Virus record (IMG/VR): IMGVR_UViG_3300050821_018098
DNA length: 64,000 bases
Reading direction: 5' to 3' (one strand)
DNA from: a virus
Lineage: Duplodnaviria; Heunggongvirae; Uroviricota; Caudoviricetes
In this document: one piece after another, positions 1 through 64,000 of the stretch
Numbering within the stretch: the stretch's first letter is position 1
Layout: the number at the start of each line of letters is the position of its first letter
The notes under the pieces: model-generated
Told to the model about the DNA's origin: nothing
Databases searched by the model: none
The model's input: only the letters and a program-made list of their open reading frames with translations
Position numbers and translations under genes: made by a program

Positions 1-57
1 ATACCTACTATATTTTTAAATAATCCTAATAATGTTTACGGTGTAAGAATTGAATTT

Positions 58-1479
58 ATGGCTGCTACAGGAGTTATTGTCTTCAGAGAAACTACAGTAA
101 CACAAATATCTAATGAAACATTTAATATTGATAATTTAAATTTTAATAGTATTACAACCAATACTATGACATATGATTTTATAGTGAAAGACAATAGTGG
201 GAATATTTTAGCAATTATTAATAGAGACACTATTTCAAATATTGAAACAAATGGTCGAATTATTATAATAGATGACTTAGCACAAGGATCAATATACTTA
301 ACATTTGTTGATGAATTTAATGCTAACCAAGCATTTTCTCTAATCAATTGGGCTTTGGCTGATGCAGCACAAAATCTTATTTTACCGAATATGTCTGCCG
401 ACATTACTCCACCGGTAATAACATTTAATCCAAGTTTAAATCTTAATTGGGTATTAGCAGATTATCCAGATGGTAATGGTGGATATCTTATAACTAAACA
501 AATGCTTATTGATGGTTTCATTTCTAATGTAACAGATAATAGGGATGGTCAAATAATTTTAACAGATGATAATATTACTATTACACTTATAAATAGTAAT
601 TTATCTCTACAGGCTATAACAGCTGAAGGTAAATATAATATTCTTATTGCTGTAGAAGATATTGCACAAAATAGAACAGTTGATAGTATATTACTTAATG
701 TAAAAGATACTAATCCAGCAAAAATTATTCTTACAGACCTTGGTTCACAAATTGTTTTGGAAAATTCAACAAGTGGTACTTCTGGATGGGTTCAACAACG
801 AATATATCTTGAAGATTTTGGAGCTGATCATATCATAGAAAAACAAGATTTTATTAATTTATTTGTCGGACAAGTGGTAGATCTTAAAGATGGTCAATAC
901 CCACTCAACACAAATAATATTACAGTAACAATTACTAATGCAGGTGGACCAACAATCTATCCAGATGTTTATATTCCAGGAAGATATGATGTTTATTTCA
1001 CTGTAATAGATCAAGATCTCAACGTAACAAGTGATTTATGGATGAATTCATTAACAGAATTACCTTTAGATTATGTACCAGTAACTATATCACAAAATCA
1101 ACCACCTGTTATATACTTTAATGATGTTGAGCCACAATATTTGTTGGCTTATGAAAATGGTATAATTGTTAAAGATTATTTGAAATCACTTTGTATCGCA
1201 AAAGTAACGGATGACAGAGATATTACTATCAATGTTACAGTGCTTGATTTAACAATATATAAAACATATAATTATTTACCAGATTACGGTACAGCAGGAA
1301 CAAGTGGTATTATTTCTGGTAATGGAACAAGTGGTATAAACACATTTAATTATGAACCTATATTTCCATTAGAAAAATTATACATAATAGAACCTGGTAT
1401 CTATGAATTGTATGTTACAGTTACAGATTCTGATAACGCTAGTACAACAGATTCACAAAATATTGAAGTTAGATCATAA
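58..1479 (+). CDS. putative virion structural / fiber-associated protein (Thr/Ser/Asn-rich, beta-rich, Ig-like repeats)
   Basis: 473-aa ORF; stop overlaps start of downstream fiber gene (TAATG coupling); TSGTSG-type motifs and composition shared with the fiber. Confidence 0.4.
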   Translation: MAATGVIVFRETTVTQISNETFNIDNLNFNSITTNTMTYDFIVKDNSGNILAIINRDTISNIETNGRIIIIDDLAQGSIYLTFVDEFNANQAFSLINWALADAAQNLILPNMSADITPPVITFNPSLNLNWVLADYPDGNGGYLITKQMLIDGFISNVTDNRDGQIILTDDNITITLINSNLSLQAITAEGKYNILIAVEDIAQNRTVDSILLNVKDTNPAKIILTDLGSQIVLENSTSGTSGWVQQRIYLEDFGADHIIEKQDFINLFVGQVVDLKDGQYPLNTNNITVTITNAGGPTIYPDVYIPGRYDVYFTVIDQDLNVTSDLWMNSLTELPLDYVPVTISQNQPPVIYFNDVEPQYLLAYENGIIVKDYLKSLCIAKVTDDRDITINVTVLDLTIYKTYNYLPDYGTAGTSGIISGNGTSGINTFNYEPIFPLEKLYIIEPGIYELYVTVTDSDNASTTDSQNIEVRS

Positions 1480-4400
1480 TGTTTAAATCAAGTAATTTTA
1501 TTATAGCACCAAGCTCAACAGATCTTAATCTAAAAATTAGGGATGAGTTTAACAACGTAACAAATATTTTAAAAGCTAGTAGTATTTGTAGGTTTCACAA
1601 AGATGGTGATACAATTGTAATAAATTCATCTGATTCTACTTCAGCAATATATTTAAAATTCTATAGTACTGATGAGTCCACATTAGGTATTAATATATTG
1701 TATAATGCCTGGCAGATACTAAAAGCTAATTATTTAGGTCAGGAAGCTAACAAAGCATATGTTGACAGTCAACTTTTTATTGTAGATGCTAGATTGGATA
1801 TTCTTGAAAGTAGTCATTCTACTTCAGGATTATTAATCAATGTAGGTAATGGACTAATAAAAACAGGTCTTAGTACTATATCTCTTGATATTACTGATTA
1901 TGAAACAGATGATACGATAGGATTATCGTCAACATCAGGAATTCTATTTAATGCTGCTTCTTCAACATCTGGATATGTTTCTATTGTTATGAATACTAAC
2001 AATTTTCAAATTATTGATGGTAGAAATACGAAAACAGGTATTCAATATGCTAATGATTATTCTTCTACTTATACAAATAGATCTTTAGTTGATAAAGCCT
2101 ATGTCGATAATAAATTAGCTTCATCTATAACATTTACTCCTGCTGGTGATGTAACAGGAAGTACATCAGGAATAACATCTTTAACCCCTGTTTTAACAAT
2201 AGGAACTAATGTTGTTACATTTTCTAAAATACAACAAATAAATGCTTTTTCTTTAATTGGTAATACTACAGGTTCTACAGCAAATTTAACTAATATTACT
2301 TTAGGATCTGGTTTCAGTTTTGTTGGTACCACATTAGATTATACACCATCTATTAATATAGCAGGTACTTCAGGATATGCAATATTAGCTGGAACAGCGG
2401 GTTTTGCTATCGTAGCAGGCACTGTAATTACAAATGCAAATCTATCTGGTGATATTACTAGTATAGGAAATATAACTAGTTATAATAATATAGTACCAAT
2501 AAGTAAAGGTGGAACACCAACAGGTGGAACTTCAGGACAATTTTTACAGAAAAATTCTAGTACCAATTATGATTATAGTTGGGTTAATTTATATTATCAG
2601 ACTGTACAAGTTTTGAGTACATCTGGTACTGCAAGAGCTAAATTAAATTTTAGTGGTCAATTTTCGCATACAGACGATTCAACTAATAATAGTACTGATA
2701 TCACAATTAGTTCAGTAAACTGGATTTTAATTGCTGGTACACCAACTACCATAGCTGGTTACGGAATTAGTGATGGTGTAACGTTAACAGGTACTCAGGC
2801 TTTAAGTAACAAAACAGGCAATATATCACAATGGACAAACGATTCAGGATATTTACTTAACAATAAAACAATTACTCTTTCTGGAGATGTTACTGGATCT
2901 GGTACTTCAGGTATTGTAACATCTATATCTAATACTATAATTACAGGTAAATTATTAACAGGTTACGCTTCCACTACCGGCGTTATTACAGCTAATGATT
3001 CTATATTAAGTTCTATAGAAAAATTAAATGGTAATATAGGAACCTTGGTTACAGGTGTTTCTACCTTTAATACTAGAAGTGGTAATATTACTTTAACATC
3101 TTCAGATGTTACTACAGCTCTTACCTTTACGCCTTATAATGCAACGAATCCTTCTGGATATTTGATCAACAACCAAACAATTATATTATCAGGCGATGTA
3201 AGTGGAAGTGGTACCTCAGGTATTATTACTTCGGTAAATTGGGTGAATGGATATCCAACCTACGACGCTAGATATGTAACACCTTCTAGTACAAATACAT
3301 TTACAAATAAATCAGGTAACATATCACAGTGGACAAATGATTCTGGTTATATTACTTCTGCTTCTGGTACAGCTGGAGGAGATCTAAATGGTACTTATCC
3401 TAACCCTACTGTGAATTGGGTGAATGGATACCCAACTTATGATGCTAGATATGCCGAGAAATCTGGTGTTACTTTTACTGGTGCTGTAATATTAAGTGCT
3501 GATCCTGTTGTAGCTTTAGGTGCAGCTACTAAAAATTATGTTGATAATCTTGTAACTGGTTTATCATGGAAGAATTCTGTACAAATAGCTACGGTATCAA
3601 ATATTACTTTATCTGGTGAACAAAATATTGATAATGTAATAACGTCAAACTCACGTGTATTAGTAAAAAACCAAACTACACAAACACAAAATGGTATTTA
3701 TGTTTCAAGTACAAGTGGATGGAGCAGATCCAGTGATATGAATATTGGTAGTGAAATATTTGGTGCAACAGTCTATGTTGAGACAGGTAATATAAATGCT
3801 AATACACAATGGTCAAATAATAACACTTCTGGTATAACGGTGGGTGTATCTAATATAAATTTTGTTCAGATAGCAGGTGCTGGAACATATACGAATGGTA
3901 CAGGTATTGTTTTAACAGGAAATGTTTTCAGTATAGATTCAAGTTATACAGCTACATCTGGAAGAACAGGTTATCTATCTTCTAGTGATTGGACAGTATT
4001 TAATAATAAACAAGCAGCTTTAAATGGAACAGGTCTGGTTAAATTTACAGGAACAACACCATCTTATATTACAGGAGCTTCTTCTCAATTTGTTAAAGCT
4101 GATGGTAGTTTGGATTCAAATAGTTATTTAATCAATAATCAAATAATTACTTTATCGGGTGACGTTTCCGGAAGTGGTACTTCAGGTATTACTACTTCTG
4201 TAACATGGTCAAATGGTTACTCAACTTATGATTTAAGGTATGTAACACCATCCAGCACAAATACACTCACAAATAAAACAGGTAATATATCACAATGGAC
4301 TAATGATAACGGATATTTAATTAATAATAAAACTATTACACTATCAGGTGATGTATCTGGGAGTGGGACTTCAGGTATCGTAACTTCTGTTAATTGGCCA

Positions 4401-7067
4401 AATGGTTATCCAACCTATGATTCAAGATATGTAACACCTTCTAGTACGAATACTTTTACAAATAAAACAGGAAATATATCTCAGTGGACAAATGATGCTG
4501 GTTATTTAACCAATGATAAACCTATTACATTATCAGGTGATGTATCTGGGAGTGGGACTTCAGGTATTATTACAACCGTAAATTGGTCAAATGGTTACTC
4601 AACTTATGATGCTAGATATGTAGCTTCAGTTTCTGGAACTAGTGGTAGAATAACTTCAACTGGTGGTGTAAATCCTATGATAGATATATCAGCTTCTTAT
4701 ATAGGACAACCTTCCATAACAACTTTAGGTACAATTATTTCTGGTATTTGGAATGGTACAGCAATTACAGATGGTAATTTGGCCTCATCTTATATCTATG
4801 CTAATGGTTCAAGAGCCTTAACAAATAATTGGGCATCAGGTTCATTTTATATTTCAGCTGGTCAATTAGGAGCTGGTACTGGTACAACAACACCATCATC
4901 TATGCTACATATAGTAGAAACATCATCATCACCTACTAGAGGTATATTATCTGATCAATATACAACAAGTACAATAGGATCAAGAATTACAATGCGTAAA
5001 GCACGTGGTACTTTTGCATTACCTAATGTAATAGTCTCAGGTGATGTTTTAGGAAGTTTTACAGCTTCTGGATATGATGGAACAAATTTTATTGATTCTG
5101 GTAAAATTTTAATAACTTCTACAGGAACTATTTCTTCAGGTACTATACCAGCATCGTTAACATTACAGACTATGAATTCTTCTGGTGTATTAACAGCAGG
5201 AATTACCATTGATCAATCACAAATAGTAACTTTTGCTAGTCATTTAGTAGTAGAAGGTGTTACTTCTACAGGAGCTACAGGAACAGGTAATTTTGTGTTT
5301 AGTAATTCTCCTATATTTACAACACCAAATATAGGTATAGCAACAGGTAATATTACTGGTACAGCTGGATATGCAACATTAGCAATTACAAATGCTAATT
5401 TAACTGGTCCTATTACCAGTGTAGGAAACACAACCTTTGTAGCCTCACAAACTGGTACAGGAACTACATTTGTAATGAATACATCACCAGTATTAGTTAC
5501 ACCCACACTTGGTGTAGCTTCTGCTACAACAATAAATAAAGTTACACTAACTACCCCAGCAACAGGAAGTACATTAACAATTGCTGATGGAAAAACATTA
5601 ACAGTATCAAATACTTTAACATTTACAGGAACTGATAATAGTTCAGTTGCTTTTGGAACTGGTGGTACGGCTACATATACTTCAAATAACTTATCTGTTT
5701 TCGCAGCCACTACTTCAGCACAATTAGCAGGTGTATTATCTGATGAAACAGGTACTGGGTTTGTAGTGTTTAGTGATTCTCCAGTATTTACAACACAAGC
5801 GATCATACCAACATTATATGGTTCTGCTAGTTCAAGTGGTAATTTACAATTAAATTCTACAACTAATGCTTCAAAAGGATTTATTTATATAGGTTCCGCT
5901 GTAGGTTATGATGCTACAAAAAATTTCTTAGGAATAGGTACACAGACTCCAGCAGCATTGGTACATTTATCTGGTAATATTAGTGCTGCATCTTGGGCTC
6001 TAAATGGTATTGGTATAAGAGATCAAGCAGCCACATACACTGATACAACAATAGCTACAGGGACTACACCTAATGTATATATGAATTATTATGGTGTTAA
6101 AACCATGAATTCATCTAATACATCAGTAGTAGTAACTAATTTGTTCGGATCTTATTTTGAAAACCCGATAGCGACCGGTAATGTTACAGCAACAAATTCA
6201 TATGCAGCTGGGTTTGGTGGTAATGTGCGATTCGTTTCAGGTGCAGGACAAACTCAATTTACATTTAGTAATGGACTGACTATAAATATGTCATCAGCTC
6301 AAACGTTTGCTGTTCAAATGAATGGAACTTCTAAATATGTTATATCTACTTTAGGAAATCATACTTTTACTGGAACTACTCAAAGCTCAGGCATTATACC
6401 ATTTATTACATTTACACAATCTGCTTATACAGGTGGTGCGACACCAGGTTTATTATGGACAGCTGGTGCACACACAGGTCAGACATCAGCTACCGAAATC
6501 AATGACGCTTTATTTAATCTTGCTCGTAGTGTTACATGGGTAACTTCTATACCAACAACACAAAGATTCTTTAGAATAACAGCACCAACAATAAATTGTA
6601 TATTAGCTTCAACTACAGTAACAGCTGCTACATTCTCTATATCTGGAGCTCCTGGTACAGCTGGAAGTGCTGGTATAACAAACCCATTATCTTTATGGGT
6701 TGAAAGTGGTGCTAGTGCTTTTAATGGTAGTGTAGGTATAAATCAATCAACTGTTGCTACATCAACATTACAAGTCAGTGGTTCTTTATCTGTCGCATAT
6801 ACAGTTCAAACAACTACATATTCTATTCTACCAACAGATCACAGTGTAAACTGTACTTCTGGAACATTTACAGCAACTTTACCAACAGCTGTTGGAGCCA
6901 CTGGTAGAATTTATATAATAAAAAATTCTGGAACAGGTGTTATTACTATTGCTACAACATCAGCCCAAACAATAGATGGTTCAAGTACTAAAACATTAAG
7001 TGTTCAATATTCTGGTGTGACAGTTCAATCGACCGGTTCTAACTGGATAGTGATAGGAACATTCTAA
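1479..7067 (+). CDS. long tail fiber protein (1862 aa) with internal tandem ~63-aa repeats and C-terminal tip domain
   Basis: Very long Thr/Ser/Gly/Asn-rich ORF; about 5 tandem copies of ISQWTNDSGYL.NNKTITLSGDVSGSGTSGI.TSVNW.NGY.TYD.RYVTPSSTNTFTNK; typical phage fiber composition. Confidence 0.6.
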   Translation: MFKSSNFIIAPSSTDLNLKIRDEFNNVTNILKASSICRFHKDGDTIVINSSDSTSAIYLKFYSTDESTLGINILYNAWQILKANYLGQEANKAYVDSQLFIVDARLDILESSHSTSGLLINVGNGLIKTGLSTISLDITDYETDDTIGLSSTSGILFNAASSTSGYVSIVMNTNNFQIIDGRNTKTGIQYANDYSSTYTNRSLVDKAYVDNKLASSITFTPAGDVTGSTSGITSLTPVLTIGTNVVTFSKIQQINAFSLIGNTTGSTANLTNITLGSGFSFVGTTLDYTPSINIAGTSGYAILAGTAGFAIVAGTVITNANLSGDITSIGNITSYNNIVPISKGGTPTGGTSGQFLQKNSSTNYDYSWVNLYYQTVQVLSTSGTARAKLNFSGQFSHTDDSTNNSTDITISSVNWILIAGTPTTIAGYGISDGVTLTGTQALSNKTGNISQWTNDSGYLLNNKTITLSGDVTGSGTSGIVTSISNTIITGKLLTGYASTTGVITANDSILSSIEKLNGNIGTLVTGVSTFNTRSGNITLTSSDVTTALTFTPYNATNPSGYLINNQTIILSGDVSGSGTSGIITSVNWVNGYPTYDARYVTPSSTNTFTNKSGNISQWTNDSGYITSASGTAGGDLNGTYPNPTVNWVNGYPTYDARYAEKSGVTFTGAVILSADPVVALGAATKNYVDNLVTGLSWKNSVQIATVSNITLSGEQNIDNVITSNSRVLVKNQTTQTQNGIYVSSTSGWSRSSDMNIGSEIFGATVYVETGNINANTQWSNNNTSGITVGVSNINFVQIAGAGTYTNGTGIVLTGNVFSIDSSYTATSGRTGYLSSSDWTVFNNKQAALNGTGLVKFTGTTPSYITGASSQFVKADGSLDSNSYLINNQIITLSGDVSGSGTSGITTSVTWSNGYSTYDLRYVTPSSTNTLTNKTGNISQWTNDNGYLINNKTITLSGDVSGSGTSGIVTSVNWPNGYPTYDSRYVTPSSTNTFTNKTGNISQWTNDAGYLTNDKPITLSGDVSGSGTSGIITTVNWSNGYSTYDARYVASVSGTSGRITSTGGVNPMIDISASYIGQPSITTLGTIISGIWNGTAITDGNLASSYIYANGSRALTNNWASGSFYISAGQLGAGTGTTTPSSMLHIVETSSSPTRGILSDQYTTSTIGSRITMRKARGTFALPNVIVSGDVLGSFTASGYDGTNFIDSGKILITSTGTISSGTIPASLTLQTMNSSGVLTAGITIDQSQIVTFASHLVVEGVTSTGATGTGNFVFSNSPIFTTPNIGIATGNITGTAGYATLAITNANLTGPITSVGNTTFVASQTGTGTTFVMNTSPVLVTPTLGVASATTINKVTLTTPATGSTLTIADGKTLTVSNTLTFTGTDNSSVAFGTGGTATYTSNNLSVFAATTSAQLAGVLSDETGTGFVVFSDSPVFTTQAIIPTLYGSASSSGNLQLNSTTNASKGFIYIGSAVGYDATKNFLGIGTQTPAALVHLSGNISAASWALNGIGIRDQAATYTDTTIATGTTPNVYMNYYGVKTMNSSNTSVVVTNLFGSYFENPIATGNVTATNSYAAGFGGNVRFVSGAGQTQFTFSNGLTINMSSAQTFAVQMNGTSKYVISTLGNHTFTGTTQSSGIIPFITFTQSAYTGGATPGLLWTAGAHTGQTSATEINDALFNLARSVTWVTSIPTTQRFFRITAPTINCILASTTVTAATFSISGAPGTAGSAGITNPLSLWVESGASAFNGSVGINQSTVATSTLQVSGSLSVAYTVQTTTYSILPTDHSVNCTSGTFTATLPTAVGATGRIYIIKNSGTGVITIATTSAQTIDGSSTKTLSVQYSGVTVQSTGSNWIVIGTF
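2809..4620 (+). repeat. degenerate tandem repeat, period about 189 nt (63 aa), about 5 copies inside the fiber gene
   Basis: Recurring ggtaatatatcacaatggacaaatgat... blocks at about 2817, 3313, 4279, 4469 and corresponding peptide repeats. Confidence 0.6.
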
Positions 7068-7079
7068 AATTATAAATAT

Positions 7080-9389
7080 TTGATGAACATATTACAATAC
7101 ACAACATCTACAAGTGGTACTATTACTTCACAAGATACACAACAAGATCTTCATATAATGCATGATGCCGGAGTCACAGCATCTCTTACAATAACTTTAC
7201 CTGCTACACCATTTAATGGACAAGAAGTAAAGATAACAAGTGTTAATGGAATATCATCATTAACATTAACTACTGGGGTAGGAACTATAGCAAACAATCT
7301 AACATCATTATCTGTTGGTGAATCTATAATATACAAATATCTTTCAAATCAAACAAAATGGTATTTAATTACTTCTATATCAGATATCATAGTCCCAAGA
7401 AGTAATCTACTTGCTGAATATAGATTTGATGAAGGTAGTGGTACTACTTTAACTGATTATTCGGGTAATGGAAATAATGGTACTTATGTAGGTAGTCCTA
7501 CTTTTATAAGTGGTGGTGGGTTTACCGCTTCTGGTTCTAGTTCTCCAGTCCAATATGCAACAGGTCATGCTAATTTTATTTTAACGGCACAGACTATTTA
7601 TCTAGTTTATAGCCCTGATGCTGATTCAGCTTCTACCAACCATCCGATAATGGGTAACAGTGGCGGTAATACTTATTTACAAATAGATCAATCAGACAAT
7701 ACTAATAATTCTCAATTTCCATCAGCTCATTTGTATGGTGGTACTGGATCAGGTTCAAGTGGAAAATGTTATAGTAATGATACTATACCATTATCACCAG
7801 CTATTGTAGCAGTTACTATAGATACAAATAATGCTATTCAAAGTCAAATATTTATAGAAGGTAAAGAAGTATTATCATATAATAGTAGAGCATTGAATAT
7901 TGCTTTAGGTCGAGGTGGTACACCTTGGTTTGGTGGTAATAATATAGGAAATTCTTTTGGTACATTCAACGGTAATATTTATTATGCTGCTTCTTATTCT
8001 ACTTTTCATACAGCTTCACAAGTATTACAAATTACTAATACAATAAGACAGTTATTGAATAACAGAGGAACAGTAAAACAAGATGTATATCAACCTTCTA
8101 CTTTAACTGGTCAATTACTAGCATTAGGTGATAGTATAACATGTATTAATGGAGTAGGTGGAGTAACACCTTATCTTAATAGTATAAGTACTAGAATAAC
8201 TTTCAATAAATATATTAAAGGATGGCCAGGTAATAGTTCCCAATTAGTATATGCAGCACCTGGATTATCATCTTTATATTATGCTCCGGCAGGGTCTTAT
8301 AATATTGTTAGTATTTTTCTTGGTACTAACATAATAAGTAATCAAAGTTTATATGAAGCTTGTTTTGAGGGTATAAAATCCATAGCTAAAGAATTTAAAA
8401 GAAAAGGCTGGCAAGTTTTAGTATTTACAATACCCGATAGAACTAATACCTACTCTTACATGGCTTCCTATAATGGATTATTAAGATCTTCTTTTACAAG
8501 AGATGAAATTGTTGATATAGCTGCTGATCCAAGATTAGGTACTAGTGGGGCTTCTACTAACCTTACTTATTTTCAAGCAGATCAAGTACATCCTACTAAT
8601 ACATCACAACTGTTGATAGCAGATTATTTATCAGCAAAAATCAATAGAATTACTAATTTCTCTATTGATAATAAAACATTATACTCACAAATTAACACAA
8701 GTACAGTCACAAATACTACTACAGAAACCTCAATAGTAGGTACATCTTCTGTAAATGATGTCGAATTCAATAATAGTGTATTCCTGTGTAATACTACTAA
8801 TGGTAATAATGTATTATCTGGACCTTTCTCAACTTCACAATTAGTAGTTGGTCAATTAATAACAGGTGCTGGAATCCCTACAAATACTACTATATCTAGT
8901 ATAACAGATAATAATCACTTGGTAATGAGTAATAATGCTAGTTCTAGTAATTCCAATACTGCTACAACATTTAGTTATATAGCAATGAAGCGACACTTTT
9001 TTGTTCCAGGTCAAATTATTGTTTTTGAACAAAAAGGATTGTTAACCACTGGAGTTTCACAAACTTTAAATAGAAAAGTAAAAATTGGAACTACTGTATT
9101 AGGTTCTACAGGTATAGTTACTTTACCTTCTAGTTTAACCAGTGCATTATATAAAATGAATTTAGTAGTTACCTGTGTTACAATTGGTACTTCTGGGACT
9201 TTTCAGGTACAAGGTGATTTATCAGTATATAATGGAAGCAATGGATACAGTATATACCCAATTTCAAATACTAGTGTAGTTACACTAGATACTACAATAG
9301 ATTCCATAATAGATATTACTGATATATGGGGATCTGCAAGTGCAAGCAATATCGATACATCAACAAATTTAAATATAATCAAATTATAA
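7080..9389 (+). CDS. tail fiber / receptor-binding protein with LamG-like (concanavalin-A-like) lectin domain and SGNH/GDSL hydrolase (esterase) domain
   Basis: N-terminal about 95 aa paralogous to fiber tip domain; LAEYRFDEGSGTTLTDYSGNGNNGTYVGSPTF (LamG_3-like); LLALGDSIT (GDS) and ADQVHPT (DxxH) SGNH motifs. Confidence 0.6.
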   Translation: MMNILQYTTSTSGTITSQDTQQDLHIMHDAGVTASLTITLPATPFNGQEVKITSVNGISSLTLTTGVGTIANNLTSLSVGESIIYKYLSNQTKWYLITSISDIIVPRSNLLAEYRFDEGSGTTLTDYSGNGNNGTYVGSPTFISGGGFTASGSSSPVQYATGHANFILTAQTIYLVYSPDADSASTNHPIMGNSGGNTYLQIDQSDNTNNSQFPSAHLYGGTGSGSSGKCYSNDTIPLSPAIVAVTIDTNNAIQSQIFIEGKEVLSYNSRALNIALGRGGTPWFGGNNIGNSFGTFNGNIYYAASYSTFHTASQVLQITNTIRQLLNNRGTVKQDVYQPSTLTGQLLALGDSITCINGVGGVTPYLNSISTRITFNKYIKGWPGNSSQLVYAAPGLSSLYYAPAGSYNIVSIFLGTNIISNQSLYEACFEGIKSIAKEFKRKGWQVLVFTIPDRTNTYSYMASYNGLLRSSFTRDEIVDIAADPRLGTSGASTNLTYFQADQVHPTNTSQLLIADYLSAKINRITNFSIDNKTLYSQINTSTVTNTTTETSIVGTSSVNDVEFNNSVFLCNTTNGNNVLSGPFSTSQLVVGQLITGAGIPTNTTISSITDNNHLVMSNNASSSNSNTATTFSYIAMKRHFFVPGQIIVFEQKGLLTTGVSQTLNRKVKIGTTVLGSTGIVTLPSSLTSALYKMNLVVTCVTIGTSGTFQVQGDLSVYNGSNGYSIYPISNTSVVTLDTTIDSIIDITDIWGSASASNIDTSTNLNIIKL

Positions 9390-9390
9390 T

Positions 9391-9684
9391 ATGCATGTAT
9401 TACAATACACAACAGTAACAAGCGGAACAGTAACAGCACAAGATACAGGACAGGATGTACAATTGATACATGATGCTGGTGTTACAGCCACTCTTACTAT
9501 AGCTTTTCCAGTAACAACTTTTAATGGTCAAAAATTTGGCGTAATGAGTGCTGGTGGAATTACTACACTTACATTAAGCGTAAGTGCTGGTAGTATCACA
9601 AATGCTATAAGTACATTAGCAGCTGGTGGTTGTAGTACTTATCAATATGTAACAGCACAATCAAAATGGTATAAAATATATTAG
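9391..9684 (+). CDS. small fiber-domain paralog (97 aa), possible fiber adaptor/assembly or receptor-binding accessory protein
   Basis: Whole protein aligns with N-terminus of the 7080 ORF (MHVLQYTTVTSGTVTAQDTGQD...HDAGVTATLTI...) and more weakly with the C-terminus of the 1862-aa fiber. Confidence 0.5.
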   Translation: MHVLQYTTVTSGTVTAQDTGQDVQLIHDAGVTATLTIAFPVTTFNGQKFGVMSAGGITTLTLSVSAGSITNAISTLAAGGCSTYQYVTAQSKWYKIY

Positions 9685-9691
9685 ATAAATA

Positions 9692-9724
9692 AAAATCCTT
9701 TGTCGGCAAGGACAAAGGATTTTA
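9692..9724 (+). terminator. rho-independent terminator
   Basis: atcctttgtc-ggcaag-gacaaaggat perfect 10-bp stem followed by ttt, directly after stop of 9391..9684. Confidence 0.7.
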
Positions 9725-9957
9725 GGTATTTAAGTGATAATCTCTAATATTTATACACAAATATACTTACTAAATATTCAAATTCCTAATTATAACTACT
9801 TAATTTATAATAATATATGAAATAACTTATAGTTAAACTTCAACTCACCACCGGTAGTTAACTCATTTACATATTCTTGTATTATAAGAAGTTCTAATCT
9901 TATGTTATAAAATTCATCTGTTAAATACAATATATACATAAAATAAAAACTAACCAA

Positions 9958-10308
9958 ATGAATAAATATGTTCTTAATTTTGAGCAGTTTGTAAAAGAAA
10001 GCCAAAATATTGAAACCAATGAATTCTTTAGTTTTAAGAAAAAAGAATTATCACCTATACAGGAAGAATTAGATATGTTTTTAGATATCATAGGAAGTCT
10101 GGATGTGAAGTTTGACAGTTTATATGATATATCGGAAGCAGAAGCTAATAAAGCAAAAACAATAGCTGAACTTATGCATATAGTAAATAAAGTTCTAAAA
10201 GAATTAAAAGAAGTAAACTTTTTAAGTCCTGATGATATAAATGTAAAAGATAGTCTTGAAATTTTCAAAGAAGAGCTTGCTTCTAAGTCTATAGCAATGA
10301 ATGTTTAA
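9958..10308 (+). CDS. small acidic hypothetical protein with CTS-like N-terminus (MNKYVLNFEQFVKE)
   Basis: 116-aa ORF followed by terminator; N-terminal motif shared with five other ORFs. Confidence 0.4.
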   Translation: MNKYVLNFEQFVKESQNIETNEFFSFKKKELSPIQEELDMFLDIIGSLDVKFDSLYDISEAEANKAKTIAELMHIVNKVLKELKEVNFLSPDDINVKDSLEIFKEELASKSIAMNV

Positions 10309-10373
10309 AGTCCTTATGGACATACTTGGTAAAGCCTCTTATCTTCGGATAACGTAACCAAGTGAGAGAATAA

Positions 10374-10400
10374 AACCAGTCCTAAATGACTGGTTTTTTT
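10374..10400 (+). terminator. rho-independent terminator
   Basis: aaccagt-cctaaatg-actggtt followed by a T7 run. Confidence 0.7.
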
Positions 10401-10449
10401 ATGTAAACTTTTTATAGTTTATAGAATATAACAATCAAATAAAACCATT

Positions 10450-11190
10450 ATGAATTTAACTAAACCAACAATTGACTGGTATCAGAAATTGAATCAATTT
10501 AAAAATGATGAATTCAAATTTTTTGAAGCTGAACATGAATACAAATATAAAGGAAAGAAATTTGAAAGTGTAACAACCTTTATAAGTCAATTTCATGAGA
10601 AGTTTGATTCTGATTATTGGAGTCAGATTAAAGCAGAAGAGCGTGGTATCACACAACAAGAAATATTGGCTGAATGGAAAGCTAAAGCTGATAGATCATG
10701 TGATCTTGGTACTATGGTTCATGAGTATGCTGAATACAAATGTGCCGGTAAAGAACCAAAAGAAGTAACTGATGAAGAAGTTAAAAAAAGAATCATAAGT
10801 TTAGAAGAAATATTTGAAACTAAACTGAAGAAGTTTATACCTGTAGCTCAAGAGATAAAAGTATTTTCACCTAAATTAAAACTTGCTGGCACCATAGATG
10901 GTTTATTTGAATATAAACAGAAGTTGGTTGTTGGTGATTATAAAACAAATGAAAAATTTACAACGGATAGTGATAAATGTTATAAAAAGCTTAATCCACC
11001 GTTTCAAAACAGATGGGAAAATAAATTAAATGAATACAGTATACAGGTATCAATGTACCGTCTAATATTAGAAGAATGGGGTATTGAAACTGAGGCAGCA
11101 TTTTTAATACATATTCCACCAGTTGGTAAATCAAATTTCCATATAGCACATGATTTTAGAAATGAATTAAAAATATTCTTTGGTATATAA
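10450..11190 (+). CDS. PD-(D/E)xK nuclease, RecB/lambda-exo/Cas4-like family (no Fe-S Cys cluster)
   Basis: GTIDGLFEY...VVGDYKT (motifs II/III) and QVSMY (QxxxY motif) characteristic of the RecB nuclease family. Confidence 0.5.
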   Translation: MNLTKPTIDWYQKLNQFKNDEFKFFEAEHEYKYKGKKFESVTTFISQFHEKFDSDYWSQIKAEERGITQQEILAEWKAKADRSCDLGTMVHEYAEYKCAGKEPKEVTDEEVKKRIISLEEIFETKLKKFIPVAQEIKVFSPKLKLAGTIDGLFEYKQKLVVGDYKTNEKFTTDSDKCYKKLNPPFQNRWENKLNEYSIQVSMYRLILEEWGIETEAAFLIHIPPVGKSNFHIAHDFRNELKIFFGI

Positions 11191-11197
11191 ATGAAAA

Positions 11198-11237
11198 AAC
11201 CTTCCAAGTGTGCATCATAGAGAGGCATGGAAGGTTT
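11198..11237. terminator. putative bidirectional terminator hairpin between convergent genes
   Basis: aaccttcca...tggaaggtt 9-bp stem with a long loop, flanked by A-run and T-run. Confidence 0.4.
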
Positions 11238-11290
11238 ATTCTAAATGACTCATCAACAGTTCCTATGGTATGTTAGTGAGTACTGTTAAA

Positions 11291-11899
11291 TTACTTCTTA
11301 GCAGAAGGCTTTGGTTTACCAGCAGCTTCAGGAGTTGTAACTTTAGGTGTTACATCAGCTTTTTTATGTTTAGCAGCAGGTTTAGTTTCTGGCAAAGAAA
11401 GTTTACCCTTTTTATCTACTTTAGTAGATTTTTTAGCTTCACTTATACCTTCTGTTTCTTCAGGTTTGGTTTCGTCTGTTTCATCATCAGACATAGTATC
11501 ATCACCAAGACTATCACCCATATCTTCTGTAGAATCAGCAGCATCTGTTGTATCTTCTGCTACTTTTTCACAACAATCAGAAATTTCATCAAGGAATTTT
11601 AACATATCCTCTTTAGTAAACTCATCTTCACTACCTTCTAATTTATCTTTTAAATCAAGAATTTTAGTTTTTATATCAGCTAAAATATCATCAGCATCTA
11701 CTTCATCAGTTTCAGCATCAGTTACATCATCACCAACTTCTTTAGTTTCATCTGAAGTCATAGCATCATCAGCTGGTGCATCAGTCGATGCTGCTGGAGT
11801 TTCTAATTCATCATCAAAAGATTCTTCATTTTCTTGATTTGGTGAATAATTTTCTTTGAACATTTTCCATGTTGGTATTTTCCCGAAAGATTGTTTCAT
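11291..11899 (-). CDS. extremely acidic protein (Asp/Glu/Ser/Thr-rich) with Lys/Pro/Ala-rich basic C-terminal tail
   Basis: 202-aa ORF; body of DDE/TDE runs; C-terminus KKGKLSLPETKPAAKHKKADVTPKVTTPEAAGKPKPSAKK; overlapping plus-strand ORFs are low-complexity mirror frames. Confidence 0.5.
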   Translation of the reverse strand: MKQSFGKIPTWKMFKENYSPNQENEESFDDELETPAASTDAPADDAMTSDETKEVGDDVTDAETDEVDADDILADIKTKILDLKDKLEGSEDEFTKEDMLKFLDEISDCCEKVAEDTTDAADSTEDMGDSLGDDTMSDDETDETKPEETEGISEAKKSTKVDKKGKLSLPETKPAAKHKKADVTPKVTTPEAAGKPKPSAKK

Positions 11900-12052
11900 G
11901 TTTAATTAATTTTATTTTATTTATATATCTACCCAAATAATTCATTTTTTTACTCAGGTCACTTTAGGTAATTATATATCACAAAATAATTTTCTATTTC
12001 CAAAACTATTAACATTCATAGTATATAAAATACAAATATAACTTTAATTAAG

Positions 12053-12718
12053 ATGACGAATTTCGAAAAATTTGCCAAAGGACAAGTAGGCTCATTAGCC
12101 TTACATGATTATGTGAACTATCAAAATAAGATGAAATCTTCTATGTCAGCTTATATTCTTGAAGAAAGAACAGGAAATCTTGCTGTAATGGATATATTTT
12201 CCAGACTTATGATAGACCGAATTATATTTTTAGGTACTGAGATAGATGATATAGTTGCAAATATTGTGAATGCTCAATTGTTATATCTTGACACAGATAA
12301 AGTAAATGAACCAATAAAAATATTTATTAATAGTCCTGGTGGTGAATGTTATAGTGGTCTTGCAATACTAGATTGTATGGATATAGTGAAGTCTCCTGTA
12401 GAAACTGTATGTTTAGGTTTGTCCGCAAGTATGGCTGCTGTTATTTTAGCTCATGGGACCAAAGGTTATAGAAAAGCTACACCAAGAAGCCGAGTGATGA
12501 TTCATCAACCTTCAGGAGGTGCTGGTGGAAACACAACACAAATTTCTATAACGGCTAAAGAATATGAAGAAGTTAAATTCATTTTAGCCGAAACATTAGC
12601 AATTGACACAGGAAAAACTACAGAGGAAATTCTTAATGATTTTGTTTTTGATAAATGGTTAAGTGCTCAAGCAGCTTTGGACTATGGTCTTATTGATAAA
12701 TTAGTTATGAAAAAATAA
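12053..12718 (+). CDS. clpP: ClpP-family serine protease (Clp protease proteolytic subunit-like; candidate prohead protease)
   Basis: GLSASMAAVI (Ser), MIHQPSGG (His), ALDYGLIDKL (Asp) catalytic-triad contexts typical of ClpP/S14. Confidence 0.8.
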   Translation: MTNFEKFAKGQVGSLALHDYVNYQNKMKSSMSAYILEERTGNLAVMDIFSRLMIDRIIFLGTEIDDIVANIVNAQLLYLDTDKVNEPIKIFINSPGGECYSGLAILDCMDIVKSPVETVCLGLSASMAAVILAHGTKGYRKATPRSRVMIHQPSGGAGGNTTQISITAKEYEEVKFILAETLAIDTGKTTEEILNDFVFDKWLSAQAALDYGLIDKLVMKK

Positions 12719-12729
12719 AAAGTAAAACA

Positions 12730-13302
12730 ATGACACTAAATTGGTACGCTGTAAGAATATTAAACAATCAAGAAAATAAAGTAAAAACTTATCTTGATAG
12801 GGAGTTTATTAGAAATATAACCGGAGAATACTTAAATGAAGTATTGATTCCTGTAGAAAGATATTATGAGAAAACTAAAGATGGTAAAAAGAAACTTATA
12901 GAAAAGAAATTATTTTCTGGTTATGTGCTTATTAAAGCTGACTTAAGTAGAGAAATAGTATTGGATACAATTAAAAAAACTCCTGGTATAATTGGGTTTT
13001 TGTCTTATAAAGACAACAATAAATCATCTATACCAACACCTCTAAAAGAAAGAGAAGTTGCTCAATTTTTAGGTAGAGGATCTGATTTAACAGAAGAACA
13101 ATCAACTGATTCTGATTTGTATATCATTGGTGAATCTGTAAGAATAACAGATGGTCCATTTAAAACATTTTTTGGTGAAGTTAAAGAAATTTATGAAGAC
13201 AAGAAGAAAGTAGTAATTGATGTTACTATATTTGGACGTATCACACCAGTCGAAGTTGATTTTAAACAAACAGAAAAAGCCGAACAGAATGTTAAGGTAT
13301 AA
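12730..13302 (+). CDS. nusG: transcription antitermination/elongation factor NusG homolog
   Basis: WYAVRILNNQENKV (NGN), FSGYVLI, and KOW region GESVRITDGPFKTFFGEVKEI...IFGRITPVEVDFKQTEKA closely matching E. coli NusG [21 protein letters not shown]...IFGRATPVELDFSQVEKA. Confidence 0.8.
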   Translation: MTLNWYAVRILNNQENKVKTYLDREFIRNITGEYLNEVLIPVERYYEKTKDGKKKLIEKKLFSGYVLIKADLSREIVLDTIKKTPGIIGFLSYKDNNKSSIPTPLKEREVAQFLGRGSDLTEEQSTDSDLYIIGESVRITDGPFKTFFGEVKEIYEDKKKVVIDVTIFGRITPVEVDFKQTEKAEQNVKV

Positions 13303-13303
13303 A

Positions 13304-13332
13304 AAAAATCCCGGTTAAACCGGGATTTTTTA
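13304..13332 (+). terminator. rho-independent terminator
   Basis: atcccgg-ttaaa-ccgggat followed by tttttt. Confidence 0.8.
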
Positions 13333-13379
13333 TTTAAAATATATTCAAACTAAATAAGATTTAAGGAATATAAATTCAT

Positions 13380-15215
13380 ATGATAAATGATAAAATACAA
13401 GGTACCATAAACCATAAAAATATTGATTTTGCTTTGGTAGAATTTGAAGATGGTGGTTCTCTTAAAGTAAAAAGTAAAAGCCTTAATAAGGCTCTACATG
13501 GAGATCTTGTTGAAATAGGTATAGAAGGTAAAGAATACTTTGTAAGTAAAATAATTCAAAGAAGTATACAACATAAAATTAAAGGACAATTAAAAATAAA
13601 TAAAAATTTAACTTTTTTTGTTCCTCAAGAATCAAATTATTATACAGATTTCTTCATACCAACAAAGTTTTATCTCCAAGGTATGGATGATAAAGATTAT
13701 GTAACAGTTGAATTTTTAAGCTGGGGTGATAAAGATAAGAATCCAACAGCGAAGATTTTAAGTATAGATGGTAACAAATTTACACCAAGGATAGCTACTA
13801 AATTTTTAATCAATGAAATGAATCTTAGGACAGATTTTCCTAATTCTGTTATAGCCCAGGTAGAAAGAATTGAAATTACTGATGATATGTTAATAGGTCG
13901 AAAAGACTTTAGACAACATTTAACTTTTACAATAGATCCAGCAACAGCCAAAGACCATGATGATGCAATATCAATAGAAAAAACAGATAAAGGTTATAGG
14001 GTTGGTATTCATATTGCTGATGTGTCAGCTTTTGTTACACCAGGTACAGCTTTAGATATTGAAGCTTTTGAAAGAGGATGTTCTGTCTACTTAGTGGATG
14101 AACATATACCAATGCTTCCAGAAAAACTATCATCCGATCTATGCAGTCTTATACCAAATGTAGATAGATTATCTTTTTCTGTAATATATGATATAAGTAA
14201 TGAATATAAAATTGAAGGTTACTGGGTTGGAAAAACAATTATTAATTCAAATGAAAATATTTCATATGAAGAGGCCCAAGCAATTTTAGACGATAATGAA
14301 CACAAGTATCATGAAACATTATCTATTTTAAATGATATAGCAGAGTATTTTACTAATACTAGAGAATCTATAGATTTAGAGGCTCCAGAACTCGAATTTA
14401 CACTTGATGAACAAGCATTTCCTATAAAAATAGGTTTGAAAAAAAGACTTGCTACACATAAGTTGATAGAAGCTTTTATGCTTATGGCTAACCAAACTGT
14501 AGCAGAAATACTTAGTAACTATGGTCCAGGTATATACCGAGCACATCCTAAACCAAGCAAACTACAAATATTAGAAATGTATGATTCATTAAAAAAAATG
14601 GGTCTTACTTTAAATTTAAGTGAAGAAGATATAAAGAAAAGTTTGGATGAATTAAAAAGTAATACTCCAGAAGAATTAACTTCTACTGTTCGTGATACTA
14701 TTCTTAGGAGTCTACCAAAAGCCTATTATACTTCAGATGTTGAGGTAGGACACTTTGGTTTAGGGTTTAAATATTACACACATTTCACATCGCCTATAAG
14801 AAGATATCCTGATATCATCGCACATAGATTATTAAATTGTGTAATAGAAAAGAAACAATCTCTTATAACAGATCTTGAATCTAAAGCTGTACTTTTGAGT
14901 AAACGTGAAAAAGTTGCTCAACAAACTGAAAGAGAATCAAGCAGCCAAAAAATGACATTGTTTATGGAGACAATTAATTATCCCATATCAGCTAAAATAG
15001 TAAGTATAAAAGATTGGGGTGTATTTGTGAAGACTGAATTATTATCCGAAGGACTCATACCTATTCATAGTCTGAAAGGTAAATATAAAGATGGTGTAAT
15101 GAAATGCCCCAACTTTACGCTAAAAGTTAATGACTATCTAGTTGTGAAAAAAGAAAGATGTGATTTAAAAAATAGAAGAGTTTATTTCGAACTATTACAA
15201 AAGAAAATTTACTAA
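13380..15215 (+). CDS. RNase II / RNase R family 3'-5' exoribonuclease (RNB domain + C-terminal S1)
   Basis: RNB motifs DDAISIE, GIHIADVSAFV, SVYLVDEHIPMLP, HFGLGFKYYTHFTSPIRRYPDIIAHR; C-terminal S1-like VKIVSIKDWGVFVKT. Confidence 0.8.
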   Translation: MINDKIQGTINHKNIDFALVEFEDGGSLKVKSKSLNKALHGDLVEIGIEGKEYFVSKIIQRSIQHKIKGQLKINKNLTFFVPQESNYYTDFFIPTKFYLQGMDDKDYVTVEFLSWGDKDKNPTAKILSIDGNKFTPRIATKFLINEMNLRTDFPNSVIAQVERIEITDDMLIGRKDFRQHLTFTIDPATAKDHDDAISIEKTDKGYRVGIHIADVSAFVTPGTALDIEAFERGCSVYLVDEHIPMLPEKLSSDLCSLIPNVDRLSFSVIYDISNEYKIEGYWVGKTIINSNENISYEEAQAILDDNEHKYHETLSILNDIAEYFTNTRESIDLEAPELEFTLDEQAFPIKIGLKKRLATHKLIEAFMLMANQTVAEILSNYGPGIYRAHPKPSKLQILEMYDSLKKMGLTLNLSEEDIKKSLDELKSNTPEELTSTVRDTILRSLPKAYYTSDVEVGHFGLGFKYYTHFTSPIRRYPDIIAHRLLNCVIEKKQSLITDLESKAVLLSKREKVAQQTERESSSQKMTLFMETINYPISAKIVSIKDWGVFVKTELLSEGLIPIHSLKGKYKDGVMKCPNFTLKVNDYLVVKKERCDLKNRRVYFELLQKKIY

Positions 15216-15421
15216 TGCAAGATCTAAGAAAAAAAGAAAAATTAAAAAACGTTTACACGGATCACTTACCTAAGATCAATTATAAAAATTTATTAAAGAA
15301 ATCTATATGGATAGGTTCTGTTGTGATATTAGCAGTATTGATTAGTTTTCCCTATCAAATAGGTTATATTATAGGGAAATGGTGGAATTTATTCCTAGTT
15401 GGTTTCAGTGGTACCAACTGA
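15215..15421 (+). CDS. small membrane protein (hypothetical)
   Basis: 68-aa ORF with one hydrophobic helix; start overlaps stop of RNase R-like gene. Confidence 0.3.
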   Translation: MQDLRKKEKLKNVYTDHLPKINYKNLLKKSIWIGSVVILAVLISFPYQIGYIIGKWWNLFLVGFSGTN

Positions 15422-15431
15422 GGTTTTTTTC
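15395..15431 (+). terminator. rho-independent terminator overlapping stop codon
   Basis: cctagttggt-ttcagtggt-accaactgagg followed by ttttttt. Confidence 0.6.
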
Positions 15432-15838
15432 TTATAATAATTTTCAACAGCTGTATTTAAACTATTTGGATTACCAACTTTTAATCTATTTTCTAATTCT
15501 AAAAGGATGCTTCCTAGAAATGTTGTATTAATGTTTGTACCACGTTTACAAGGAACAACCATTTTTTCATCCCTTGCATATATCCATATCTGTTGATCTA
15601 TACCCGGAAATGTATAAAATTGCAATAACCCAGCAGTCCCCATTTTATAACAAAAGCTACCAGTTTCATTTATAAAACGTTCAACAAAACCATCTTTTAT
15701 ATTAATAATAGTTTTATTGTTTTGAGTTTTATCATCAGATACTGCCGTAAATGATTTACCAAGATCAACTTTAAACTCTTTAAAATTACGTTGAAAGGCA
15801 CCTATTATATCTTTACTTGTTACAATATAAATCTCCAT
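15395..15838 (-). CDS. hypothetical protein
   Basis: 147-aa ORF, no recognisable motifs. Confidence 0.3.
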   Translation of the reverse strand: MEIYIVTSKDIIGAFQRNFKEFKVDLGKSFTAVSDDKTQNNKTIINIKDGFVERFINETGSFCYKMGTAGLLQFYTFPGIDQQIWIYARDEKMVVPCKRGTNINTTFLGSILLELENRLKVGNPNSLNTAVENYYKKKTSVGTTETN

Positions 15839-15851
15839 ACAACTATTTATA

Positions 15852-16400
15852 TTAATAAATGTTATCCGTCAAATCTTCTGAATCACCAACCTCTCTGGCT
15901 TCTTTATCACTTTTTGGTTTTTCAAAAATTGTTTTTACAATATCTTTTATTGTTTTTAAAAATAATTTCTCTTTAAGATCTTCTTTGATGTCAATTTTTT
16001 GATCCATTTCTTTTAAAATATTCATATCATTATCATCATAACAATAATAATAAACAGCGATGGTTTTTAAAGCATCTAACTCAGCATCGGGAATATCCAG
16101 TTTATAACAAACTTTCCAAGCGTATATTGCCGTTTCGTTTAAAAAATAAGTAAACCATAGAGTCAAATCACTTTCTGTTTGTTCAATATCTTGAAGTTCA
16201 AAACGAACTTTTCGACCTTTATCATCTTCTTGACCTTTTGACATCCGGCCCCATTTGAACCAATATTTAATTTTAACTTTTAACTCTCTAAAAAAATCCC
16301 GACCAATTACAATATCTTGTTTTTTAATATTTTTATCTTCTCCACTAGTAGCTGGTACTGTCTGTTCTTCAAATTCCTCATATTTTTGTAAATATTTCAT
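15852..16400 (-). CDS. hypothetical protein with CTS-like N-terminal leader (MKYLQKYEEFEEQ); candidate head-packaged internal protein
   Basis: 182-aa ORF; leader shared with 5 other ORFs. Confidence 0.4.
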   Translation of the reverse strand: MKYLQKYEEFEEQTVPATSGEDKNIKKQDIVIGRDFFRELKVKIKYWFKWGRMSKGQEDDKGRKVRFELQDIEQTESDLTLWFTYFLNETAIYAWKVCYKLDIPDAELDALKTIAVYYYCYDDNDMNILKEMDQKIDIKEDLKEKLFLKTIKDIVKTIFEKPKSDKEAREVGDSEDLTDNIY

Positions 16401-16444
16401 CCTAATAAACTAATTCTTTGATGTATATATCAAAAAAATTGTAA

Positions 16445-16702
16445 TTAAATGGATCTTACAAGCATCTTTCCTTCTTCAGAAAGCACATATGTATTAAAAG
16501 TATCATCAATATCTTTAAGTTCTATGAGTTTTGTTGTTTGTAAAAATTGAAAGGTTCTATATTGGATCTGTTCACATAATGGATGAATAGGCTTCATAAG
16601 CTTAATATTGTACAATAATGGCTTCCTAGCAATCACTTTTAAAAGATTTTTTTGAGCCGATGTAAATTTATTTCCATTTTTCATACTAATAATTTTAAAC
16701 AA
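16445..16702 (-). CDS. hypothetical protein
   Basis: 85-aa ORF. Confidence 0.3.
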   Translation of the reverse strand: MFKIISMKNGNKFTSAQKNLLKVIARKPLLYNIKLMKPIHPLCEQIQYRTFQFLQTTKLIELKDIDDTFNTYVLSEEGKMLVRSI

Positions 16703-16744
16703 ATGTAAAAAATATTATACAAGAATAAAAGCATTATTCCATAA

Positions 16745-17857
16745 ATGAATATTACGGATGAATTCAAATTAAGTTTCTTTCAAGGCCCACGAGTAGATAT
16801 TAAGGGTGAAAGTAAAAAAATGTATACTGTCAAGTTCATTAACCCTATCAATGAAACAGTTGTTTTTCAACAAAAAATAGAAATAAACCAATATGCTAGG
16901 GCATATCAGGAATATTTTATACCATGGATTATAAAAATTGATGACCAAGAAGGTAATAATCAGCTTACTTATCAATTTACAACCGAAGGAAAGAGAATAT
17001 TTATAACCTTTGAATCTGGAGCTTTAGGTGATACTATTTGTTGGCTTCCTTATGTCGAAGAATTCAGAAAAAAACACAACTGTACAGTAATTGTATCAAC
17101 TTTCTTTAATTTTCTATTTGAGAAAGAATATCCTGAATTAGAATTTCATGACAGAACAAAACCTATTACTAATATACAAGCCGTTTATAAAATTGGTTGG
17201 TTTGGTTCTGGTGAAGCAACTTTCAGAAATCCTATCGACGTAAGGGAACAACCTTTACAAAAACTTGCTGCTGATATATTGGGGATGGATTATACACCGG
17301 TAAAAACTAAAATTAGTAGAGATACCAGACCTTCTTTATTTAATCAGGGTAAATATGTTGTTATAACTACTTGTAGTACAGCTCAATTTAAATATTGGAA
17401 CAATCCTATTGGATGGCAAACCGTTGTTATGTATTTAAAGAGTATTGGTTACACAGTCATTAATATTGGTAAACACGAAAATAATCTGAGTGGTGTAATT
17501 AATATGACCGGCACAAAACCCATGGAGGATATTATAAACCTTATTCAAAACGCTGATTTCATGATTGGTTTGAGTTCCGGTTTAAATTGGTTGGCATGGG
17601 GGTTAGATGTCCCTAACATTATGATCTCTGGTATGACCATGGACTGGAACGAATATGAAAATCCTTATAGGATCATTAATAAATCAGTTTGTCATGGTTG
17701 TTTTAATAAGAAAGAAGTGACTTTTAATAAGGGAAAATGGGATTTTTGTTTTTTTGAACAAGGTAAACCTGATCAGTTTATATGTACTAAAACTATTACA
17801 CCTGAGACAGTTATAGAAGTAATTGATAAATTACGAAAAGATAAAAATATAATATAA
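16745..17857 (+). CDS. putative glycosyltransferase (GT9/heptosyltransferase-like fold)
   Basis: ITTCSTAQFKYWNNPIGWQTVVMYLKSIGYTVINIG resembles the K(R)WP...L...G..VVL.G region of LPS heptosyltransferases; weak. Confidence 0.35.
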   Translation: MNITDEFKLSFFQGPRVDIKGESKKMYTVKFINPINETVVFQQKIEINQYARAYQEYFIPWIIKIDDQEGNNQLTYQFTTEGKRIFITFESGALGDTICWLPYVEEFRKKHNCTVIVSTFFNFLFEKEYPELEFHDRTKPITNIQAVYKIGWFGSGEATFRNPIDVREQPLQKLAADILGMDYTPVKTKISRDTRPSLFNQGKYVVITTCSTAQFKYWNNPIGWQTVVMYLKSIGYTVINIGKHENNLSGVINMTGTKPMEDIINLIQNADFMIGLSSGLNWLAWGLDVPNIMISGMTMDWNEYENPYRIINKSVCHGCFNKKEVTFNKGKWDFCFFEQGKPDQFICTKTITPETVIEVIDKLRKDKNII

Positions 17858-17860
17858 AAA

Positions 17861-18307
17861 ATGGCCATACTAAATTATACCACCAAAATTGATGCTTTCA
17901 AAACCATATCAGAGATCCAATCGATGTTGGTTAAAAGAGGTGTTAAATCAATTATTGTTGATTATGATGATACTGGTATACCAGTTGGCCTTACCTTCTT
18001 CTTATACATTAATGATTCACCTATCAACTTTAAATTACCGTCTAATTATCCAGGAGTTTTAAGAGTCATGATTAAAGATAAGAAAATACCAAAATCAGCT
18101 TTGACTAAGGAACAGGCAACCAGAGTTTCTTGGAGAATACTAAAAGACTGGATAGAAGCTCAAATGGCTCTTATAGATGCTCAAATAGCTAAACTTGAAC
18201 AAGTATTCCTACCTTATGCGGTAACAGATACCGGTGAAACTTTATTTGATAGAATGCAAAACTCAAATATGATTGAAAATATAACATCACCAAAACTTTT
18301 ACAATAA
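17861..18307 (+). CDS. hypothetical protein
   Basis: 148-aa ORF between two glycosyltransferase-like genes. Confidence 0.3.
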   Translation: MAILNYTTKIDAFKTISEIQSMLVKRGVKSIIVDYDDTGIPVGLTFFLYINDSPINFKLPSNYPGVLRVMIKDKKIPKSALTKEQATRVSWRILKDWIEAQMALIDAQIAKLEQVFLPYAVTDTGETLFDRMQNSNMIENITSPKLLQ

Positions 18308-18308
18308 T

Positions 18309-19004
18309 ATGAAAATAAGAATTGATGTTCCCTGTTATAACAGAAAAGAAATAACAGAATTGTGTTTGAAACAAATGTTTGAAACAAAAGGATCTAATGG
18401 TTTTATCAGAACCTATAATGATCACAGCGAAGATTACGACAATGATTTTCTTGAACCTTATTCAGATGCTGGCGTTATTAGACTACTCCAGAAAACTAAT
18501 ATTCATTCTATTAGAAGCCACGGGTTTCGCTCCTTTTTGGAAAATGATGAATATGATTTTCTTTATATGACTGATAATGATGCTTTTGTTGATCCTAATT
18601 GGTTAAATCGACTTTTAGAAATGTATAAACTTACAGGGTTACCTTGTAGTATATTTCATTCTAAATATGTCCCACAATCCATTGCTTATGCAAAAGATGC
18701 CGATATTTTAATAAAACCTGGGTTCACTGGTATAAGCGAATTCTTTCATAGAACACATGTTGAAAAAATTGTTAATTATTTAAATATACATGGTGATTTT
18801 CAGGATATGTGGGATTGTGTTATATGGGGTATACTCGGGCATAGATTTGCTGTATCAGGAACTTCTTATACAGAACACCTTGGTGTAGATGGTATGCATC
18901 ATAAAACATGGGACTCTGAAAAATCACTTAATCCAACATTATATCTTAAGGAAAAATGGGATGAAATTGTACCACAATTAGATGCTATTTTAAAAAATAA
19001 ATAA
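18309..19004 (+). CDS. putative GT-A fold glycosyltransferase
   Basis: N-terminal VPCYNRKEITELCLKQM resembles GT2 IPTYNR...L..CL motif; DND acidic motif; weak. Confidence 0.3.
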   Translation: MKIRIDVPCYNRKEITELCLKQMFETKGSNGFIRTYNDHSEDYDNDFLEPYSDAGVIRLLQKTNIHSIRSHGFRSFLENDEYDFLYMTDNDAFVDPNWLNRLLEMYKLTGLPCSIFHSKYVPQSIAYAKDADILIKPGFTGISEFFHRTHVEKIVNYLNIHGDFQDMWDCVIWGILGHRFAVSGTSYTEHLGVDGMHHKTWDSEKSLNPTLYLKEKWDEIVPQLDAILKNK

Positions 19005-19081
19005 AAAAATTTGCAAAATATTTTCATATAACAAATCTTTAACCTATTTTTGTATCACGTTTCAATTTATAATAGATAAAC

Positions 19082-20641
19082 ATGTTAAAGAAAGAACAAA
19101 TCCGTCAGATAATATCTGAAATAATCGAACAACATCCAGACATCGCAAAAGAAGATAGAACACCACATCATCTGTTAGCTGGCGAAATGATCGCAAAAAA
19201 GGTCCTCCAATATCTATGGCCAGATCAAAAAATTGAAATGCCTGGGGATATGGGTGTTATGGTATTACACAAATTTGATGATATCCCTATGGATGCTGTA
19301 TTCCTTAATAAGGAATTCAATCAATTAAATCTAGAAAATGTTGTTTCTTCCGATAGACCACCATCTCAATTCACAAAACAAGAGCAGAGTAAATTTTACG
19401 TTACTACAAAAAACCAACCTACACTGGTTTTCCTTAGAACCACTAGTCCGGAACTTAAATACAAATTGTTCTGTGTAAGCATGGAAACTAATGAATCAAT
19501 CTTATCAACTTTTAATTTGAATGCTTTACAAGTTGGTATAGATGTTTTAGAAGAGAAATTGTATTTTACAAAAGAGTTTGAAGATTTTGTGAATACTAAA
19601 CAACTCTACGTAACATCTATTTTTAATCCTAACAGTACAATTATTGATTTGATTGTAATGGCAAATACAATTCCTTGCTACTGTGATATTAATGAGGAAC
19701 TTTTGTTACTTGCTCAACCATATTACTATAATAAGGTTACACATTTAACCGTAGATGTTGTTACCTATGAAGAATATCAGAGAGCGAACAGCTATTTCCC
19801 AAATCTTTTCAAGTATTTTTCATACGATAAAAAAGAACAAACGATTTCACCTAAAGAAGATACTCTTCCTCAGGAGACAAGACTTTTAGACATTGCGAGT
19901 GAAGATTTTCAAATGTTCTTGAATTATTGGAAATTGTATAAAAGAAATAGTGTTAGTAAATCTAACCGTGAAAAGTTCGATAAAATATTTACGTTCACTT
20001 TTACGAAGTATTACATTCTGGCTAACCTAGAGTATTATGACTTCAAAAAAGAGCCGGTTGTTGTAGAGATGAAACATCTTGATGATATGTTGATTAAACA
20101 CCCTTCTTTAAATAAGCTTATTAGTGAAATCGGTATTCATGAACAATTAATATTTTGTGAGACCATACGAGATTACATGAGACAATATAACGAATGGGTT
20201 ATAGGTTTCCTTGAAACAAACGATAAACTCTTCAAAGAAGGTAATGTTATTGATTATAATAAAATTACAGAACTTCTTGAAAAAGAAGTTAAGCGTCTAA
20301 ACGAGCCTCTAATAGAGACTTTGGATTTACGTGAGTTCAAATACAGATCTTATGTTGAAGAGCTCCATACACCATTAAAATTACAAGTTGAGGGTAAGAA
20401 AATGCACCATTGCGTAGGAGGTTACTCTAACCAGGTAGAATCTGGACAATCACGTATCTTCCATATTGAAACGGACAATCTTACATTATCTACACTTGAA
20501 ATTGGTGTATCTGGAAAAGATGATAACATGAGTTTCAGTGTAAGACAACATAAAAATGTTAATAATAAAGAACCCGAAGCAGAAAATATCAAAATTGCTA
20601 AGGAACTAGTTGAATTCTTAAGCAAAAAATTCGGTTCTTAA
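19082..20641 (+). CDS. hypothetical protein with PcfJ-like C-terminal motif
   Basis: QVEGKKMHHCVGGYSNQVESGQSRIFHI resembles the PcfJ-like domain (EG..M.HC...Y) signature. Confidence 0.3.
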   Translation: MLKKEQIRQIISEIIEQHPDIAKEDRTPHHLLAGEMIAKKVLQYLWPDQKIEMPGDMGVMVLHKFDDIPMDAVFLNKEFNQLNLENVVSSDRPPSQFTKQEQSKFYVTTKNQPTLVFLRTTSPELKYKLFCVSMETNESILSTFNLNALQVGIDVLEEKLYFTKEFEDFVNTKQLYVTSIFNPNSTIIDLIVMANTIPCYCDINEELLLLAQPYYYNKVTHLTVDVVTYEEYQRANSYFPNLFKYFSYDKKEQTISPKEDTLPQETRLLDIASEDFQMFLNYWKLYKRNSVSKSNREKFDKIFTFTFTKYYILANLEYYDFKKEPVVVEMKHLDDMLIKHPSLNKLISEIGIHEQLIFCETIRDYMRQYNEWVIGFLETNDKLFKEGNVIDYNKITELLEKEVKRLNEPLIETLDLREFKYRSYVEELHTPLKLQVEGKKMHHCVGGYSNQVESGQSRIFHIETDNLTLSTLEIGVSGKDDNMSFSVRQHKNVNNKEPEAENIKIAKELVEFLSKKFGS

Positions 20642-20813
20642 AATGCATGAGGTTTTACATTTGTTGGGTTTGTGCCCAGATAGTTTATCACATTTTGATT
20701 TGATTGATTTTATGATTGCTCAAGAGCAAATATTTATTAGTCGATTCAATATAAAGTATGGTCTGTTCTACCTGATAGACAAAATAAAACTTATACATCT
20801 TTGGATATAATAG

Positions 20814-20840
20814 AAAAAGGCCTCGAATTGAGGCCTTTTT
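20814..20840. terminator. bidirectional rho-independent terminator
   Basis: aaaaa-ggcctc-gaatt-gaggcc-ttttt perfect stem flanked by A and T runs. Confidence 0.8.
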
Positions 20841-20999
20841 CTATACTGCTGTTATTTCAACTCTTGAACTTCCTTCATCACCTTCACAAATAGGTACCCA
20901 AAAATGTCTTATATCCTTCACTCCTAACAATTTAATATCATCAGTTGATATATTATAATCTTCCATAAGTCTAAGAATTTTTTGCTCTGCTATAACCCT

Positions 21000-21191
21000 T
21001 TAAAATCCTTTTACATTTATATAATACGTAACAAATAATAGGGTATCACTCAAAGGTTTTTGATTTCCTTTTTTTAGTTCAACATTCAAATTAACAAGAG
21101 CTCTATCCTTACCATTTAATAAAATGTATTTTGGTTTTTTTCTAAAAAGTTTTCTGATTTTATCAAATAATGTTCTAAATATTTTGTACAT
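21000..21191 (-). CDS. small basic hypothetical protein
   Basis: 63-aa Lys-rich ORF directly downstream of helicase gene. Confidence 0.25.
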   Translation of the reverse strand: MYKIFRTLFDKIRKLFRKKPKYILLNGKDRALVNLNVELKKGNQKPLSDTLLFVTYYINVKGF

Positions 21192-21194
21192 GGT

Positions 21195-22811
21195 TTATGT
21201 AGTTACGTTCATATAAACAATAGCTTCCAGCATATACTTTGGTATAAATTTTATGGATCTTTGCCGAACAGTGCTAAAAGAAGCATCCATAATAAATGTT
21301 TCAGCCCAGTCTGTCTCAGATCTTATACTCCGGCCATAAGTTTGTACTAAGTCTGCTACAGTTTTCCAATTATACCAATCCGGATTAAGTTCTAATCTTC
21401 TTTTAACTTTTTTAGACCCTAAACTAGGATAAGGCATTTTAATTATAATTTGAAACCTTGATAGATCATCTTTTAAGTCAATTCCAGTATTCATTGAGGG
21501 TGAGACTAATATAGTAGGTTTTTTAGACTTTTGATGCATGAATAAAGCCTCATCTCTATTCTGACTTGTATGGAAAATTAATCTATCATCTTTTATCTCG
21601 TCTCTGATCCAATTAGATAATTCATAAGTATTCGTATGAATTATTCCTTTATGATCTTTGTATTTCTTCAAAACTTTCTTTATATAAGGCACCATATCCT
21701 GGAAAGCTATCGTTTTATTATCCTTGGTCATTTTACCAATTGGCATATAATAAATTTGTCTGTTCTCAACAGGGAAAGGTGATGGTATAGAGATCCAATG
21801 TGTTTTTTCAACATCAACTCCCATTAATTTTGAGAACATTTTCTTGTCTAACATAGTACCACTCATTAAAATAACATGCTTGTATTTACTCCATACAAGT
21901 TGTCTTAGATACTCAGCTGACCATACAGGCTCAGCAATAATAGATATTTCGTTATGACTATTGTATTGTTGTTCCAACACCCAGTTATCTGGATCTGCTT
22001 CATACTGTTCTACGAAATATTGAATTTTATCTAGAAAGCCGTTACCATCTCTTATTAATTTCAAATAATCTTTAACAACTGTAGCATCAGTTTTTATCGC
22101 TTCCTGCATTTCAGTTACTACACGTCTTATATCAGGTGAAATGTTCTCAGTAAGCATTTTAATAAATGGTCCTATCTTATCAAGATCAGGAAGGTTTCTT
22201 TCATAAAATGCTAAACGTTCAGCTGGAAGCTTAAATCTTTTTAAATATCGGTAACTTACAGACACACTAATAAAATCAGAAAAAAGTTCTTCGAAATTAT
22301 GAGCCTCATCAATGATAAGTAGATTTGCTTGTCTTTGATCCAGGATAGCCGGCACAAATATAGAGTACATATCAAATAAATGGAAATTAGTTAAGCTTAT
22401 ATCGCCACTTTTCCAGTTTTTCATTGCTGTATCATAAGGACAGTCTTCACATTTAACTTTGTTCATGTCACACATATCCTTACCAAGCTCACAATCACAA
22501 TTGAATTTATCACATCTGTAATTTGCTTTACCCCATAAATTATTAATAAAATCAAACTCTTCGAAATATTGAGTCTGTAACATCTTGGAACAAGTAAGTA
22601 AATCTACCTTAGCTTTTCCATTGATATTTTTTTTATAGTAGTCGCAAATTTGTAAACAAACAATGGATTTGCCACTCCCAGTCGGAAGATCCAGCATTAT
22701 ACATGTTTTACCATCTTCCATAATTGCCTTTTTAGTTTCTTCTAATGCTTCAACCTGAATATCTCTCAGCATTACCAAATCAACAACTTCTTTTAAACTA
22801 CTATACTTCAT
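21195..22811 (-). CDS. SF2 DNA helicase of the DinG/XPD (Rad3) family with Fe-S cluster domain
   Basis: Walker A LDLPTGSGKS, DEAH box IIDEAHN, four-Cys cluster CDKFNCDC...CEDCPYD between motifs I and II, motif VI VQTYGRSIRS. Confidence 0.75.
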   Translation of the reverse strand: MKYSSLKEVVDLVMLRDIQVEALEETKKAIMEDGKTCIMLDLPTGSGKSIVCLQICDYYKKNINGKAKVDLLTCSKMLQTQYFEEFDFINNLWGKANYRCDKFNCDCELGKDMCDMNKVKCEDCPYDTAMKNWKSGDISLTNFHLFDMYSIFVPAILDQRQANLLIIDEAHNFEELFSDFISVSVSYRYLKRFKLPAERLAFYERNLPDLDKIGPFIKMLTENISPDIRRVVTEMQEAIKTDATVVKDYLKLIRDGNGFLDKIQYFVEQYEADPDNWVLEQQYNSHNEISIIAEPVWSAEYLRQLVWSKYKHVILMSGTMLDKKMFSKLMGVDVEKTHWISIPSPFPVENRQIYYMPIGKMTKDNKTIAFQDMVPYIKKVLKKYKDHKGIIHTNTYELSNWIRDEIKDDRLIFHTSQNRDEALFMHQKSKKPTILVSPSMNTGIDLKDDLSRFQIIIKMPYPSLGSKKVKRRLELNPDWYNWKTVADLVQTYGRSIRSETDWAETFIMDASFSTVRQRSIKFIPKYMLEAIVYMNVTT

Positions 22812-22945
22812 ATGAAAATTCTATATAGAAGTTATATAAGGAAGTCATAGTAAGTTTTCATCTTAAATTGAAATATGAGTAATTGTGTAAATTTAATTCA
22901 TAAGCGGAATCTAAATATATAAAGTAACAAAGTAAAAATATTAAA

Positions 22946-23266
22946 ATGACTGTTTTAAAGTATAAAGAGTTCGTCGAACAACAAAACAATTTTCCAAGGA
23001 CTCTGGTGAATCCAAATACGGATTTAGCAGAAGATGATAAACGCCATTACTTTAAAACTATTATAGCTGATCTTAAGAAAACTCTAATAGAACTTTATGA
23101 TATTAAGGATAAAAGAAGTAAAGATATAATAAAGAAATTTTGGAGTATGCCGGAAACGAAAGCTATTATAGAAGATTGTCTAGGTAAGTATCCACAGATT
23201 CTTCCTCATGTATGTTCACAAAGGATATTGAAAGAACTTGAATACGTTATAAATGAAACGGAGTAA
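22946..23266 (+). CDS. hypothetical protein (N-terminus MTVLKYKEFVEQ resembles the shared leader)
   Basis: 106-aa ORF. Confidence 0.3.
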   Translation: MTVLKYKEFVEQQNNFPRTLVNPNTDLAEDDKRHYFKTIIADLKKTLIELYDIKDKRSKDIIKKFWSMPETKAIIEDCLGKYPQILPHVCSQRILKELEYVINETE

Positions 23267-23795
23267 CTTTTTTATCTGTGATTATAATCAGTGGATATAT
23301 CTAAATGATCCAAGGGTTACATCATTATCTGAAGAATTTTTTACAGATATGTTAAAGAATTTTTGTCAAAAATATGATCCTAAATTTCCTCAGTTATATA
23401 AAAAACTCATATCAACAGATCCTTACTGTATTATAAACGCATCCACAATGAGCGAAAAGAATTTTTATTTTGATAATACAATAGATCCGATAAACTGGAA
23501 AGTATTTCCTGACCGAAGAAAATCTTTAACATGTTTTAATTATAAAGAAAACGATCCAGGAAATCTGTATATTGTTATCCCTTATGATGGAGCTAATTTT
23601 GGTATATGCCCAGGAGCTTATTTTTCTGAATGCGTAATTAAAGAATCAAAAGATTTGATTGAGCAAGGATTCACAAGAGCTTATTATAATAACCCTATTG
23701 AATGGCTTAAAGGTCTTAATAAAAGAGAACTATGGACCGATGATAGTTGCTTATTAATATCTCAACAACAATGGGAGAACTTTTTCAAGAAATAA
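23253..23795 (+). CDS. hypothetical protein
   Basis: 180-aa ORF overlapping previous stop. Confidence 0.3.
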   Translation: MKRSNFFICDYNQWIYLNDPRVTSLSEEFFTDMLKNFCQKYDPKFPQLYKKLISTDPYCIINASTMSEKNFYFDNTIDPINWKVFPDRRKSLTCFNYKENDPGNLYIVIPYDGANFGICPGAYFSECVIKESKDLIEQGFTRAYYNNPIEWLKGLNKRELWTDDSCLLISQQQWENFFKK

Positions 23796-23796
23796 T

Positions 23797-24024
23797 TTAT
23801 TTCTTGTGACTAGTATGTTCCTTTATGAATTCAGTGCCTTTTTTATAAATATCAGAGCCCTCTATCATTTTAATACTGCTATTTAAAAAAGGTATTTTAC
23901 TTTTTATGAATATGAAAGATGTTGGATCTAGTTTTATAAGTATTATAATACCAATTATACCTCCTGGTATAACTATACAAAGACCAAAAAGTAATAAAAA
24001 AACAAGTAATTTAAATTTATACAT
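23797..24024 (-). CDS. small membrane protein
   Basis: 75-aa ORF with strongly hydrophobic core (LLVFLLLFGLCIVIPGGIIGIIILI). Confidence 0.3.
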   Translation of the reverse strand: MYKFKLLVFLLLFGLCIVIPGGIIGIIILIKLDPTSFIFIKSKIPFLNSSIKMIEGSDIYKKGTEFIKEHTSHKK

Positions 24025-26224
24025 TTGTAAATATATCCTCAGCTTTTATCAAATCTCTTTTAATCCACGACTTTAGTTTACTATACCTATGATTATCCAT
24101 AATAGCTTTATCGACTTTACAACCTTTACTAATAAGATATTTAGTTGTTTTTAAATTTTGTTTTTCAATAGCTTCTCTTAATAATTCATTATTTCTAAAT
24201 GTTATATCAGCATTTTTTTCTTCTATTAACCATTTTAAAATTTTAAATATATTTTCTATTTTTACTTTGTCAGATTCATAATATGATGAAATACAATTTA
24301 ATACATATTCACCATAATGACTATCCACTTTCTTTTCTTCTGATGTTCTGTTTTTAAGCCAATAAGAATCACCGTTATTAGGATCCATTTTTAATGTGCT
24401 TAATAAATATTTAAACATTTCATAATAACCTTCTCGACAACATCTTACTAATTCATGATTATTAGAAAATTGTCTTATAATAGACACTTTTTTCTCTTCA
24501 GCAAAAAATTTAACAAGTTCTAAGTTATTGGAATTTACAGCTTCTATAAATAAAGATTCGTTAAAATTTCGCTCGCTTAAAGAGTCACTATGCCTCATAC
24601 CATCTTTTGACCAATCAGCTTTACTATATTCATCAAAAAACTCTTTGTTCATTTTATTTTTAATATAAAAATCTAACCTATATGCTCTATATTTATTAGG
24701 TTTTTCTTCTGTTAAAAGTAACTTTTTAACGTCATCAATTTTATTATTTTTTACCATCCAAGAACCTAGTTGAGACCACTTATCATAACCTATTACACCA
24801 GTTTCCTTCCATACTTTGTAACAATTCGTCATATCACCTAACTTATAATAAGCATCAAATTTATTTACAGGATCTTTAATAGTATCTTCAATTAGCTCAG
24901 AAAGGAATATTTTATAACTTTTGTCTATAGTATAATAATAATTTCTATAAACATTTATAATTTGTAGTATATAATTTTCGTTTTTTACATATTTCTTAAC
25001 AATATCAACAAATTGATCGAATAGAGATTTATTTTGTAGAAAATAAGTAATCACATTAGGTAGATATTTTGCTACATCTATACGGTCCAGATTATTTAAA
25101 AATAATTCACTTTGTTTATCTCTAAAAATTTTACCTGGTGCCTCACACAAAAGATCCATTTGTTGATCAATAGATAATTTTGAAATATACAATAAGAAAA
25201 TATTATTATTTTTAGAAGAAAGTAAATAATTTACAAGTTCTAGTTTGTTGGCAAACTTTAAAGCTTTTGATTTATTAATAGCTTGTTCAGAATCTAATAC
25301 CTTTATAACACTTGTAGGTATACCAGTTTGTTCTAAATATTTTGTTTTGTTTATACCTACTAAAGGTGTATCATCCTTTTTATGTGCAAAATTCATTTTA
25401 CCGTCTTGTTCTACAGTGAAACCTACAAGAAATAATTTGTCTGTAATATCTTTTTCAAACCACCAAGAAAAATATTGTGCTGCTAAAATATTTTTTGTAT
25501 ACTGTTGAAAATAACTAATACTTCTACTGATACACCAAGCATCAGAACCAAATTTTTTAGAAGCATCAAATGTCAGTATACGACAAACAATAACACCCTT
25601 ATTTATGTCTGTATAAACAATATCTACATCTGTATCACTTTTTAAGTTAGTCAGTAATGTCTCATAATTAGCACTAAAACTTCTTTTAGAAACAAAAGAA
25701 ATCAAAGAACTTAAAAGTGATTGAAAATCTTTAAAAACACTCAATTTCTTTATCAGATCTGATTTATCAGGAAGATCATAAAATAATATAGCAGCCTCTT
25801 TAAATTTATTTTTATTTTCTTGTGTTTGATTATCAACAATATTTTTTAAGTTAGATGGTAGTTCATTAAAAATTTTATTAGCTTTATTGTCACGTTCAAC
25901 TTGATTCATAGCATCTTCCAATTTTTCAGGACCATCTAAAATGTAATCAACCGGAGATTTAGGTAGTTTTTGAATAAGATTATTCCTTTTAAAAAACTCT
26001 AACCTATCAACTAACTTTTTAGCATCATCAAACATAAATTTAAATTCATAATAAAAATATATAAGCATGTAAACATAACCTAAACAATTTTTACTACTAC
26101 AAAATTCTGTATATTGTTTCAGTATTCCGTCACCACTAGGATGTTTTTCAGCCAAATATTTTTTAGCTTTTTGTACATCCTCATTAATAGGTCGAAAATC
26201 ATCAAATTTTTTAAAAAACTTCAT
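24017..26224 (-). CDS. large hypothetical protein with CTS-like leader (MKFFKKFDDFRPINE) and ankyrin-like repeats near C-terminus; candidate injected effector
   Basis: 735-aa ORF; C-terminal NNHELVRCCREGYYEMFKYLLS and RNNELLREAIEKQNLKTTKYLISKGCKVD resemble ankyrin repeat consensus. Confidence 0.4.
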   Translation of the reverse strand: MKFFKKFDDFRPINEDVQKAKKYLAEKHPSGDGILKQYTEFCSSKNCLGYVYMLIYFYYEFKFMFDDAKKLVDRLEFFKRNNLIQKLPKSPVDYILDGPEKLEDAMNQVERDNKANKIFNELPSNLKNIVDNQTQENKNKFKEAAILFYDLPDKSDLIKKLSVFKDFQSLLSSLISFVSKRSFSANYETLLTNLKSDTDVDIVYTDINKGVIVCRILTFDASKKFGSDAWCISRSISYFQQYTKNILAAQYFSWWFEKDITDKLFLVGFTVEQDGKMNFAHKKDDTPLVGINKTKYLEQTGIPTSVIKVLDSEQAINKSKALKFANKLELVNYLLSSKNNNIFLLYISKLSIDQQMDLLCEAPGKIFRDKQSELFLNNLDRIDVAKYLPNVITYFLQNKSLFDQFVDIVKKYVKNENYILQIINVYRNYYYTIDKSYKIFLSELIEDTIKDPVNKFDAYYKLGDMTNCYKVWKETGVIGYDKWSQLGSWMVKNNKIDDVKKLLLTEEKPNKYRAYRLDFYIKNKMNKEFFDEYSKADWSKDGMRHSDSLSERNFNESLFIEAVNSNNLELVKFFAEEKKVSIIRQFSNNHELVRCCREGYYEMFKYLLSTLKMDPNNGDSYWLKNRTSEEKKVDSHYGEYVLNCISSYYESDKVKIENIFKILKWLIEEKNADITFRNNELLREAIEKQNLKTTKYLISKGCKVDKAIMDNHRYSKLKSWIKRDLIKAEDIFTNV

Positions 26225-26305
26225 ATATTATATATCAAATATAAGAATTTAATATGAAAGTTCATTTTTATGTTTTAAATTTGTATCCACGTAAAAAATA
26301 TTAAA

Positions 26306-26557
26306 ATGATCTGGCATTATGTACTTTGGACAATATTAGGATATATTATTGGTAGAGCAATGTTTAAATATGTAATCATTTTTTGTAAAGAAATTTTAGA
26401 AATAAAAAAAGGAATGACAATAATATTAACTATCATATCACATATACCTATAGTGAATATGTTATTTTCTCTTTTGTTTTTTATGTTTGTAATTATTTTA
26501 GCTTCTATAGGTTACAGTATCTACTATTTTTTAAAATACATAAAATATATAGACTAA
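26306..26557 (+). CDS. small membrane protein
   Basis: 83-aa ORF, two hydrophobic segments. Confidence 0.3.
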   Translation: MIWHYVLWTILGYIIGRAMFKYVIIFCKEILEIKKGMTIILTIISHIPIVNMLFSLLFFMFVIILASIGYSIYYFLKYIKYID

Positions 26558-26760
26558 TGGAAGAGCAAAGACAAAAATGTATCGTTGAATATCATATAGC
26601 TACTTATTCAGGTGAGGAAATTGTTTACTGTGATAGTAATGATGATAATGATTTTATTATATCAAAAGCGAAGAATCAATTAAAAAGAAAGGCTGGTGTG
26701 TTTCCATTTGGTTACCAATCCTTTAAAATTATTGAACGAGAAGACTATGATGGTGAATAA
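26557..26760 (+). CDS. hypothetical protein
   Basis: 67-aa ORF, start overlapping previous stop. Confidence 0.25.
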   Translation: MEEQRQKCIVEYHIATYSGEEIVYCDSNDDNDFIISKAKNQLKRKAGVFPFGYQSFKIIEREDYDGE

Positions 26761-27029
26761 TGGCTAGAAATGAAAATAAATTATCTTTGATTTATGATAA
26801 AAGACAAAATGATTTTGTTACAAAATTTCCAAGAAGCTGTGATGGTGCTCTAATTATGCATACTTTATTATCTGATATTCTTCGATATAGTTGGGAAAAA
26901 GAATATAAACAACAGAAGCCAGCTTATAATGTATTTAATCTTAAAGAAGAGTTAGAAAGTAGAGGGTATGATTTAACAACTTTAAAGTTTTCTATCGAAC
27001 TGAAAAAATTAGATAGCGAAAGTAAATAG
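26760..27029 (+). CDS. hypothetical protein
   Basis: 89-aa ORF, start overlapping previous stop. Confidence 0.25.
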   Translation: MARNENKLSLIYDKRQNDFVTKFPRSCDGALIMHTLLSDILRYSWEKEYKQQKPAYNVFNLKEELESRGYDLTTLKFSIELKKLDSESK

Positions 27030-27416
27030 TTTATTTTCTTTTAAAAATGAAAAATTATCACCGGCACCCCAACTAAACTTACCAGCTGCTTTTTCAAACC
27101 CATTATATTTCAACATTCTTATTTGTTCATCATCCGAATATTTTACAAAGCAACAATCCTGTTTAGGTTTGAACATATTATTAAATTCAATACCATCAAA
27201 ACGAAGTTCATTATCTGTCTTTCTAGTATCCTGTAAAATATAAGCCTCTTTTATTTGACTTTCAGTGATGTAATTAACAATTTCTACCTGATAACCTTTA
27301 TCTTCAGCAATCCTCATAAGTTTTAACATCCTAAGATTATTCATATCTTCCGAAAGTGAATTATCCCAGGATGTAACTATTAAATATGCATTTTTTGCTT
27401 TTTTCGGTAAATTCAT
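27009..27416 (-). CDS. hypothetical protein
   Basis: 135-aa ORF. Confidence 0.3.
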   Translation of the reverse strand: MNLPKKAKNAYLIVTSWDNSLSEDMNNLRMLKLMRIAEDKGYQVEIVNYITESQIKEAYILQDTRKTDNELRFDGIEFNNMFKPKQDCCFVKYSDDEQIRMLKYNGFEKAAGKFSWGAGDNFSFLKENKLFTFAI

Positions 27417-27437
27417 AACCTATATATTCAAGCCGAA

Positions 27438-28658
27438 TCACAAATAGAGTTCTTGTTTAAATTGTGAATGCCATAAATTCTCAACATGATTTGTAAATAT
27501 TGGCTGAATCATAGCTAGATTACTTTTCTGAAAATAAACAGAATCGTGAACAGTGAAAAGAACTGTCTTAGGATCCTCTTTCTTAATGTCTTTAACAATA
27601 TTATCAAACATTAAAGTTGATTCTATCTTCTGTAACTCCCAGGATAAGGCTCTATAATCGTTAATTTTGTATTTATATTCACTTATCCATCTGTATATTT
27701 TAGGATATATTTTTTTGAATATATTATTGTGCCAACAATGTATAGATTTACCAAAGAAAACTTTAAATATAAGTTTTTTTGCATCGTTCCTAGTAATATC
27801 TGCCTCATTCATAAAATCTTCATAAAACTCACCCTTCCGGACAGCGTTAACAAATCTATCTAATTCATCAGAATCAGAGAAGCCAGACTCTTTAAGAATA
27901 ATTGCTAAGAATAATGGTTGTGCATTTGGTATATCAAGTTCTTCTATCTGTTCACCATGTATAGTCAAGCAATTACTTCTTATATTTTTCTTTAATACAG
28001 TGAAATTTGTATGCATCCTACCAAATTTATCAAATGACCAGAAAAATGATTCGTCTGCAATAGATTCAATACTATATTGGTTTTTTCTATATTGACTTAA
28101 TCTTAAACATCCTATATCATAATAGTTATTTAATAATCTTGCAGCTTTTTCAAAATCAAGTTTTATAAAGTATAAATCTTCTATAAGAGATTTACGAACA
28201 GGATCCAATTCTTTTTGATATCCAGAGGGTTCATCCATATGTGATAACTTATAATCACGCCATTTCTTCATATAAACATTATCAGTACATTTCACCCGGA
28301 TACAGTGTCCCTTACTCACATCACTAGTTAAAGCATAAGTCTTTGCTTTATAACCTACACGGTAATTTGATATCATATCAATAAAACCAACTTGTTCTAA
28401 ATATGAAATATATGCCTTATAGTATCCACCATATTTTTCTTTCACAATATCAGCACAAAGATTTAATGTATCATGACCATTGAAGTGATAATTGATTACA
28501 AAAGTGTGTATCAGATCAAAAAGATAATCTGTTTTAAGATTTTTATTTCCTGACTCAATACTTCTATGTTCTCTCAGGAAGCCTAAGTTTTCAGGGATAA
28601 ATCTTAACACATGTGTCTTATCCATTATTTTTTGTACGAAAAATTCAGATTTATTCAT
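27438..28658 (-). CDS. minimal family-A (PolA/T7-like) polymerase-domain protein lacking exonuclease domains
   Basis: Motif A-like ELDIPNAQPLFLAII (D...Q...LA), motif B/O-helix-like RNDAKKLIFKVFFGKS (RxxAKxxxFxxxFGxS vs RRxAKxxNFGxxYGxS), motif C-like LFTVHDSVYFQ (VHDE-like), in A-B-C order with A-B spacing like Klenow. Confidence 0.5.
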   Translation of the reverse strand: MNKSEFFVQKIMDKTHVLRFIPENLGFLREHRSIESGNKNLKTDYLFDLIHTFVINYHFNGHDTLNLCADIVKEKYGGYYKAYISYLEQVGFIDMISNYRVGYKAKTYALTSDVSKGHCIRVKCTDNVYMKKWRDYKLSHMDEPSGYQKELDPVRKSLIEDLYFIKLDFEKAARLLNNYYDIGCLRLSQYRKNQYSIESIADESFFWSFDKFGRMHTNFTVLKKNIRSNCLTIHGEQIEELDIPNAQPLFLAIILKESGFSDSDELDRFVNAVRKGEFYEDFMNEADITRNDAKKLIFKVFFGKSIHCWHNNIFKKIYPKIYRWISEYKYKINDYRALSWELQKIESTLMFDNIVKDIKKEDPKTVLFTVHDSVYFQKSNLAMIQPIFTNHVENLWHSQFKQELYL

Positions 28659-28939
28659 AAATTATAAAAGGGAAATGTATTAGTTATGTTGCATACTTTA
28701 TGAAAAGTTTTTCTTGTGTAGATAAATATTTAGAAAAAAGTTATTGATAGTACAAAATATATACTAGCAAATTCGCATTACTAACTTAATGAAACATTCG
28801 AATGATATAATTAAAAATTTACGCCTGGAAATAGTAAAAAAGGCTAAAGATTATCAAAGAGATCTTAGAATTGTATACTTGGCTGCATCTACAGAAGTCC
28901 TTAAAGAAGGAGTTAAGGCTAAATAAATTTTTCTTCATA

Positions 28940-29104
28940 TTTTTACCTTCCATTTGAGATGCTTCCACAACTTACAAGGATTTAAGGAAGTGGTTATGGA
29001 ACGGTGTTTTTACCTTCCATTTGAGATGCTTCCACAACAGCAACTCCATATGTCGTAATGAAATAAGGGGTGTTTTTACCTTCCATTTGAGATGCTTCCA
29101 CAAC
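28940..29104 (-). CRISPR. CRISPR-like mini-array: 3 direct repeats (32-35 nt) and 2 unique spacers (31-35 nt), no cas genes in window
   Basis: TTTTTACCTTCCATTTGAGATGCTTCCACAAC at 28940, 29007, 29073. Repeats 2-3 are preceded by GTG, repeat 1 by TA (degenerate terminal repeat). Spacers ttacaaggatttaaggaagtggttatggaacg and agcaactccatatgtcgtaatgaaataagg are unrelated to each other. On the minus strand the repeat reads GTTGTGGAAGCATCTCAAATGGAAGGTAAAAACAC. Confidence 0.6.
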
Positions 29105-29401
29105 ATATCTAGTATAAGTGTCTGTGTATCACTGTATTTCATATTATATTCAGTATAAAGAATATTCCAGATAGATTCATAACTAACATACAAGATATCA
29201 TTTTTCTTATTGTAATACATCCAGGTAAATCCTTCAATATCTTTGAATATTATATTACCCAGATATTCTACATCTAATGAAATAGTAAGCTTTTCTAAAA
29301 TAGAAACAAAGAATGCTTCTGTACTGATTGTTTTTGTTTTAATTATAATTTCTGAAAACATATAGACAAAAGTATGATATAATAATCAAATTAACAATTT
29401 T

Positions 29402-30574
29402 ATGTATCGTAATAACACAGATAAAAACTATCTTGATCTCATAGACTTGATTTATAATCAAGGTGCTACAAAAAGCGATAGAACTGGTACTGGTACCATA
29501 TCCTATTTTGGTCACCAAATGCGATTTAACCTTCTAGAAGGTTTCCCACTAGTAACAGTTAAGAAAACATTTCATAAAGCAATCACACATGAATTATTGT
29601 GGTTTTTAGATGCTGTTGATCCCTATTACAAAGATTATGGTAATACCAATATTAAATATCTTGTTGATAATAAAGTATCAATATGGAATGAGTGGGCTCT
29701 TAAACCATATCTGGAAGCTACAGGTAAAGGACATATTAAACCAAATGCTCCTGAATGGGAGTCTGTCTGGAATGATGAAATGAAAATATTTGTAGAAAAA
29801 GTAAGAACTGATGATGTATTTGCGAAACAGTGGGGTGAACTAGGTCCTGTATATGGTAAACAGTGGACAGATTGGGGTGGTTCAATGCAAATGCTTCCAA
29901 TGCCTGGAACACAAGATGAATATTTTGGAGGATCGTTTGGTGGACCAACACAAGTAAATTTTGCACCATTATCTCTACAACATATTAAAGGAATCAATCA
30001 AATAGAAAATGTAATACATAAACTACGTAATCGTCCCGATGATAGACGTATAATTGTTTCAGCATGGAATGTTTCTGAAATAGATCAAATGGCCCTTCCG
30101 CCATGCCATGCCTTCTTTCAATTTTATTCTTTCGAAATGACTAATGAAGACAGAGTTAAAAGCTTTACACAGTGGGCTCTTAAACATGGTTATGATATAA
30201 CTGGAATGTCCACAGAGAACGCCTTGATACATTATAATTTTCCAAAAAGAAAACTCAATCTACAACTATATCAAAGATCCGTAGATGTCTGCATTGGTTT
30301 GCCATTTAATATAGCTAGTTATGCGTTAATTTTGGAAATGATAGCTCAAGTTACGGATCATTTAGCTTTTGAATTTATACATACTTCAGGAGATGCACAT
30401 ATTTACCTTAATCATATGGATAGTATTGCTGATTTTAAAAATAATGAATCATACCCATTACCAACATTATATCTGGATAGAAATATAAAAGAGCTCTCTG
30501 ATTTCAGAATTGAACATATTAATATAAGTAATTATCAAAGCCATCCTTATATACCACTCAAAGTAGCTGTATAA
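29402..30574 (+). CDS. thyA: thymidylate synthase ThyA (with about 45-aa insertion)
   Basis: DRTGTGT, FGHQMRFNL, DRRIIVSAWN, active-site PCHAFFQFY, QLYQRSVDVCIGLPFNIASYAL (Asn retained, so dUMP-specific). Confidence 0.9.
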   Translation: MYRNNTDKNYLDLIDLIYNQGATKSDRTGTGTISYFGHQMRFNLLEGFPLVTVKKTFHKAITHELLWFLDAVDPYYKDYGNTNIKYLVDNKVSIWNEWALKPYLEATGKGHIKPNAPEWESVWNDEMKIFVEKVRTDDVFAKQWGELGPVYGKQWTDWGGSMQMLPMPGTQDEYFGGSFGGPTQVNFAPLSLQHIKGINQIENVIHKLRNRPDDRRIIVSAWNVSEIDQMALPPCHAFFQFYSFEMTNEDRVKSFTQWALKHGYDITGMSTENALIHYNFPKRKLNLQLYQRSVDVCIGLPFNIASYALILEMIAQVTDHLAFEFIHTSGDAHIYLNHMDSIADFKNNESYPLPTLYLDRNIKELSDFRIEHINISNYQSHPYIPLKVAV

Positions 30575-30595
30575 ACTATTGATTTAAAGCTATTA

Positions 30596-30628
30596 AAAAC
30601 CTCATAAATTAAATTTATGAGGTTTTTA
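30596..30628 (+). terminator. rho-independent terminator
   Basis: aacctcataaatt-aa-atttatgaggtt 13-bp perfect stem followed by ttttt. Confidence 0.8.
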
Positions 30629-30672
30629 AATTTTTTATATGATAATATCATAGAAATTTTTAGCTTTGCAAC

Positions 30673-31215
30673 ATGATGGAACTCCTTAATGAATTTACAA
30701 AAGCAGAATTGATATTTTTCTGTATTGGTATTATAGCAACTGTACTATTTATAATTCAAACTTCACTAAGCTTTATTGGTACTGATGATATTGAATTTGA
30801 TACTGAAGAAGGTTTCGAAATATTAACAATCAAAAATTTAGTTATTTTTATGATGATCTTCGGTTGGTCTGGAATGGTTGCTATTGATAGTTTTAAATTA
30901 CAAATTTCCTCTTCCATAGTATTCTCTTTTACTATTTCAGTACTAGTAATTTTTATACTATCCGGTATAGTATATTTTATGAGTAAGATGAAACATGATG
31001 GTACAATTAAAATGGAGAATTGTATTGGTAAAATAGCTCAGGTGTATCTGAATGTAAGTCCCCAAGGAATGGGTAAAGTAACATTATCTGTTCAAGGAGC
31101 TTATAGAGAATTCGATGCTATATCAAAAAACAAAGTTTATATACCATCAGGAGCCAATGTAAAAGTCACAGGATTTCAAGATAATATTCTTGAAGTAGAA
31201 ACAATTAATTCATAA
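30673..31215 (+). CDS. NfeD-like membrane protein (partner of SPFH/flotillin proteins)
   Basis: N-terminal TM helices, C-terminal beta-rich OB-like segment GKIAQVYLNVSPQGMGKVTLSVQGAYREFDAISKNKVYIPSGANVKVTGFQDNILEVE; located directly upstream of flotillin-like gene as in yqiJ-yqiK. Confidence 0.5.
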   Translation: MMELLNEFTKAELIFFCIGIIATVLFIIQTSLSFIGTDDIEFDTEEGFEILTIKNLVIFMMIFGWSGMVAIDSFKLQISSSIVFSFTISVLVIFILSGIVYFMSKMKHDGTIKMENCIGKIAQVYLNVSPQGMGKVTLSVQGAYREFDAISKNKVYIPSGANVKVTGFQDNILEVETINS

Positions 31216-31240
31216 TTTTAAACAAATATAAATCACAACT

Positions 31241-32773
31241 ATGTACTCAATAATTTTAGCATCCTTAATTTTTGTTGTATTATTTGCAACAGTATACTCT
31301 ATTTTCAAACGCTATAAAAGATGTCCATCGGATAAAATACTCGTAATCTATGGTAAAGTAGGTGGTGAAAATAGTTCTAAATGTATCCATGGTGGAGCAG
31401 CATTTATATGGCCGGTCTTCCAGGAATCAACTTTCCTTGATTTAAAACCAATTGCTCTCAAAGTAGATGTTGACAAAGCATTATCGAAACAAAACATTCG
31501 ACTCAATGTTAAGTCTAATTTCACTATAGGTATATCTACAGAACCAACAATCATGACTAATGCTGCTGAAAGGCTTCTTGGTTTACAAACAACTAGTATA
31601 TCGACATTGGCTGAAGATATCATTGTTGGTCAGCTAAGACAAATAATTTCTTTAATGGATATTGAAGAAATAAATACTGACCGGGATAAATTCTTGACAA
31701 ACATTCAGAGTAACGTTGAAAATGAACTTAAGAAAATCGGTCTAAAATTGATTAATGTCAATATTGTTGATATTAAAGATGAATCTGGGTACATTGATGC
31801 TCTTGGTAAAGAAGCTGCTGCTAAAGCCTTAAATGATGCTAAAAAATCTGTAGCAGAAAAAGACAGAGATGGTGCCATCGGTGAAGCTGACGCAAATCAG
31901 GATAAGATAACTAAAGTATCTAAGCTTACAGCTCAATCGGAGATCGGTAAAGCAAATGCCGAAAGAGAGAAACGTACTAATATAGCTGATGCCAATGCTT
32001 TAGCAGTAGAAGGTGAAAACACGGCACAGATTAAAATAGCTAAGTCTGAAGCAGAAAAGAGAGAAGCTTTAGCTCAGGCAAATAAAACAGCAACTGTAGC
32101 TGAACAAGTTGCTCAAGCAAAAGCTAAAGAAGAATCATACTCAGCACAAACAAAAGCTGAGTTAGCTCGTGCTGAAATGTCAAAAGCTACCAAAGAAGCA
32201 GATATTATTGTTGATACTGATATAGCAAAGAGAAAACTTGTTATTGAGGCTCAGGCCGAAGCTGAATCATTAATAGAGAAAGCTAAAGGTCAAGCTAATT
32301 CAGCTATTGAAATCGCTAAAGGTGAGGCCGAATCAGTATTTCTGAAACTTGAAGCTGAAGCAAAAGGTAATTATGAAATTTTAGCTAAACAAGCAAAAGG
32401 TTTCGAAGAACTTGTTAAAGCTGCCGGAGGAGATCCTAAAACAGCGATTCAATATCTTATCAGTGAGAAAATAGTAGAGATTTACAAAATCCAAGCAGAT
32501 GCTATACAAAATATCAAAATTGATAAAATTACTGTATGGGAAAACGGTGGAGGAAAAGATGGTGGATCTTCAACAACAAATTTCATCAATAGTCTTTTAC
32601 AAGCAATTCCACCAAATGCTGATCTTTTGAATATGGTGGAACAGAGTCTTCCTGGATTCTTAGATGCTATAAAGACTAAAGAAATTAAAGAAATTAAAGA
32701 AAATCAACCAGTTTTGGTGACAGGTGCTGGAAAAGAAAATAATAATAATAATTCACAATTACTTAAAAGCTAA
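31241..32773 (+). CDS. SPFH/band-7 flotillin-like protein (YqiK/FloT family)
   Basis: N-terminal TM anchor then PSDKILVIYGKVGG...IHGGAAFIWPVFQESTFLDLKPIALKVDV SPFH core; long Ala/Glu/Lys-rich coiled-coil typical of flotillins. Confidence 0.75.
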   Translation: MYSIILASLIFVVLFATVYSIFKRYKRCPSDKILVIYGKVGGENSSKCIHGGAAFIWPVFQESTFLDLKPIALKVDVDKALSKQNIRLNVKSNFTIGISTEPTIMTNAAERLLGLQTTSISTLAEDIIVGQLRQIISLMDIEEINTDRDKFLTNIQSNVENELKKIGLKLINVNIVDIKDESGYIDALGKEAAAKALNDAKKSVAEKDRDGAIGEADANQDKITKVSKLTAQSEIGKANAEREKRTNIADANALAVEGENTAQIKIAKSEAEKREALAQANKTATVAEQVAQAKAKEESYSAQTKAELARAEMSKATKEADIIVDTDIAKRKLVIEAQAEAESLIEKAKGQANSAIEIAKGEAESVFLKLEAEAKGNYEILAKQAKGFEELVKAAGGDPKTAIQYLISEKIVEIYKIQADAIQNIKIDKITVWENGGGKDGGSSTTNFINSLLQAIPPNADLLNMVEQSLPGFLDAIKTKEIKEIKENQPVLVTGAGKENNNNNSQLLKS

Positions 32774-32779
32774 TTTACT

Positions 32780-33790
32780 ATGATACTAATACTTGCAATT
32801 CTTGTTACAGTGTCGGGCTTCTTTGCCGGCCTTATCCTATCTTTCATGGGTTTAGATATATCTGATTTAGAAAGAAAAGCGAAACTTGGTGATAAAAGAG
32901 CAACCAAGATATTACCGTTAAGAAGAAAGAGTAATCAATTACTCTCCACACTTATGATGTGTAATGTGTTTATCAACTCAACAATTTCAACCTTTATGTC
33001 TGAAGGTGGTAATGGTGGAATAACATCTATAATCATATCAGCATCATTGATCTTAGTTTTTGGTGACATTGTGCCTACAGCAATCTGTAATAAATATAAA
33101 ATGTCTATAGCATCATATACAACACCTTTGGTTTACGTCATGTTTTATATTTTATGGCCTATAACTTATCCATTATCATATGTTCTTGACAGATGGCTTC
33201 ATGTTGAAATGACAACAATGTTTACTAAGAATGAAATAAAAGAAATTATTCATGCTCATGAAAAACACTCTACTATAGATACACACGAAAAGAATATTAT
33301 GATCGGTGGTTTAACTTATTCTTCTAAGTCTGTTCTTGATATTATGACACCTATAACACAACTTTATCGTATTAATATAGATAAGCCGGTGACATTAGAA
33401 GAATTAAAGAAACAAAATTATGCAAGGGTTCCTGTATATCAGGGTACTAGAGATAATGTTATTGGAATATTATTTCTTAAAGATCTTGTCGGAGAATCTT
33501 CTGTACAAATAGATGTTGCTAAGAAATACAGACAGGATGGTATCATAAAAGTTATGGAGACAGAAAAACTTGATGTCTTGCTTAACAAGCTTATAAAACA
33601 ACAAGTACACATGTCTTTTGTATATGATCAGTATGGTACATTAAGAGGCGTTGTAACAATGGAAGATATTTTAGAAACCATTATTGATCGTGAAATTTTA
33701 GATGAATCTGATTTAATTGTAGATCATCAAGAAGAAGCGAAAAGAACTTTTGATATCGAAAAAACTTCTGAGTTAGAAAAAATATCATAA
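32780..33790 (+). CDS. CNNM/CorC/TlyC-family membrane protein (DUF21 transmembrane domain + CBS pair)
   Basis: N-terminal DUF21-like TM domain (ILAILVTVSGFFAGLILSFMGLD...LSTLMMCNVFINS) followed by two CBS-like segments (IMTP..., VPVYQG..., HMSFVYDQYGTLRGVVTMEDILE). Confidence 0.65.
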   Translation: MILILAILVTVSGFFAGLILSFMGLDISDLERKAKLGDKRATKILPLRRKSNQLLSTLMMCNVFINSTISTFMSEGGNGGITSIIISASLILVFGDIVPTAICNKYKMSIASYTTPLVYVMFYILWPITYPLSYVLDRWLHVEMTTMFTKNEIKEIIHAHEKHSTIDTHEKNIMIGGLTYSSKSVLDIMTPITQLYRINIDKPVTLEELKKQNYARVPVYQGTRDNVIGILFLKDLVGESSVQIDVAKKYRQDGIIKVMETEKLDVLLNKLIKQQVHMSFVYDQYGTLRGVVTMEDILETIIDREILDESDLIVDHQEEAKRTFDIEKTSELEKIS

Positions 33791-33814
33791 AGTAAATTTT
33801 ATTATATACTGTTA

Positions 33815-33846
33815 GAGGGATAGGTTTTACAAAATTAACTATCCCT
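33815..33846 (+). terminator. possible terminator hairpin (long loop, weak T-tract)
   Basis: gagggatag...ctatccctc 9-bp stem with 14-nt loop after the CNNM-like gene. Confidence 0.3.
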
Positions 33847-34042
33847 CATTTAATTTGATAAAAAATAACAGTATGTAAAACATGAAAATATGGAGGAGTA
33901 CTTTAGCGAATATTTTATATTTTTTAATCCCTGCTGCTTTAGTATTTAACATTAATCCCAATGTTTCCATATTGATTATGTTAGTATGTATATCATATTT
34001 AAAGTATAAGCATTTAGAACGTAAGAGAGATAATATCCAAGA

Positions 34043-34744
34043 TTAAATATTTGATATAACCATCGCTGGCTCTTGTTCACAATTCCATTTAAACCAATAA
34101 AAATCAACATCCTGTATATGATATGGAGATTCCTCATATATTATATTTATTTTTGGCTTCTCATCTTGAGTAATAACTTCATCTACAACTATTTTACTTC
34201 CTGGTTTTACAAAAATATTTTGTCCCCAACTATTTTTTACATTGATTCCAGCATTAACTATCCATCTACCAGTATGTGGTTTGAAATAGTCATGTAAAAT
34301 GTTTTTTAAAATACCAATTACTTTAATCTTTACAGATGCATTACCATATACCTCATCGAAACTTGATGATTTGAAGAATGGTGTTTGAAATCCACCCCAG
34401 TTTTGAAATATACCTAAAAATATTTGTTCACCTATAATGAATTTCAAATATATGTCAAGAAGATTCAAATTGTTATCGAACATTTTAAGTATAAAAACTT
34501 GTTTCATATCAACATTTGAACTGTCAACATAACTACCACCATGAAGATTTCTTAAACCGGTTGAAATTTGTACTAAAGTATCTATTTGTTGTCTTTTAAG
34601 GCCAGCATATCTATCAAAAGGATCAAAAGATAATTGTGGATCTCTTGGTTGCATTGCACCTGTACCAGTACTAAGACTTTGAAACATGAATTCGCTAGTT
34701 TCAGTTAGTTTTTCAAAATCATCATATTTCTTAATAAACTTCAT
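34043..34744 (-). CDS. hypothetical protein with CTS-like leader (MKFIKKYDDFEKLTE); candidate head-packaged internal protein
   Basis: 233-aa ORF; leader motif shared with 5 other ORFs. Confidence 0.4.
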   Translation of the reverse strand: MKFIKKYDDFEKLTETSEFMFQSLSTGTGAMQPRDPQLSFDPFDRYAGLKRQQIDTLVQISTGLRNLHGGSYVDSSNVDMKQVFILKMFDNNLNLLDIYLKFIIGEQIFLGIFQNWGGFQTPFFKSSSFDEVYGNASVKIKVIGILKNILHDYFKPHTGRWIVNAGINVKNSWGQNIFVKPGSKIVVDEVITQDEKPKINIIYEESPYHIQDVDFYWFKWNCEQEPAMVISNI

Positions 34745-34847
34745 AATCTATATATCTATTCCATAAATTAAACAACAAAAAATCTTTTCAATAATACCTA
34801 AAACTTTCTTGAATTAAGCCATATAACTTACAAATGTTAGCATAAAT

Positions 34848-36098
34848 ATGGCAAAAGGAAAAAGTCTTAAGAAGTTTGAATTCTCCCAGATCGGTAAGAT
34901 TATGGAGCAAGCAAGCGAAGGAAAACACGTTATTATTAATAATTCTCAAAAAAGAGAATTTATCCCAACAAGTATCTATATACTCAATGCACTTTTAAGT
35001 GGTTCCCTATTACATGGTGGTATCCTCACTAACCGTATTACAATTATGGCCGGGGAAGAAGCTACTGGTAAATCTTATCTATGTTATCACATAGGTAGAG
35101 AAGCTCAGAAAAAAGGATATAAAATTATTTATATTGATACAGAGGGATCTATTGAATTAGATGATTTTGCTTCACATGGTATTAAATCAGATCCAGATAA
35201 TTTAATGTTGGTAGATTGTTCAGTTGTTGAAGATCTTACACACATACTAGCCAACTTACTTAGTAAATTACAAGAAGCAAAAGATCAAGGTTTTGAACTT
35301 GAGAAAATTATTATCTTCATTGATTCTCTTGGTCAGCTTTCTTCAAGAAAAGAAAAACTAGTTGCTATTGAAGGTAAAGATACTCTAGATATGACTCGTG
35401 CTAAAGCAATCAAAGCACTCTTCCGTATTGTAAATAGTGATTTGAAACACTTAGGTATTCCAATGGTTTGTACCAACCATACCTATAAATCACAAGATTT
35501 TATTCCTACAGATATCATGGGTGGTGGTAAAGGTCCTTATTACTCAGCATCACATATTGTATTCCTTTCTAAAGCTAAACTTAAGACTGGTGAGGAAGAT
35601 GATTTAGATCTTGGTCAAACAGGTATTATTGTGACAGCTAAAGCTATTAAAAATAGGTTAGCTAAACCTAAGAAAGTTAAGTTTCATATATCATTTGATG
35701 CCGGAACCAATCCTTTTGTTGGTCTTGACTTCTTTTGTTTGCCAGCTGTATACAAACAAGTTGGTATCGCCAAAGGAAAACCAAAAATTACATCAGATGG
35801 AGAAGAAACTTTTGAAGAAGGTGGTAATCGTTGGTATGTAAGACATCTTAATAAGCATATTACAGCTTCCGAATTATTTACAGCTAAAGTATTTACACAA
35901 GAGGTATTAGAAGCCCTGGAGCCTCTTATTTATGAATATTTCAGATACAAAAATCACGAAGAAGTTGAATCAATGCTTAAAAACTTTGAAAAACTTATCG
36001 ATGAAGCTGAAGTTAAAGCAAGTAAAATGACTAATAGTAAGAGTATGACTGAAATTACAGCAAGTGATTTTGATGAACAACTCGATAGTGATGAATAA
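34848..36098 (+). CDS. uvsX: UvsX/RecA-family recombinase
   Basis: Walker A AGEEATGKS, Walker B IIFIDSLGQL, and VCTNHTYKSQDF...GGGKGPYYSASHIVFLSK matching the T4 UvsX TNHTYE...GG..YSA region. Confidence 0.75.
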   Translation: MAKGKSLKKFEFSQIGKIMEQASEGKHVIINNSQKREFIPTSIYILNALLSGSLLHGGILTNRITIMAGEEATGKSYLCYHIGREAQKKGYKIIYIDTEGSIELDDFASHGIKSDPDNLMLVDCSVVEDLTHILANLLSKLQEAKDQGFELEKIIIFIDSLGQLSSRKEKLVAIEGKDTLDMTRAKAIKALFRIVNSDLKHLGIPMVCTNHTYKSQDFIPTDIMGGGKGPYYSASHIVFLSKAKLKTGEEDDLDLGQTGIIVTAKAIKNRLAKPKKVKFHISFDAGTNPFVGLDFFCLPAVYKQVGIAKGKPKITSDGEETFEEGGNRWYVRHLNKHITASELFTAKVFTQEVLEALEPLIYEYFRYKNHEEVESMLKNFEKLIDEAEVKASKMTNSKSMTEITASDFDEQLDSDE

Positions 36099-36113
36099 TA
36101 TTAGGTTATGAAA

Positions 36114-36148
36114 TAAAAAAGGTCAGCTGAATCAGCTGACCTTTTTTA
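36114..36148. terminator. bidirectional rho-independent terminator
   Basis: aaaaaa-ggtcagctg-aat-cagctgacc-tttttt. Confidence 0.85.
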
Positions 36149-36529
36149 TTTCTTTTTAGGTTTACCTATATAAGCTTTAATTGGTACATTAAGATTGACC
36201 GCAGCCTCTAATCTATGAGCACCATCAAGAAATAAATATTCTTTACCAGTATCTACCAAAACAACTGGTGGAAATCCAGAACCATTTTTATATTCTTTCA
36301 TATAACGTTTAACGTCCCTTTTTGAATGAGCATACAGATTTTTTATTTTCGGATCGTTTGGTTGAATCCAAATAGGTTTTAGATTCCAAGTATATTGATT
36401 CAAACCATTTATACCACGCCAAGCATCACGTGCTGTTCCAGCATAAATATTATATTGATCAATATGATCAGATATAACTTTATATGGTTCTGGTACTTCA
36501 AAGGTTTCAAAAGTTTTAACGTATTTCAT
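36146..36529 (-). CDS. ParB-like nuclease (ParB N-terminal/sulfiredoxin fold) domain protein with CTS-like leader (MKYVKTFETFEVPE)
   Basis: KEYLFLDGAHRLEAA (DGxHR motif of the ParB/Srx fold); 127 aa. Confidence 0.4.
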   Translation of the reverse strand: MKYVKTFETFEVPEPYKVISDHIDQYNIYAGTARDAWRGINGLNQYTWNLKPIWIQPNDPKIKNLYAHSKRDVKRYMKEYKNGSGFPPVVLVDTGKEYLFLDGAHRLEAAVNLNVPIKAYIGKPKKK

Positions 36530-36822
36530 TATTCAATTCTATTAATAATTTGATCTGATAATTTTCTTAGGAAAGGTGTTCTTTTCACATAAAAATTCTT
36601 AGTAGTAAATTGACCTTTACTATTTTCGGCCAAACCTTCAAAAAGATCAATATTTTTAATTACTTCAGATTCAGTAACTCCTGTTATAACAGCTATTTCC
36701 GAAGCATCTTTCCATAGTTCATTAGTATGAGTTTCTAAATAATTATTTAAAGACAACATAAAATCATTTTCCGATTCGGTTTGTATAAATATATTCTTTA
36801 GAAATAAAATTAATTTTTTCAT
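36529..36822 (-). CDS. hypothetical protein
   Basis: 97-aa ORF. Confidence 0.3.
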   Translation of the reverse strand: MKKLILFLKNIFIQTESENDFMLSLNNYLETHTNELWKDASEIAVITGVTESEVIKNIDLFEGLAENSKGQFTTKNFYVKRTPFLRKLSDQIINRIE

Positions 36823-36836
36823 TTTTGTTATTATTT

Positions 36837-37187
36837 TTAAGAACCTGGTTGAGCAGGTACAGCTTCATCTTCTGTAGAACCATCTTTATTATCAAGAGCT
36901 CCACCAACACCATTTTTAACTTTAATAAATACCGTTAATAATTGTTGTAAGTTAATAATACTAAATAGAACACAAATAAACATAGCATCAACCAATATTA
37001 ATCTAATTAACCAATACGGATCAACAATTTCTTTAAAGAATCTAATATGTCCTATAATATAAAGTATTACTATAAGAAAAGATGTTAATCTCCTCGCAGA
37101 AGATTTCCCGTCATCTCCCTCAAACGAAGGTCTGAACCAAGCCACTAGAGCATCCAGACCAAAGAACTTTAATAATTTAGTGATCAT
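36837..37187 (-). CDS. small membrane protein (holin-like topology; function unknown)
   Basis: 116 aa; two hydrophobic helices and a charged C-terminus. Confidence 0.3.
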   Translation of the reverse strand: MITKLLKFFGLDALVAWFRPSFEGDDGKSSARRLTSFLIVILYIIGHIRFFKEIVDPYWLIRLILVDAMFICVLFSIINLQQLLTVFIKVKNGVGGALDNKDGSTEDEAVPAQPGS

Positions 37188-37238
37188 AAAAACTTTTTTC
37201 TTTATGATTTATATATCAATATATAGAAACATTTATTT

Positions 37239-37925
37239 ATGAATACCTGGATAGAATTTATTAAAAACGAATCAGAACAAGAATATTTTCTTTCTTTAAA
37301 AGAAAATTTAAAAATAGAAAAATCTAAAGGAAGGATAATATATCCACCAACTAAACAAATATTTACAGCCTTTGATATTACACCATTCGAAAGTATTAAA
37401 ATTGTAGTATTAGGTATGGATCCCTACATAGGACATAACCAGGCACATGGTTTAGCATTTTCTACACTAGATAAATCAAGGCCTAAGTCATTACAAAATA
37501 TTTGTCAAGAAATTCGTAATGATATCTATACAGAAAAAGAAATGAAAGATATTTTTGTAGGAAGTAATTTAACTTGCTGGGCTAATCAAGGTGTATTTTT
37601 ATTAAATACAACATTAACTGTTCAAGAAGGTTTATCTGGATCACATGAAGGTATAGGTTGGGAAGTTTTTACCGGAAGAGCTATTGATTTAATCGCTAAA
37701 GATCCTACACCAAAAGTGTTTATGTTATGGGGTAAAAAAGCTAAACAATTCAGTAATATTATAAAAGAAGCTGGAAACGATCATTTAATTTTAGAAGCTG
37801 CTCACCCATCACCATTTTCAGCAAGTTCTGGATTCTTTGATTGTAAACATTTTTCAAAAGCAAATATATTTCTTAAGGAAAACGGTTCAAAGAAAATTGA
37901 CTGGAGGATCTGGCCAACAGAATGA
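37239..37925 (+). CDS. ung: uracil-DNA glycosylase, family 1 (UNG)
   Basis: VVLGMDPYIGHNQAHGLAFS (GQDPYH motif), GVFLLNTTLTVQEG, AAHPSPFSA (HPSPLS motif). Confidence 0.85.
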   Translation: MNTWIEFIKNESEQEYFLSLKENLKIEKSKGRIIYPPTKQIFTAFDITPFESIKIVVLGMDPYIGHNQAHGLAFSTLDKSRPKSLQNICQEIRNDIYTEKEMKDIFVGSNLTCWANQGVFLLNTTLTVQEGLSGSHEGIGWEVFTGRAIDLIAKDPTPKVFMLWGKKAKQFSNIIKEAGNDHLILEAAHPSPFSASSGFFDCKHFSKANIFLKENGSKKIDWRIWPTE

Positions 37926-37928
37926 GGA

Positions 37929-38330
37929 CTATAAAAGTCCCCATTTCTTTGCAAGTGATATAGGAACTTCTACTTTTTCATTCCAAGCATCATTACCAGA
38001 TATTGTAATTATATCCGATACATAATAACTCCATCCCTGCCATTCAACAAATCTATCCCAAGCAGAAGAATCACATAATTGCTTAAGTGTATAAACAACT
38101 TTTTGTTCATCCTCTTGAACTGGATCGTTAAGTTTTGATGCATTAATAGTGATTGTTATATTACTATCATCTAATCCTATTAAGTCCAAACCAAAATCAT
38201 CAATTAAAACTTCCAGATTTAAATTTCCATCATCTAAACTTTCCAATAAAAATTTTCCAAATGAATTCTTTTTTATTTTTCCCGTAAATACTTTCTCGAA
38301 AATAAAATCTTCTTTTCTATTTTCTTTCAT
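37929..38330 (-). CDS. hypothetical protein
   Basis: 133-aa ORF. Confidence 0.3.
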   Translation of the reverse strand: MKENRKEDFIFEKVFTGKIKKNSFGKFLLESLDDGNLNLEVLIDDFGLDLIGLDDSNITITINASKLNDPVQEDEQKVVYTLKQLCDSSAWDRFVEWQGWSYYVSDIITISGNDAWNEKVEVPISLAKKWGLL

Positions 38331-38709
38331 TGTAATTTTTTATTAAAAGACCCATTTTATTTACTAGCCAATAAACAATATGCCCATCTGTATCTTTATT
38401 GTAACCACAAACCAAACAAAAAATGTATAAATCAATAGTATCGTCTATCGTTAGTAAAGTTTCACAAATACCTTCACATAACTCATGATAGTGAGCACTT
38501 GTATTGAATAAATCTAATTCTTCAGCTAAATTATTAATATCATCATCCGATAAACCATCGAACGGATCCATAATAGGTTCTCTTTTCATATGGAATAGAA
38601 ATCTATAACAACTCGTATCATATAATGACCATATTTTAGTACTTATTTCTTGAACCAAATAGTAAGGCCCTGCCACCTCACCGTATATTATATAATCGTT
38701 ACCAAGCAT
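38317..38709 (-). CDS. hypothetical protein
   Basis: 130-aa ORF overlapping downstream gene by 14 nt. Confidence 0.3.
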   Translation of the reverse strand: MLGNDYIIYGEVAGPYYLVQEISTKIWSLYDTSCYRFLFHMKREPIMDPFDGLSDDDINNLAEELDLFNTSAHYHELCEGICETLLTIDDTIDLYIFCLVCGYNKDTDGHIVYWLVNKMGLLIKNYNERK

Positions 38710-38944
38710 ACTTCAATTTTGTTTATATACAAAGATAGCAAAATTTTTTACAACATAAAAAAATTGATAAAATACAAATTAGTTATATTTGAAAAGCACA
38801 TAAAGTTTTGTTAAACTTTCTGACAAAAATATTACCTTGTTACATTAAATACAAAAAAAAATTTAATAAAAACTTCATATAAAATTTGATTTGTTGTCAG
38901 ATTTTAAATTCCTTTGTATCACGAAAAAATTAAAGATTAATAGA

Positions 38945-39445
38945 ATGCTTAAATCGAATATAACTTTTAATGAAAACAATGATAAACAACAAATTTCGAT
39001 AAATGATGCTCTGATTTATTGGGATCCGATACAAGAAACTTTCTTAAGTATTATTAGTGCAAAAGAACTTTCTCATAAAAAAGCTACCGAGCATTTTAAT
39101 ATTAACAGTGATACATTTGTTGATTTTTTAGAACAGTTATCCGAGAAATATGATTGGTTTGATTACAGAATGTCTCCACATATAATAGAATTTATTACAG
39201 TCCTTATCGAGGATACTTTTTGTGAAACTTCTGAAGATACTGAAGACCAATACAATTGTTGGTATATTGATCTTGAACAAAATATTAGAAATACATATAA
39301 TATAGAACTTGTTGATTTGTTAGAAAGAGTTCGATACAGAATAAATGTTGAACATTTTTTTGAAAGACAAAAAACACCGGATCAGACTGTATATTTAATT
39401 GGTAGTTATTATCTGGAAGAAATAGAAGAGTTACAAAAGAAATAA
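38945..39445 (+). CDS. hypothetical protein (start moved to first ATG; track ORF begins at a non-ATG start at 38891)
   Basis: ORF 38891..39445; first Met of MLKSNITF at about 38945. Confidence 0.3.
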   Translation: MLKSNITFNENNDKQQISINDALIYWDPIQETFLSIISAKELSHKKATEHFNINSDTFVDFLEQLSEKYDWFDYRMSPHIIEFITVLIEDTFCETSEDTEDQYNCWYIDLEQNIRNTYNIELVDLLERVRYRINVEHFFERQKTPDQTVYLIGSYYLEEIEELQKK

Positions 39446-39525
39446 TATTTTTGAAAACAAAACGTGAGTTAACTTATATAACTACTGGTGTTAGAAGCCA
39501 GAATTCCGATTAAGGATGTAATCAG

Positions 39526-39550
39526 AAAAGGAAGCAATTGCTTCCTTTTC
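39526..39550 (+). terminator. rho-independent terminator
   Basis: aaaa-ggaagc-aatt-gcttcc-tttt. Confidence 0.7.
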
Positions 39551-39638
39551 TATTTTTAAATAATTTTTTACTTTCTGAAAACCTAAATACATTTTTCATC
39601 TATAACTTTTACCTAACTATACAATATAGGTTCAAAAT

Positions 39639-40994
39639 ATGGAAATATCAGTAACACTTGAAAAAGCTTTCTTTAAATTTATTCTAGATCATCCTTCTTA
39701 TTATTTCAGAGTTGATGTTGCAAATTTTAATAATAAACAAATAGGATTCGTCTATCAAGTAATACAAACCTATTATAACGCCTGTAAAAATGATCCCCAT
39801 GTACCAAAGCCACGTAAGATTGTTGAACTGGTTCGTATGTATGATCCTGAGAATCGTGTCACAGATGATGTAATAAAATCACTTTTAACATTTGACCTTT
39901 CACAATTTATACAAAATGAAACCGATGACTGGTTAGAGACTCAATTAAAATCATGGTGTACAATACACAATTTCACATCAAGATCTGTTCAGGTAATCGA
40001 GAAAGTAAGAAGTCTTAGCAGTGATACAATGTCCTGGGGAGATATACAAAAAGTAATTGATGAAGTTAAAGAACTTGTTATAGATCCTACAATCACTACT
40101 TTCAATGATGATAATTTAGGACTCGATTTTGACAATCCTGAGGATCACTTTCAAAATGAAGAATTTAATAAAATTAAAACAGGATGGGATTCTTTAAATG
40201 AGCAACTCAATGGTGGTTGGAAAAGAAAAACAATGACTGTTCTTGCCGGACCATCAAACGTTGGTAAATCTCAATGGTTGTGTAATATAGGGGCCAATTG
40301 TGCTGATATGGGATACAATGTTCTTTATGTAACCTTGGAGATGTCCGAAACTGATGTATTAGCAAGGGTTGGTTCTAAAAGATTAAGAATACCTATAGAT
40401 GATTATGCTACAGCAAGCAAGGATCAATCAGCTATGAAAGAAAAAATCCTTGCACTTAAAAAACGTGGAGCAAAAGGACTTAATAATTTATACGGAGATA
40501 AAATAGGAAAATTTCTTGTTAGAGAGTTTGCTACTGGATCAGCAAGAATCTCAGACATCGATCAGTACATAAAAGGTCTCCAAGATAAAAAAGGTATAAA
40601 AATCGATGTTATCCTTGTCGATTATCTTACAATTATGTGCCCTAATAAAGCAGATGAGAATTTATACATCAAAGGTAAACAACTATCTGAAGGTTTAAGA
40701 GCAATGGCTAAAAAGTATGAAGCTGCTGTAATCACTGCTGTACAAGTTGGTAAAGAAGCATGGAATACAAATGATATGGATCTGGCTGATGTATCAGAAT
40801 CAAAAGCAATTGTTGAAACTTGCGACTTACTTTATGGTATTATTCAAAATGGTAAAATGAAACGTGATAAGAAATATCAATTAAAGCTTCTAAAAATTAG
40901 AGCAGGGGCCTTCAAATGGGAGCGAACAAGTTTTGATTTTGATTCGGTTTATCTTGATATTATCAACGATGTTAAAATTTTAGAACAAAAATAA
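39639..40994 (+). CDS. DnaB-like replicative DNA helicase (T4 gp41 / T7 gp4 helicase-domain family)
   Basis: Walker A LAGPSNVGKSQWL, Walker B ILVDYLTIM, ITAVQVGKEAW (H3/Q motif), N-terminal helical domain; 451 aa. Confidence 0.8.
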   Translation: MEISVTLEKAFFKFILDHPSYYFRVDVANFNNKQIGFVYQVIQTYYNACKNDPHVPKPRKIVELVRMYDPENRVTDDVIKSLLTFDLSQFIQNETDDWLETQLKSWCTIHNFTSRSVQVIEKVRSLSSDTMSWGDIQKVIDEVKELVIDPTITTFNDDNLGLDFDNPEDHFQNEEFNKIKTGWDSLNEQLNGGWKRKTMTVLAGPSNVGKSQWLCNIGANCADMGYNVLYVTLEMSETDVLARVGSKRLRIPIDDYATASKDQSAMKEKILALKKRGAKGLNNLYGDKIGKFLVREFATGSARISDIDQYIKGLQDKKGIKIDVILVDYLTIMCPNKADENLYIKGKQLSEGLRAMAKKYEAAVITAVQVGKEAWNTNDMDLADVSESKAIVETCDLLYGIIQNGKMKRDKKYQLKLLKIRAGAFKWERTSFDFDSVYLDIINDVKILEQK

Positions 40995-41044
40995 AAAACT
41001 TTCTTTATTTTTTAGATATAAAGTTTAAATTCAGTTTATTTTAT

Positions 41045-41761
41045 ATGCCTAAAAAGAAAAGTTCAAATGAAGAACCAAAGAAAGTAAAAGCAAAAAAATC
41101 TAAAATATCTTTAGAAGAAGCTGATGAGGAAGAAATGGAAGAAATGATTTCTGAAGATATAGAAGATGATACTGATTTTGAAGACACTGATATATTAGAT
41201 CTACCCTTAGATATTATAGAAGATGAACTTGATTCTGATGAAGAGATTGATGGCTTGTCTGTTATAGAAGTTGTTGAGGAAGTCAAAGAAGAAGCTCCAG
41301 TGAAGAAGAAAAATATGTTCAATCATAGATTGAAATATGATTCAATCTTTAAAGGTAAAAAGAATGATATGGCTACTGATGAATTCAATCCGGATTTTTT
41401 GGTACAAAAACAAACTACATTCGATCTTGTTGATTTCCATAGTAGTGAAGATAATTATCGTATTTCACAACTTGAAGAAATTATATACCAGTTTGTAATC
41501 GAAAAAACTACAATAGATATGACAGCAAGCCGTAGAAAACCTGGCAGAAGTGAATTTAATAAGTATATACAAATGCTTACTGAATACGTGGATCTTAGTC
41601 TTTACACACATGGTGATATATTCTGTATATTTTCAACCTATTTTAGTGATAATTTATTTAGTATGTTTAGACTACTTGATAAAAAATGGGGTGCTATTGT
41701 AGCAAAAGAACTTAAAAATGTTTTTAACAATAAAGACTTTGACGGTTTTGAAATCGTATAA
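41045..41761 (+). CDS. hypothetical protein with basic N-terminus followed by long poly-acidic segment
   Basis: MPKKKSSNEEPKKVKAKKSK then EEADEEEMEEMISEDIEDDTDFEDTDILD...; 238 aa; the minus-strand ORF 41041..41322 is its mirror frame. Confidence 0.4.
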   Translation: MPKKKSSNEEPKKVKAKKSKISLEEADEEEMEEMISEDIEDDTDFEDTDILDLPLDIIEDELDSDEEIDGLSVIEVVEEVKEEAPVKKKNMFNHRLKYDSIFKGKKNDMATDEFNPDFLVQKQTTFDLVDFHSSEDNYRISQLEEIIYQFVIEKTTIDMTASRRKPGRSEFNKYIQMLTEYVDLSLYTHGDIFCIFSTYFSDNLFSMFRLLDKKWGAIVAKELKNVFNNKDFDGFEIV

Positions 41762-41766
41762 CTATT

Positions 41767-42048
41767 ATGGAAAATAAAACAGGATTTGATCTTTCAAGTT
41801 TAAATGCTATGGAAGAATTTATTAAAGAACAAATTGCTAAGGATCCTGATATAGCTCAGGCCCTCCTTGCAGAAGATGGTGTTCCGATAAAAACATATCG
41901 AATAGATTTTGGTAAAGTGAAGACTCTTCCAGAATTATTGAAAATTTTACAACATTTGAGTTTTGTTATATCTGGACCACAAGAATATTTCGATACCTAC
42001 TGTAAAGAAATACAGGAATATTTAATATCAACAGAAGAAGGCTCTTAG
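41767..42048 (+). CDS. hypothetical protein
   Basis: 93-aa ORF followed by hairpin. Confidence 0.3.
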   Translation: MENKTGFDLSSLNAMEEFIKEQIAKDPDIAQALLAEDGVPIKTYRIDFGKVKTLPELLKILQHLSFVISGPQEYFDTYCKEIQEYLISTEEGS

Positions 42049-42059
42049 GAGCCTTTTTA
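42038..42059 (+). terminator. rho-independent terminator overlapping stop codon
   Basis: aaggctc-tta-ggagcctt followed by ttttt. Confidence 0.55.
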
Positions 42060-42072
42060 TTTTAAAAAATTT

Positions 42073-42621
42073 TTGATATATTTGTATATGGAATCCTTAT
42101 TCAAAAAGAAAAGAACAACTAAAAAAACACACTTTGCTTTTCAGTATTTGGGTATTTTTAATGGTGTTGGTACTATAAAAAAAGTAGATTCACTTCAATT
42201 TATATGGTATAAAGTACAATCTGTTTTGAAAGAGTATTTTAAATATCAACAAATAACCCGTAAAATTAAACAGTACCAAATATATTATAGATTTAATGTA
42301 ACTATTAATTCACAAAAGGTATGTATGCTTGAGATAATTGACACAAAAGAAAATATTTCATTTATATTCTCTATTAATAAGGAAAAACATTTGAATATTT
42401 TCAAAACAAAATACCCTTATAATATGACATCTATGTTTACATCTAATATGTATGTTGAATGGTCTGATAAAGAAGCTAAAATTAAAGAAATTAAACATTC
42501 AAAAGCAACACCATGTAGTATGGTATCACAAGATATAAGACGGATTGAACATAAAGACGATGTAAAAAGAATATTCAACTTTATCCAGACCTTAGAAGCC
42601 TTTAATTTGAAGCCTCATTAA
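42073..42621 (+). CDS. hypothetical protein
   Basis: 182-aa ORF. Confidence 0.3.
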   Translation: MIYLYMESLFKKKRTTKKTHFAFQYLGIFNGVGTIKKVDSLQFIWYKVQSVLKEYFKYQQITRKIKQYQIYYRFNVTINSQKVCMLEIIDTKENISFIFSINKEKHLNIFKTKYPYNMTSMFTSNMYVEWSDKEAKIKEIKHSKATPCSMVSQDIRRIEHKDDVKRIFNFIQTLEAFNLKPH

Positions 42622-43021
42622 TTGTATTTTTTAATGATTCTATTTCACTCTTTCTATGGTTAATAGAGTCTCTTAATATAGCACATCGTTCGTAATTTTC
42701 TAATTTAATATTGTGTTCAAGTAATTCTACCAATATAGGGATATCTTTTTCTATTACATCGTCAATAACTATTGTTGAAAATTTACAAAATTTTGTGAAC
42801 AGAACTTCTTGTTTTTTTATATGTAAATTTATCTCTTTTAGGAAATTAAAACTTTTCTCTGCCAGCCTATTAAGCTCATCAGAATCATTTGTGTTATCAC
42901 GGATTTTTCTACTCTCTTCTATATGTAAGGAAATATCAGTTATAACATTCTGATTAACCTTTATCTGTTCCTGAATACTTTTGATATAATCAACTAGTAT
43001 CTTGTGTATTTTTGTATCCAT
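42602..43021 (-). CDS. hypothetical protein
   Basis: 139-aa ORF. Confidence 0.3.
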   Translation of the reverse strand: MDTKIHKILVDYIKSIQEQIKVNQNVITDISLHIEESRKIRDNTNDSDELNRLAEKSFNFLKEINLHIKKQEVLFTKFCKFSTIVIDDVIEKDIPILVELLEHNIKLENYERCAILRDSINHRKSEIESLKNTINEASN

Positions 43022-43109
43022 ATATTATTTATATACGAAAACTTTTATGAAGTTTTAGTCTAAAATATAAACCTGGTATAATACCAGATATAAATTCAAT
43101 AGAAATATA

Positions 43110-43874
43110 ATGAATCAATCTTTACAACTGATAGTAGATTCCATAGACATAGAGCTTAAGAAAAAAATATATGCAGCAAGACTACCCATAGTTAATATAA
43201 GTTCAGAAGTATACATAAAAGTATCTGATGATACAGTTCCCACAGATAATATTGATCTTAATATCACAACTTACGGTTATTACTATAGTGAAAATGTCTT
43301 TGAAACCGAACATAGCGAAGAAATTATTATTTATTCTGATTGGTGGAATCAATTGAAACATAATATATTTGGTAATTTATTTTCTCTAAAGATAATAAGT
43401 ATTACTAAAAAATTTAAAATTACTTTGTATAGAGTACCAAAAGAAATTTTGTCAATACCAGAAGATAAATTGGTAACACAAAATTCTATAATCTTTGAAA
43501 CACCTACTAAAACAGATTTTGGTATAGATATTAAAAAACGTATTGCTAATAAAATAAAAAATTGTGTGAATTATAATATTCAAATTTCATCACTAAGAAA
43601 TTCGGATCATTATTTATCGAAAATTATACCAGATCTTGTAAATAATGTAGCTGGTGAATTCGAAAAATTCTTTTCTAACGGTAAAGAATACACATTAAGT
43701 AATAGCATTGAAGTTCCAGCTACATGGTTTCAACAACTTTTACTAAAATTATTCCCTAAAAAAATAGTAAAAATGAAGACTTTAGTGAGCTCAACAAAAG
43801 TTACAATAAACGATTATATACCAACCGAATATAAAAAATCTGATCTTTATCATTTAAAAATTACTGAATGTTAA
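43110..43874 (+). CDS. hypothetical protein
   Basis: 254-aa ORF; TATAAATT box about 14 nt upstream. Confidence 0.3.
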   Translation: MNQSLQLIVDSIDIELKKKIYAARLPIVNISSEVYIKVSDDTVPTDNIDLNITTYGYYYSENVFETEHSEEIIIYSDWWNQLKHNIFGNLFSLKIISITKKFKITLYRVPKEILSIPEDKLVTQNSIIFETPTKTDFGIDIKKRIANKIKNCVNYNIQISSLRNSDHYLSKIIPDLVNNVAGEFEKFFSNGKEYTLSNSIEVPATWFQQLLLKLFPKKIVKMKTLVSSTKVTINDYIPTEYKKSDLYHLKITEC

Positions 43875-43927
43875 AACTATTCACAATTCCATGGATATAA
43901 AACTCACATATAAAACATATACAAATC

Positions 43928-44455
43928 ATGGAAATCAAAGATTATTTAGAATTATCAGAAAAAACATTATCATACAATTTCTACGCAGAGGAACAAACAA
44001 AGCTTGCTCTAAATGAAACTGTTGAAGATATAGTGATTATCGGAGACAGATTAGATCTTATTAAGAAAGTTCTTTTCTATGGAAAAGATATAAAACTTGA
44101 AACAAGACCTAATGAACCCAATGACACATTTACTACACCAGACTTAAAGAAACAAATAATTCTTCATGGTGCTATAGGAATGGTCACAGAATCCATTGAA
44201 CTTTTGAAAGAAGTATTTGCTGCCATTAAAGAAGAAAGAGATTTTGATACAGTCAATATTTTTGAAGAGCTTGGTGATGAAAATTTCTATCAAGCTATAT
44301 TTTTACGTGAATTTAATTTTGAACTTGGTAATGTTTGGGATACAAATATTAATAAATTGAAGGCTCGGTACGGAGAAAATTTTAGTAGTGAAAAAGCTAT
44401 GAATAGAGATTTAGTGAATGAGTCAGAAGTACTGACTCAAGGTCTTAATAAATAG
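43928..44455 (+). CDS. MazG-like nucleoside triphosphate pyrophosphohydrolase
   Basis: ILHGAIGMVTESIELLKEV...IFEELGDENFYQAIF matches MazG EExxE...EELGDxxW/F metal-binding helices. Confidence 0.5.
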   Translation: MEIKDYLELSEKTLSYNFYAEEQTKLALNETVEDIVIIGDRLDLIKKVLFYGKDIKLETRPNEPNDTFTTPDLKKQIILHGAIGMVTESIELLKEVFAAIKEERDFDTVNIFEELGDENFYQAIFLREFNFELGNVWDTNINKLKARYGENFSSEKAMNRDLVNESEVLTQGLNK

Positions 44456-44463
44456 AATAAATT

Positions 44464-44489
44464 AGTCCGGTTCATCCCGGACTTTTTTA
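44464..44489 (+). terminator. rho-independent terminator
   Basis: agtccgg-ttcatc-ccggact followed by tttttt. Confidence 0.8.
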
Positions 44490-44509
44490 TGTAAAAATAA
44501 TCGATCAAG

Positions 44510-44803
44510 ATGGAAAAAATAACAGAAATTGAAATTAAAAGATATCCAGGATTTATAATTGAAATTTATAAAGGCTTTGATAAAGATATCATAGATTCTT
44601 TTCCAGCTAACACTCCAGGAGAAAAAGCAAAGTTGTTCTTTCTATTCATAAACTATGATCAAAAGGTAGAATGGTATAAACCAATATCAAATATGATAGG
44701 ATTTGTTGTTGATAAATTTGATGGATTAACAGAAGAGTATGTCATCAATTTTATTAATGGTATTATCAATACAGATTTTTCGATTCTATCAGAATCTTTA
44801 TAA
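44510..44803 (+). CDS. hypothetical protein
   Basis: 97-aa ORF. Confidence 0.3.
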   Translation: MEKITEIEIKRYPGFIIEIYKGFDKDIIDSFPANTPGEKAKLFFLFINYDQKVEWYKPISNMIGFVVDKFDGLTEEYVINFINGIINTDFSILSESL

Positions 44804-44804
44804 C

Positions 44805-44840
44805 AAAAAAGGCTAGTAATTTACTAGCCTTTCATTTTTT
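44805..44840. terminator. bidirectional rho-independent terminator
   Basis: aaaaaa-ggctagtaa-tt-tactagcc-ttt between convergent genes. Confidence 0.8.
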
Positions 44841-44853
44841 CTAATTAAAACGA

Positions 44854-45837
44854 TTAAAACTCAACGGTATCATCAAAGCTTAAATCATTCTCTTCTTTTG
44901 TATTACCAGTATGAGCCTTTTTGTAATCACTTACTCTCTTCTCAAAGAAGTTCGTCTTACCCTGAAGACTAATAAGCTCCATAAATGGAAAAGGATTAGC
45001 TGTACCGAATACTTTACTGTATCCCAGGTTAACTAACCAAAAATCAGCTACAAACTCTATGTACTGAGACATAGCTGTTGCATTCATACCAATTAAAGAT
45101 ACGGGCAATGACTCTGTAATGAATTCTTTTTCTATCTCTACAGCACTCAATATAATTTCTTTTACTCTTTCTTCTGTAAGCTTGTTTTCAAGCATAGAAT
45201 AAAGAAGGCACGCAAACTCACAGTGGAGCCCTTCATCACGGCTTATAATTTCATTAGAAAAAGTTAGACCAGGCATAAGTCCTCTTTTCTTTAACCAGAA
45301 GATAGAGCAGAAAGAGCCGGAGAAGAAAATTCCTTCAACAGCAGCAAATGCAATAAGTCTTTCTGCAAAACTATCAGCTTTAATCCAACGAAGTGCCCAA
45401 TCAGCCTTTTTCTTTACAGCTGGTAAGTTTTCATGAGCATTAAAAAGCATATCCTTTTCTACGGGATCTTTTATATAAGTATCAATAAGTAGAGAGTATG
45501 TTTCTGAATGTATATTCTCCATCATAATTTGAAACCCATAAAAACATTTAGCTTCAGGAATTTGAACTTCTTTTAAGAAATTTTCAGCAAGATTTTCGTT
45601 TACAATTCCATCAGAAGCAGCGAAAAAGGCTAGAACATATTTAATAAAATGTCTTTCATTATCATTAAGTTCTTTTTCCCAATGTACCTGATCTGGAGAT
45701 AAATCTATCTCTTCGGCTGTCCAAAAAACAGCCTGACAATCCTTATACATTTTCCATATTCGATCATATTTAATCGGAAAAAGAACAAATCTATTTTTGT
45801 TCTCCATTAACAAGGGCTCCATTATCTGTTTATTCAT
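44854..45837 (-). CDS. nrdB: ribonucleotide reductase class Ia small subunit (R2/NrdB)
   Basis: [39 protein letters not shown] iron-ligand/tyrosyl-radical motifs; likely start at MNKQIME (track ORF extends to 45885). Confidence 0.9.
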
Positions 45838-45944
45838 ACTAAAATATTTTTTATTTTTTACAAAGATATAAAATAAAAGCATCACTTTTATATGATGCTT
45901 TTAAAAAATTTTTAATTACATAACTTATTGATTATCAATAAGTT

Positions 45945-48900
45945 CTATGATCCACAAGCCTCACAATTTTCTGGATTATCAAGTGAACAGGATAGTTGAC
46001 TACTAGATTCATCTTCAGTAATTGTTGTAAGTATATCTACTTTCACTGTAGCTTTTTGCTCTACAGTAAATTGAACAGCATCAATACCGGTTTGTGTTCT
46101 TAGATAATACATACCTGTTTTTAAAGCTTTTTGTGGTGTAGTACCATATTTAACATCTAACTCAGATTTAGTAACTCCACCACCCCATCCATAGAAATGC
46201 ATACCATTAAGTTTAGCAAAATTAGGATCTTTCATATAGATATTCATTGATTGTGTTTGATCCATATAAGCTCCACGATCAGCATATTGATCAATAACAT
46301 CTTTTTGACTAATTTCCCAAACTGTTTTGAAAATATCTTTGATATCCTGAGGTATAATATCTATATTTTGTATAGAACCTTTACCACGAATAATCTCATT
46401 CTTCATTGCTTCAGTCCAAAGGCCTCTTTCACAAAGAGTTTTAACTAAATATTTATTTAATACAACAAATTCACCTGAAAGAAGTCTTCTTGTATAAATG
46501 TTAGAAGTTTGAGCTTCGCAACTAGCTTCATTACCAAATATACTTGCTGTTGAAGCTGTAGGCATAGCACAAGTAATCAAACTGTTTCTTATACCATACT
46601 GTTTAATTTTATCTTTTAATGCATCCCAATCGTATCTACCTGGTTCTGGAACTATATTCCACATATCGAATTGAAGAGTACCTTGTGATGCTGGAGAGCC
46701 TTCAAATGTTTCATAAGGACCATCTTTTTTAGCCAAATCACAAGATGCTTTCATAGAAGAATAGTAAATAGTTTCAAATATTTGTTTATTTAAAATTTTT
46801 GCTTCTTCTGAGGCAAAAGGAATTTTTAATTTGAAATATACATCAGCTAAACCTTGTACTCCAAGCCCGATAGGTCTGTGTTTCAAATTAGATTTTTTAG
46901 CTTCTTCTACAGGATAATAGTTAATATCAATAACTTTATTCAAATTAACTGTCGCAACATAAGCAACTTCTTCCAATTTTTTAAAATTAAATGTACCATC
47001 ATCTTTAACAAATCTTGGTAAACATAATGATGCAAGATTACATACAGCTACCTCATCAGGAGCAACATATTCAACGATTTCAAGGCATAAATTCCCATTT
47101 TTTATAACACCAATATTTTTTTGATTAGATTTTACGTTAATCGAATCTTTATAAGCAATATATGGAGCACCAGTTTCAATTTGAGATTCCAATATTTTTT
47201 TCCATAGATCCCGAGCTTTAACTTGTTTTTTGAACTTACCTTCCAGTTCATATTTTTCATAAAGAGTAACAAAATCATCCCCATAAACATCCATTAATCC
47301 AGGAGATTCATTAGGACACATTAAACTCCATACAAGATCTTTCTCAACACGCTGCATAAATAAATCACACATCCATATAGCAGTAAACAAATCTCTTGTA
47401 CGCATCTCTTCTTTACCATTATTCTTTCTTAAATCAAGAAAGTCAAATATATCAGCGTGCCATGGTTCTAAGTACATGGCAAAACTTCCTTTCCTTTTCC
47501 CACCCCCGTTATGAGCTAAACCTATATGTGTAACATACTCATGATTTGTGTCTATTTCAAAATCATATACATTCCCAGCATACTTCGTTTTATTAATATC
47601 AGTAATTCTTGTATAAAGATAATTATCATGCACCATGAAGTTAACCCATTCACCAACTTCTATATTAAACAAATCAGCAATATCTTGAACTTTAGGTATT
47701 CTTATACAGTAACTAACTTTAGCATGTTTACGACCAGATGTATACTCGATATTTCTTCTGTCTCTGATATAACCGGAAGTAAATATACCAAACCGCATTA
47801 ACATATATCTTGTAGATTCAATTACATTTCTTGAAGTCATTTCCAGAGTCAATTCTTTAGAAATACATCCATCAGAGAGCATTAAGCCTTTAAACAAACC
47901 AAGACTTTTATCTTTTGGTAAATGTAAAAGATTTTTATGTATTATTTTTTCAGCATTATGATCATAAAAATATTCCCTATTAAATTTAAATCTTTCGTTT
48001 ATACAAAAATAAATTACTGTCATATTAGGATGATATGTATCATCTAATATAGAATATTTTATTATGTTATCATTAAGATACTGTTCAACAAAAGCTAAAG
48101 CTTCTATATCAGTATTTTCTAAATATATTTTACACTCTGTACTTTCTTTATTAATATACCCATCACCAACAATAATACCATACATTATAGCATCACTAAC
48201 AGAAATACTCGAAATATCTTTTTCATAATTCACTATTGGTGTTACTAGAAAATCATCAACCTTCAAATCTTTTGTTTCAATCCATTCAGGTTTTATTATT
48301 CCTTTTTCCAACCTGTTTTTAATAACAGAATAATTTACGCCTTTCTCTTGTTGTAAAGTAAACATTGGATGTTGTGTTGTAACAATTACTGGATCGATAG
48401 AATGTTTTGTTTCAATAGCAAGAAAATCTTTATGTTGAGCTGGATAACGTCTTGTTCTAAGGACTTCTTGAAATGTTCCATCACTAGTTAAAACTTTATC
48501 ACCTATTACTATTTTACCTATTTGTTTTGGTCCTTCAATAGTATAAATAATAGTTTCATAAGCGAAACACTGATCTACATAGCGAGCTGTGTCATTGTAT
48601 ACACGAAGCATTGGTACAATACCGTTAGAAGTACCATTGGTACCTTTAATATAGGATCCTGTTGCTCTAATATTAGAAATAGAAATTCCTATACCACCAG
48701 CAGCTTGTGAAATTTTAGCACATTGTTTTAATGTGTCATATATTCCATCTATTGAATCGTTTTTCATTTGTAATAAAAAACATGAGCTCATTTGCGGCTT
48801 TTGCGTTCCAGCATTGAATAAACTAGGTGTGGCATGTGTGAAATAAAACTGTGAAATTAAGTTATATGTTTTGATTGCACTCTTAATATCTTTACCATGA

Positions 48901-49451
48901 ATACCAACAGCAGTTCTCATAAAAAGATATTGGGGTCTTTCTATAATTTTCCCGTCAATTTTTAATAGATAAGATTTTTCTAAAGTTTTAAATCCCATAT
49001 AATCCAAAAGAAAATCTCTTGTTTGAATTATAGCTGCATCTATTTCATCTTTGTTTTCTTGAACTATATCATTGAATTCTTTTGAAACAAGTGGTGCATG
49101 TTCACCATTTTCTTTGTTTACATAATCGTACATTTTCTGAGATGTTTCAGAAAAACTTTTGAATGTTTTTTTGTAGAGATTTGTAATAGCTAATCTCGCA
49201 GCTAGATAAGAATAGTCAGGATGTTTTACTGTTAAAACAGCAGCCGTCTCAACGGCTAAATTGTCTAATTGCTCCGATGTAACACCATCATAAAGACCTT
49301 CTACTACTTTTTGTGCAACCTCACTTGGGTTCACCCATAATCTATCTAAGCTAAAGGTTTCACGCTCAATCCTTCCGTAAATTTTATCAAGATTTACGGT
49401 CTCTTTTTTTCCATTACTTTTAATAACTTGCATATTCGTTTTGTAATCCAT
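45945..49451 (-). CDS. nrdA: ribonucleotide reductase class Ia large subunit (R1/NrdA, eukaryote/T4-like type) interrupted by a 354-aa intein
   Basis: ATP-cone N-terminus; [20 protein letters not shown] | intein | [23 protein letters not shown] matches R1 core; C-terminal catalytic NCxE region and C-terminal CxxC tail (CEACGS). Confidence 0.9.
47508..48569 (-). mobile_element. intein (Hint domain + double-LAGLIDADG homing endonuclease) inserted in nrdA between VDQ and GGGKRKG
   Basis: Block [14 protein letters not shown]..., block [10 protein letters not shown] (TxxH), LAGLIDADG motifs [11 protein letters not shown] and [13 protein letters not shown], block [22 protein letters not shown]; +1 residue is Gly (verified at DNA level: gct cat aac ggg ggt ggg aaa). 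Confidence 0.75.
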
Positions 49452-49688
49452 AAATGTTTTATTGTATAGGTTTTAGTTTTTAATCCCTAAAAGTTTTAGG
49501 GTATAAAAATTTTTGTGAGAGTATATATGACCTCTAAAAATGATGTATTTCTGGTCTAAAAAATCAAAACGTTGTAATCAAAGCCTTTAAGATGTTTCTG
49601 ACAATAAAGACTCTTAAAAAATATTTTTTTAATTTTTTTATAATTTTTTGCTTTAAAAACTTTAGTTTTATTTGATATATAAAAAATT

Positions 49689-50093
49689 ATGAAACCACGT
49701 AAATTATCTATTTTGACAGAAAAGTTTGACGAATCATCTATAGAAGATGAAGTAAATAAATGGATTTCAGAAAAGAAAAAATATTCCTCTGAAGATAAAT
49801 TTGTCTTTATGCCCTACATAAAGAAATTGTATATTCACAAAAATGATATACATATATTTAATTGTTTTGAATATGAATCTTTAGAGAAAATAAATGAAGA
49901 ATATTATTTACCTATAAAAGTTGTTGGTTGGGACGGTACAAAACTTATTTGTTATTACTATGATGATCATATAAACAATCTTTATTGTGTTCACATAAAT
50001 TCTACCATGGGTAATAAAAAACTAATGGTCGAAGGAAATATTATAAAACTAGTTAGTCTACTACATCAAACTCCAGCATTGGATGTTTCTTAA
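49689..50093 (+). CDS. hypothetical protein
   Basis: 134-aa ORF; 3' end overlaps convergent ORF by about 40 nt. Confidence 0.3.
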   Translation: MKPRKLSILTEKFDESSIEDEVNKWISEKKKYSSEDKFVFMPYIKKLYIHKNDIHIFNCFEYESLEKINEEYYLPIKVVGWDGTKLICYYYDDHINNLYCVHINSTMGNKKLMVEGNIIKLVSLLHQTPALDVS

Positions 50094-50679
50094 TGCGTTC
50101 AATATCATCAGCCGACAAGTTCTTTTTAAAACTTGATGTCTCATTTTCTATATTCTGAAGCTGCCAGTCATTTCCGGAATCACTACTATAGTATATCCAT
50201 TTTTTACCGGTATCTGTCTTCTTAAAAACGATTGTTTTAGATGAAAGTTTTTCTAAAAATCCTTCAATTCCTTTATTAAGGTAAAATAAATGTAATTCTG
50301 ACCATTTACCACCTTGAAAAATCTGAAGTATTAAATAAATTGGTTGTTCTATTTCGGTATTTCCCACACTATCAACTGTTACAAATCTTAAAGGGTAATG
50401 TGAAAATGTTGATAAATCACGGGTATCATTGATTTCAGAGAACTGTAGGCTACTCTTTTGAAGAGTTCCTATTATTTCTGGATCATTAATTATATCTGGA
50501 AGTGTTCTGTTTGATTTAATTTTTAAAACTGACTCTATATCAAGTTCATTTGCTTTAAGTGAGGATAAGAGATCTTTTACCTTAGCAGTAAGATTTGTTC
50601 TTTCTTGGAAATCTCTTAATTCTTGTTTAACTTGCACAAGATTTTTTTCAAACAAGTGAAAGTATGTGATCTGTCTCAA
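50053..50679 (-). CDS. hypothetical protein
   Basis: 208-aa ORF. Confidence 0.3.
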   Translation of the reverse strand: MRQITYFHLFEKNLVQVKQELRDFQERTNLTAKVKDLLSSLKANELDIESVLKIKSNRTLPDIINDPEIIGTLQKSSLQFSEINDTRDLSTFSHYPLRFVTVDSVGNTEIEQPIYLILQIFQGGKWSELHLFYLNKGIEGFLEKLSSKTIVFKKTDTGKKWIYYSSDSGNDWQLQNIENETSSFKKNLSADDIERIKKHPMLEFDVVD

Positions 50680-50727
50680 GATTTGTCTTTTCTTTTTTGA
50701 TATATATTAAAAATCTAAAACTAAAGT

Positions 50728-51054
50728 ATGGCCGGTACATATAAAGTAAAACGTATTTCTAAAATATTGGAATCCATGACAATCGCAGATCCTATTACTA
50801 AACCTGAAGTGTTACCATTTAATCCTACAAGACCTGGGAAACCATTAGTTGGTCCAGGACCAAAGAATAATAAAACTCTACCAGGTGTGGCACCAGCTCC
50901 AACAACTGTTCCTACGACAAAACCTTTTAATCCTTCAAGACCACAAAAACCTTCTGTGGATCCAGGACCGAAAAATTATAACAATGAAATCAACAAAGTA
51001 GTTGACCGATATAACAAATTAATTAAGGCAGGTATGAAGCCGGTAAAAAAATAA
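50728..51054 (+). CDS. small proline-rich protein with internal duplication
   Basis: TKPEVLPFNPTRPGKPLVGPGPKNNKTLPG and TKPFNPSRPQKPSVDPGPKNYNNE repeat units. Confidence 0.35.
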   Translation: MAGTYKVKRISKILESMTIADPITKPEVLPFNPTRPGKPLVGPGPKNNKTLPGVAPAPTTVPTTKPFNPSRPQKPSVDPGPKNYNNEINKVVDRYNKLIKAGMKPVKK

Positions 51055-51068
51055 CTCAAACTAATTTA

Positions 51069-52382
51069 ATGACAAAGATTAAACGATTCAGTGAAATGAA
51101 CGAAAGCCTCGATGATAATAAAGGAATACCAGCAGAATTCTTGAAAAAGATGCAAGATGAGAAAAAGAGTAAAGAAGATTTTCATGCTGGTATGCAAGCT
51201 GGTGGTATGGCAATGAGACTTTCACAAGAAATTTATAATTTAGAGAAGAATATAGATCCCAAAGATCTTGAAAGTGTTGCTATTGGAGTTGTAAGAAGTA
51301 TATTCAGAGGTGAAGAAGAAATAGAACAAGTTGGTGTTGATATAGATGATATTAAATTTCATATTGAATTTATCAAACCGCCATCAAATCCAAGGGAAGC
51401 TGAAAATATGGGTAGAATGATGAAAGTAGGTGTAAAAACTTTTCCTAAAAGTTCTCCAGAGGAATTAAAAAAGAAAAAAGAGGAAGATACTGAATTTTCA
51501 AACGCTGTTGATAAAAGAAATTTAATTAATGCTTTAACACAAGGTTTTGCTATAAATAGTCAGAAAGATTTATTAACTCTTGACCAATATTCAGAAGAAT
51601 TAGCTGGTAAAATACCATCTACACTTTTACAGAAATATTTTGGGTTCATGAAAAATGCATTAAGTACAGCTGAACAAATACCACAAGATTTTAAAGATCA
51701 AATGAGACAACAGGGTGGTGACGTACAAGCTGGACAAATGAAAGTTGAACAAAATGAAGATGAATCATATACAGTTGATGTAAAAGCGATTAATCTTGTT
51801 GTTGCTATTCAAGAAATGGTTAAAGGTGTTTACGAAATTTTAAGTTATCATGGTTTAACGGATTACAAACCAGAAAAGTTAAAAGAGGTTTTTGATGAGA
51901 CAGAAAATTTAAAAAATGAAGAAACCGGTTTTATCGAAGGACAAAAATTAGCAGTGGCTTTCGATGAATTCTATGATGAGTTAGAAAATAGACTGATAAC
52001 TGAAGGTTTTATATTTAAACATTATAAACCAATGAAGTTCATGGTACTTTCGTATTCTTATACTTTACCAAATCAAGAGTTTTTAAATTTATTTTATAGA
52101 ATACTCACACCAGATGATAAACCTTTCATTGAGTTTGCCGGGTTCTATAAAAATTTGTTTAAACAACAAAAAGAATCAGAACAAGATCCTAATTATGGTG
52201 AATTAGAACATCCTTCTTTCGAAGAACCTATCGAAGAACCAACTGATGTACCAGTTAATTATGGTCAGATGAGTCAAACACAATTACAAAATATATTAAA
52301 TAATGCCTTAGATTCTGGGGACATGGCTACAGTTAAAAAAGTAGGTCCATATATTAGAGAATCTTATAACGGTAAAAAATAA
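51069..52382 (+). CDS. acidic hypothetical protein
   Basis: 437-aa Glu/Asp/Lys-rich ORF. Confidence 0.35.
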   Translation: MTKIKRFSEMNESLDDNKGIPAEFLKKMQDEKKSKEDFHAGMQAGGMAMRLSQEIYNLEKNIDPKDLESVAIGVVRSIFRGEEEIEQVGVDIDDIKFHIEFIKPPSNPREAENMGRMMKVGVKTFPKSSPEELKKKKEEDTEFSNAVDKRNLINALTQGFAINSQKDLLTLDQYSEELAGKIPSTLLQKYFGFMKNALSTAEQIPQDFKDQMRQQGGDVQAGQMKVEQNEDESYTVDVKAINLVVAIQEMVKGVYEILSYHGLTDYKPEKLKEVFDETENLKNEETGFIEGQKLAVAFDEFYDELENRLITEGFIFKHYKPMKFMVLSYSYTLPNQEFLNLFYRILTPDDKPFIEFAGFYKNLFKQQKESEQDPNYGELEHPSFEEPIEEPTDVPVNYGQMSQTQLQNILNNALDSGDMATVKKVGPYIRESYNGKK

Positions 52383-52427
52383 GACTTATTTACCGATATA
52401 TACGTGTATAAAAATTAAAAGTAAACC

Positions 52428-53693
52428 ATGCAGGAACTTAAAATAAAGCTTTTCAATTTTAGAAAAGAATTAGATCTGGAAGAAAATGAAATTTATGAGC
52501 TTGTTAGTGCTCATCTTCAAATCGCCGATGTACACTCTAACCTTACAATAGTTAGATCTATTAATGAAACACTTAAAACTTATACTTACAATGAAAAAGT
52601 AAGAGAACTTCTTGAAAATTTATCACAGATGATTGAGACAGATCCTGTTTATTATAATCTTGAAGACATTTGTAAAGTTCTTGAAACAAGAGATTCAATC
52701 TTACACAAACCTATTATTGATGATATTAGAAAAATCATGGATATTAAAGAGTCTGTTGAAAGAAAATCAGCAATATTAGCAATTCTTCCAGAATATAATT
52801 GGATTACAGAAGTTCAAAATTTCTTAAATTATTACAGCCAAAAACCACTTATCACTTCTAAAAATGTAAGTGATCCAGGATCAAGGATTGAAGAAATATT
52901 TGGTTATGTAGAAAAGGTAGAAGGTGGTAGTATTTTCTTCACTGAAGGTCAATGGTTTTTTATAAAAGAAAACTCTATCGAATTAGGTGATCCAATAAAT
53001 CATTTTGAAGATCCAAATAAACTTAATCAAATATTCAGACTTCAGGAAGCAGCAAGAATTGGAACTGTAGAGGAAGGTAGAATAACATTTAATATTTTAG
53101 AAAATTTCAACTTAACACTTGATAAACATGCAGGAATGCTTCTTAATGGTGAAGTAGCTGATACCGAAACTACTCTTGAATCTGTTTATCAATCAGGGTT
53201 AATACCTATAGTAAATGCTGGACTTCTTTCAATAATTAAAGAAGCTTCTGCAAATATGAAAAAATTCATGAATATTGATATTGCAAGAAAAGTATATAAT
53301 ATAGGTAATCCTTTGTCTGAAGCTATTATATTCAATTACAATGAAAAAATGTATGTATTCTTCAGAAACGAATCTTTCGGAAATGATCTTTATGTACAAG
53401 ATAGTGCCGTAGACCTTTATGATGAAATGAAAGGTAAATTTGGTGCTGATGTTTATGAATTCTTACAAGATAAATTCCCGGTAGAAATACAAGAGAAGAA
53501 AAAACTTGAAAAAGAAGAAATATTTTTGACTGAACAAGTATCTGAAATAGATGAAAATATATCTAGACTTGAAGAAACTCAAATGTTAGGTGAGAATCCA
53601 GATCTTGCTACAGCTCATAAAGCTTTACTTGATAAAAGATCTGAAGTTTTGCAAAAACTACAAGATGTTAAAAATTCTATATCCGAATCTTAA
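52428..53693 (+). CDS. hypothetical protein, paralog of 60674..62266 (C-terminal coiled-coil)
   Basis: Shared blocks VYYNLEDICKVLE/VYYELEDLLRFLE, FFTEGQWFFIKENSI/VYIKNKWFMIKEDTI, LLNGEVADTETTLESVYQSGLIPIV/LLNGEKAERSTTLESIFNSPQIPVL, NIDIARKVYNIGNP/NLDIALHISNVVNP. Confidence 0.4.
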   Translation: MQELKIKLFNFRKELDLEENEIYELVSAHLQIADVHSNLTIVRSINETLKTYTYNEKVRELLENLSQMIETDPVYYNLEDICKVLETRDSILHKPIIDDIRKIMDIKESVERKSAILAILPEYNWITEVQNFLNYYSQKPLITSKNVSDPGSRIEEIFGYVEKVEGGSIFFTEGQWFFIKENSIELGDPINHFEDPNKLNQIFRLQEAARIGTVEEGRITFNILENFNLTLDKHAGMLLNGEVADTETTLESVYQSGLIPIVNAGLLSIIKEASANMKKFMNIDIARKVYNIGNPLSEAIIFNYNEKMYVFFRNESFGNDLYVQDSAVDLYDEMKGKFGADVYEFLQDKFPVEIQEKKKLEKEEIFLTEQVSEIDENISRLEETQMLGENPDLATAHKALLDKRSEVLQKLQDVKNSISES

Positions 53694-53714
53694 TATACAT
53701 TATAACTTAATTTT

Positions 53715-53742
53715 AAAAAAGCCACTGATGTGGCTTTTTTAT
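53715..53742 (+). terminator. rho-independent terminator
   Basis: aaaaaa-gccac-tgat-gtggc-tttttt. Confidence 0.8.
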
Positions 53743-53778
53743 TTATATCTTAGATATATAAATTAAACAAAGTACTTT

Positions 53779-54618
53779 ATGTCATACAATATTTACGATC
53801 TTATTTTGGCTGTTCAGTATTTTAAGCCGGAAACACTTGATTTTTTAGATAATATAAGAAACCGTTACATATACAACACAGAATCTTTTTTAAATCACTT
53901 AAAAGTAGATTTTCAAAAATTACCCATTGAAGTTGATGGTGATAAAAAAATGGCTTTTCCAAGTGTTAAAGATTTTTCTTTGGAAAGAGATTGGAATAAA
54001 TTAAAGAGAATACGTGAGAAAGCAAAAAATTTACCAGAACAGGAAAGTATCAAATTAGAAGTTCTTGGACATAAACAATTAAAAGAATATTCAGAGACAA
54101 TTGTAAGTAATCAGTCAGCCTTAAATAATCAATTAGCTGAAGTATATGATGATGTAAGTAATTGGGATGAACTTACAGTGACCTGGTTAAAACTAGTTCT
54201 TGAATATGCTTCAGAGGAGTGGAAAAAAGGAATTTTAGAATTTGTTAAAGAATTTGAAATAGAAAGTATGACATTTAATAAGTATCTATCCTTAAAAAAA
54301 TCAGGTCTAGGTATTAAAATTTACAATAGTCCTAAATTGTATTATAATACATTGAAACAATTAATGTCGGATATAGTAAAACAGTCAAACGGACTTGAAA
54401 ACAAAAGCAGTTTTTTAAACGAGTGGTTAATGACAAAACATAATCTACTTAATAGTAAAATATTGTATCCATGGATACAAAAAACTTTAAACATTAAGGA
54501 TAATGAATTACTTGAGGACTCTAGTAATAATCTTCTTCTAGCTGAAGAGGGTGGTTCTTTAATACAAATTAGAATGAAAGATTTTGGGCCTTCCAGACTC
54601 GAGATAAAGCTTAAATAA
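53779..54618 (+). CDS. hypothetical protein
   Basis: 279-aa ORF; TATAAATT box about 17 nt upstream. Confidence 0.3.
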   Translation: MSYNIYDLILAVQYFKPETLDFLDNIRNRYIYNTESFLNHLKVDFQKLPIEVDGDKKMAFPSVKDFSLERDWNKLKRIREKAKNLPEQESIKLEVLGHKQLKEYSETIVSNQSALNNQLAEVYDDVSNWDELTVTWLKLVLEYASEEWKKGILEFVKEFEIESMTFNKYLSLKKSGLGIKIYNSPKLYYNTLKQLMSDIVKQSNGLENKSSFLNEWLMTKHNLLNSKILYPWIQKTLNIKDNELLEDSSNNLLLAEEGGSLIQIRMKDFGPSRLEIKLK

Positions 54619-55486
54619 TACGAATAAATTCATCTATATCAATAACACTGACCTGTAGATCAAATATTTTTGTATGAACAGATCTATGATAATGCCCACA
54701 GAAAAATTTCGTTAAATTGCCTTGATTTAATACATGTTGATATATTGTTTCAGCAACATGTGATTCATAAATCATATCTGTTGCTAAATATTCATCTCTT
54801 TCCTTAAGAGATTTCATATCAGAATGTTCTGGAATTCTATATTTCACATAAGATAAAATTGTAGATGGTGCCATATGTAAACACAAATAATCAACTTGAC
54901 CAATATTTCTTAATTTTTCTTCATTAAGATATAAAGGTTCATCTTTCCACCAACTCAAATTTTCAATCCTTTTCTTACGATCAATCGATATAGCTCCGCC
55001 AACACAAAGTATTTTCTTTCCAAGTATTTCCAATACAGAATAGTCCTCAACAAAAATAATATTTGTTAAGTCCTCTATTCTATTAAGAGCTTGCTCTATT
55101 ATAATCTCAGAATATTTTTTTTCTTCTATATTATATCGTAAAATTTCTTCTTTCCATGTATTTCTAAAGAATTTTGGATCATCATGATTACCTCTTATTG
55201 CATACATGATAATATTACGACTTAAAAGATAGTCATTTAAAAATTTCATTCTATAGGATTCTTTCACAATATTTTTAAAACCTATACCGAAATCACCTAC
55301 CTGTAGAATATAAGTATTTTCAATTCCTATTCTGTTTATTTCAGATATTGTAATATTGATTTTACCGTGAATATCACCAAGTCCTAAAAGTTGATCCTTT
55401 TCCATATTAATATATAAAACAAAAGTAACGAATTTTATGGCCGAACAAAAGGATATCACGAAAAATAATATGGGTGTGAAGGTCAA
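54611..55486 (-). CDS. calcineurin-like metallophosphoesterase
   Basis: Motifs LGDIHG (GDxHG), VGDFGIG, RGNHDDP (GNHD), CGHYHR (GHxH). Confidence 0.75.
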   Translation of the reverse strand: MTFTPILFFVISFCSAIKFVTFVLYINMEKDQLLGLGDIHGKINITISEINRIGIENTYILQVGDFGIGFKNIVKESYRMKFLNDYLLSRNIIMYAIRGNHDDPKFFRNTWKEEILRYNIEEKKYSEIIIEQALNRIEDLTNIIFVEDYSVLEILGKKILCVGGAISIDRKKRIENLSWWKDEPLYLNEEKLRNIGQVDYLCLHMAPSTILSYVKYRIPEHSDMKSLKERDEYLATDMIYESHVAETIYQHVLNQGNLTKFFCGHYHRSVHTKIFDLQVSVIDIDEFIRII

Positions 55487-55670
55487 TAAAGAACTTGTAA
55501 AAAAACTTAATCAACAAGCTGTCCCTGATAAATTCGATGTAAAGAAGAAATGGTTTCCAAATGTTGATATAAGAGAAATCAGTATAGGTAATCCTAATCC
55601 TGTTATGGGGTTTAAAGAATGGAGTAAAAATTCATTTAGTAAAGTAGATAAAACAAAAAAGAGCGATTAA
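55437..55670 (+). CDS. small hypothetical protein
   Basis: 77-aa Lys-rich ORF ending in terminator hairpin. Confidence 0.25.
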   Translation: MAEQKDITKNNMGVKVNKELVKKLNQQAVPDKFDVKKKWFPNVDIREISIGNPNPVMGFKEWSKNSFSKVDKTKKSD

Positions 55671-55683
55671 TCGCTCTTTTTTG
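55655..55683. terminator. bidirectional rho-independent terminator
   Basis: aaaaaa-gagcgatt-aa-tcgctc-tttttt. Confidence 0.75.
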
Positions 55684-56125
55684 TAAATTTTTTCCAGTAA
55701 TCATTTTCGTTATACTCATAACCCATTACTGTTAATGGTTCTAAAAATTTAACCTCACCGGTTTTTTTATAACTTTGATAACAGGCAGAAGCTAATGTAC
55801 TTAAATAATCATTTTGTATTAGTGTATTTTTACTAAGAATTTCATTATTAAGAAAATTTACAACAGTTTTAAACATAGGAGCAACCGTTTTCATTTTACA
55901 TTTTTTCATTTCAACCAAAAGATCGTCTCGCCAGTCTATTGCTTCAAAAAACTCTGGGTTATTTTCGATTAGTTGTGCATCATAAAGAAACTCTTTAGTA
56001 CCTTTTTTAAAGACATACTGTTCCTCAGATGATAGATCTGGTGCCAGTATGGATCCTATCTTAAGGACATCTATTTTTTTGTCTGCTGTAGTAAATTGAA
56101 AATTTTGTATTACTCTATAATTCAT
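55667..56125 (-). CDS. hypothetical protein
   Basis: 152-aa ORF. Confidence 0.3.
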   Translation of the reverse strand: MNYRVIQNFQFTTADKKIDVLKIGSILAPDLSSEEQYVFKKGTKEFLYDAQLIENNPEFFEAIDWRDDLLVEMKKCKMKTVAPMFKTVVNFLNNEILSKNTLIQNDYLSTLASACYQSYKKTGEVKFLEPLTVMGYEYNENDYWKKFTKKSD

Positions 56126-56176
56126 ACATTTGATGTTGTTTTCTTTATATTTATATAAGAAGAAATTAAATAAGTT

Positions 56177-56653
56177 TTAGAAATCTTCATTTCTTATTAA
56201 AATATCATACTCTGTGAAGCCTTTAAACATTTCATAATCAGCTAATAATCTTCTTGTAACAAGATCAGCATCTCTTCTTTTAGAAAGTCTTCGTTCTCTA
56301 ACGACAGCCTCTACATTAAGATATATTATTGTTGATTCTTTACGCTGCTCAGTTGACAGTTTAGCTACGCCTGGAGGAGTTAATATAAATAAATCATATT
56401 TCTCCCAGGCATCCTTGGCTGAACCATAATACCAACCGTTAAAACAATCATATTCCAGAAGACCGTCATTATCTATGAGATTTTTGAAATATTCATCATT
56501 TACAAACCAATAATCTATACCATCCGTTTCATTTTCCCTTGGTGGTCGTGTTGTATAACTGATAGAATAATTATATCCTTTATTTTGTAATTTATGTCTT
56601 AGATGATCTTTACCACTACATCCAGCACCCACAAGAATAATTTTGTTACCCAT
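56177..56653 (-). CDS. gmk: guanylate kinase-like nucleoside monophosphate kinase
   Basis: P-loop ILVGAGCSGKD and guanylate-kinase signature SYTTRPPRENETDGIDYWFV. Confidence 0.8.
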   Translation of the reverse strand: MGNKIILVGAGCSGKDHLRHKLQNKGYNYSISYTTRPPRENETDGIDYWFVNDEYFKNLIDNDGLLEYDCFNGWYYGSAKDAWEKYDLFILTPPGVAKLSTEQRKESTIIYLNVEAVVRERRLSKRRDADLVTRRLLADYEMFKGFTEYDILIRNEDF

Positions 56654-56781
56654 AATTAAAATATTTTTAAGTAAATTTTATATAGGCTTATCTCGTAAAG
56701 TTTAAAGAATAGTTAAAAATTATATGATTGCTCAACTTTTAATAAAAATGAAATATAATATTTACATAAAGTCCAAAAAAT

Positions 56782-57783
56782 ATGAAATGTAATCTTGTTG
56801 TAGATACCAACTTCCTTCTTAATAGAAATGCTTTTGCTTTAGATAAAGAAAAAACTTTGTATGGTGATTTATTAAAGAGTCTTATAACTACCATAGAACT
56901 GTATGAAAGACAGTACCATTATAAAAATGTATTTATAGTATGTGATGCGAAAACATCCTGGAGAAAAATGATTTATGCTGATTATAAAGGTACCAGAAAA
57001 AAAGATGAAAATATGGATTGGGAATTTATTTTCAATACATATGAACAATTTAAACAAGAGATAAAAGAGTCTGGTCGTTATATTTTATTGGAAGGTGATC
57101 ACCTTGAAGGTGATGATTGGGTTTCATATATCGTAAAAGAAAGTAATAAACAAAATGAAAGTTGTGTCATTATAGCATCCGATGTTGACTTAAATCAGAC
57201 TCTTGCAATGAGTCTTAGTCCATTATGGATAAATGTACAGGTGAAAGATATTTTTAAACATGAGAAAGTTTTCTTTCCTGAAAATTATCGATTGTTTATA
57301 AGTAAATTAAAACAAGAAAAAAACAGTCTTTTTAAATTGAATGAAGCACCTATATTCCATCAATTTCTTAATGAGTTAACTAACCGTAGAAAAATAGAAG
57401 AGACATCACCACAAGCTGTAATATTTAAAAAATTGATATCTGGTGATACTGGAGATAATATAAAATCAATAATATTTTCAAGGAATATAAACCCTAAAAC
57501 AGGTAAAGAAACTATTAGAGGTATCGGTGATAAAGGTGCAGAAAAGATTTATGCCGAATACATGAATACTTATCCTGAACTCATAGATTTCACTTCTAAA
57601 ATATTTGCTAAGAGGATAATAGCTATGGTTAAGAAATTTAAGAAAGATACAACAACAGATAATAATATTATTCTCGAAAGATTATTTTTAAATCTTAGAT
57701 TAGTTCATCTGGATACCAGATATATGCCGGAAAATACTAAATTTATTTTAACAGAGAAATATAATCAAACAAGAAAAGTTTAA
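56782..57783 (+). CDS. rnh: 5'-3' exonuclease / flap endonuclease (T4 RNase H / FEN family)
   Basis: VCDAKTSWRKMIYADYKGTRKK (D...R...YKxxR), GDHLEGDDWVSYIV (ExDD), helix-hairpin-helix IRGIGDKGAEKIY. Confidence 0.7.
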   Translation: MKCNLVVDTNFLLNRNAFALDKEKTLYGDLLKSLITTIELYERQYHYKNVFIVCDAKTSWRKMIYADYKGTRKKDENMDWEFIFNTYEQFKQEIKESGRYILLEGDHLEGDDWVSYIVKESNKQNESCVIIASDVDLNQTLAMSLSPLWINVQVKDIFKHEKVFFPENYRLFISKLKQEKNSLFKLNEAPIFHQFLNELTNRRKIEETSPQAVIFKKLISGDTGDNIKSIIFSRNINPKTGKETIRGIGDKGAEKIYAEYMNTYPELIDFTSKIFAKRIIAMVKKFKKDTTTDNNIILERLFLNLRLVHLDTRYMPENTKFILTEKYNQTRKV

Positions 57784-57939
57784 CCAAATATATAAGAAAA
57801 TCAATTATTGTATGAAAAACAATTATGTAAAAAAGTTAAAAGTTATCCAAATTGTGCACCCAGGCTATTGATTCATATTTTCCTTTTTTAATTTCTGTCA
57901 TAGAATTGGTGAGATTTTGTTTATTAAATATATAGATAT

Positions 57940-58170
57940 ATGAATGGTATTAAAACATTAGAACAACTTCAAATGATAACTGAACTTTTATCATTTGAAG
58001 CAAATTTAAAAGTAAATTATAGAAATTACTTCCAACTGCTTAGAGAAACTTTACAAAACTGTCGTAAGTTTTCTGAAGATGAAAATCTTAATAGTAATGA
58101 TAAAATTCAAAAAATTCTAGCAGATTTAAATGATTTGAACCGACTTTTACCTGATATTGTAAAAGTCTAA
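57940..58170 (+). CDS. small hypothetical protein
   Basis: 76-aa ORF. Confidence 0.25.
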   Translation: MNGIKTLEQLQMITELLSFEANLKVNYRNYFQLLRETLQNCRKFSEDENLNSNDKIQKILADLNDLNRLLPDIVKV

Positions 58171-58384
58171 ATAATATTACTATTGCCGGACGGAAATAAA
58201 TAATTGTCAAAGTAAAAGTTTATTTATTTCAAACTAGTTGTATGATAAGCATTACATTCATTACACCAATACAAACGCTTTTCTGTTCTGTTAAAATTGG
58301 TTTGTGTGGCCTTTTGAGCATTAGCTATAATCATCATAGCTTTTATTTTATCAATTTTCTTTTTTACACATTTCATAAATTATA

Positions 58385-58666
58385 CTAACCTACTATCAGA
58401 GGTAATCTTTTTACTATGGCATGTCCATCGTCAGTTTCACCATCAATATAACTAATTGTTACTGTGGATATTTGTTCTTTACTAACAATTCTATTTGTAG
58501 CCTCATTAAGTACACTATATTTTACTCTTTTTATATGTATAGCTGGTTCATTATCAAGAATCTTACGTAAATCATTTTTTATTTGTGTAATAGAGAAATT
58601 TTCATTAGCAAAATCAATTTCACTAATATAATCTCTAATATATCTTTCTATATCTCTTCCAAACAT
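58385..58666 (-). CDS. hypothetical protein; positional candidate for clamp-loader small subunit (gp62-like)
   Basis: 93-aa ORF immediately downstream of and co-directional with the gp44-like gene, as gene 62 follows gene 44 in T4; no sequence support. Confidence 0.2.
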   Translation of the reverse strand: MFGRDIERYIRDYISEIDFANENFSITQIKNDLRKILDNEPAIHIKRVKYSVLNEATNRIVSKEQISTVTISYIDGETDDGHAIVKRLPLIVG

Positions 58667-58669
58667 ATT

Positions 58670-59638
58670 CTAATTCTTAAATTTTTCTGGTGACATCACC
58701 TTTTGTAGTTTATATATCGTACAATACAATGTGTTGAAAGGATCAAGTGCATATGGTAGACGTATATCGGCAAATTCTGATATAATATCCATAGCACCAG
58801 GTAAATATTTTATTTTATCCGGATGATTTACTTTTATCCAATCAAAAAATCTTTGTGATAACATTTTAAAAGCATCAGTGGCCCTGGAGTTCCAGTTCAT
58901 TTTAACATAATCCCAAGTTTCTATAGTATCAGAAACTTTCATAATAATTTTGAAAAAATCTTCCTCAAGTAATACATGTTCTAATCTTACCAAACCTTCA
59001 CTTTCAACATACAGTTGAATATCCTGCATAGTTTTTCTGAAGTCTGGATAGAAAGATATTATTGATTCCTGTAATACTTCTATGGGCACGTTCCATTTTT
59101 CGGTTTCGTTTAATACTTTTAATCGTTTTAATATTTGCTTACGTACTTCCTGATGTTCTTTGTCATTAACACAATCAAAATTAAGTTTAGTGAAACGACT
59201 ATCAAGAGCTCCTTCAACCTTTCCTATATTATTACAAGTAAAAAGAAATCTTACATCTGAGTATTTTTCGATAAAAGCTTTCATTTCATTTTGTACCTGA
59301 TTTGTAGCATTATCAAACTCATCAATAAATACAATTTTTTTATTATATTTCTTTTTTTCTTTCCCAAAAGAATTTGGTACTGTTTTACAGAATCTTGTAA
59401 TACCAGTCCTTAATTCATCAACACCTATTTTACCATCAATTTTATATTGATAATAGTCATCAGCTATAATTTCAGACACTGTTGTTTTACCTATACCATA
59501 AGTACCATATAGTACCATATTGGTTGTTAAACCCATTTCCAGAGTATTTCTTACTCTGGTTGACATCGCAACATCTTCAATTTTATTTGGTCTATATTTA
59601 ATCCAAAATAGATCTTGTTCGGTTTGTTTTTCTGACAT
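58670..59638 (-). CDS. AAA+ clamp loader subunit (T4 gp44 / RFC-like)
   Basis: WIKYRP (RFC box II), Walker A GTYGIGKTT, Walker B KKIVFIDEFDN, sensor-1 FLFTCNNIGKV, SRC-like ALDSRFTKL. Confidence 0.8.
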   Translation of the reverse strand: MSEKQTEQDLFWIKYRPNKIEDVAMSTRVRNTLEMGLTTNMVLYGTYGIGKTTVSEIIADDYYQYKIDGKIGVDELRTGITRFCKTVPNSFGKEKKKYNKKIVFIDEFDNATNQVQNEMKAFIEKYSDVRFLFTCNNIGKVEGALDSRFTKLNFDCVNDKEHQEVRKQILKRLKVLNETEKWNVPIEVLQESIISFYPDFRKTMQDIQLYVESEGLVRLEHVLLEEDFFKIIMKVSDTIETWDYVKMNWNSRATDAFKMLSQRFFDWIKVNHPDKIKYLPGAMDIISEFADIRLPYALDPFNTLYCTIYKLQKVMSPEKFKN

Positions 59639-59768
59639 TATGATAAATATTTTAGGTACTAATATTTTATAGGATATTAACTCAATAAGTTTTAGTATAC
59701 AAAGATATCATTTTAAAAACATATTTCAATAGATCATAAAAAATATATACCTAAAATGAATATAAATT

Positions 59769-60617
59769 ATGGCACTTTCTACACAACCAACATATGTTAA
59801 TGAAAGTTATAATTATGATGGTCAAATCCTTCGTGATATTACAGTAGGTTTGTTAAAATTTTTAAATGGTCGAATGTATTGGGATAACACATTCGAAACT
59901 GGTATACAAAGAGTAAATGTACCGTTTTATTATGCCTCTAAACCAGATGATAGATATTTGTTAGATGCTTTTTTAGATGATATACCAGGTATAAGACCTG
60001 AAGGTGACTATGAACCAGCACCAAGAGTGTTTATACATCTTCAGAGTATGGATATAAAGAGTAAAGAATTAACAAATCCAAATGTATGGGTAAGATTTAA
60101 TAAAAAAGTTGGTAATCAGTTACAAGCTTTTATGGGTAAAATGCAACCTGTTCCAATCAAATGTAGATATGAATTAAAAGTTCAAGTTGAGAATGAAATA
60201 GAATTATTTAAGTATACCCAAAGATTTATGGATATTATATGGTATTATCATTTCTATTATTTTGAACATAAATTTTTTAGACTTGATGCTGTTATAGATG
60301 CAACAGATTCTCTTCAAGGATCATTTGAAAATGTAATTACACTTGACAGTTCAAATACAATAGAAATAACACATACATTAGATATACATACTTATTATCC
60401 TCATACTCGTATGGATAAACTTATACCAGCTAATAAAAGAGTTAATTTTAAAGCTAATTTATGGGATTTAACTGGTAGTGGTATTAGAATACCTAAAAAT
60501 GATTATGATTTTCTGACACCACCAAAAAATATGGGTGATGATAAAAAGATAGATAACAATAGTAGTATTGATGGTGTTAATGGTTCGCCATCATTCAATG
60601 ATACTATATTTGAATAA
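59769..60617 (+). CDS. hypothetical protein
   Basis: 282-aa ORF, Tyr/Phe-rich. Confidence 0.3.
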   Translation: MALSTQPTYVNESYNYDGQILRDITVGLLKFLNGRMYWDNTFETGIQRVNVPFYYASKPDDRYLLDAFLDDIPGIRPEGDYEPAPRVFIHLQSMDIKSKELTNPNVWVRFNKKVGNQLQAFMGKMQPVPIKCRYELKVQVENEIELFKYTQRFMDIIWYYHFYYFEHKFFRLDAVIDATDSLQGSFENVITLDSSNTIEITHTLDIHTYYPHTRMDKLIPANKRVNFKANLWDLTGSGIRIPKNDYDFLTPPKNMGDDKKIDNNSSIDGVNGSPSFNDTIFE

Positions 60618-60673
60618 AAAGCGAATTTAGTTTTAATATATAATTTTAATACCAAAAAGAATATTCTTAACCT

Positions 60674-62266
60674 ATGGCTAATAACAAAATACAAACTAAA
60701 TTATTTGATCTGTATAAGGAGTCAAAGTTTAGTGCTGATGTCGATAGTATTATCAAACATCACTTAAATTGTTTTCACAACAACTCACAGATAGCTGTTT
60801 ATAATAGCCTTAAGGAGAACCTTAAAAATTATATTTATAGTAAACCTGTAGTTTCTATACTTGAAAAAATTCAAGATGAAATAAATCAAGATGTTGTATA
60901 TTATGAACTTGAAGATTTGTTGAGATTTCTTGAAGATCAAAATCAAGGTATGGTCTTTCGTCCAGTGATGAAAGTAGTTTTGGATGTTATGAATGAAGTA
61001 AACATGGGTGCTCGTCATAAAAAAATAATGAATGAATTGAAATTGTATGATTGGGTAAGACCTATCGCAGAATTCATGTTTAGATATACACAAAACCCAC
61101 TTGATAAACAAAACATTTCTAGTCGTGGTGGTAGAGCTGAACAAGTTTATACTTTTGTAGAAAGTGTTGTTGATGGTCAATTAGTATACATTAAAAATAA
61201 ATGGTTCATGATTAAAGAAGATACAATATTTCCTGTTGTTCTTTTTGATTATGTAAAAGATATTGAAAGACTTCGTAAATTAAATATTATACAAACTTGT
61301 CTGGAGCTTACTCAATTTGATAATGATATTATGAGTTTCCGTATTAATGAAGACCTAACAATAGGTGTATCTATAAAAACAGGTGAACTTTTATTAAATG
61401 GTGAAAAAGCTGAAAGATCTACAACTCTTGAAAGTATATTTAATTCACCACAAATACCTGTTTTAAAAAGAGATTTCTTCTTAATCATTCAAGAATGTAT
61501 AGGTAACAAAAGTCAATTCAAAAATTTAGATATAGCACTTCACATAAGTAATGTTGTAAATCCTAATATTGAAACATATGCTTTTAAATATGAAGGTAAA
61601 TGTTATGCTTATATTTTAGATGGCTTCTCCGGTAGTACATTCTTCCAATATGAATCCGTTTCCACTCTTATAAGAGAAGTTGATATAAAACTCGGTTTTG
61701 ATTTATCGGAATTTTTTAAAGAACAACTAGATGCTCAAAAACAATTGACTAATAAAATTCAAGATACTCAAAAATTAATCTATCAACAAATAGATGAAAT
61801 TAATGAGAATATTGAGAAACTTGAATCTAGTTCTTTATTCGAAAGTAATGAACAAATTAAAAAAGCTCATGCAATGCTTAAAGGTGAAAGAACAGCCTTA
61901 ATAGACAAACTTAAAAAGATAGGTGATAAAGCATCTTCAGAAACAACTATTATTAACTCTGAGGCTGATTTACAACCTTATATCGATGCCCCAACAGATA
62001 CAATAAGTGTAGAGGCCGAAATAAATGAGCCTTCTGTTATGGAAAGTTTGAATGAAAGTTTAGTAGCTGAGAATAGTGTTGGTAAATATACTATCTATGG
62101 TAAGGACTTTGAAATATATGGTATTAAAGAAAATAAAGAGGATGAAGATTTCTTTACATTTGATGTATACTGTGAAGGTAAATTATTAAATAAAGGATTT
62201 ACTTTCTATTCTATACCTTCATCTGATGTTGTAAGAAACATAGCAATAGAAACATATGTAATATAA
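60674..62266 (+). CDS. hypothetical protein, paralog of 52428..53693 with C-terminal extension
   Basis: See paralog blocks listed for 52428..53693. Confidence 0.4.
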   Translation: MANNKIQTKLFDLYKESKFSADVDSIIKHHLNCFHNNSQIAVYNSLKENLKNYIYSKPVVSILEKIQDEINQDVVYYELEDLLRFLEDQNQGMVFRPVMKVVLDVMNEVNMGARHKKIMNELKLYDWVRPIAEFMFRYTQNPLDKQNISSRGGRAEQVYTFVESVVDGQLVYIKNKWFMIKEDTIFPVVLFDYVKDIERLRKLNIIQTCLELTQFDNDIMSFRINEDLTIGVSIKTGELLLNGEKAERSTTLESIFNSPQIPVLKRDFFLIIQECIGNKSQFKNLDIALHISNVVNPNIETYAFKYEGKCYAYILDGFSGSTFFQYESVSTLIREVDIKLGFDLSEFFKEQLDAQKQLTNKIQDTQKLIYQQIDEINENIEKLESSSLFESNEQIKKAHAMLKGERTALIDKLKKIGDKASSETTIINSEADLQPYIDAPTDTISVEAEINEPSVMESLNESLVAENSVGKYTIYGKDFEIYGIKENKEDEDFFTFDVYCEGKLLNKGFTFYSIPSSDVVRNIAIETYVI

Positions 62267-62293
62267 TCATTATGGGAAAATACGTAAAAACTT

Positions 62294-62524
62294 TTGAAAA
62301 ATTTTATTAATGAATTAGAGCATCAACCTTCTATTGAAGAAATAGAAGAATTTGGTGTTTTTAAAAGTGATTCCTGGGTTGATGAGTATGATGAAATGGA
62401 AGACGCTGGTTGTATAGAAATTTATGATTATAAAAACAAACGCTATTATATAGCTGAATGGCAACCAGGATCAGAAAGAGGTTCCATAGGAAAAGAAATT
62501 ATTAAAAAAGAAGACATAGAATAA
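62294..62524 (+). CDS. small acidic hypothetical protein
   Basis: 76-aa ORF followed by strong terminator. Confidence 0.3.
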   Translation: MKNFINELEHQPSIEEIEEFGVFKSDSWVDEYDEMEDAGCIEIYDYKNKRYYIAEWQPGSERGSIGKEIIKKEDIE

Positions 62525-62525
62525 T

Positions 62526-62556
62526 AAAAAAGGCTCCAATTGGAGCCTTTTTTATT
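62526..62556. terminator. bidirectional rho-independent terminator
   Basis: aaaaaa-ggctcc-aatt-ggagcc-tttttt. Confidence 0.8.
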
Positions 62557-63058
62557 AGAGATTAAATATTCCCTCACCATCATTGGATGAGTTAATTGAT
62601 ATTGTTCGGGACTCATTATTAGGATCACCTTTCTTTTTGTTTAATTGATTAAATCCTCTGGCCATACCACGTTTAAAAACTTCAGTGAAGTAAGCAAATG
62701 CATTTGTAGATTTAGCCGGATCAAAATTTTTCCAGTTGCTATACATATCTAAAAGCCCTGTCTGAAGACAATCTTTACGATCATCCGGATTGTAATAATA
62801 TCTTTTCTTTTTAATTACATTATTACCTAAGGTATACAACATTTTTTGTGCTTTATGAGTCAATGCACCTTTACCCTTTGATTCTATAATTTGAGCAAAT
62901 AATTCTTTGTTACTTAAATAATCTTTTTTACTGATAGATTCTTCATCAGTATTTTCTATGATGAAATTATCATGTATAGGATCAATATAAGTGTTTTTTC
63001 CTGATAAAGTACCATTAGCTGGTTTTACTGCTTTTTGTATTTTCTTTGTTTCTGACAT
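62555..63058 (-). CDS. late-transcription sigma factor, T4 gp55-like
   Basis: N-terminus MSETK... and NKELFAQII resemble T4 gp55 [21 protein letters not shown] (recalled from memory); NFDPAKSTNAFAYFTEVFKRGMARGFNQLNKKK parallels gp55 [31 protein letters not shown]. Confidence 0.55.
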   Translation of the reverse strand: MSETKKIQKAVKPANGTLSGKNTYIDPIHDNFIIENTDEESISKKDYLSNKELFAQIIESKGKGALTHKAQKMLYTLGNNVIKKKRYYYNPDDRKDCLQTGLLDMYSNWKNFDPAKSTNAFAYFTEVFKRGMARGFNQLNKKKGDPNNESRTISINSSNDGEGIFNL

Positions 63059-63134
63059 GCATAGGCTTTTATTTTTTAAATGTTCTTAGGTTAGAACAAT
63101 TTTTATATATAAATAAAGCCTAAAAGTTTTAGAA

Positions 63135-63635
63135 ATGGGAATTTATAATGCTGCACCGAATAAAACAGATAAATATAATCAAGGTATTTTCCCTATAAAG
63201 AATTCCAGCAAATATATGGGTAATGAGGAGAAGTGTTTTTATAGAAGTTCCTATGAACTTAAATTCATGGTTTATTGTGACAATAGTCCTAACATTGTTA
63301 AATGGGGTGCTGAGATGATTGCTGTTCCTTATTTTGATTGGGACGGTAAAGAGCATAAATATTATATTGATTTTATTGTCGAAGATATTAAAGGTGAAAA
63401 ATGGTTAATAGAAGTAAAACCTCTTGCTGAATCATTACTAGTATTAAACAACGAAGTTCCACCACCACCAAAAAAAGAGTCTAGTAAGGCTTTAGAGAAT
63501 TATGAATATACATTGAAGCAATGGGCACTAAACAGACATAAGTGGGCACAGGCTAGGCAATACGCAGAAGATAGAGGGTATAAATTTAAAATTGTAACAG
63601 AGGAGACTCTGAATAAAACTGATATTAATATGTAA
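63135..63635 (+). CDS. hypothetical protein with possible PD-(D/E)xK nuclease-like motifs
   Basis: YYIDFIVEDIKGEKWLIEVKP (D...ExK) and QARQY (QxxxY); TATAAATA box about 24 nt upstream; weak. Confidence 0.3.
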   Translation: MGIYNAAPNKTDKYNQGIFPIKNSSKYMGNEEKCFYRSSYELKFMVYCDNSPNIVKWGAEMIAVPYFDWDGKEHKYYIDFIVEDIKGEKWLIEVKPLAESLLVLNNEVPPPPKKESSKALENYEYTLKQWALNRHKWAQARQYAEDRGYKFKIVTEETLNKTDINM

Positions 63636-64000
63636 TGGGATTCCTAGCCGAAGAAGTATTCAAAATAAGAAAGAAGTTTGGTAATATTGCACAATATTCA
63701 ACTAATTGGTTAGAAAAAAATATCAATCGTAGTAGTCCAGAATTCGAAATAATATCACCAAGACAAATAAATGTAGGGCAATTTTATTTTATGATATATG
63801 ATGTGAATAGTGCTATTACAAGGGTTACAAAACAAAAAGCTACTGAAGATACATTAACTAATAAAACATCTAATTTGGAAAATTTCTCAGCTATTTTAGT
63901 TTTACAAAAAACAGATTCTGACACTTTTTGTGCTATAAATTTTAATTTTTTTCCTGCATTAGATCGTATAGAAATAATGGATAATTTTATTGAAGAAAAT

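Follow-up and report, generated by a model that had tools for sequence, protein, structure and literature searches.

A recurrent N-terminal leader on unrelated proteins of a T4-like-headed megaphage as a likely capsid-targeting propeptide

We analyzed a 64,000-nucleotide stretch of phage DNA (the window; ~30% G+C), in which six open reading frames with different bodies begin with a similar N-terminal tag of 10-15 residues. In the sequences given here, a slash marks the cleavage point, which is putative for the phage under study. Four of the genes lie on the minus strand and open with MK[FY]h[KQ][KT][YF][DE]xF: 34043..34744 (233 aa, MKFIKKYDDFEKLTE/T; leader and L-T-E site at 34700-34744), 24017..26224 (735 aa, MKFFKKFDDFRPINE/D; leader at 26180-26224), 15852..16400 (182 aa, MKYLQKYEEFEEQTV; leader at 16371-16400, profile score 25) and 36146..36529 (127 aa, MKYVKTFETFEVPE/P; leader at 36488-36529), the last of which closes a three-gene run (36837-37187, 36529-36822, 36146-36529). 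The two plus-strand genes are weaker members. The gene at 9958..10308 (116 aa, MNKYVLNFEQFVKE/S; leader at 9958-9999) has a shifted version with one residue inserted after Met; the rest fits, and its segment LNFEQFVKE aligns with KTYQEFIAE of T4. The gene at 22946..23266 (106 aa, MTVLKYKEFVEQ) is a doubtful member that keeps the aromatics and F-V, lacks Lys2 and has Q instead of Glu, with the next L-A-E found only at residues 27-29. The coordinates and N-termini of all six had been listed in an earlier note and were verified. A seventh leader gene (MKYFKKSDTYQSINE) lies ~8 kb past the window end, at 8896-10179 of an overlapping contig (L001). The tag was present on none of the ~22 functionally annotated genes of the window (replication, nucleotide metabolism, ClpP, NusG, RNase R).

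A six-frame translation of the whole 64 kb window contained four matches to the strict pattern K[FY][FILVM][KQ][KT][YF][DE][DET]F, all of them at residue 2 of an open reading frame whose upstream stop codon is only a few codons away, and no internal occurrence. The loose core [KTNL][FY][DEK][DETQ]F, which was designed post hoc on data already seen, occurred in the first 12 residues of 6 of the 73 called window genes. In controls taken from random internal 12-residue stretches, or made by shuffling the N-terminal residues, the mean was 0.09 and no more than 2 were seen in any of 5000 trials. The motif was also confirmed by independent scans in other collections. A degenerate DNA pattern matched viral contigs 93 times, ~85 of these at ORF starts, and 596 Gb of cellular genomes only 32 times, about half in spurious short ORFs. 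An accident of composition might be suspected in an AT-rich genome with many MK starts and proteins rich in K, F, Y, E and D, and an unrelated uracil-DNA glycosylase with MNTWIEFIKNE does resemble the T4 sequence by chance; the observed against expected counts, together with the viral against cellular match counts, effectively refute this explanation.

Judged by its sequence, the window is part of the genome of an uncultured megaphage with a T4-like head. Contig L001 shares an overlap of 1323 bases (100% identity) with the window end and extends the sequence into Portal_T4 and Gp23 genes. A gp15-like tail sheath stabiliser gene (59769..60617, plus strand; weak Pfam T4-gp15_tss match) starts a T4-type virion module that runs past the window end, and 0.5-6 kb beyond that end lie, in extended coordinates, the gp20-type portal gene (64460-66214, Portal_T4), a gp21-type protease-scaffold fusion (66354-68480; 708 aa, phrog_207, E 3e-29) and the gp23-type capsid gene (68558-70342, Gp23). 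The capsid protein shares 48-55% identity with its counterparts in the Mahaphage clade of huge phages (634-735 kb), and its propeptide ends with a conserved [VI]-x-E/N. The density of [LIV]xE is 5.1 per 100 aa in the scaffold part of the fusion and 1.9 in the called proteins of the window; in the scaffold part the sites are arranged in 14-residue repeats. The earlier note had proposed the ClpP-family protease at 12053-12718 as the processing enzyme. This gene adjoins NusG and RNase R and encodes an ordinary cellular-type ClpP, which scored 202 bits with the Pfam and 226 bits with the NCBIfam ClpP models, against 79 bits with the ClpP-related head-maturation model (cut-off 120 bits), so that it was rejected as a head maturation protease. 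The candidate processing enzyme is the gp21-type protease fused to scaffold, predicted from its sequence 2.35 kb past the window end.

The leader and head genes have an upstream ATATATA motif in common. There are 37 oriented copies in the 73.6 kb, 24 of them 4-45 nt upstream of a start codon on the same strand (mode 22). The motif precedes the portal, protease-scaffold, capsid and gp15-like genes and five of the six leader genes, and within the same 73.6 kb it was not found upstream of the gp41, gp44, UvsX, RNR and ThyA genes. On the plus strand, promoter-like copies stand at 9930..9936, 22 nt upstream of 9958-10308 and thus at the spacing seen at the portal, protease and capsid genes, and at 22915-22921, 25 nt upstream of 22946-23266. 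Minus-strand copies stand at 16424-16430 (23 nt upstream of 15852-16400), 26229-26235 (upstream of 24017-26224) and 34749-34755 (4 nt upstream of 34043-34744), with a further copy at 37210-37216. The enrichment at leader genes (5/6 vs 19/74) gave p = 0.008 in a Fisher test, and in the related complete genome LR756500.1 the motif precedes 11/32 leader genes vs 71/628 others (p = 8e-4). A gp55-like late sigma factor encoded at 62555..63058 on the minus strand (phrog_234 'late sigma transcription factor', E 1.7e-9; weak Sigma70_r2 match) likely reads the motif. At two leader genes ATATATA lies only 4 nt from the ATG, a distance that fits a promoter only with a leaderless mRNA.

DNA similarity between leader genes (60-90% identity) does not extend past the first 30 coding bases; in the flanking 60 bases to each side, identity is 20-47%. 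Conservation in five of six pairs is 40-60% at third codon positions vs 70-85% at positions 1 and 2, which argues that selection acts on the peptide. The claim that conservation is at the protein level thus stood for these pairs, 34043/24017 being an exception with 90% identity at every codon position. An element acting in the nucleic acid, with the peptide as a by-product, could be a translation-initiation cassette for mRNAs lacking a Shine-Dalgarno sequence or a leader, or a recombination site for gene shuffling. We found no Shine-Dalgarno sequences upstream of the leader genes, their leader DNA has a high A/T content, the pair with 90% leader identity at all codon positions is the one in which the motif stands 4 nt before the ATG, and the leader arrays of relatives resemble cassette shuffling; recombination at conserved regulatory cassettes is reportedly documented in T4-type phages. 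We nevertheless regard such an origin as distinctly unlikely, given the more variable third positions and the conservation across the clade of residue classes (aromatic, acidic, aliphatic, Glu) through many codon solutions, and since an mRNA element has no need of F-E-x-F-[ILV]-x-E. A recombination role can coexist with a targeting role and is hence not exclusive of it.

The tag is spread over a clade of huge phages with the consensus M-K-[YH]-I-K-T-F-E-x-F-[ILV]-N-E, to which the window leaders belong. In LR756500.1 (462 kb) it stands at the N-terminus of 32 of 660 genes, with a single internal match, and it is missing from all 15 homologues of window core genes. Relatives carry tandem arrays of 5-14 leader genes each; in some contigs half of the genes of a stretch are tagged, as in L009 (14 of 27), and in L059 the portal and protease genes are separated by four leader genes. 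A few chromosomal loci of Chitinophagaceae (Taibaiella) encode small acidic proteins with the identical type of N-terminus. The cultured T4-like phages pT24, immuto and Melnitz had no such leaders in the 27-40 kb examined of each, which indicates a lineage-specific tag and not a general T4-like trait.

As had been proposed, the bodies behind the leaders are unrelated: BLASTP detected no similarity among the six. A set of 185 leader proteins falls into 133 body families, the largest with 12 members, so the tag is borne by no fewer than 133 unrelated families, an ADP-ribosyltransferase among them, and bodies homologous to leader cargo occur without a leader in other phages. Fast-diverging paralogues that retain their likeness only at the N-terminus would offer another explanation, and some leader proteins of relatives are truly paralogous, including the family of 12 and one LR756500.1 subfamily that also has a C-terminal motif in common. 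With no detectable similarity between bodies, different folds and domains (ankyrin, ParB/Srx, ART, cytidylyltransferase, HAD) and identical body types elsewhere without the tag, we consider common descent of the six very improbable.

The body of 34043-34744 matched no known family; in an orthologue (P0002, 55% identical) the leader is retained (MAFVKKYKDFVKSNE) and immediately followed by a 9-residue indel. The description of the 735-aa protein (24017-26224) as ankyrin-like applies to residues ~551-617, to which the repeats are confined, and not to residues ~1-300, a widespread uncharacterised domain that no Pfam model matches. An exhaustive HMMER search found 516 representatives of this domain; copies located N-terminally mostly open with MK[FY]h[KR]x[FYW]xxF..[IL]xE-N-xQQAK, and a few lack a leader. 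The ParB-like assignment of 36146-36529, which contains a DGAHRL motif, was borne out at the level of the predicted fold: the AlphaFold model (pLDDT 80) has sulfiredoxin and ParB N-domains as its best Foldseek matches, and places residues 1-10 (pLDDT <50) in an unstructured segment outside the ParB/Srx fold. Five of its six orthologues have a leader-like N-terminus, with indels just behind it. Cargo domains elsewhere include ART-PolyVal (E 7e-26), PNK 3'-phosphatase, a cyclic-phosphate-processing domain and Acb1 (weak match); an NMN-adenylyltransferase-like protein and a nucleoside deoxyribosyltransferase-Nudix fusion are also among the cargo. In mature form, the six proteins of the window would have pI values of 4.5-9.7, and leader proteins at large are slightly more acidic than the products of other genes.

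In T4, residues 4 and 7 of the capsid-targeting sequence are needed for targeting and residues 8 and 10 for processing (PMC9026906); its record gives MKTYQEFIAE/A for IPII and IPIII and MKTFKEFTSTTTPVSTITE/A for IPI. The clade consensus aligns with this sequence as KT[FY]ExF[ILV]xE, so that T4 residues 4, 7, 8 and 10 land on the aromatic, Phe, [ILV] and Glu columns of the leader. The resemblance proposed in the earlier note could be quantified: against columns 5-13 of the leader profile, KTYQEFIAE obtains 11.3 bits, a value that only 0.027% of window 9-mers reach. Its suggestion of LTE, INE or VPE behind the leader was likewise upheld, with [LIV]-x-E in four of six window leaders and the Glu at residue 14 or 15; the ...DDFEKLTE and ...DDFRPINE of the window resemble the core-spacer-I-T-E layout of T4 IPI, and 15852-16400 and 22946-23266 lack a nearby canonical site. 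In a set of 70 leader proteins selected solely on residues 1-10, [LIV]xE occurs with its Glu at residue 13 or 14 in 21, against a background of ~2-3% per position. In one family member with an [IL]-x-E-N junction (P0015), this junction is duplicated internally along with the domain, so part of the 'site' may belong to the first helix of that domain.

The tag might instead have nothing to do with the capsid and serve as a short signal for docking or stability, such as an N-terminal degron handing proteins to a Clp unfoldase and the phage ClpP for timed destruction, or a docking peptide for another common hub. The phage encodes a full cellular-type ClpP, the tag is short, amphipathic, N-terminal and outside the folded body, and for such heterogeneous, often enzymatic cargo another binding partner is conceivable. 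We think this unlikely: ClpP homologues occur in only 2 of 86 tag-bearing loci (each locus ≤15 kb), and such a signal leaves unexplained the residue-by-residue match to T4, the recurrent [ILV]-x-E directly behind the tag, the ATATATA in common with head genes and the leader genes between portal and protease genes.

By analogy with T4, we favor a T4-type capsid-targeting propeptide cut at [ILV]-x-E, with a probability of roughly 0.6. Late in infection, proteins with M-K-[FY]-h-K-x-[FY]-[DE]-x-F would bind the assembling scaffold core of the prohead via the two aromatics, and the capsid shell would enclose them. Cleavage by the gp21-type prohead protease at the first [I/L/V]-x-Glu past the tag would then release the cargo, and the mature cargo would remain in the head and enter the host along with the DNA. 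The strict N-terminal position and specificity of the tag argue for capsid targeting, as do the match to T4 at functional positions, the T4-type head genes and protease on one contig, the recurrent site behind the tag, and the absence of the tag from annotated core genes of the window and LR756500.1. Further support comes from the ATATATA common to leader and head genes and absent at replication genes, with a gp55-like sigma factor in the window; from modularity (133 body families, leaderless homologues, indels behind the leader, an unstructured leader in the model); from arrays and portal/protease-flanked leader genes, organized as in T-even internal-protein genes; and from effector-type cargo domains.

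Several observations count against capsid targeting. Two of six window leaders have no near [LIV]-x-E, and the P0015 duplication bears on the site itself. The cargo is not generally basic, unlike T4 IPI-III, and includes enzymes expected to work in the cytoplasm (the NMN-adenylyltransferase-like protein and the deoxyribosyltransferase-Nudix fusion), while 14 tagged genes of 27 in L009 would be a large load for one capsid. The Taibaiella chromosomal proteins with a matching N-terminus, the gap of 4 nt between motif and ATG at two genes, and the stretches of pT24, immuto and Melnitz without leaders also weigh on this side.

Compared with the T4 targeting sequence, the leader is likewise an N-terminal peptide of ~10-19 residues from Met1 with two aromatics three apart followed by aliphatic-x-Glu, borne by otherwise unrelated, fast-evolving proteins whose genes tend to cluster, in a genome with a gp20/gp21/gp22/gp23-type head module and a gp55-type late sigma factor. 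Its gene organization matches that of the T-even internal-protein genes, of which the conserved targeting sequence is the sole common feature (PMC3012670). However, the leader extends three residues further at the N-terminus (MKYIKTFExF[ILV]NE), has Glu-x between the aromatics where T4 has x-Glu, accepts Val at P3, and in the window often has a 2-3 residue spacer ahead of the site. The protease is fused to scaffold. The cargo is not basic and includes large enzymes; tagged genes account for ~5% of all genes in a complete genome, whereas T4 has three to a handful, and no cargo protein is homologous in sequence to a T4 internal protein. In the phiKZ-like giant phages (phiKZ, 201phi2-1, SPN3US), propeptides of head 'ejection' proteins are removed by a gp21-related protease at S/A/G-x-E (PMC9026906). 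These are also large phages with many different head-loaded proteins trimmed after Glu by a diverged gp21-family protease (PMC9026906), but no short common N-terminal tag has been described there, the propeptides are long and family-specific, P3 is small and not aliphatic, and the head genes are not of T4 type.

Polyvalent proteins packaged in phage heads typically contain ParB domains and ARTs, and T4 also packages an ART, namely Alt (Iyer et al. 2017, PMC5512222). The effector domains overlap with those found here (ART-PolyVal-type ADP-ribosyltransferase, ParB-like, RNA-repair-type), and the presumed purpose is the same, namely delivery with the DNA and action before phage gene expression. 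Polyvalent proteins differ in joining many domains in one giant polypeptide, often anchored via MuF or portal-associated modules, whereas here every effector is a separate small gene with its own tag. The recognizable cargo domains would, by this analogy, fit early injected effectors, and the tag probably marks proteins that are injected into the host with the DNA.

Six open reading frames (ORFs) of the window, in which 73 non-overlapping genes were called, start with a shared leader, and both the ORFs and their N-termini agree with their description in the earlier note. The strict pattern K[FY][FILVM][KQ][KT][YF][DE][DET]F has four matches in the whole six-frame translation, each at residue 2 of an ORF with a stop a few codons upstream, namely at 34043-34744 (MKFIKKYDDFEKLTE), 24017-26224 (MKFFKKFDDFRPINE), 15852-16400 (MKYLQKYEEFEEQ) and 36146-36529 (MKYVKTFETFEVPE). 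The leader of 9958-10308 (MNKYVLNFEQFVKE) fits with one residue inserted, and 22946-23266 (MTVLKYKEFVEQ) is a doubtful member. When a looser core was sought within the first 12 residues, six genes carried it against 0.09 expected and a maximum of 2 in 5000 randomisations; the expression for this core was fitted to the data, and the motif was confirmed by later independent scans. That the leaders resemble each other by chance is scarcely credible. It is also very improbable that the tagged proteins are diverged paralogues, as the six bodies show no BLASTP similarity to one another. The 30 bases of leader DNA are 60–90% identical, with identity at background level on either side, and codon position 3 is more variable than positions 1 and 2 in five of six leader pairs. 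Because third positions vary more, the leader is generally conserved at the protein level, as had been proposed, the pair 34043-34744 and 24017-26224 excepted. We consider a nucleic-acid-level cassette a poor explanation of the tag, and one that would be compatible with targeting.

The uracil-DNA glycosylase at 37239-37925, assigned by computation, carries MNTWIEFIKNE and was rejected as a further member; we take this segment to align with the start of E. coli Ung, which is conserved. A seventh tagged protein, MKYFKKSDTYQSINE/D (a slash marks the known or predicted cleavage position here and below), is encoded at 8896-10179 (-) of L001, a public contig that overlaps the window end, about 8 kb past that end; in it a nucleoside 2-deoxyribosyltransferase-like domain is fused to a Nudix domain. 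A second, different N-terminus is shared by the neighbouring genes 7083-9389 (MNILQYTTSTSGTITSQDTQQD) and 9391-9684 (MHVLQYTTVTSGTVTAQDTGQD), both on the + strand, whose starts are nearly identical and whose products are very unlike in length (768 and 97 aa); the former carries a GDSL lipase-like domain, and a 1862-aa fibre-like protein adjoins.

The resemblance of the leader to the T4 capsid targeting sequence (CTS), which had been suggested from the sequence, was borne out by the alignment of KTYQEFIAE to KT[FY]ExF[ILV]xE at an offset of three residues. In the T4 record, the internal proteins IPII and IPIII start with MKTYQEFIAE/A and IPI with MKTFKEFTSTTTPVSTITE/A. Residues 4 and 7 of the ten-residue CTS act in targeting and residues 8 and 10 in processing (PMC9026906), and the protease gp21 cleaves after L/I-x-E (PMC9026906; bioRxiv 2021.01.19.427310). 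These four functional residues coincide with the tag's four best-conserved columns. On columns 5–13 of a leader profile built from 104 training sequences the T4 peptide obtains 11.3 bits; of the 9-mers in window proteins, 0.027% score that high. Column 7 of the profile is F or Y in all 104 sequences, and column 10 has F in 99 of them and Y in the other 5; both aromatics, the equivalents of CTS residues 4 and 7, are present in all six window leaders. T4 IPI tolerates a spacer between core and cleavage site, and the same layout is seen in the window in ...DDFEKLTE and ...DDFRPINE. In contrast to T4 IPI-III, which are small and highly basic, the mature window proteins have pI values of 4.5–9.7 and lengths of up to 735 aa, and PHROG and Pfam gave no match of the window leader proteins to internal virion proteins. 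What they have in common with IPI-III is the tag, not family membership.

The ClpP-family protein at 12053-12718 had been proposed as the processing enzyme, an assignment that we abandoned: it scores 79 bits on the NCBIfam model Clp_rel_HeadMat (cut-off 120) against 200–226 bits on cellular ClpP models, with a full-length Pfam CLP_protease match of 202 bits, and its neighbours are NusG and RNase R, with no head module. The candidate suggested by sequence similarity is instead a gp21-type protease just past the window end. The last 1323 bases of the window are 100% identical to L001, where they are followed by genes for a T4-type portal, a 708-aa protein and a gp23-type capsid protein (L001 5881-7665). 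The 708-aa protein (L001 3677-5803; extended window coordinates 66354-68480), located between the Portal_T4 and Gp23 genes, matches phrog_207 'head maturation protease' (E 3e-29) and weakly Pfam Peptidase_S77 and S80; its protease domain matched no solved structure by sequence, and the assignment comes from the PHROG profile. This single polypeptide comprises a prohead protease and a repetitive scaffold, so that a gp21-family protease and a scaffold core are found in the same phage as the tag. The scaffold part contains 5.1 [LIV]xE per 100 residues, in comparison to 1.9 in the called proteins of the window, and consists of 14-residue repeats. About ten of these follow N-Y-G-x-Y-[ILV]-x-E-x-L-N-x-S-I, with a putative cleavage site in each.

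Putative cleavage sites were also observed elsewhere. The capsid propeptide ends in V-Q-E/N, presumably at the equivalent of the T4 gp23 cleavage site, and [VI]-x-E is kept in relatives. Four of the six window leaders are followed by a putative site, with Glu at residue 14–15 (L-T-E, I-N-E and V-P-E, as noticed earlier, and V-K-E), and no canonical site is near the leaders of 15852-16400 and 22946-23266. Among relatives picked by residues 1–10 alone, 21 of 70 have [LIV]xE with Glu at 13 or 14, against a background of about 2–3% per position.

The window has a G+C content of about 30% and lacks Shine-Dalgarno sequences. It encodes T4-type replication and virion proteins (a UvsX-like RecA, a gp41-like helicase, a gp44-like clamp loader, a gp15-like protein and a gp55-like late sigma factor) together with cellular-type genes for ClpP, NusG, RNase R, ThyA and ribonucleotide reductase. 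The cellular-type cluster at 12053-15215 consists of a full-length ClpP, a NusG-like factor and an RNase R-like exoribonuclease with cold-shock and S1 domains. At 31241-33790 (+) there are cellular-type membrane proteins, a 510-aa SPFH/Band 7 protein followed by a putative transporter with CNNM/CBS domains, and at 45945-49451 (-) the large subunit of ribonucleotide reductase is split by an intein with a LAGLIDADG homing endonuclease (Hint, Intein_splicing and LAGLIDADG_3 matches at residues ~292–648). The best matches of the capsid protein in the phage collection are 634–735 kb 'huge phages' (48–55% identity), followed by a 462 kb genome (35%) and Lak phages (29%). The matching huge phages belong to the Mahaphage clade, for which Bacteroidetes hosts are predicted (PMC7162821). 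DNA searches of 50,697 phage records revealed no nucleotide-level relative of the window or of a tag-bearing locus. Only the right-hand end could be extended: no record matched genes 58-1479 and 1479-7067, and the contig found with 9391-9684 does not reach beyond the window start.

To follow the tag across relatives, a degenerate leader DNA pattern was searched, giving 93 matches in 86 IMG/VR viral contig stretches, about 85 of them at true ORF starts of very diverse proteins. In bacterial and archaeal genomes (596 Gb) the same pattern matched 32 times, in 31 stretches; about half of these matches are in spurious ORFs of 10–33 codons and most others on AT-rich metagenome-bin contigs. The fuller consensus from the loci is M-K-[YHF]-[ILV]-[KQH]-[TK]-[FY]-E-x-F-[ILV]-N-E. 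Tagged genes occur in tandem arrays of 5–14 genes each, and homologues of window genes at 35–60% identity were found in about 30 of the 86 tag loci. Array-bearing contigs have in common a protein of about 600 aa, which within the phage collection is present only in the six huge-phage genomes. In LR756500.1, the complete 462 kb genome of a relative put together from ten pieces, the N-terminal tag occurs on 32 of 660 genes, in clusters, with an internal match in one protein and no tag on any of the 15 homologues of window core genes. Twelve tagged proteins of this genome, one of them with a weaker version of the tag (MKFILEYKVFVND), also share the extreme C-terminus ...NADDFGF(F/L)DN (loci L155-L163 and L124; for example 11706-12197, 13446-14282 and 198758-199531). 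This ending is found on no other LR756500.1 protein and is absent from the window; it may be a second terminal signal.

A general occurrence of the tag in T4-like phages was rejected. Stretches of 27–40 kb each from the cultured T4-like Tenacibaculum phage pT24, Flavobacterium phage immuto and Methylophilales phage Melnitz contain no tag, which indicates that it is lineage-specific, and no cultured phage bears the tag among the relatives examined in the 'phages' collection. A grouping of tag genes around the capsid gene was likewise rejected, with 9 of 392 genes tagged in 29 capsid-centred loci of close relatives. One locus, L059, has four tagged genes between those for the portal and the protease, a position which we take to correspond to that of the prohead-core genes 67 and 68 on the T4 map.

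The cargo is highly diverse, with 185 tagged proteins falling into 133 body families. Tag-free copies of bodies occur in other phages, and orthologues of two window proteins keep the tag and have indels directly behind it. Pfam matches were obtained for only about 15 of 150 tagged proteins, among them ankyrin repeats, cytidylyltransferases, a full ART-PolyVal ADP-ribosyltransferase, a PNK 3'-phosphatase, a cyclic-phosphate-processing domain, a methyltransferase, radical SAM and HAD domains, and a weak Acb1 match. ADP-ribosyltransferases (ARTs) and ParB-like domains are typical of head-packaged effectors, T4 Alt being a packaged ART (PMC5512222). The product of 36146-36529, previously described as having a ParB-like nuclease domain, has a confident AlphaFold model (pLDDT 80) with a ParB/sulfiredoxin fold, to which the unstructured first ten residues do not belong. 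Nearly all of its ~48 top Foldseek hits in the PDB have the ParB/Srx fold (best E 1.5e-3), including sulfiredoxin, ParB, Noc, KorB, PadC, a serine kinase and SbnI, and its DGAHRL (a DGxHR motif) is conserved in orthologues; the support is for the fold and does not extend to a nuclease. For 34043-34744, the structure model, built from a two-sequence alignment, has a pLDDT of 33.

The 735-aa protein had been called ankyrin-like; most of it is not ankyrin, and its N-terminal 300 residues form a widespread domain that has no Pfam model. A word-index protein search found no homologue and an exhaustive search found them. Family members of this domain usually open with the same tag, followed by [IL]-x-E-N. 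The domain (24017-26224 (-), residues 1–300) has 516 representatives at E <= 0.001, including proteins P0010-P0158, with the motifs GSxxWCI, QYFIWNF and AHD, and behind it there are often a strongly acidic stretch and a conserved C-terminal ...SGYDGxE...YYIYRxN.

Several observations were counted against capsid targeting. Two window leaders have no canonical site close by, the cargo is not basic, part of it resembles ordinary cytoplasmic enzymes, and some arrays are very large. The same start is also found on small acidic proteins encoded by a few Chitinophagaceae chromosomes, and two genes have the heptamer ATATATA, a putative promoter discussed below, just 4 nt from the ATG. A docking or stability function of another kind would be the next reading to consider, and it seems unlikely to us. 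The chromosomal proteins, from genera including Taibaiella, are very acidic, 60–78 aa long and start with MKYLKTYENF... or MKYLKTFENF...; their genes (L100 2148-2384, L112 2024-2248, L105 1921-2103) lie near XRE-type regulators, zinc-ribbon proteins and transposase-like genes. These proteins might be mobile-element remnants or give a hint about hosts.

ATATATA has 37 oriented copies in 73.6 kb, 24 of which are located 4–45 nt upstream of a same-strand start codon, most commonly at a spacing of 22 nt. Among the genes that it precedes are five of the six leader genes and those for the portal, the protease-scaffold, the capsid protein and the gp15-like protein. The sixth leader gene is the last of a three-gene run behind one ATATATA, and none of the replication genes in the 73.6 kb follows a copy. 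The association with leader genes in the window is significant (p = 0.008), and the pattern was seen again in LR756500.1. Given the presence of a gp55-like sigma factor, this distribution looks like that of a late promoter, and ATATATA is probably read by this factor. The heptamer (window 9930-63111 and beyond) is under-represented overall and marks the head genes and about 30% of all genes. It falls into spacing classes of ~22 nt and ~4–8 nt from the start codon; spacing of 4 nt would imply leaderless mRNAs.

By analogy with T4, we favor the interpretation of the tag as a T4-type capsid-targeting signal, with a probability of roughly 60%. More tentatively, and at somewhat less than even odds, the tag would be the sorting signal of a large injected proteome across an uncultured huge-phage clade, in which about 5% of each genome would be carried in the capsid and delivered together with the DNA, as the products of dozens of separate and rapidly shuffled genes that stand in tandem arrays and cover hundreds of families. 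On this proposal, the cargo would include ADP-ribosyltransferases and NAD-salvage-type, RNA-repair-type and anti-CBASS-like enzymes. A conserved targeting peptide on diverse internal proteins is already known from T-even phages (PMC3012670), and T4-like phages in general have been suggested to use this strategy (PMC9026906). What appears to be new is this tag, in huge phages, at this scale: a literature search, with most subscription-journal papers outside its coverage, found no account of the tag, of its occurrence in huge phages or of its scale, and a search within the same coverage for the literal leader strings found only the T4 sequence itself.

The head-delivered class of T4 includes the anti-restriction protein IPI and the ADP-ribosyltransferase Alt. 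To our knowledge, huge phages are known from metagenomes only, and no function is assigned to most of their genes. Should the tag act in the proposed way, it would allow virion-carried proteins delivered at the first moment of infection to be singled out from sequence alone, a set that already covers at least 133 unrelated families in a small contig sample. If this is true, the injected proteome would be an order of magnitude more complex than the internal proteins of T4, and a simple N-terminal motif search would yield a catalogue of candidate first-strike counter-defence proteins. It would also mean that T4 uses an ancient targeting code, which very distant T4-type heads have retained in modified form.

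What the first reader, a model, noticed from the sequence alone, without database searches (positions are those of the whole stretch)
12730..13302. Canonical NusG encoded by a phage
The protein aligns end to end with bacterial NusG. It has the NGN domain WYAVR and the KOW domain, with IFGRITPVEVDFKQTEKA nearly identical to E. coli IFGRATPVELDFSQVEKA. Phage-encoded NusG paralogs are uncommon. One could redirect host RNAP processivity or antitermination onto phage transcripts, or couple transcription to translation in an AT-rich genome prone to Rho termination.
Basis: partly seen in the sequence, partly recalled or inferred. Interest (0 to 1): 0.5.

Follow-up and report, generated by a model that had tools for sequence, protein, structure and literature searches.

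The report
Housekeeping-type NusG in a huge phage
A relative of the largest known bacteriophages carries its own full-length copy of NusG, the universal bacterial transcription-elongation factor; the gene is real and conserved, but huge phages were already annotated with such genes, and none has ever been tested.

Summary
ORF 12730-13302 (+) encodes a 190-aa two-domain NusG (NGN plus KOW). It aligns end to end with E. coli and B. subtilis NusG and clears NCBI's housekeeping NusG cutoff (144 vs 135.7 bits). It fails the RfaH, LoaP and UpxY models. The KOW residues that E. coli NusG uses to bind S10 and Rho are conserved.

The locus is phage DNA, not host or chimeric. Composition is typical of the window. 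Six neighbouring genes are collinear with curated huge phage LR756504. Two independently assembled relatives keep clpP-nusG followed by a terminator hairpin.

The nearest cellular NusGs are Bacteroidota (Cytophagales, 41-46% identity), but the phage clade does not nest within them. It is an old, selected phage lineage (pN/pS 0.2-0.37).

The most likely role is binding host RNA polymerase on phage DNA, to sustain elongation and to link it to ribosomes or modulate Rho. This is inferred, not shown.

It is not new in kind. All five >630 kb phage genomes have a NusG, phage G has a NusG-like gene, at least 179 IMG/VR contigs and PHROG 6386 cover such genes, and JGI already names this protein. No functional study was found. 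Verdict: new member of a known, unstudied kind; moderate-to-low interest.

The parts
12053..12718 (+). clpP: full-length ClpP-type serine protease subunit (221 aa), first gene of the clpP-nusG bicistron
   Evidence: Pfam CLP_protease E 7e-60. Best NCBIfam model is PRK14514, matched over its full length but below the equivalog cutoff (226 vs 361 bits). It aligns over aa 33-220 with solved ClpP 6hwm (E 4e-55), with the ASMAA (Ser), MIHQP (His) and D..LSA (Asp) catalytic motifs conserved. It lies upstream of nusG in relatives L003 (75% identity) and L004 (61%).
12730..13302 (+). nusG: 190-aa housekeeping-type NusG homolog. It starts 11 nt after the clpP stop codon, with no Shine-Dalgarno sequence evident.
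   Evidence: TIGR00922 scores 144 bits against a cutoff of 135.7. The identical protein (P0001) is named 'transcriptional antiterminator NusG' by JGI and is seen on 2 contigs of up to 167 kb.
12739..13068 (+). NGN domain (aa 4-113), the RNAP-binding domain of NusG/Spt5 proteins
   Evidence: Pfam PF02357 E 1e-19. AF2 gives an alpha/beta fold with pLDDT about 80-92. It superposes on the B. subtilis NusG NGN domain (8ehq_G) at rmsd 2.5 A, TM 0.84. W5, Y6, E15, P41, G64, Y65 and F90 are invariant in alignment A1.
13123..13278 (+). KOW domain (aa 132-183), a five-strand beta-barrel with an intact partner-binding surface
   Evidence: Pfam PF00467 E 1e-7. AF2 strands are 136-139, 148-155, 160-167, 170-177 and 181-183, pLDDT about 88-91. 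It superposes on the E. coli NusG C-terminal domain (2jvv) at rmsd 0.9 A, TM 0.87, 53% identity. E. coli F144, G146, I164, F165, G166 and R167 correspond to window F147, G149, I167, F168, G169 and R170, all conserved; N145 is F148.
13303..13335 (+). Intrinsic-terminator-like hairpin directly after the nusG stop codon: AAAAAAAUCCCGG-UUAAA-CCGGGAUUUUUU followed by AUUU. The A-tract and U-tract make it potentially bidirectional.
   Evidence: Sequence read. RNA fold gives -17.1 kcal/mol, z -3.46, with 0 of 200 shuffles as stable. An equivalent hairpin follows nusG in L003 (same stem, different loop; -22.9 kcal/mol, z -5.1) and in L004 (different stem sequence, same architecture; -15.5, z -4.7). 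The consensus terminator scan did not list it.
13380..15215 (+). rnr: RNase R/RNase II-family 3'-5' exoribonuclease (611 aa), downstream of the terminator
   Evidence: Pfam RNB E 4e-98, plus CSD2 and S1. TIGR02063 RNase_R scores 474 bits, below its 598 cutoff, and matches model positions 67-666 of 711, so the termini are shortened. The DHDDA active-site motif is visible in the translation. Homologs at about 36% identity occur in LR756504, LR745206 and LR756502. It is collinear with LR756504.
15215..19004 (.). Neighbourhood shared with huge phage LR756504: a small ORF (15215-15421 +), two minus-strand ORFs (15395-15838, 15852-16400), GT9 (16745-17857 +) and GT2 (18309-19004 +)
   Evidence: tblastn of the window proteins against LR756504 435-485 kb finds these genes in the same order and orientation at 451.8-462.3 kb. 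rnr lies at 447.7 kb and nusG at 463.3 kb. The glycosyltransferase families come from Pfam.

Best explanation
This is a functional, housekeeping-type NusG homolog encoded by a huge tailed phage of the Mahaphage group. That group's members are predicted to infect Bacteroidota. The gene has been inherited within the phage lineage for a long time. In this sub-lineage it is expressed as the second gene of a clpP-nusG bicistron that ends at an intrinsic terminator.

Inferred mechanism: the NGN domain binds the beta-prime clamp helices and beta gate loop of the host multisubunit RNA polymerase while it transcribes phage DNA, which suppresses pausing and backtracking. The KOW domain keeps the canonical S10/Rho-binding surface. 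It could tether the lead ribosome (transcription-translation coupling) or engage Rho.

Net effect, also inferred: phage transcription of a very AT-rich (29% GC) genome stays supplied with an elongation factor tuned to the phage, independent of host NusG levels during takeover.

Shown here: gene identity, domain architecture, conserved interface residues, phage provenance, purifying selection, operon layout. Inferred: the RNAP target, the partners, and the direction of the effect on Rho.
For: Identity:
- NGN plus KOW domains.
- TIGR00922 scores 144 bits, above the 135.7 cutoff, while LoaP (88 vs 125), UpxY (65 vs 100) and RfaH (40 vs 144.5) all fail.
- End-to-end alignment with E. coli and B. 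subtilis NusG.
- AF2 predicts NGN, a disordered linker and a beta-barrel KOW (pLDDT 81). All top Foldseek PDB hits are NusG.
- The E. coli KOW interface residues F144, G146, I164, F165, G166 and R167 are conserved.

Phage provenance:
- The UvsX-like recombinase has its best hits (48-53% identity) in the five >630 kb huge phages, then in Lak phages.
- The window carries a phage replication module and many ORFs with no known family.
- Six genes are collinear with LR756504.
- GC, GC3 and codon-usage z-scores of clpP, nusG and rnr lie within about 1.3 sd of the window's genes. The block's tetranucleotide distance ranks 39th of 39, the most typical. GC3 is 15-18%, whereas the Cytophagales nusG loci have 34-51% overall GC.

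Old, selected phage lineage:
- The clade of the window, P0002 (75% identical) and P0003 (63%) has 100% bootstrap support. Only 0.5% of replicates nest it in the Cytophagales.
- pN/pS is 0.21-0.37 with synonymous sites saturated.

Operon:
- An 11-nt gap separates clpP from nusG.
- A terminator hairpin follows nusG and is conserved with compensatory change in L003 and L004.

Host RNAP as the target:
- No RNAP subunit is found in the window.
- The nearest cellular NusGs are Bacteroidota (41-46% identity).
- Bacteroidota is the phylum predicted as host for the >634 kb phages (PMC7162821).
Against: - No experiment or expression data exist for this protein or for any phage NusG.
- The window covers only 64 kb of a contig of at least 167 kb, so a phage-encoded RNAP elsewhere cannot be excluded. 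The tblastn search with a bacterial beta-prime showed no LR7565xx record among 60 of 106 hits. That is not exhaustive, and divergent phage RNAPs could be missed.
- The phage copies score 25-40 bits lower on the NusG model than cellular Bacteroidota NusGs (144 vs 170-184). So functional divergence, for example loss of Rho stimulation, is possible.
- N145 of the E. coli interface is F in this protein.
- Whether Bacteroidota NusG binds Rho or S10 in the E. coli manner is not established here.
- No promoter was identified for the operon.
Confidence: 0.55

Rival explanations
1. Rho antagonist or competitive replacement. The phage NusG occupies the single NusG site on host RNAP but no longer stimulates Rho, or it sequesters Rho through its KOW domain. 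It would act as a general anti-terminator that shields foreign, AT-rich phage transcripts from Rho-dependent silencing, in effect like RfaH or phage P4 Psu.
For: - The genome is 29% GC. AT-rich foreign DNA is the classic target of Rho-dependent silencing of xenogenes (review PMC7819879).
- The phage copies are consistently more divergent from the NusG model than host copies.
- One interface residue is changed (E. coli N145 is F148 here).
- PHROG 6386, which this protein matches at E 1e-22, is labelled 'transcription antiterminator'.
Against: - The core Rho/S10-contacting residues (F147, I167, F168, G169, R170) are all conserved, which does not suggest loss of partner binding.
- The protein fails every specialised-paralog model.
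- The PHROG label is an annotation, not a tested function.
Confidence: 0.22
2. Operon-specific antiterminator of the RfaH/UpxY/LoaP type. It would be recruited by a specific DNA or RNA element in the phage genome to switch on a particular long transcription unit, for example late or glycosylation genes.
For: - Specialised NusG paralogs are typically encoded on horizontally acquired DNA and next to glycosyltransferase-rich operons (PMC7819879).
- GT9 and GT2 genes lie 3.4-6 kb downstream in the window.
- GT or epimerase genes flank nusG in LR756504 and LR756501.
Against: - Scores are far below the cutoffs for RfaH, LoaP and UpxY and above the cutoff for housekeeping NusG.
- AF2 predicts a beta-barrel KOW, not an autoinhibitory helical hairpin.
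- nusG sits at the 3' end of a bicistron and is followed by a terminator, not at the head of a target operon.
- The glycosyltransferase association is lineage synteny: 5 of 60 AT-rich viral loci, all from two lineages.
- No recruitment element was identified.
Confidence: 0.1
3. It acts on a phage-encoded multisubunit RNA polymerase located outside the window, not on the host enzyme.
For: Some jumbo phages encode their own multisubunit RNAPs (one search lists many). Only 64 kb of a contig of at least 167 kb is visible.
Against: - No RNAP gene is in the window.
- None of the 60 listed rows of 106 beta-prime matches in the phage collection was one of the five huge phages or a Lak phage.
- A related lineage of large Bacteroidota phages is reported to lack RNAP genes (PMC12619734).
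- The protein is closest to NusGs of the predicted host phylum.
Confidence: 0.06
4. Host-derived DNA: a chimeric assembly, a bacterial contig, or a very recent host capture with no phage function.
For: - NusG, ClpP and RNase R are all typical cellular housekeeping families.
- Many 'phage' database records with NusG are in fact bacterial contamination (L010, L014: nusG-rplKAJL).
Against: - There is no secE, rplK or rplA next to nusG.
- Identity to any cellular NusG is at most 46%.
- Composition and codon usage are indistinguishable from the rest of the window.
- The neighbourhood is collinear with a curated complete huge-phage genome.
- clpP-nusG-terminator is conserved in two independent assemblies at 63-75% amino-acid identity.
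- The gene is under purifying selection.
- Bootstrap support for nesting in the Cytophagales is 0.5%.
Confidence: 0.02

Closest known systems
Housekeeping NusG of Bacteroidota, order Cytophagales (e.g. Arundinibacter, Fibrella, Runella, Dyadobacter; loci L095-L174) and unnamed metagenomic cellular NusGs P0004, P0005 and P0007
   Same: Same length and two-domain architecture. Same NusG equivalog family. Highest identity of any cellular group (41-46%). Same conserved NGN and KOW residues.
   Different: The cellular genes sit in secE-nusG-rplKAJL-rpoBC, while the phage gene sits in clpP-nusG-terminator. Cellular copies score 170-184 bits on TIGR00922 against 144 here. The phage clade does not nest within them. 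GC3 is 15% here, against 34-51% overall GC for the cellular loci.
NusG homologs of the >630 kb 'Mahaphage' huge phages LR756504, LR756501/LR756503, LR756502 and LR745206 (Al-Shayeb et al. 2020, PMC7162821)
   Same: Phage-encoded, non-ribosomal context, AT-rich genomes. Four of five records pass or nearly pass the NusG equivalog cutoff (140-167 bits). The FGR loop is conserved. LR756504 shares a collinear neighbourhood with the window and is the most frequent single sister in bootstraps (32%). One genome's GenBank file in the paper's supplement already annotates the gene as NusG.
   Different: Only 33-41% identical to the window protein. None has clpP next to nusG; ClpP in LR756504 is about 170 kb away. 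NusG is not discussed in the paper's text.
Bacillus phage G gp582, 'NusG-like transcription antitermination factor'
   Same: A NusG-family gene in the only cultivated phage of about 500 kb. It is annotated in RefSeq and mentioned in one sentence as an antiterminator (PMC12484599).
   Different: 28% identity. It fails the NusG equivalog cutoff (95 bits), matches only model positions 1-141, and lacks the KOW F-G-R loop (K-I-E at those columns). The host is a Firmicute. It is a much more divergent, probably specialised protein.
E. coli and B. subtilis NusG (PDB 2jvv, 6gov, 8ehq and others)
   Same: End-to-end alignment at 33-36% identity. The predicted domains superpose at 0.9-2.5 A. The S10/Rho-contacting residues defined in E. 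coli are conserved.
   Different: Different phylum. The biochemical behaviours known for these two proteins (Rho stimulation and coupling in E. coli, pause stimulation in B. subtilis) differ from each other, so neither predicts the phage protein's behaviour.
Specialised NusG paralogs RfaH, LoaP and UpxY
   Same: NGN plus KOW architecture. Encoded on horizontally mobile or accessory DNA. They act as antiterminators (PMC7819879).
   Different: All three NCBIfam models score far below cutoff. The KOW domain is predicted as a beta-barrel with canonical interface residues. The gene is not placed at the head of an operon.

Membership tests
NusG, housekeeping type (NCBIfam TIGR00922 equivalog) | N-terminal NGN domain (Pfam PF02357) | tested here: met
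   aa 4-113, E 1e-19, 71 bits against a 22.2 cutoff. The AF2 NGN fold superposes on 8ehq_G at 2.5 A.
NusG, housekeeping type (NCBIfam TIGR00922 equivalog) | Single C-terminal KOW domain folded as a beta-barrel | tested here: met
   PF00467 at aa 134-164, 31.8 bits against a 22.3 cutoff. AF2 predicts five strands with pLDDT about 90. Superposition on the E. coli NusG C-terminal domain gives 0.9 A.
NusG, housekeeping type (NCBIfam TIGR00922 equivalog) | Whole-protein score above the curated equivalog cutoff, with full-length model coverage | tested here: met
   144.0 bits against 135.7, model positions 1-171 of 172. The margin is small. Cellular Bacteroidota NusGs score 170-184.
NusG, housekeeping type (NCBIfam TIGR00922 equivalog) | Conservation of the KOW surface that binds S10 (NusE) and Rho in E. 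coli (F144, N145, G146, I164, F165, G166, R167) | tested here: met
   Six of the seven residues are identical; N145 is F148. The residue list comes from established E. coli literature recalled from memory. The numbering was verified against the PDB alignment.
NusG, housekeeping type (NCBIfam TIGR00922 equivalog) | Orthologous genomic position (secE-nusG-rplKAJL-rpoBC) | tested here: not met
   The neighbours are clpP and rnr, with no secE or rplK. This is expected for a phage copy. It means the gene is a xenolog or paralog of the host gene, not the host's ortholog in position.
NusG, housekeeping type (NCBIfam TIGR00922 equivalog) | Binds the RNAP elongation complex and modulates pausing, Rho termination or ribosome coupling | not testable with these tools
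   This needs biochemistry or in vivo assays.
RfaH | Score above the TIGR01955 / NF006534 cutoff; C-terminal domain able to adopt an autoinhibitory alpha-helical hairpin; ops-dependent recruitment | tested here: not met
   39.7 bits against 144.5, and 31.6 against 124. AF2 predicts a beta-barrel C-terminal domain. No search for an ops element was made.
LoaP / UpxY antiterminators | Score above the NF033641 / NF033644 cutoff; gene at the 5' end of its target biosynthetic operon | tested here: not met
   LoaP 88.2 bits against 125; UpxY 65.1 against 100. The gene is the last of a bicistron and is followed by a terminator.
PHROG 6386 (phage 'transcription antiterminator', NusG-like) | Significant full-length match to the PHROG profile | tested here: met
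   E 1.2e-22, aa 3-183 against profile positions 13-178 of 179. The functional label is only an annotation.
Mahaphage-group huge phages (for the contig that carries the gene) | Core genes most similar to those of the >630 kb and Lak phages, and shared gene order | tested here: met
   UvsX is 48-53% identical to the five >630 kb genomes and 35% to Lak. ClpP is 52% to LR756504 and 45-47% to Lak. Six genes are collinear with LR756504. Terminase and capsid phylogeny, which the clade's authors used to define it, could not be done because those genes are not in the window.

The most novel reading that the evidence does not exclude
The conserved clpP-nusG bicistron is a host-takeover cassette. The phage NusG displaces host NusG on the host RNA polymerase, keeping polymerase and ribosome contacts but changing the outcome for Rho. 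This would make transcription of the AT-rich phage genome resistant to Rho-dependent xenogene silencing. The co-expressed phage ClpP would remodel the host proteome, possibly removing host transcription factors. That would make a housekeeping-type NusG, not a specialised paralog, a viral anti-silencing weapon, and a general feature of the largest phages of Bacteroidota.
Probability: 0.15. Interest if true: 0.6.

Novelty: new member of a known kind. Interest (0 to 1): 0.35.

Why it matters
NusG/Spt5 is the only transcription factor conserved in all cellular life. Phages were known to exploit the host's NusG (lambda N and Q antitermination) or to block Rho (P4 Psu). A virus that brings its own near-canonical NusG is a different strategy, and one the NusG field has not examined: two major reviews do not mention phage copies.

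This locus gives a compact, well-defined test case:
- a 190-aa protein with intact interface residues;
- a clear predicted host phylum;
- a conserved two-gene operon with its terminator.

If the protein changes how host RNAP responds to Rho or to ribosomes, it would show how the largest phages keep hundreds of kilobases of AT-rich DNA transcribed. It would also provide a natural NusG variant for dissecting Bacteroidota transcription.

As a sequence finding, however, it extends an annotation that already exists in public huge-phage records.

Tried and rejected
1. Retrieving the source contig. The look-up of encoding contigs on the window protein and on the identical P0001 returned nothing. The listing of cluster members gave no accession. 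The rest of the contig (at least 167 kb) could not be inspected for capsid, terminase or RNAP genes.

2. Single-protein scan of IMG/VR found no close relative. The alignment-based scan worked.

3. The genome scan with the broad alignment A1 failed for lack of a conserved stretch and was repeated with A2. Its patterns came from an alignment containing P0004 and P0005. The exclusive recovery of Cytophagales among the top 80 may therefore be partly pattern-biased. The Bacteroidota origin is firmer than the order-level claim.

4. The metagenome scan with the three-member clade alignment found no further close relatives. The clade remains three sequences.

5. The sigma-70 promoter scan was not enriched (25 found against 34 expected). 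It does not model Bacteroidota promoters, and no operon promoter was identified. The terminator scan missed the hairpin that was found by eye.

6. The idea that NusG is generally linked to glycosyltransferase genes in phages, as for UpxY and RfaH, was rejected. Only 5 of 60 AT-rich viral loci have homologs of the tested GT or epimerase genes, and all come from two lineages. Synteny with LR756504 explains it. The test detects only homologs of six query proteins, so it is weak.

7. The origin of the phage NusG could not be resolved at order level by neighbour-joining on 181 columns. The sister group of the window clade is unstable: LR756504 32%, mixed 35%, cellular only 4%. No maximum-likelihood software was available.

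It was rerun with A3.

9. Literature searches for NusG with 'huge phages', 'jumbo phage' or 'phage-encoded NusG' returned nothing. The only mentions found were brief: phage G gp582 and an H. pylori prophage 'NusG-like' gene.

10. Most NusG hits in the deposited phage collection were rejected as bacterial contamination. MaAM05, MT836236 and the Staphylococcus, Listeria, Enterococcus, Acinetobacter and Salmonella records carry rplKAJL and/or rpoC.
Full report
**1. The observation**

An uninterrupted ORF runs from ATG 12730 to TAA 13300-13302 on the + strand and encodes 190 aa.
- Pfam finds a NusG NGN domain (aa 4-113, E 1e-19) and a KOW motif (aa 134-164, E 1e-7).
- NCBIfam's housekeeping model TIGR00922 aligns aa 5-183 to positions 1-171 of 172. 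It scores 144.0 bits, just above the curated equivalog cutoff of 135.7.
- The specialised-paralog models all fail: LoaP 88 vs 125, UpxY 65 vs 100, RfaH 40 vs 144.5.
- phmmer against PDB sequences aligns the protein end to end with B. subtilis NusG (E 6e-29) and with E. coli NusG residues 8-181 (E 9e-26).
- AlphaFold2 with a 40-sequence alignment (mean pLDDT 81) predicts an alpha/beta NGN domain, a disordered linker (aa 118-126) and a five-strand beta-barrel.
- All top Foldseek hits in the PDB are NusG. The NGN domain superposes on 8ehq_G at 2.5 A and the KOW domain on the E. coli NusG C-terminal domain at 0.9 A.

**2. Is it canonical?**

I took E. coli numbering from the alignment. The KOW residues known from the E. 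coli literature (my recollection, not a tool result) to contact S10 and Rho are F144, G146, I164, F165, G166 and R167. They correspond to window F147, G149, I167, F168, G169 and R170, and all are identical. N145 is F148. The invariant NGN residues W5, Y6, E15, P41, G64, Y65 and F90 are also present.

So this is a housekeeping-type NusG, not an RfaH/LoaP/UpxY-type paralog. It is still somewhat diverged. Cellular Bacteroidota NusGs score 170-184 bits on the same model.

**3. Is it a phage? Is the locus chimeric?**

The window is about 29% GC throughout and has no tRNA genes.

It encodes a large-phage replication and nucleotide-metabolism set:
- a UvsX-like recombinase, a DnaB-like helicase and a second helicase;
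- a clamp loader and exonucleases;
- ribonucleotide reductase, thymidylate synthase and a uracil-DNA glycosylase.

It also encodes a 1862-aa protein with segments matching phage tail-fibre and virion proteins, and many ORFs with no known family.

The UvsX-like protein's best matches in the phage collection are the five genomes of 634-735 kb (48-53% identity), followed by the Lak megaphages at 35%. These form the 'Mahaphage' group of Al-Shayeb et al. 2020, predicted to infect Bacteroidetes (PMC7162821).

- **Composition.** The GC, GC3 and codon-usage z-scores of clpP, nusG and rnr lie within about 1.3 sd of the window's genes. The block's tetranucleotide profile is the most typical of 39 sliding windows. 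Its GC3 is 15-18%, whereas the Cytophagales nusG loci have 34-51% overall GC.
- **Synteny with a curated phage.** Six window genes lie in the same order and orientation in LR756504 at 447.7-462.3 kb: rnr, the small ORF at 15215, two minus-strand ORFs, GT9 and GT2. LR756504's nusG follows at 463.3 kb.
- **Independent assemblies.** Two metagenomic relatives (L003, NusG 75% identical; L004, 63%) keep clpP immediately upstream of nusG. L003 also has the start of an RNase R gene downstream.
- **Clade repertoire.** ClpP homologs occur in LR756504 (52%) and all Lak phages (45-47%). RNase R homologs occur in three of the >630 kb genomes at about 36%.

No capsid or terminase gene lies in the window, and the rest of the contig could not be retrieved. 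I put the phage assignment at about 0.9-0.95, not at certainty.

**4. Relatives and origin**

- In the 5.8-billion-protein collection, the identical protein is named 'transcriptional antiterminator NusG' by JGI and occurs on two contigs of up to 167 kb.
- After the two close relatives, the next hits (43-46% identity) are cellular NusGs in the classic secE-nusG-rplKAJL-rpoBC context.
- In one genome per species of GTDB, the 80 best matches (41-46%) are all Bacteroidota, almost all of the order Cytophagales. The search patterns may favour that order.
- Huge-phage NusGs are 33-41% identical.
- A neighbour-joining tree with 200 bootstraps gives the window clade 100% support. Only 0.5% of replicates nest it within the Cytophagales. 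Its sister is unresolved; LR756504 alone is sister in 32% of replicates.
- pN/pS within the clade is 0.21-0.37, with synonymous sites saturated.

Together with the synteny, this indicates an old capture from, or shared ancestry with, Bacteroidota. The gene was then inherited vertically under purifying selection in the phage lineage, with a local rearrangement that placed nusG behind clpP in this sub-lineage.

**5. How common is it?**

Among 50,697 deposited phage records, 29 match at E <= 1e-5. Most are bacterial DNA mislabelled as phage, carrying rplKAJL and/or rpoC. The genuine ones are the five huge-phage records (four genomes) and Bacillus phage G gp582.

In IMG/VR at least 179 contigs encode relatives. 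None of the 80 inspected has rplK or rplA nearby. About 55 of them are AT-rich, 23 of those are on contigs of at least 100 kb, and 10 on contigs of at least 200 kb. Lak phages did not appear among the NusG hits.

PHROG 6386 ('transcription antiterminator') already groups such proteins. One curated huge-phage GenBank file in the 2020 supplement annotates a NusG.

The literature held here contains no analysis of phage NusG:
- it is absent from the text of the huge-phage paper;
- two NusG reviews do not cover it;
- phage G gp582 gets one sentence.

The gene class is therefore known to annotators but unstudied.

**6. Anatomy of the unit**

- clpP (12053-12718) is a full-length ClpP with Ser, His and Asp motifs intact. 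It is not a capsid-maturation protease fusion.
- nusG starts 11 nt after the clpP stop codon.
- Directly after the nusG stop lies AAAAAAAUCCCGG-UUAAA-CCGGGAUUUUUU-AUUU (13303-13335). It folds at -17.1 kcal/mol, z -3.5.
- L003 has the same stem with a different loop. L004 has a different stem sequence in the same place with the same A-tract, stem and U-tract layout. That is structural conservation with sequence turnover.
- clpP-nusG is therefore a bicistron ending at an intrinsic terminator.
- rnr (13380-15215) lies beyond the terminator. It has RNB, CSD and S1 domains and the DHDDA motif, and is shortened at both ends relative to RNase R.
- No promoter could be assigned.

**7. Mechanism**

Shown: a conserved, selected, intact NusG with canonical interface residues, in a phage whose visible DNA has no RNAP gene.

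Inferred from established NusG biology (PMC7819879; structures):
- the NGN domain binds the host RNAP clamp helices and gate loop and reduces pausing;
- the KOW domain tethers S10 on the lead ribosome or contacts Rho.

The most likely role is to keep host RNAP processive and coupled on phage templates during takeover, which fits the many transcription and translation genes of huge phages.

Rivals:
- a competitive Rho antagonist (0.22);
- an operon-specific antiterminator (0.10);
- action on a phage RNAP (0.06);
- host or chimeric DNA (0.02).

**8. Verdict**

Novelty is 'new member of a known kind'. Interest is about 0.35. This is a clean, testable example of an understudied phenomenon with a newly described conserved clpP-nusG-terminator cassette, but it is neither the first phage NusG nor surprising given what huge phages are known to carry.

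Noticed in passing
window 13303-13335 (+); L003 about 1223-1262; L004 about 795-819: A strong hairpin with an A-tract before it and a U-tract after it sits directly after the nusG stop codon. It is conserved in position and architecture in both relatives, with a different stem sequence in L004. The consensus terminator scan did not report it.
   Followed up: yes
window 11199-11234 (-): Marginal Rfam hit to the 'abiF RNA' motif (RF03085, 38.5 bits against a gathering score of 37, E 0.002). It lies in the gap between the convergent genes 10450-11190 (+) and 11291-11899 (-). It may simply be a terminator hairpin.
   Followed up: no
window 12730-19004 against LR756504.1 447748-463805 (L177): A collinear block (rnr, small ORF, two minus-strand ORFs, GT9, GT2) is shared with the 636 kb huge phage. 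nusG sits at opposite ends of the block in the two genomes, so there was a local rearrangement. The LR756504 block is about 16 kb against 6.3 kb here, which implies insertions.
   Followed up: yes
window 7080-9389 (+) and 9391-9684 (+): The 97-aa ORF right after the 769-aa GDSL-lipase-domain protein is a paralog of that protein's N-terminal ~97 residues (MxxLQYTTxTSGTxTxQDTxQD...). This looks like a tail-fibre or receptor-binding cassette with a duplicated or exchangeable N-terminal module, downstream of a 1862-aa protein with segments matching phage tail-fibre and virion proteins.
   Followed up: no
window 45945-49451 (-) and 29402-30574 (+): The ribonucleotide reductase large subunit is 1168 aa. 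Its RNR-homologous parts (aa 5-294 and 650-1158) are separated by about 350 aa that match only unknown-function PHROGs, so an intein or inserted domain is possible. Thymidylate synthase (390 aa) likewise carries an insertion of about 100 aa relative to its PHROG profile.
   Followed up: no
phage collection records MW495066.1 (L010), MT836236.1 (L014), OR844998.1, OR846596.1/OR846602.1, CAKLQH020000005.1, AFYI01000006.1 and others: Many records deposited as phage that match NusG are bacterial DNA (secE-nusG-rplKAJL-rpoBC and metabolic genes). 'Microcystis phage MaAM05' has 53% GC and carries ilvD and kdgK next to nusG. These inflate the apparent counts of phage NusG.
   Followed up: partly
L012 (LR756502.1) and L013 (LR745206.1), around 4100-6520: These two huge phages share local synteny around their nusG: a topoisomerase-like gene of about 615 aa, then a 324-aa ORF, a 131-135-aa ORF and nusG. 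This differs from the context in LR756504, LR756501 and the window. The LR745206 copy falls below the NusG equivalog cutoff (111 bits).
   Followed up: partly
IMG/VR loci L053, L057, L059, L063, L065, L066, L074-L076, L079, L082, L085, L088, L091-L094: A second, unrelated group of viral NusG-like genes lies on GC-rich (58-68%) contigs. Many of these contigs are 31-52 kb and several come from isolate genomes (prophage-sized). They are 23-30% identical to the window protein over its length and form their own deep clade in the tree.
   Followed up: no
window 30673-32773 (+); 24017-26224 (-); 63135-63635 (+): Other unusual cargo: an NfeD-like protein followed by an SPFH/Band-7 protein (a membrane-scaffold pair), a 735-aa ankyrin-repeat protein, and a TnsA-like endonuclease N-terminal domain protein.
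   Followed up: no
window 11291-11899 (-): A 202-aa, extremely acidic (D/E/T-rich), low-complexity protein with a basic C-terminal tail. It is transcribed divergently from clpP and matches no family. A TAGTTTTG motif, which fits the Bacteroidota -7 promoter consensus as I recall it, lies on the minus strand at about 12001-12008, upstream of this gene.
   Followed up: no

Follow-up and report, generated by a model that had tools for sequence, protein, structure and literature searches.

A 735-residue protein of an uncultured T4-like phage with a T4-style leader, a conserved WCI domain and ankyrin repeats: a candidate capsid-delivered effector

The window examined here, a 64,000-nucleotide stretch of a tailed-phage genome (IMG/VR record IMGVR_UViG_3300050821_018098), encodes a 735-residue protein that appears to consist of three parts: a short leader, an uncharacterised N-terminal "WCI" domain, and an alpha-solenoid that ends in ankyrin repeats. 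As the best explanation, which we favor tentatively and at somewhat less than even likelihood, we propose that this three-part protein is packaged in the phage head, cleaved and ejected. The defining module of the protein is the WCI domain, which was overlooked in the preliminary description. The phage is an uncultured, distant relative of T4 and looks like a lytic, T4-like one. The features of the target gene and its surroundings are as follows.

24017..26224, minus strand: target open reading frame, 735 residues plus stop codon, from the ORF call.
26180..26224, minus strand: leader, residues 1-15, MKFFKKFDDFRPINE, with a motif common to five ORFs.
25325..26179, minus strand: WCI domain, residues 16-300, with a helical part (residues 13-196) and then an alpha/beta core (residues 197-290).
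25526..25537, minus strand: invariant W230-C231-I232(-S233) motif, from alignment A5.
24590..25324, minus strand: helical-hairpin alpha-solenoid, residues 301-545, from the AlphaFold2 model at low to medium confidence.
24050..24589, minus strand: ankyrin part, residues 546-725, from Pfam Ank_2, Ank_3 and Ank and the AlphaFold2 helix pairs.
26228..26236, minus strand: GATATATAA, a copy of the 9-mer [AG]ATATATA[ACT], ending 3 nt before the target ATG.
23797..24024, minus strand: 75-residue hydrophobic ORF, whose start overlaps the target stop by 8 nt.

The target ORF is real: its homologues align with it from the Met onward, and its start is the first start codon past the upstream stop. The 8-nt overlap suggests that the 75-residue ORF may be co-translated with it. 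An identical copy of the protein was found in one record (P0001), on JGI/ENA contigs of up to 167 kb. A nucleotide search with positions 22000-28000 against 50,697 phage records gave no match, a word-indexed protein search with the full-length 735-residue query returned only the query itself, and a scan of IMG/VR found no relative of the target. Using the target and the family member P0014 as tblastn queries, we obtained matches to two unannotated huge phages only (LR745206 and LR756502), and no clear homologue in a cultured phage with a virion proteome.

The ankyrin-like C-terminal segments noticed in the preliminary description are borne out. Both stretches it quoted are present, NNHELVRCCREGYYEMFKYLLS at residues 588-609 and RNNELLREAIEKQNLKTTKYLISKGCKVD at residues 677-705. 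Ank membership was assigned when the profile score was at least the Pfam curated gathering score. By this measure the protein matches Ank_2 (E=1.3e-9, 38.9 bits, cut-off 27.3; two stretches, the best at residues 551-617), Ank_3 (27.4 bits, cut-off 22.3) and Ank (22.9 bits, cut-off 21.1), and Ank_4 falls just under its cut-off (22.3 bits, cut-off 22.7). AlphaFold2 models residues ~547-724 as a solenoid of stacked helix pairs comprising about four repeats and a cap, with repeats near residues 553-586, 587-620, 634-675 and 676-709. The pLDDT of this block lies mostly between 54 and 90, dropping below 50 in the 618-626 loop. The profile match and the solenoid model together confirm that the ankyrin repeats are genuine. 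Residues 300-735 are alpha-solenoid throughout; their matches in the PDB are weak and are repeat proteins only (PPR, TPR, ankyrin), AnkB and a DARPin being among the weak solenoid matches from Foldseek. No family match was found for residues 301-545. The earlier remark that ankyrin repeats are rare in phages does not carry over to the target's own family, where they are not unusual: 17 of the 39 close homologues have them. Judging from these protein sequences, ankyrin fusion to the WCI domain is recurrent and not a curiosity.

Ankyrin proteins with a modulating effect on eukaryotic cells are known from phages (bioRxiv 10.1101/608950; PMC9203015), and the target could be of this type, secreted by the bacterial host onto a eukaryote. 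It shares phage-encoded ankyrin repeats with Ankyphage ANKp and the phage WO proteins; those, however, are secreted or act on eukaryotic cells, whereas the target has no Sec signal peptide (best 12-residue Kyte-Doolittle mean 0.13 in the first ~50 residues) and no membrane segment (best 19-residue hydropathy anywhere in the protein 1.09). The target, moreover, carries its ankyrin repeats in fusion with a phage-specific N-terminal domain that has a CTS-like leader, and no eukaryote-association module was seen in this lytic-looking phage. We consider secretion of this kind highly improbable.

The best-conserved part of the target is its N-terminal 300 residues, not the ankyrin third. Residues ~16-300 are modelled confidently (pLDDT 89), and searches of Pfam, PHROGs, NCBIfam, PADLOC and the PDB gave no match for the domain. 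The WCI family is a large phage family known from metagenomes, with ~500 representatives in hundreds of 50%-identity clusters, many of them with an ankyrin fusion; no paralogue of the domain was found within the window or on locus L007, which belongs to the same genome. Alignment A5 contains further invariant polar residues (S222, S227, Y242, Q250, T270, H281 and D285). We propose C231, H281 and D285 as a candidate and, judged by conservation, probable Cys-His-Asp site. That the WCI domain is possibly catalytic, perhaps a thiol enzyme, is our guess from residue conservation alone.

A packaged protein that is not an enzyme could also account for this architecture. Such a protein would serve inside the head or as an accessory of the scaffold, its solenoid binding DNA or capsid components, with structural or metal-binding roles for the conserved Cys, His and Asp. 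The targeting evidence given below applies equally to such a protein; no known enzyme fold was matched by the WCI domain, more than half of the target is repeat scaffold, and the internal proteins of T4 are mostly non-enzymatic (PMC3012670). However, 14 invariant residues, including Cys, His, Asp, Gln, Thr and two Ser, lie within ~65 positions of the alpha/beta core, a pattern more typical of an active site, and the highly variable C-terminal modules of the family suggest the swapping of target adaptors. A packaged non-enzyme is thus unlikely in our assessment.

The nearest fold relatives of the WCI domain are PcfJ-like proteins (PF14284), to which the resemblance is weak. Foldseek returned about 12 PcfJ-like viral models from BFVD, with E values of 3e-3 to 0.7 and query-normalised TM-scores of 0.13-0.24. 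Both groups have a similar order of secondary structure around the conserved Cys (strand, helix, x-C-[VI], helix, three strands). An hhalign comparison with a five-sequence PcfJ alignment placed Cys231 on the Cys of HCVG, without significance (E 0.03, probability 1.6%), and a comparison with the neighboring PcfJ-like gene alone was negative. The target did not match Pfam PcfJ at E<=10, nor did 50 family members at E<=0.01. On the negative and non-significant hhalign results, we rejected a plain PcfJ membership of the WCI domain. The PcfJ-like motif is H-C-V, whereas W-C-I is invariant in the WCI family, so that the Cys alone is common to both; His281 and Asp285 are not conserved among the PcfJ sequences inspected, and the WCI family has an additional helical N-terminal part of ~180 residues. 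The true PcfJ-like gene of this phage (19082-20641, Pfam E 6.8e-9) lies 3.4 kb from the target. Searches for more PcfJ sequences yielded one Vibrio/Shewanella phage group by tblastn and no matches by word index, and nothing useful was found in the literature on PcfJ function. The PcfJ-like protein of phage YerA41 is annotated as structural in a record with an LC-MS/MS particle proteome, a link at the level of annotation only (PMC7354516). In phage DSL-LC04, a PcfJ-like gene is located between terminase and portal. We counted both observations in favor of packaging of the target.

The leader has aromatic residues at positions 4, 7 and 10, and its last three residues, I13-N14-E15, form a candidate (L/I)xE processing site. 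Starts of the type MK[FY]xK[KT][FY][DE]xF occur in five unrelated ORFs of the window (9958, 15852, 24017, 34043 and 36146), which show no similarity past residue ~12. Besides the target, these are the following.

9958..10308, plus strand: 116 residues, beginning MNKYVLNFEQFVKE and then S; exact T4 register [FYW]xxF[IVL]xE, with the 9-mer 20 nt upstream.
15852..16400, minus strand: 182 residues, beginning MKYLQKYEEFEE and continuing; shared motif, with the 9-mer 22 nt upstream.
34043..34744, minus strand: 233 residues, beginning MKFIKKYDDFEKLTE and then T; shared motif.
36146..36529, minus strand: 127 residues, beginning MKYVKTFETFEVPE and then P; shared motif, last of a three-gene run headed by 36837.

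The core pattern [FY][DEQ][DEQT]F, which was defined post hoc, has 12 occurrences in the 19,263-residue proteome of the window, and five of them are found at residue 7-8 of an N-terminus, where 0.29 would be expected (~17x, Poisson 1.3e-5). Since the codons differ between copies, with synonymous changes and F/Y swaps that keep the amino-acid pattern, the leader is conserved at the protein level. The targeting-type leader of the preliminary description is thus upheld as a recurrent protein-level N-terminal tag of five ORFs. Residues 1-10 have a pLDDT of 38 in both models and therefore lie outside the fold. The leader might instead reflect AT-rich codon usage, or selection acting on the initiation of translation, and have no function in the protein. 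The genome has a GC content of only ~29%, the codons for Lys, Phe, Tyr, Asp and Asn are AT-rich, and AAA or AAG is common as a second codon. However, neither the retention of the amino-acid pattern through codon and F/Y changes, nor its excess over composition at N-termini, nor the same pattern in relatives with other sequences agrees with such an origin, which we regard as very improbable.

In the T4 CTS (MKTYQEFIAE), positions 4 and 7 (Y4/F7) govern targeting, and positions 8 and 10 govern processing (PMC9026906, PMC8442874). T4 propeptides have 10-20 residues, and the proteases of T4, phiKZ and SPN3US cut after Glu (PMC5694885). F7 and F10 of the target leader are spaced three apart, like Y4 and F7 of T4. 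The target leader departs from the exact T4 register, [YF]xxF[IV]xE: it reads F7-D-D-F10-R-P-I13-N-E15, two extra residues separating F10 from I13, and its length is 15 residues compared to 10 in the T4 propeptide. The exact register is present in ORF 9958 and in neighbors of homologues on loci L001, L009 and L010. In this phage and four relatives, with 174 ORFs in all, the pattern [FYW]xxF[IVL]xE, set a priori from T4, has 15 occurrences, of which seven fall within the first 16 residues, compared to 0.53 expected (P=1.5e-6). An ART-like protein adjoining a WCI homologue on L009 starts with MKTFKQFIYE, and a gene adjoining another WCI homologue starts with MILKYIEFIKE; such starts nearly copy the capsid-targeting sequence (CTS) of T4.

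Head genes of the T4 type are found on L007, which overlaps the end of the window with 0 mismatches in 1323 nt. They encode a portal (Portal_T4, Pfam 5e-57), a gp23 capsid protein (7e-31), and a 708-residue protein that begins with a head maturation protease domain at L007 3677-4500 (phrog_207 3e-29, with weak Pfam matches to S77 and S80). In the scaffold part fused to this gp21-like protease, we counted 24 [LI]xE sites, more than the background rate of 1.5% predicts (P=3e-4); most of the 14-residue repeat units contain one. With a portal, gp23 and a gp21-like protease-scaffold, the genome has the components that a T4-type capsid-targeting route requires.

[quoted passage not shown] In T4, as here, the leader is common to otherwise unrelated proteins, and the gp20 portal, gp23 and a gp21-like protease-scaffold are present. 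With 682 residues, the enzyme Alt is similar in size to the target; it is packaged into the head, is trimmed at both ITE-6 and LTE-619, and is then ejected (PMC5694885). In contrast, the target, known here from its sequence, has neither similarity to the internal proteins nor an ADP-ribosyltransferase domain; scans of Pfam, NCBIfam and PHROGs found no ART family in it, and ART-like genes were seen only beside the homologue on L009. The ejection proteins of phiKZ and SPN3US and the Dar proteins of P1 are large and are loaded into the prohead via terminal propeptides, and those of phiKZ and SPN3US are trimmed after Glu by a gp21-related protease (PMC5694885, PMC9024508). This group differs in its cleavage motif, (S/A/G)xE instead of (L/I)xE, and in its propeptides, often of >100 residues. 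No sequence or fold relation of the target to these proteins was seen.

The candidate cleavage site is a feature of the wider family, in which [LI]-x-E is located 8-20 residues from the Met. A search pattern that admitted only hydrophobic residues at P3 and E or D at P1 located the motif in 111 of 189 members; of these 111, 98 carry I or L at P3, 110 carry E at P1 and 91 carry N at P1'. The position behind the conserved Glu is occupied by N, D, S or G, all of them typical of helix N-caps; helix 1 of the AlphaFold2 model begins at I13, and internal second copies of the domain retain [LI]xE-N. For these three reasons, the motif may be structural, a helix N-cap, and hence not necessarily a cleavage site.

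It is quite possible, although at a likelihood well short of even, that the protein is never packaged and works in the cytoplasm as a host-takeover or anti-defence factor, its N-terminal motif marking the start of the domain (the helix cap) or serving another purpose. The genomic context agrees with this. The target lies among replication and nucleotide-metabolism genes (a Rad3-like helicase, ThyA and the PcfJ-like gene), without head genes, which we counted against packaging, and its homologues have accessory genes around them (methyltransferases, GIY-YIG, ARTs), not head genes. Since the genes for T4 Alt and the internal proteins are also located away from the head cluster, the position of the target gene is weak evidence. 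The 9-mer upstream of the target precedes the head genes of this phage, usually with a gap of 17-24 nt; portal, protease, capsid and other leader genes have it at ~20 nt, the run ending in ORF 36146 has it 21 nt upstream of 36837, and replication genes lack it. The presence of the head-gene 9-mer at the same spacing before other leader genes was counted for the targeting reading. At the target, no more than 3 nt separate the 9-mer from the ATG. It therefore does not establish late transcription, and this atypical spacing, like the departure of the leader from the exact T4 register, was counted against packaging. A cytoplasmic factor, however, leaves unexplained why the first ~10 residues are common to unrelated proteins of the phage, why they lie outside the fold, and why the N-termini of this phage group are enriched in T4-register motifs.

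For the packaged and ejected protein that we favor, we propose the following mechanism. The leader, as a 15-residue T4-style capsid-targeting propeptide, would attach the protein to the prohead's scaffold core, and the gp21-like prohead protease would cut behind Glu15, between I-N-E and D. The mature protein of ~83 kDa would be kept in the head and ejected with the DNA, like T4 Alt and the internal proteins. In the host, the solenoid and ankyrin part would bind a host protein, and the WCI domain would act on the target so bound, possibly as a thiol enzyme. Packaging, cleavage, ejection and effector activity are here inferred from the analogy with these systems. The preliminary description had called the protein an injected effector. 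Its ankyrin repeats, its leader and the T4-type head genes speak for this, whereas the steps from packaging to effector are drawn by analogy and the longer leader variant is off the T4 register; we retain the proposal as a tentative one, again with a likelihood a little under even. A broader proposal, which we regard as doubtful, is that the WCI domain represents a new family of thiol enzymes, loaded into capsids by a T4-type targeting and cleavage code in T4-like and huge aquatic phages, and injected with swappable C-terminal adaptors, such as ankyrin repeats, that pick the host target.

Proteins delivered from the capsid are a phage's first strike against host defences, and to our knowledge very few are known beyond T4, P1 and the phiKZ group. 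Even if the leader is no targeting signal, the target adds a new conserved domain with a probable Cys-His-Asp site and a recurrent ankyrin fusion. If the leader and the site do mark cargo, the large unannotated WCI family would gain a testable role, and a T4 rule from E. coli phages would hold for uncultured relatives at a great distance. Metagenomes could then be searched for candidate anti-defence effectors by N-terminus alone, and, if the leader and [LI]xE code holds true, the injected proteomes of uncultured T4-like phages would become readable directly from sequence.

The reading frame at 24017..26224 (minus strand, 735 aa) begins at the first start codon past an upstream stop, and homologue alignments share its Met as start. 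Both segments quoted as ankyrin-like in the preliminary description were located, at aa 588-609 and 677-705. Judged against curated Pfam thresholds, Ank_2 matches two stretches (E=1.3e-9, 38.9 bits, cut-off 27.3), and Ank_3 and Ank pass too. In the AlphaFold2 model (40-sequence alignment, mean pLDDT 75), aa 547-724 form stacked helix pairs, about four repeats and a cap, and helical hairpins extend throughout from aa ~300 to the C-terminal end. Foldseek against the PDB returned repeat proteins only (designed PPR, TPR, AnkB, DARPin fusions), with weak scores (E at least 1.6e-3). Because profile matches and a solenoid model were both obtained, the ankyrin claim survives the refutation its author had named, a missing Ank hit together with a model lacking solenoid repeats. 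That this ankyrin protein is a secreted one of the Ankyphage type is exceedingly improbable, as it has no signal peptide. A strongly hydrophobic 75-aa ORF (23797-24024, minus strand), for which the family search gave no match, begins 8 nt ahead of the stop codon of the target; given this overlap, the two may be translationally coupled.

The preliminary description overlooked the N-terminal domain at aa ~16-300, named WCI for its invariant W230-C231-I232. By sequence comparison, this domain is outside every described family. Run exhaustively against 1.8 billion cluster representatives, phmmer returned 516 matches, nearly all covering aa ~1-300 and not the ankyrin part. The C-terminal regions of this family are highly variable (total length ~140 to ~1,500 aa), and in one subgroup the WCI domain is itself C-terminal. 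Two members, P0006 (1554 aa) and P0007 (744 aa), carry tandem WCI domains. Their second copy keeps its own leader-like stretch and an [LI]NE/N site, an architecture that suggests gene fusion or polyprotein-style processing. Strong Pfam ankyrin domains lie C-terminal to the WCI domain in 17 of 39 close homologues (profile search, word-indexed protein database), so the WCI-ankyrin fusion is recurrent; the view that ankyrin repeats are unusual in phages does not extend to this family, where they are ordinary.

Further invariant residues in the core alignment are S222, G226, S227, Y242, Q250, Y251, F252, G268, T270, H281 and D285. Modelled alone, the WCI domain is predicted with high confidence (pLDDT 89, pTM 0.79): residues 1-9 are unstructured, a helical part (aa 13-196) is followed by an alpha/beta core (aa 197-290), and the WCI motif directly precedes one helix, with three strands after it. 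Compared with the viral structure library, the domain is most similar to a protein of an uncultured marine phage (E 2e-13), followed by about 12 proteins annotated PcfJ-like (E 3e-3 to 0.7); a Pseudomonas phage PA5oct protein annotated structural also matches (E 0.016). Alignment to a small PcfJ profile takes the register to be expected, with Cys231 on the HCVG Cys, at a non-significant level (E 0.03, probability 1.6%), and Pfam PcfJ has no match in the target. We therefore treat PcfJ-like proteins as the nearest known fold and not as the family of the WCI domain. A literature search for PcfJ function found none. A 519-aa ORF (19082-20641, plus strand), 3.4 kb from the target, has a C-terminal PcfJ-like domain (Pfam 6.8e-9) with an HHCVGGY motif.

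In Yersinia phage YerA41, a PcfJ-like relative of this 519-aa protein is annotated "structural"; the record for this phage concerns a particle proteome by LC-MS/MS (PMC7354516). In phage DSL-LC04, another PcfJ-like relative is encoded between the terminase and portal genes. By analogy, these genes would lend indirect support to a packaged cargo. No enzyme fold was recognised for the target, and it could be a packaged head protein without enzymatic role; with an invariant Cys-His-Asp in the WCI domain, we regard this as improbable.

ORFs 9958, 15852, 24017, 34043 and 36146 (named by first coordinate) have in common a start of the type MK[FY]xK[KT][FY][DE]xF and no further similarity. The core motif, a pattern defined post hoc, is ~17-fold enriched at N-termini (5 observed, 0.29 expected). 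The copies use differing codons and exchange F for Y, which indicates selection on the leader protein sequence and makes a codon-bias artefact very improbable. In T4, the capsid-targeting sequence (CTS) is the first 10 residues, MKTYQEFIAE, in which positions 4 and 7 serve targeting and 8 and 10 processing, and gp21 removes propeptides of 10-20 residues (PMC9026906, PMC8442874, PMC5694885). The target leader has F4, F7 and F10, then I13-N14-E15. A second pattern, [FYW]xxF[IVL]xE, was fixed beforehand from T4; the 174 ORFs examined from this phage and four related loci contain it 15 times, and 7 of these instances fall inside the first 16 residues, where 0.53 would be expected (P=1.5e-6). The proposed targeting leader is a tag common to five ORFs, and in the target it ends in I-N-E; the exact T4 register is absent from the target, which fits only a relaxed form of the pattern. 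Among the 7 N-terminal instances are the following, near WCI homologues.

N-terminal instances of the pattern at two loci with WCI homologues
MKTFKQFIYE, ART-like protein, L009, directly downstream of a WCI-only homologue
NFKQFVNE, ART-PolyVal protein, L009, two genes beyond the ART-like protein
MILKYIEFIKE, L001, adjoining another WCI homologue

The first is almost the T4 sequence. At L009 8001-10548, two genes resembling ADP-ribosyltransferases (Tox-ART-HYD1, faint; ART-PolyVal) come after the WCI-only homologue of 273 aa, and injected effectors may be grouped in this stretch as an island.

Across the WCI family, the site motif was located in 111 of 189 sequences, 8-20 residues from Met, with I or L at P3 in 98/111 and E at P1 in 110/111, where the search pattern itself allowed only hydrophobic residues at P3 and only E or D at P1. 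Besides the lack of a recognised enzyme fold, several observations speak against the Alt-like cargo proposed below. The residue after the conserved Glu is N in 91/111 and otherwise D/S/G/H, which suits helix N-cap preferences; helix 1 begins at I13 (AF2); the motif is retained in internal second WCI copies; and the target gene is located among replication genes. The main rival reading, in which the protein stays unpackaged and works in the cytoplasm for host takeover or against host defence, is a serious if somewhat doubtful alternative.

The window encodes a UvsX-like recombinase, a DnaB/gp41-like helicase, a gp44-like clamp loader and a weak gp15-like match; no close relative was found among deposited phages. 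A look-up of its last ORF retrieved L007, a same-genome locus that carries the head genes; its overlap with the end of the window covers 1323 nt and shows 0 mismatches.

Head genes on L007
T4-type portal (match 5e-57)
3677-5803, ~3.7-5.8 kb past the window end, 708-aa protease-scaffold fusion (phrog_207, 3e-29)
gp23-type major capsid protein (match 7e-31)

The head maturation protease occupies the first ~270 residues of the 708-aa protein (weak Pfam S77 0.008, S80 1.7e-4). The C-terminal part consists of 14-residue repeats, xYxxY[IL]xExLxxx[IL], most with an [LI]xE; over all 708 residues there are 24 of these sites (proteome rate 1.5%, P=3e-4). These repeats recall T4 gp22, whose degradation by gp21 takes place at (L/I)xE sites. 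Here a gp21-like prohead protease is fused to a scaffold-like region; T4 encodes the two separately. I-L-E occurs at residues 9-11 of the protease and 19-21 of the capsid protein. The phage is T4-like, though distantly so, and plausibly keeps a T4-like protease specificity; characterised related proteases all cleave after Glu (PMC5694885).

Other features of this genome were recorded.

63135-63635, plus strand, protein whose N-terminal part is an endonuclease domain like that of Tn7 TnsA; the portal gene follows ~0.8 kb (one gene) downstream
L007 8418-8493, minus strand, tRNA-Gln(ttg) downstream of the capsid gene; the window has no tRNAs
7083-9389 and 9391-9684, plus strand, adjacent ORFs downstream of a 1862-aa fibre-like protein, nearly identical over their first ~45 residues (MNILQYTTSTSGTITSQDT... 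/ MHVLQYTTVTSGTVTAQDT...), which may represent a tail-fibre cassette that was duplicated or can be swapped
29402-30574, plus strand, thymidylate-synthase-like ORF (390 aa, well above usual ThyA length) with an apparent mid-protein insertion
45945-49451, minus strand, 1168-aa ORF, presumably a ribonucleotide reductase and unusually long for one, so that it might hold an intein or fusion

The 9-mer [AG]ATATATA[ACT] has 27 copies in the 73.6 kb examined, 18 of them followed within 80 nt by a start in the same orientation, with spacing mostly 17-24 nt.

Some positions of the 9-mer
Window: 9929, 11921, 16423, 22914, 37209, 50699, 52395, 53753, 55409, 59742, 60635
L007: 1752, 3648, 5852

It precedes the portal, protease-scaffold, capsid and gp15-like genes, many small unknown genes, and the leader-bearing transcription units 9958, 15852, 22946 and 36837-36146; in the same 73.6 kb it is absent upstream of replication genes. 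T4 has TATAAATA as its late promoter, and the 9-mer is probably the variant that serves as late promoter in this phage. At the target, GATATATAA lies only 3 nt before the ATG, and a near-copy stands 4 nt ahead of ORF 34043. Such short spacing points to a leaderless mRNA or a different promoter, and the target itself is therefore only possibly a late gene.

The functionally closest known system is the CTS-tagged ejection proteins of T4 (Alt, internal proteins), with which the target shares most sequence-level features and the genomic prerequisites, as read from sequence alone. We tentatively propose, at less than even confidence, that the target is a T4-Alt-like cargo, packaged, cleaved, ejected and acting on the host. 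The leader would dock the protein on the scaffold core, and a gp21-like protease would cleave after Glu15. The mature ~83-kDa protein would leave with the DNA on ejection, its solenoid/ankyrin part would bind a host protein, and the WCI domain might act on that protein. If the leader and [LI]xE code indeed marks injected proteins in uncultured T4-like phages, the finding would gain interest.
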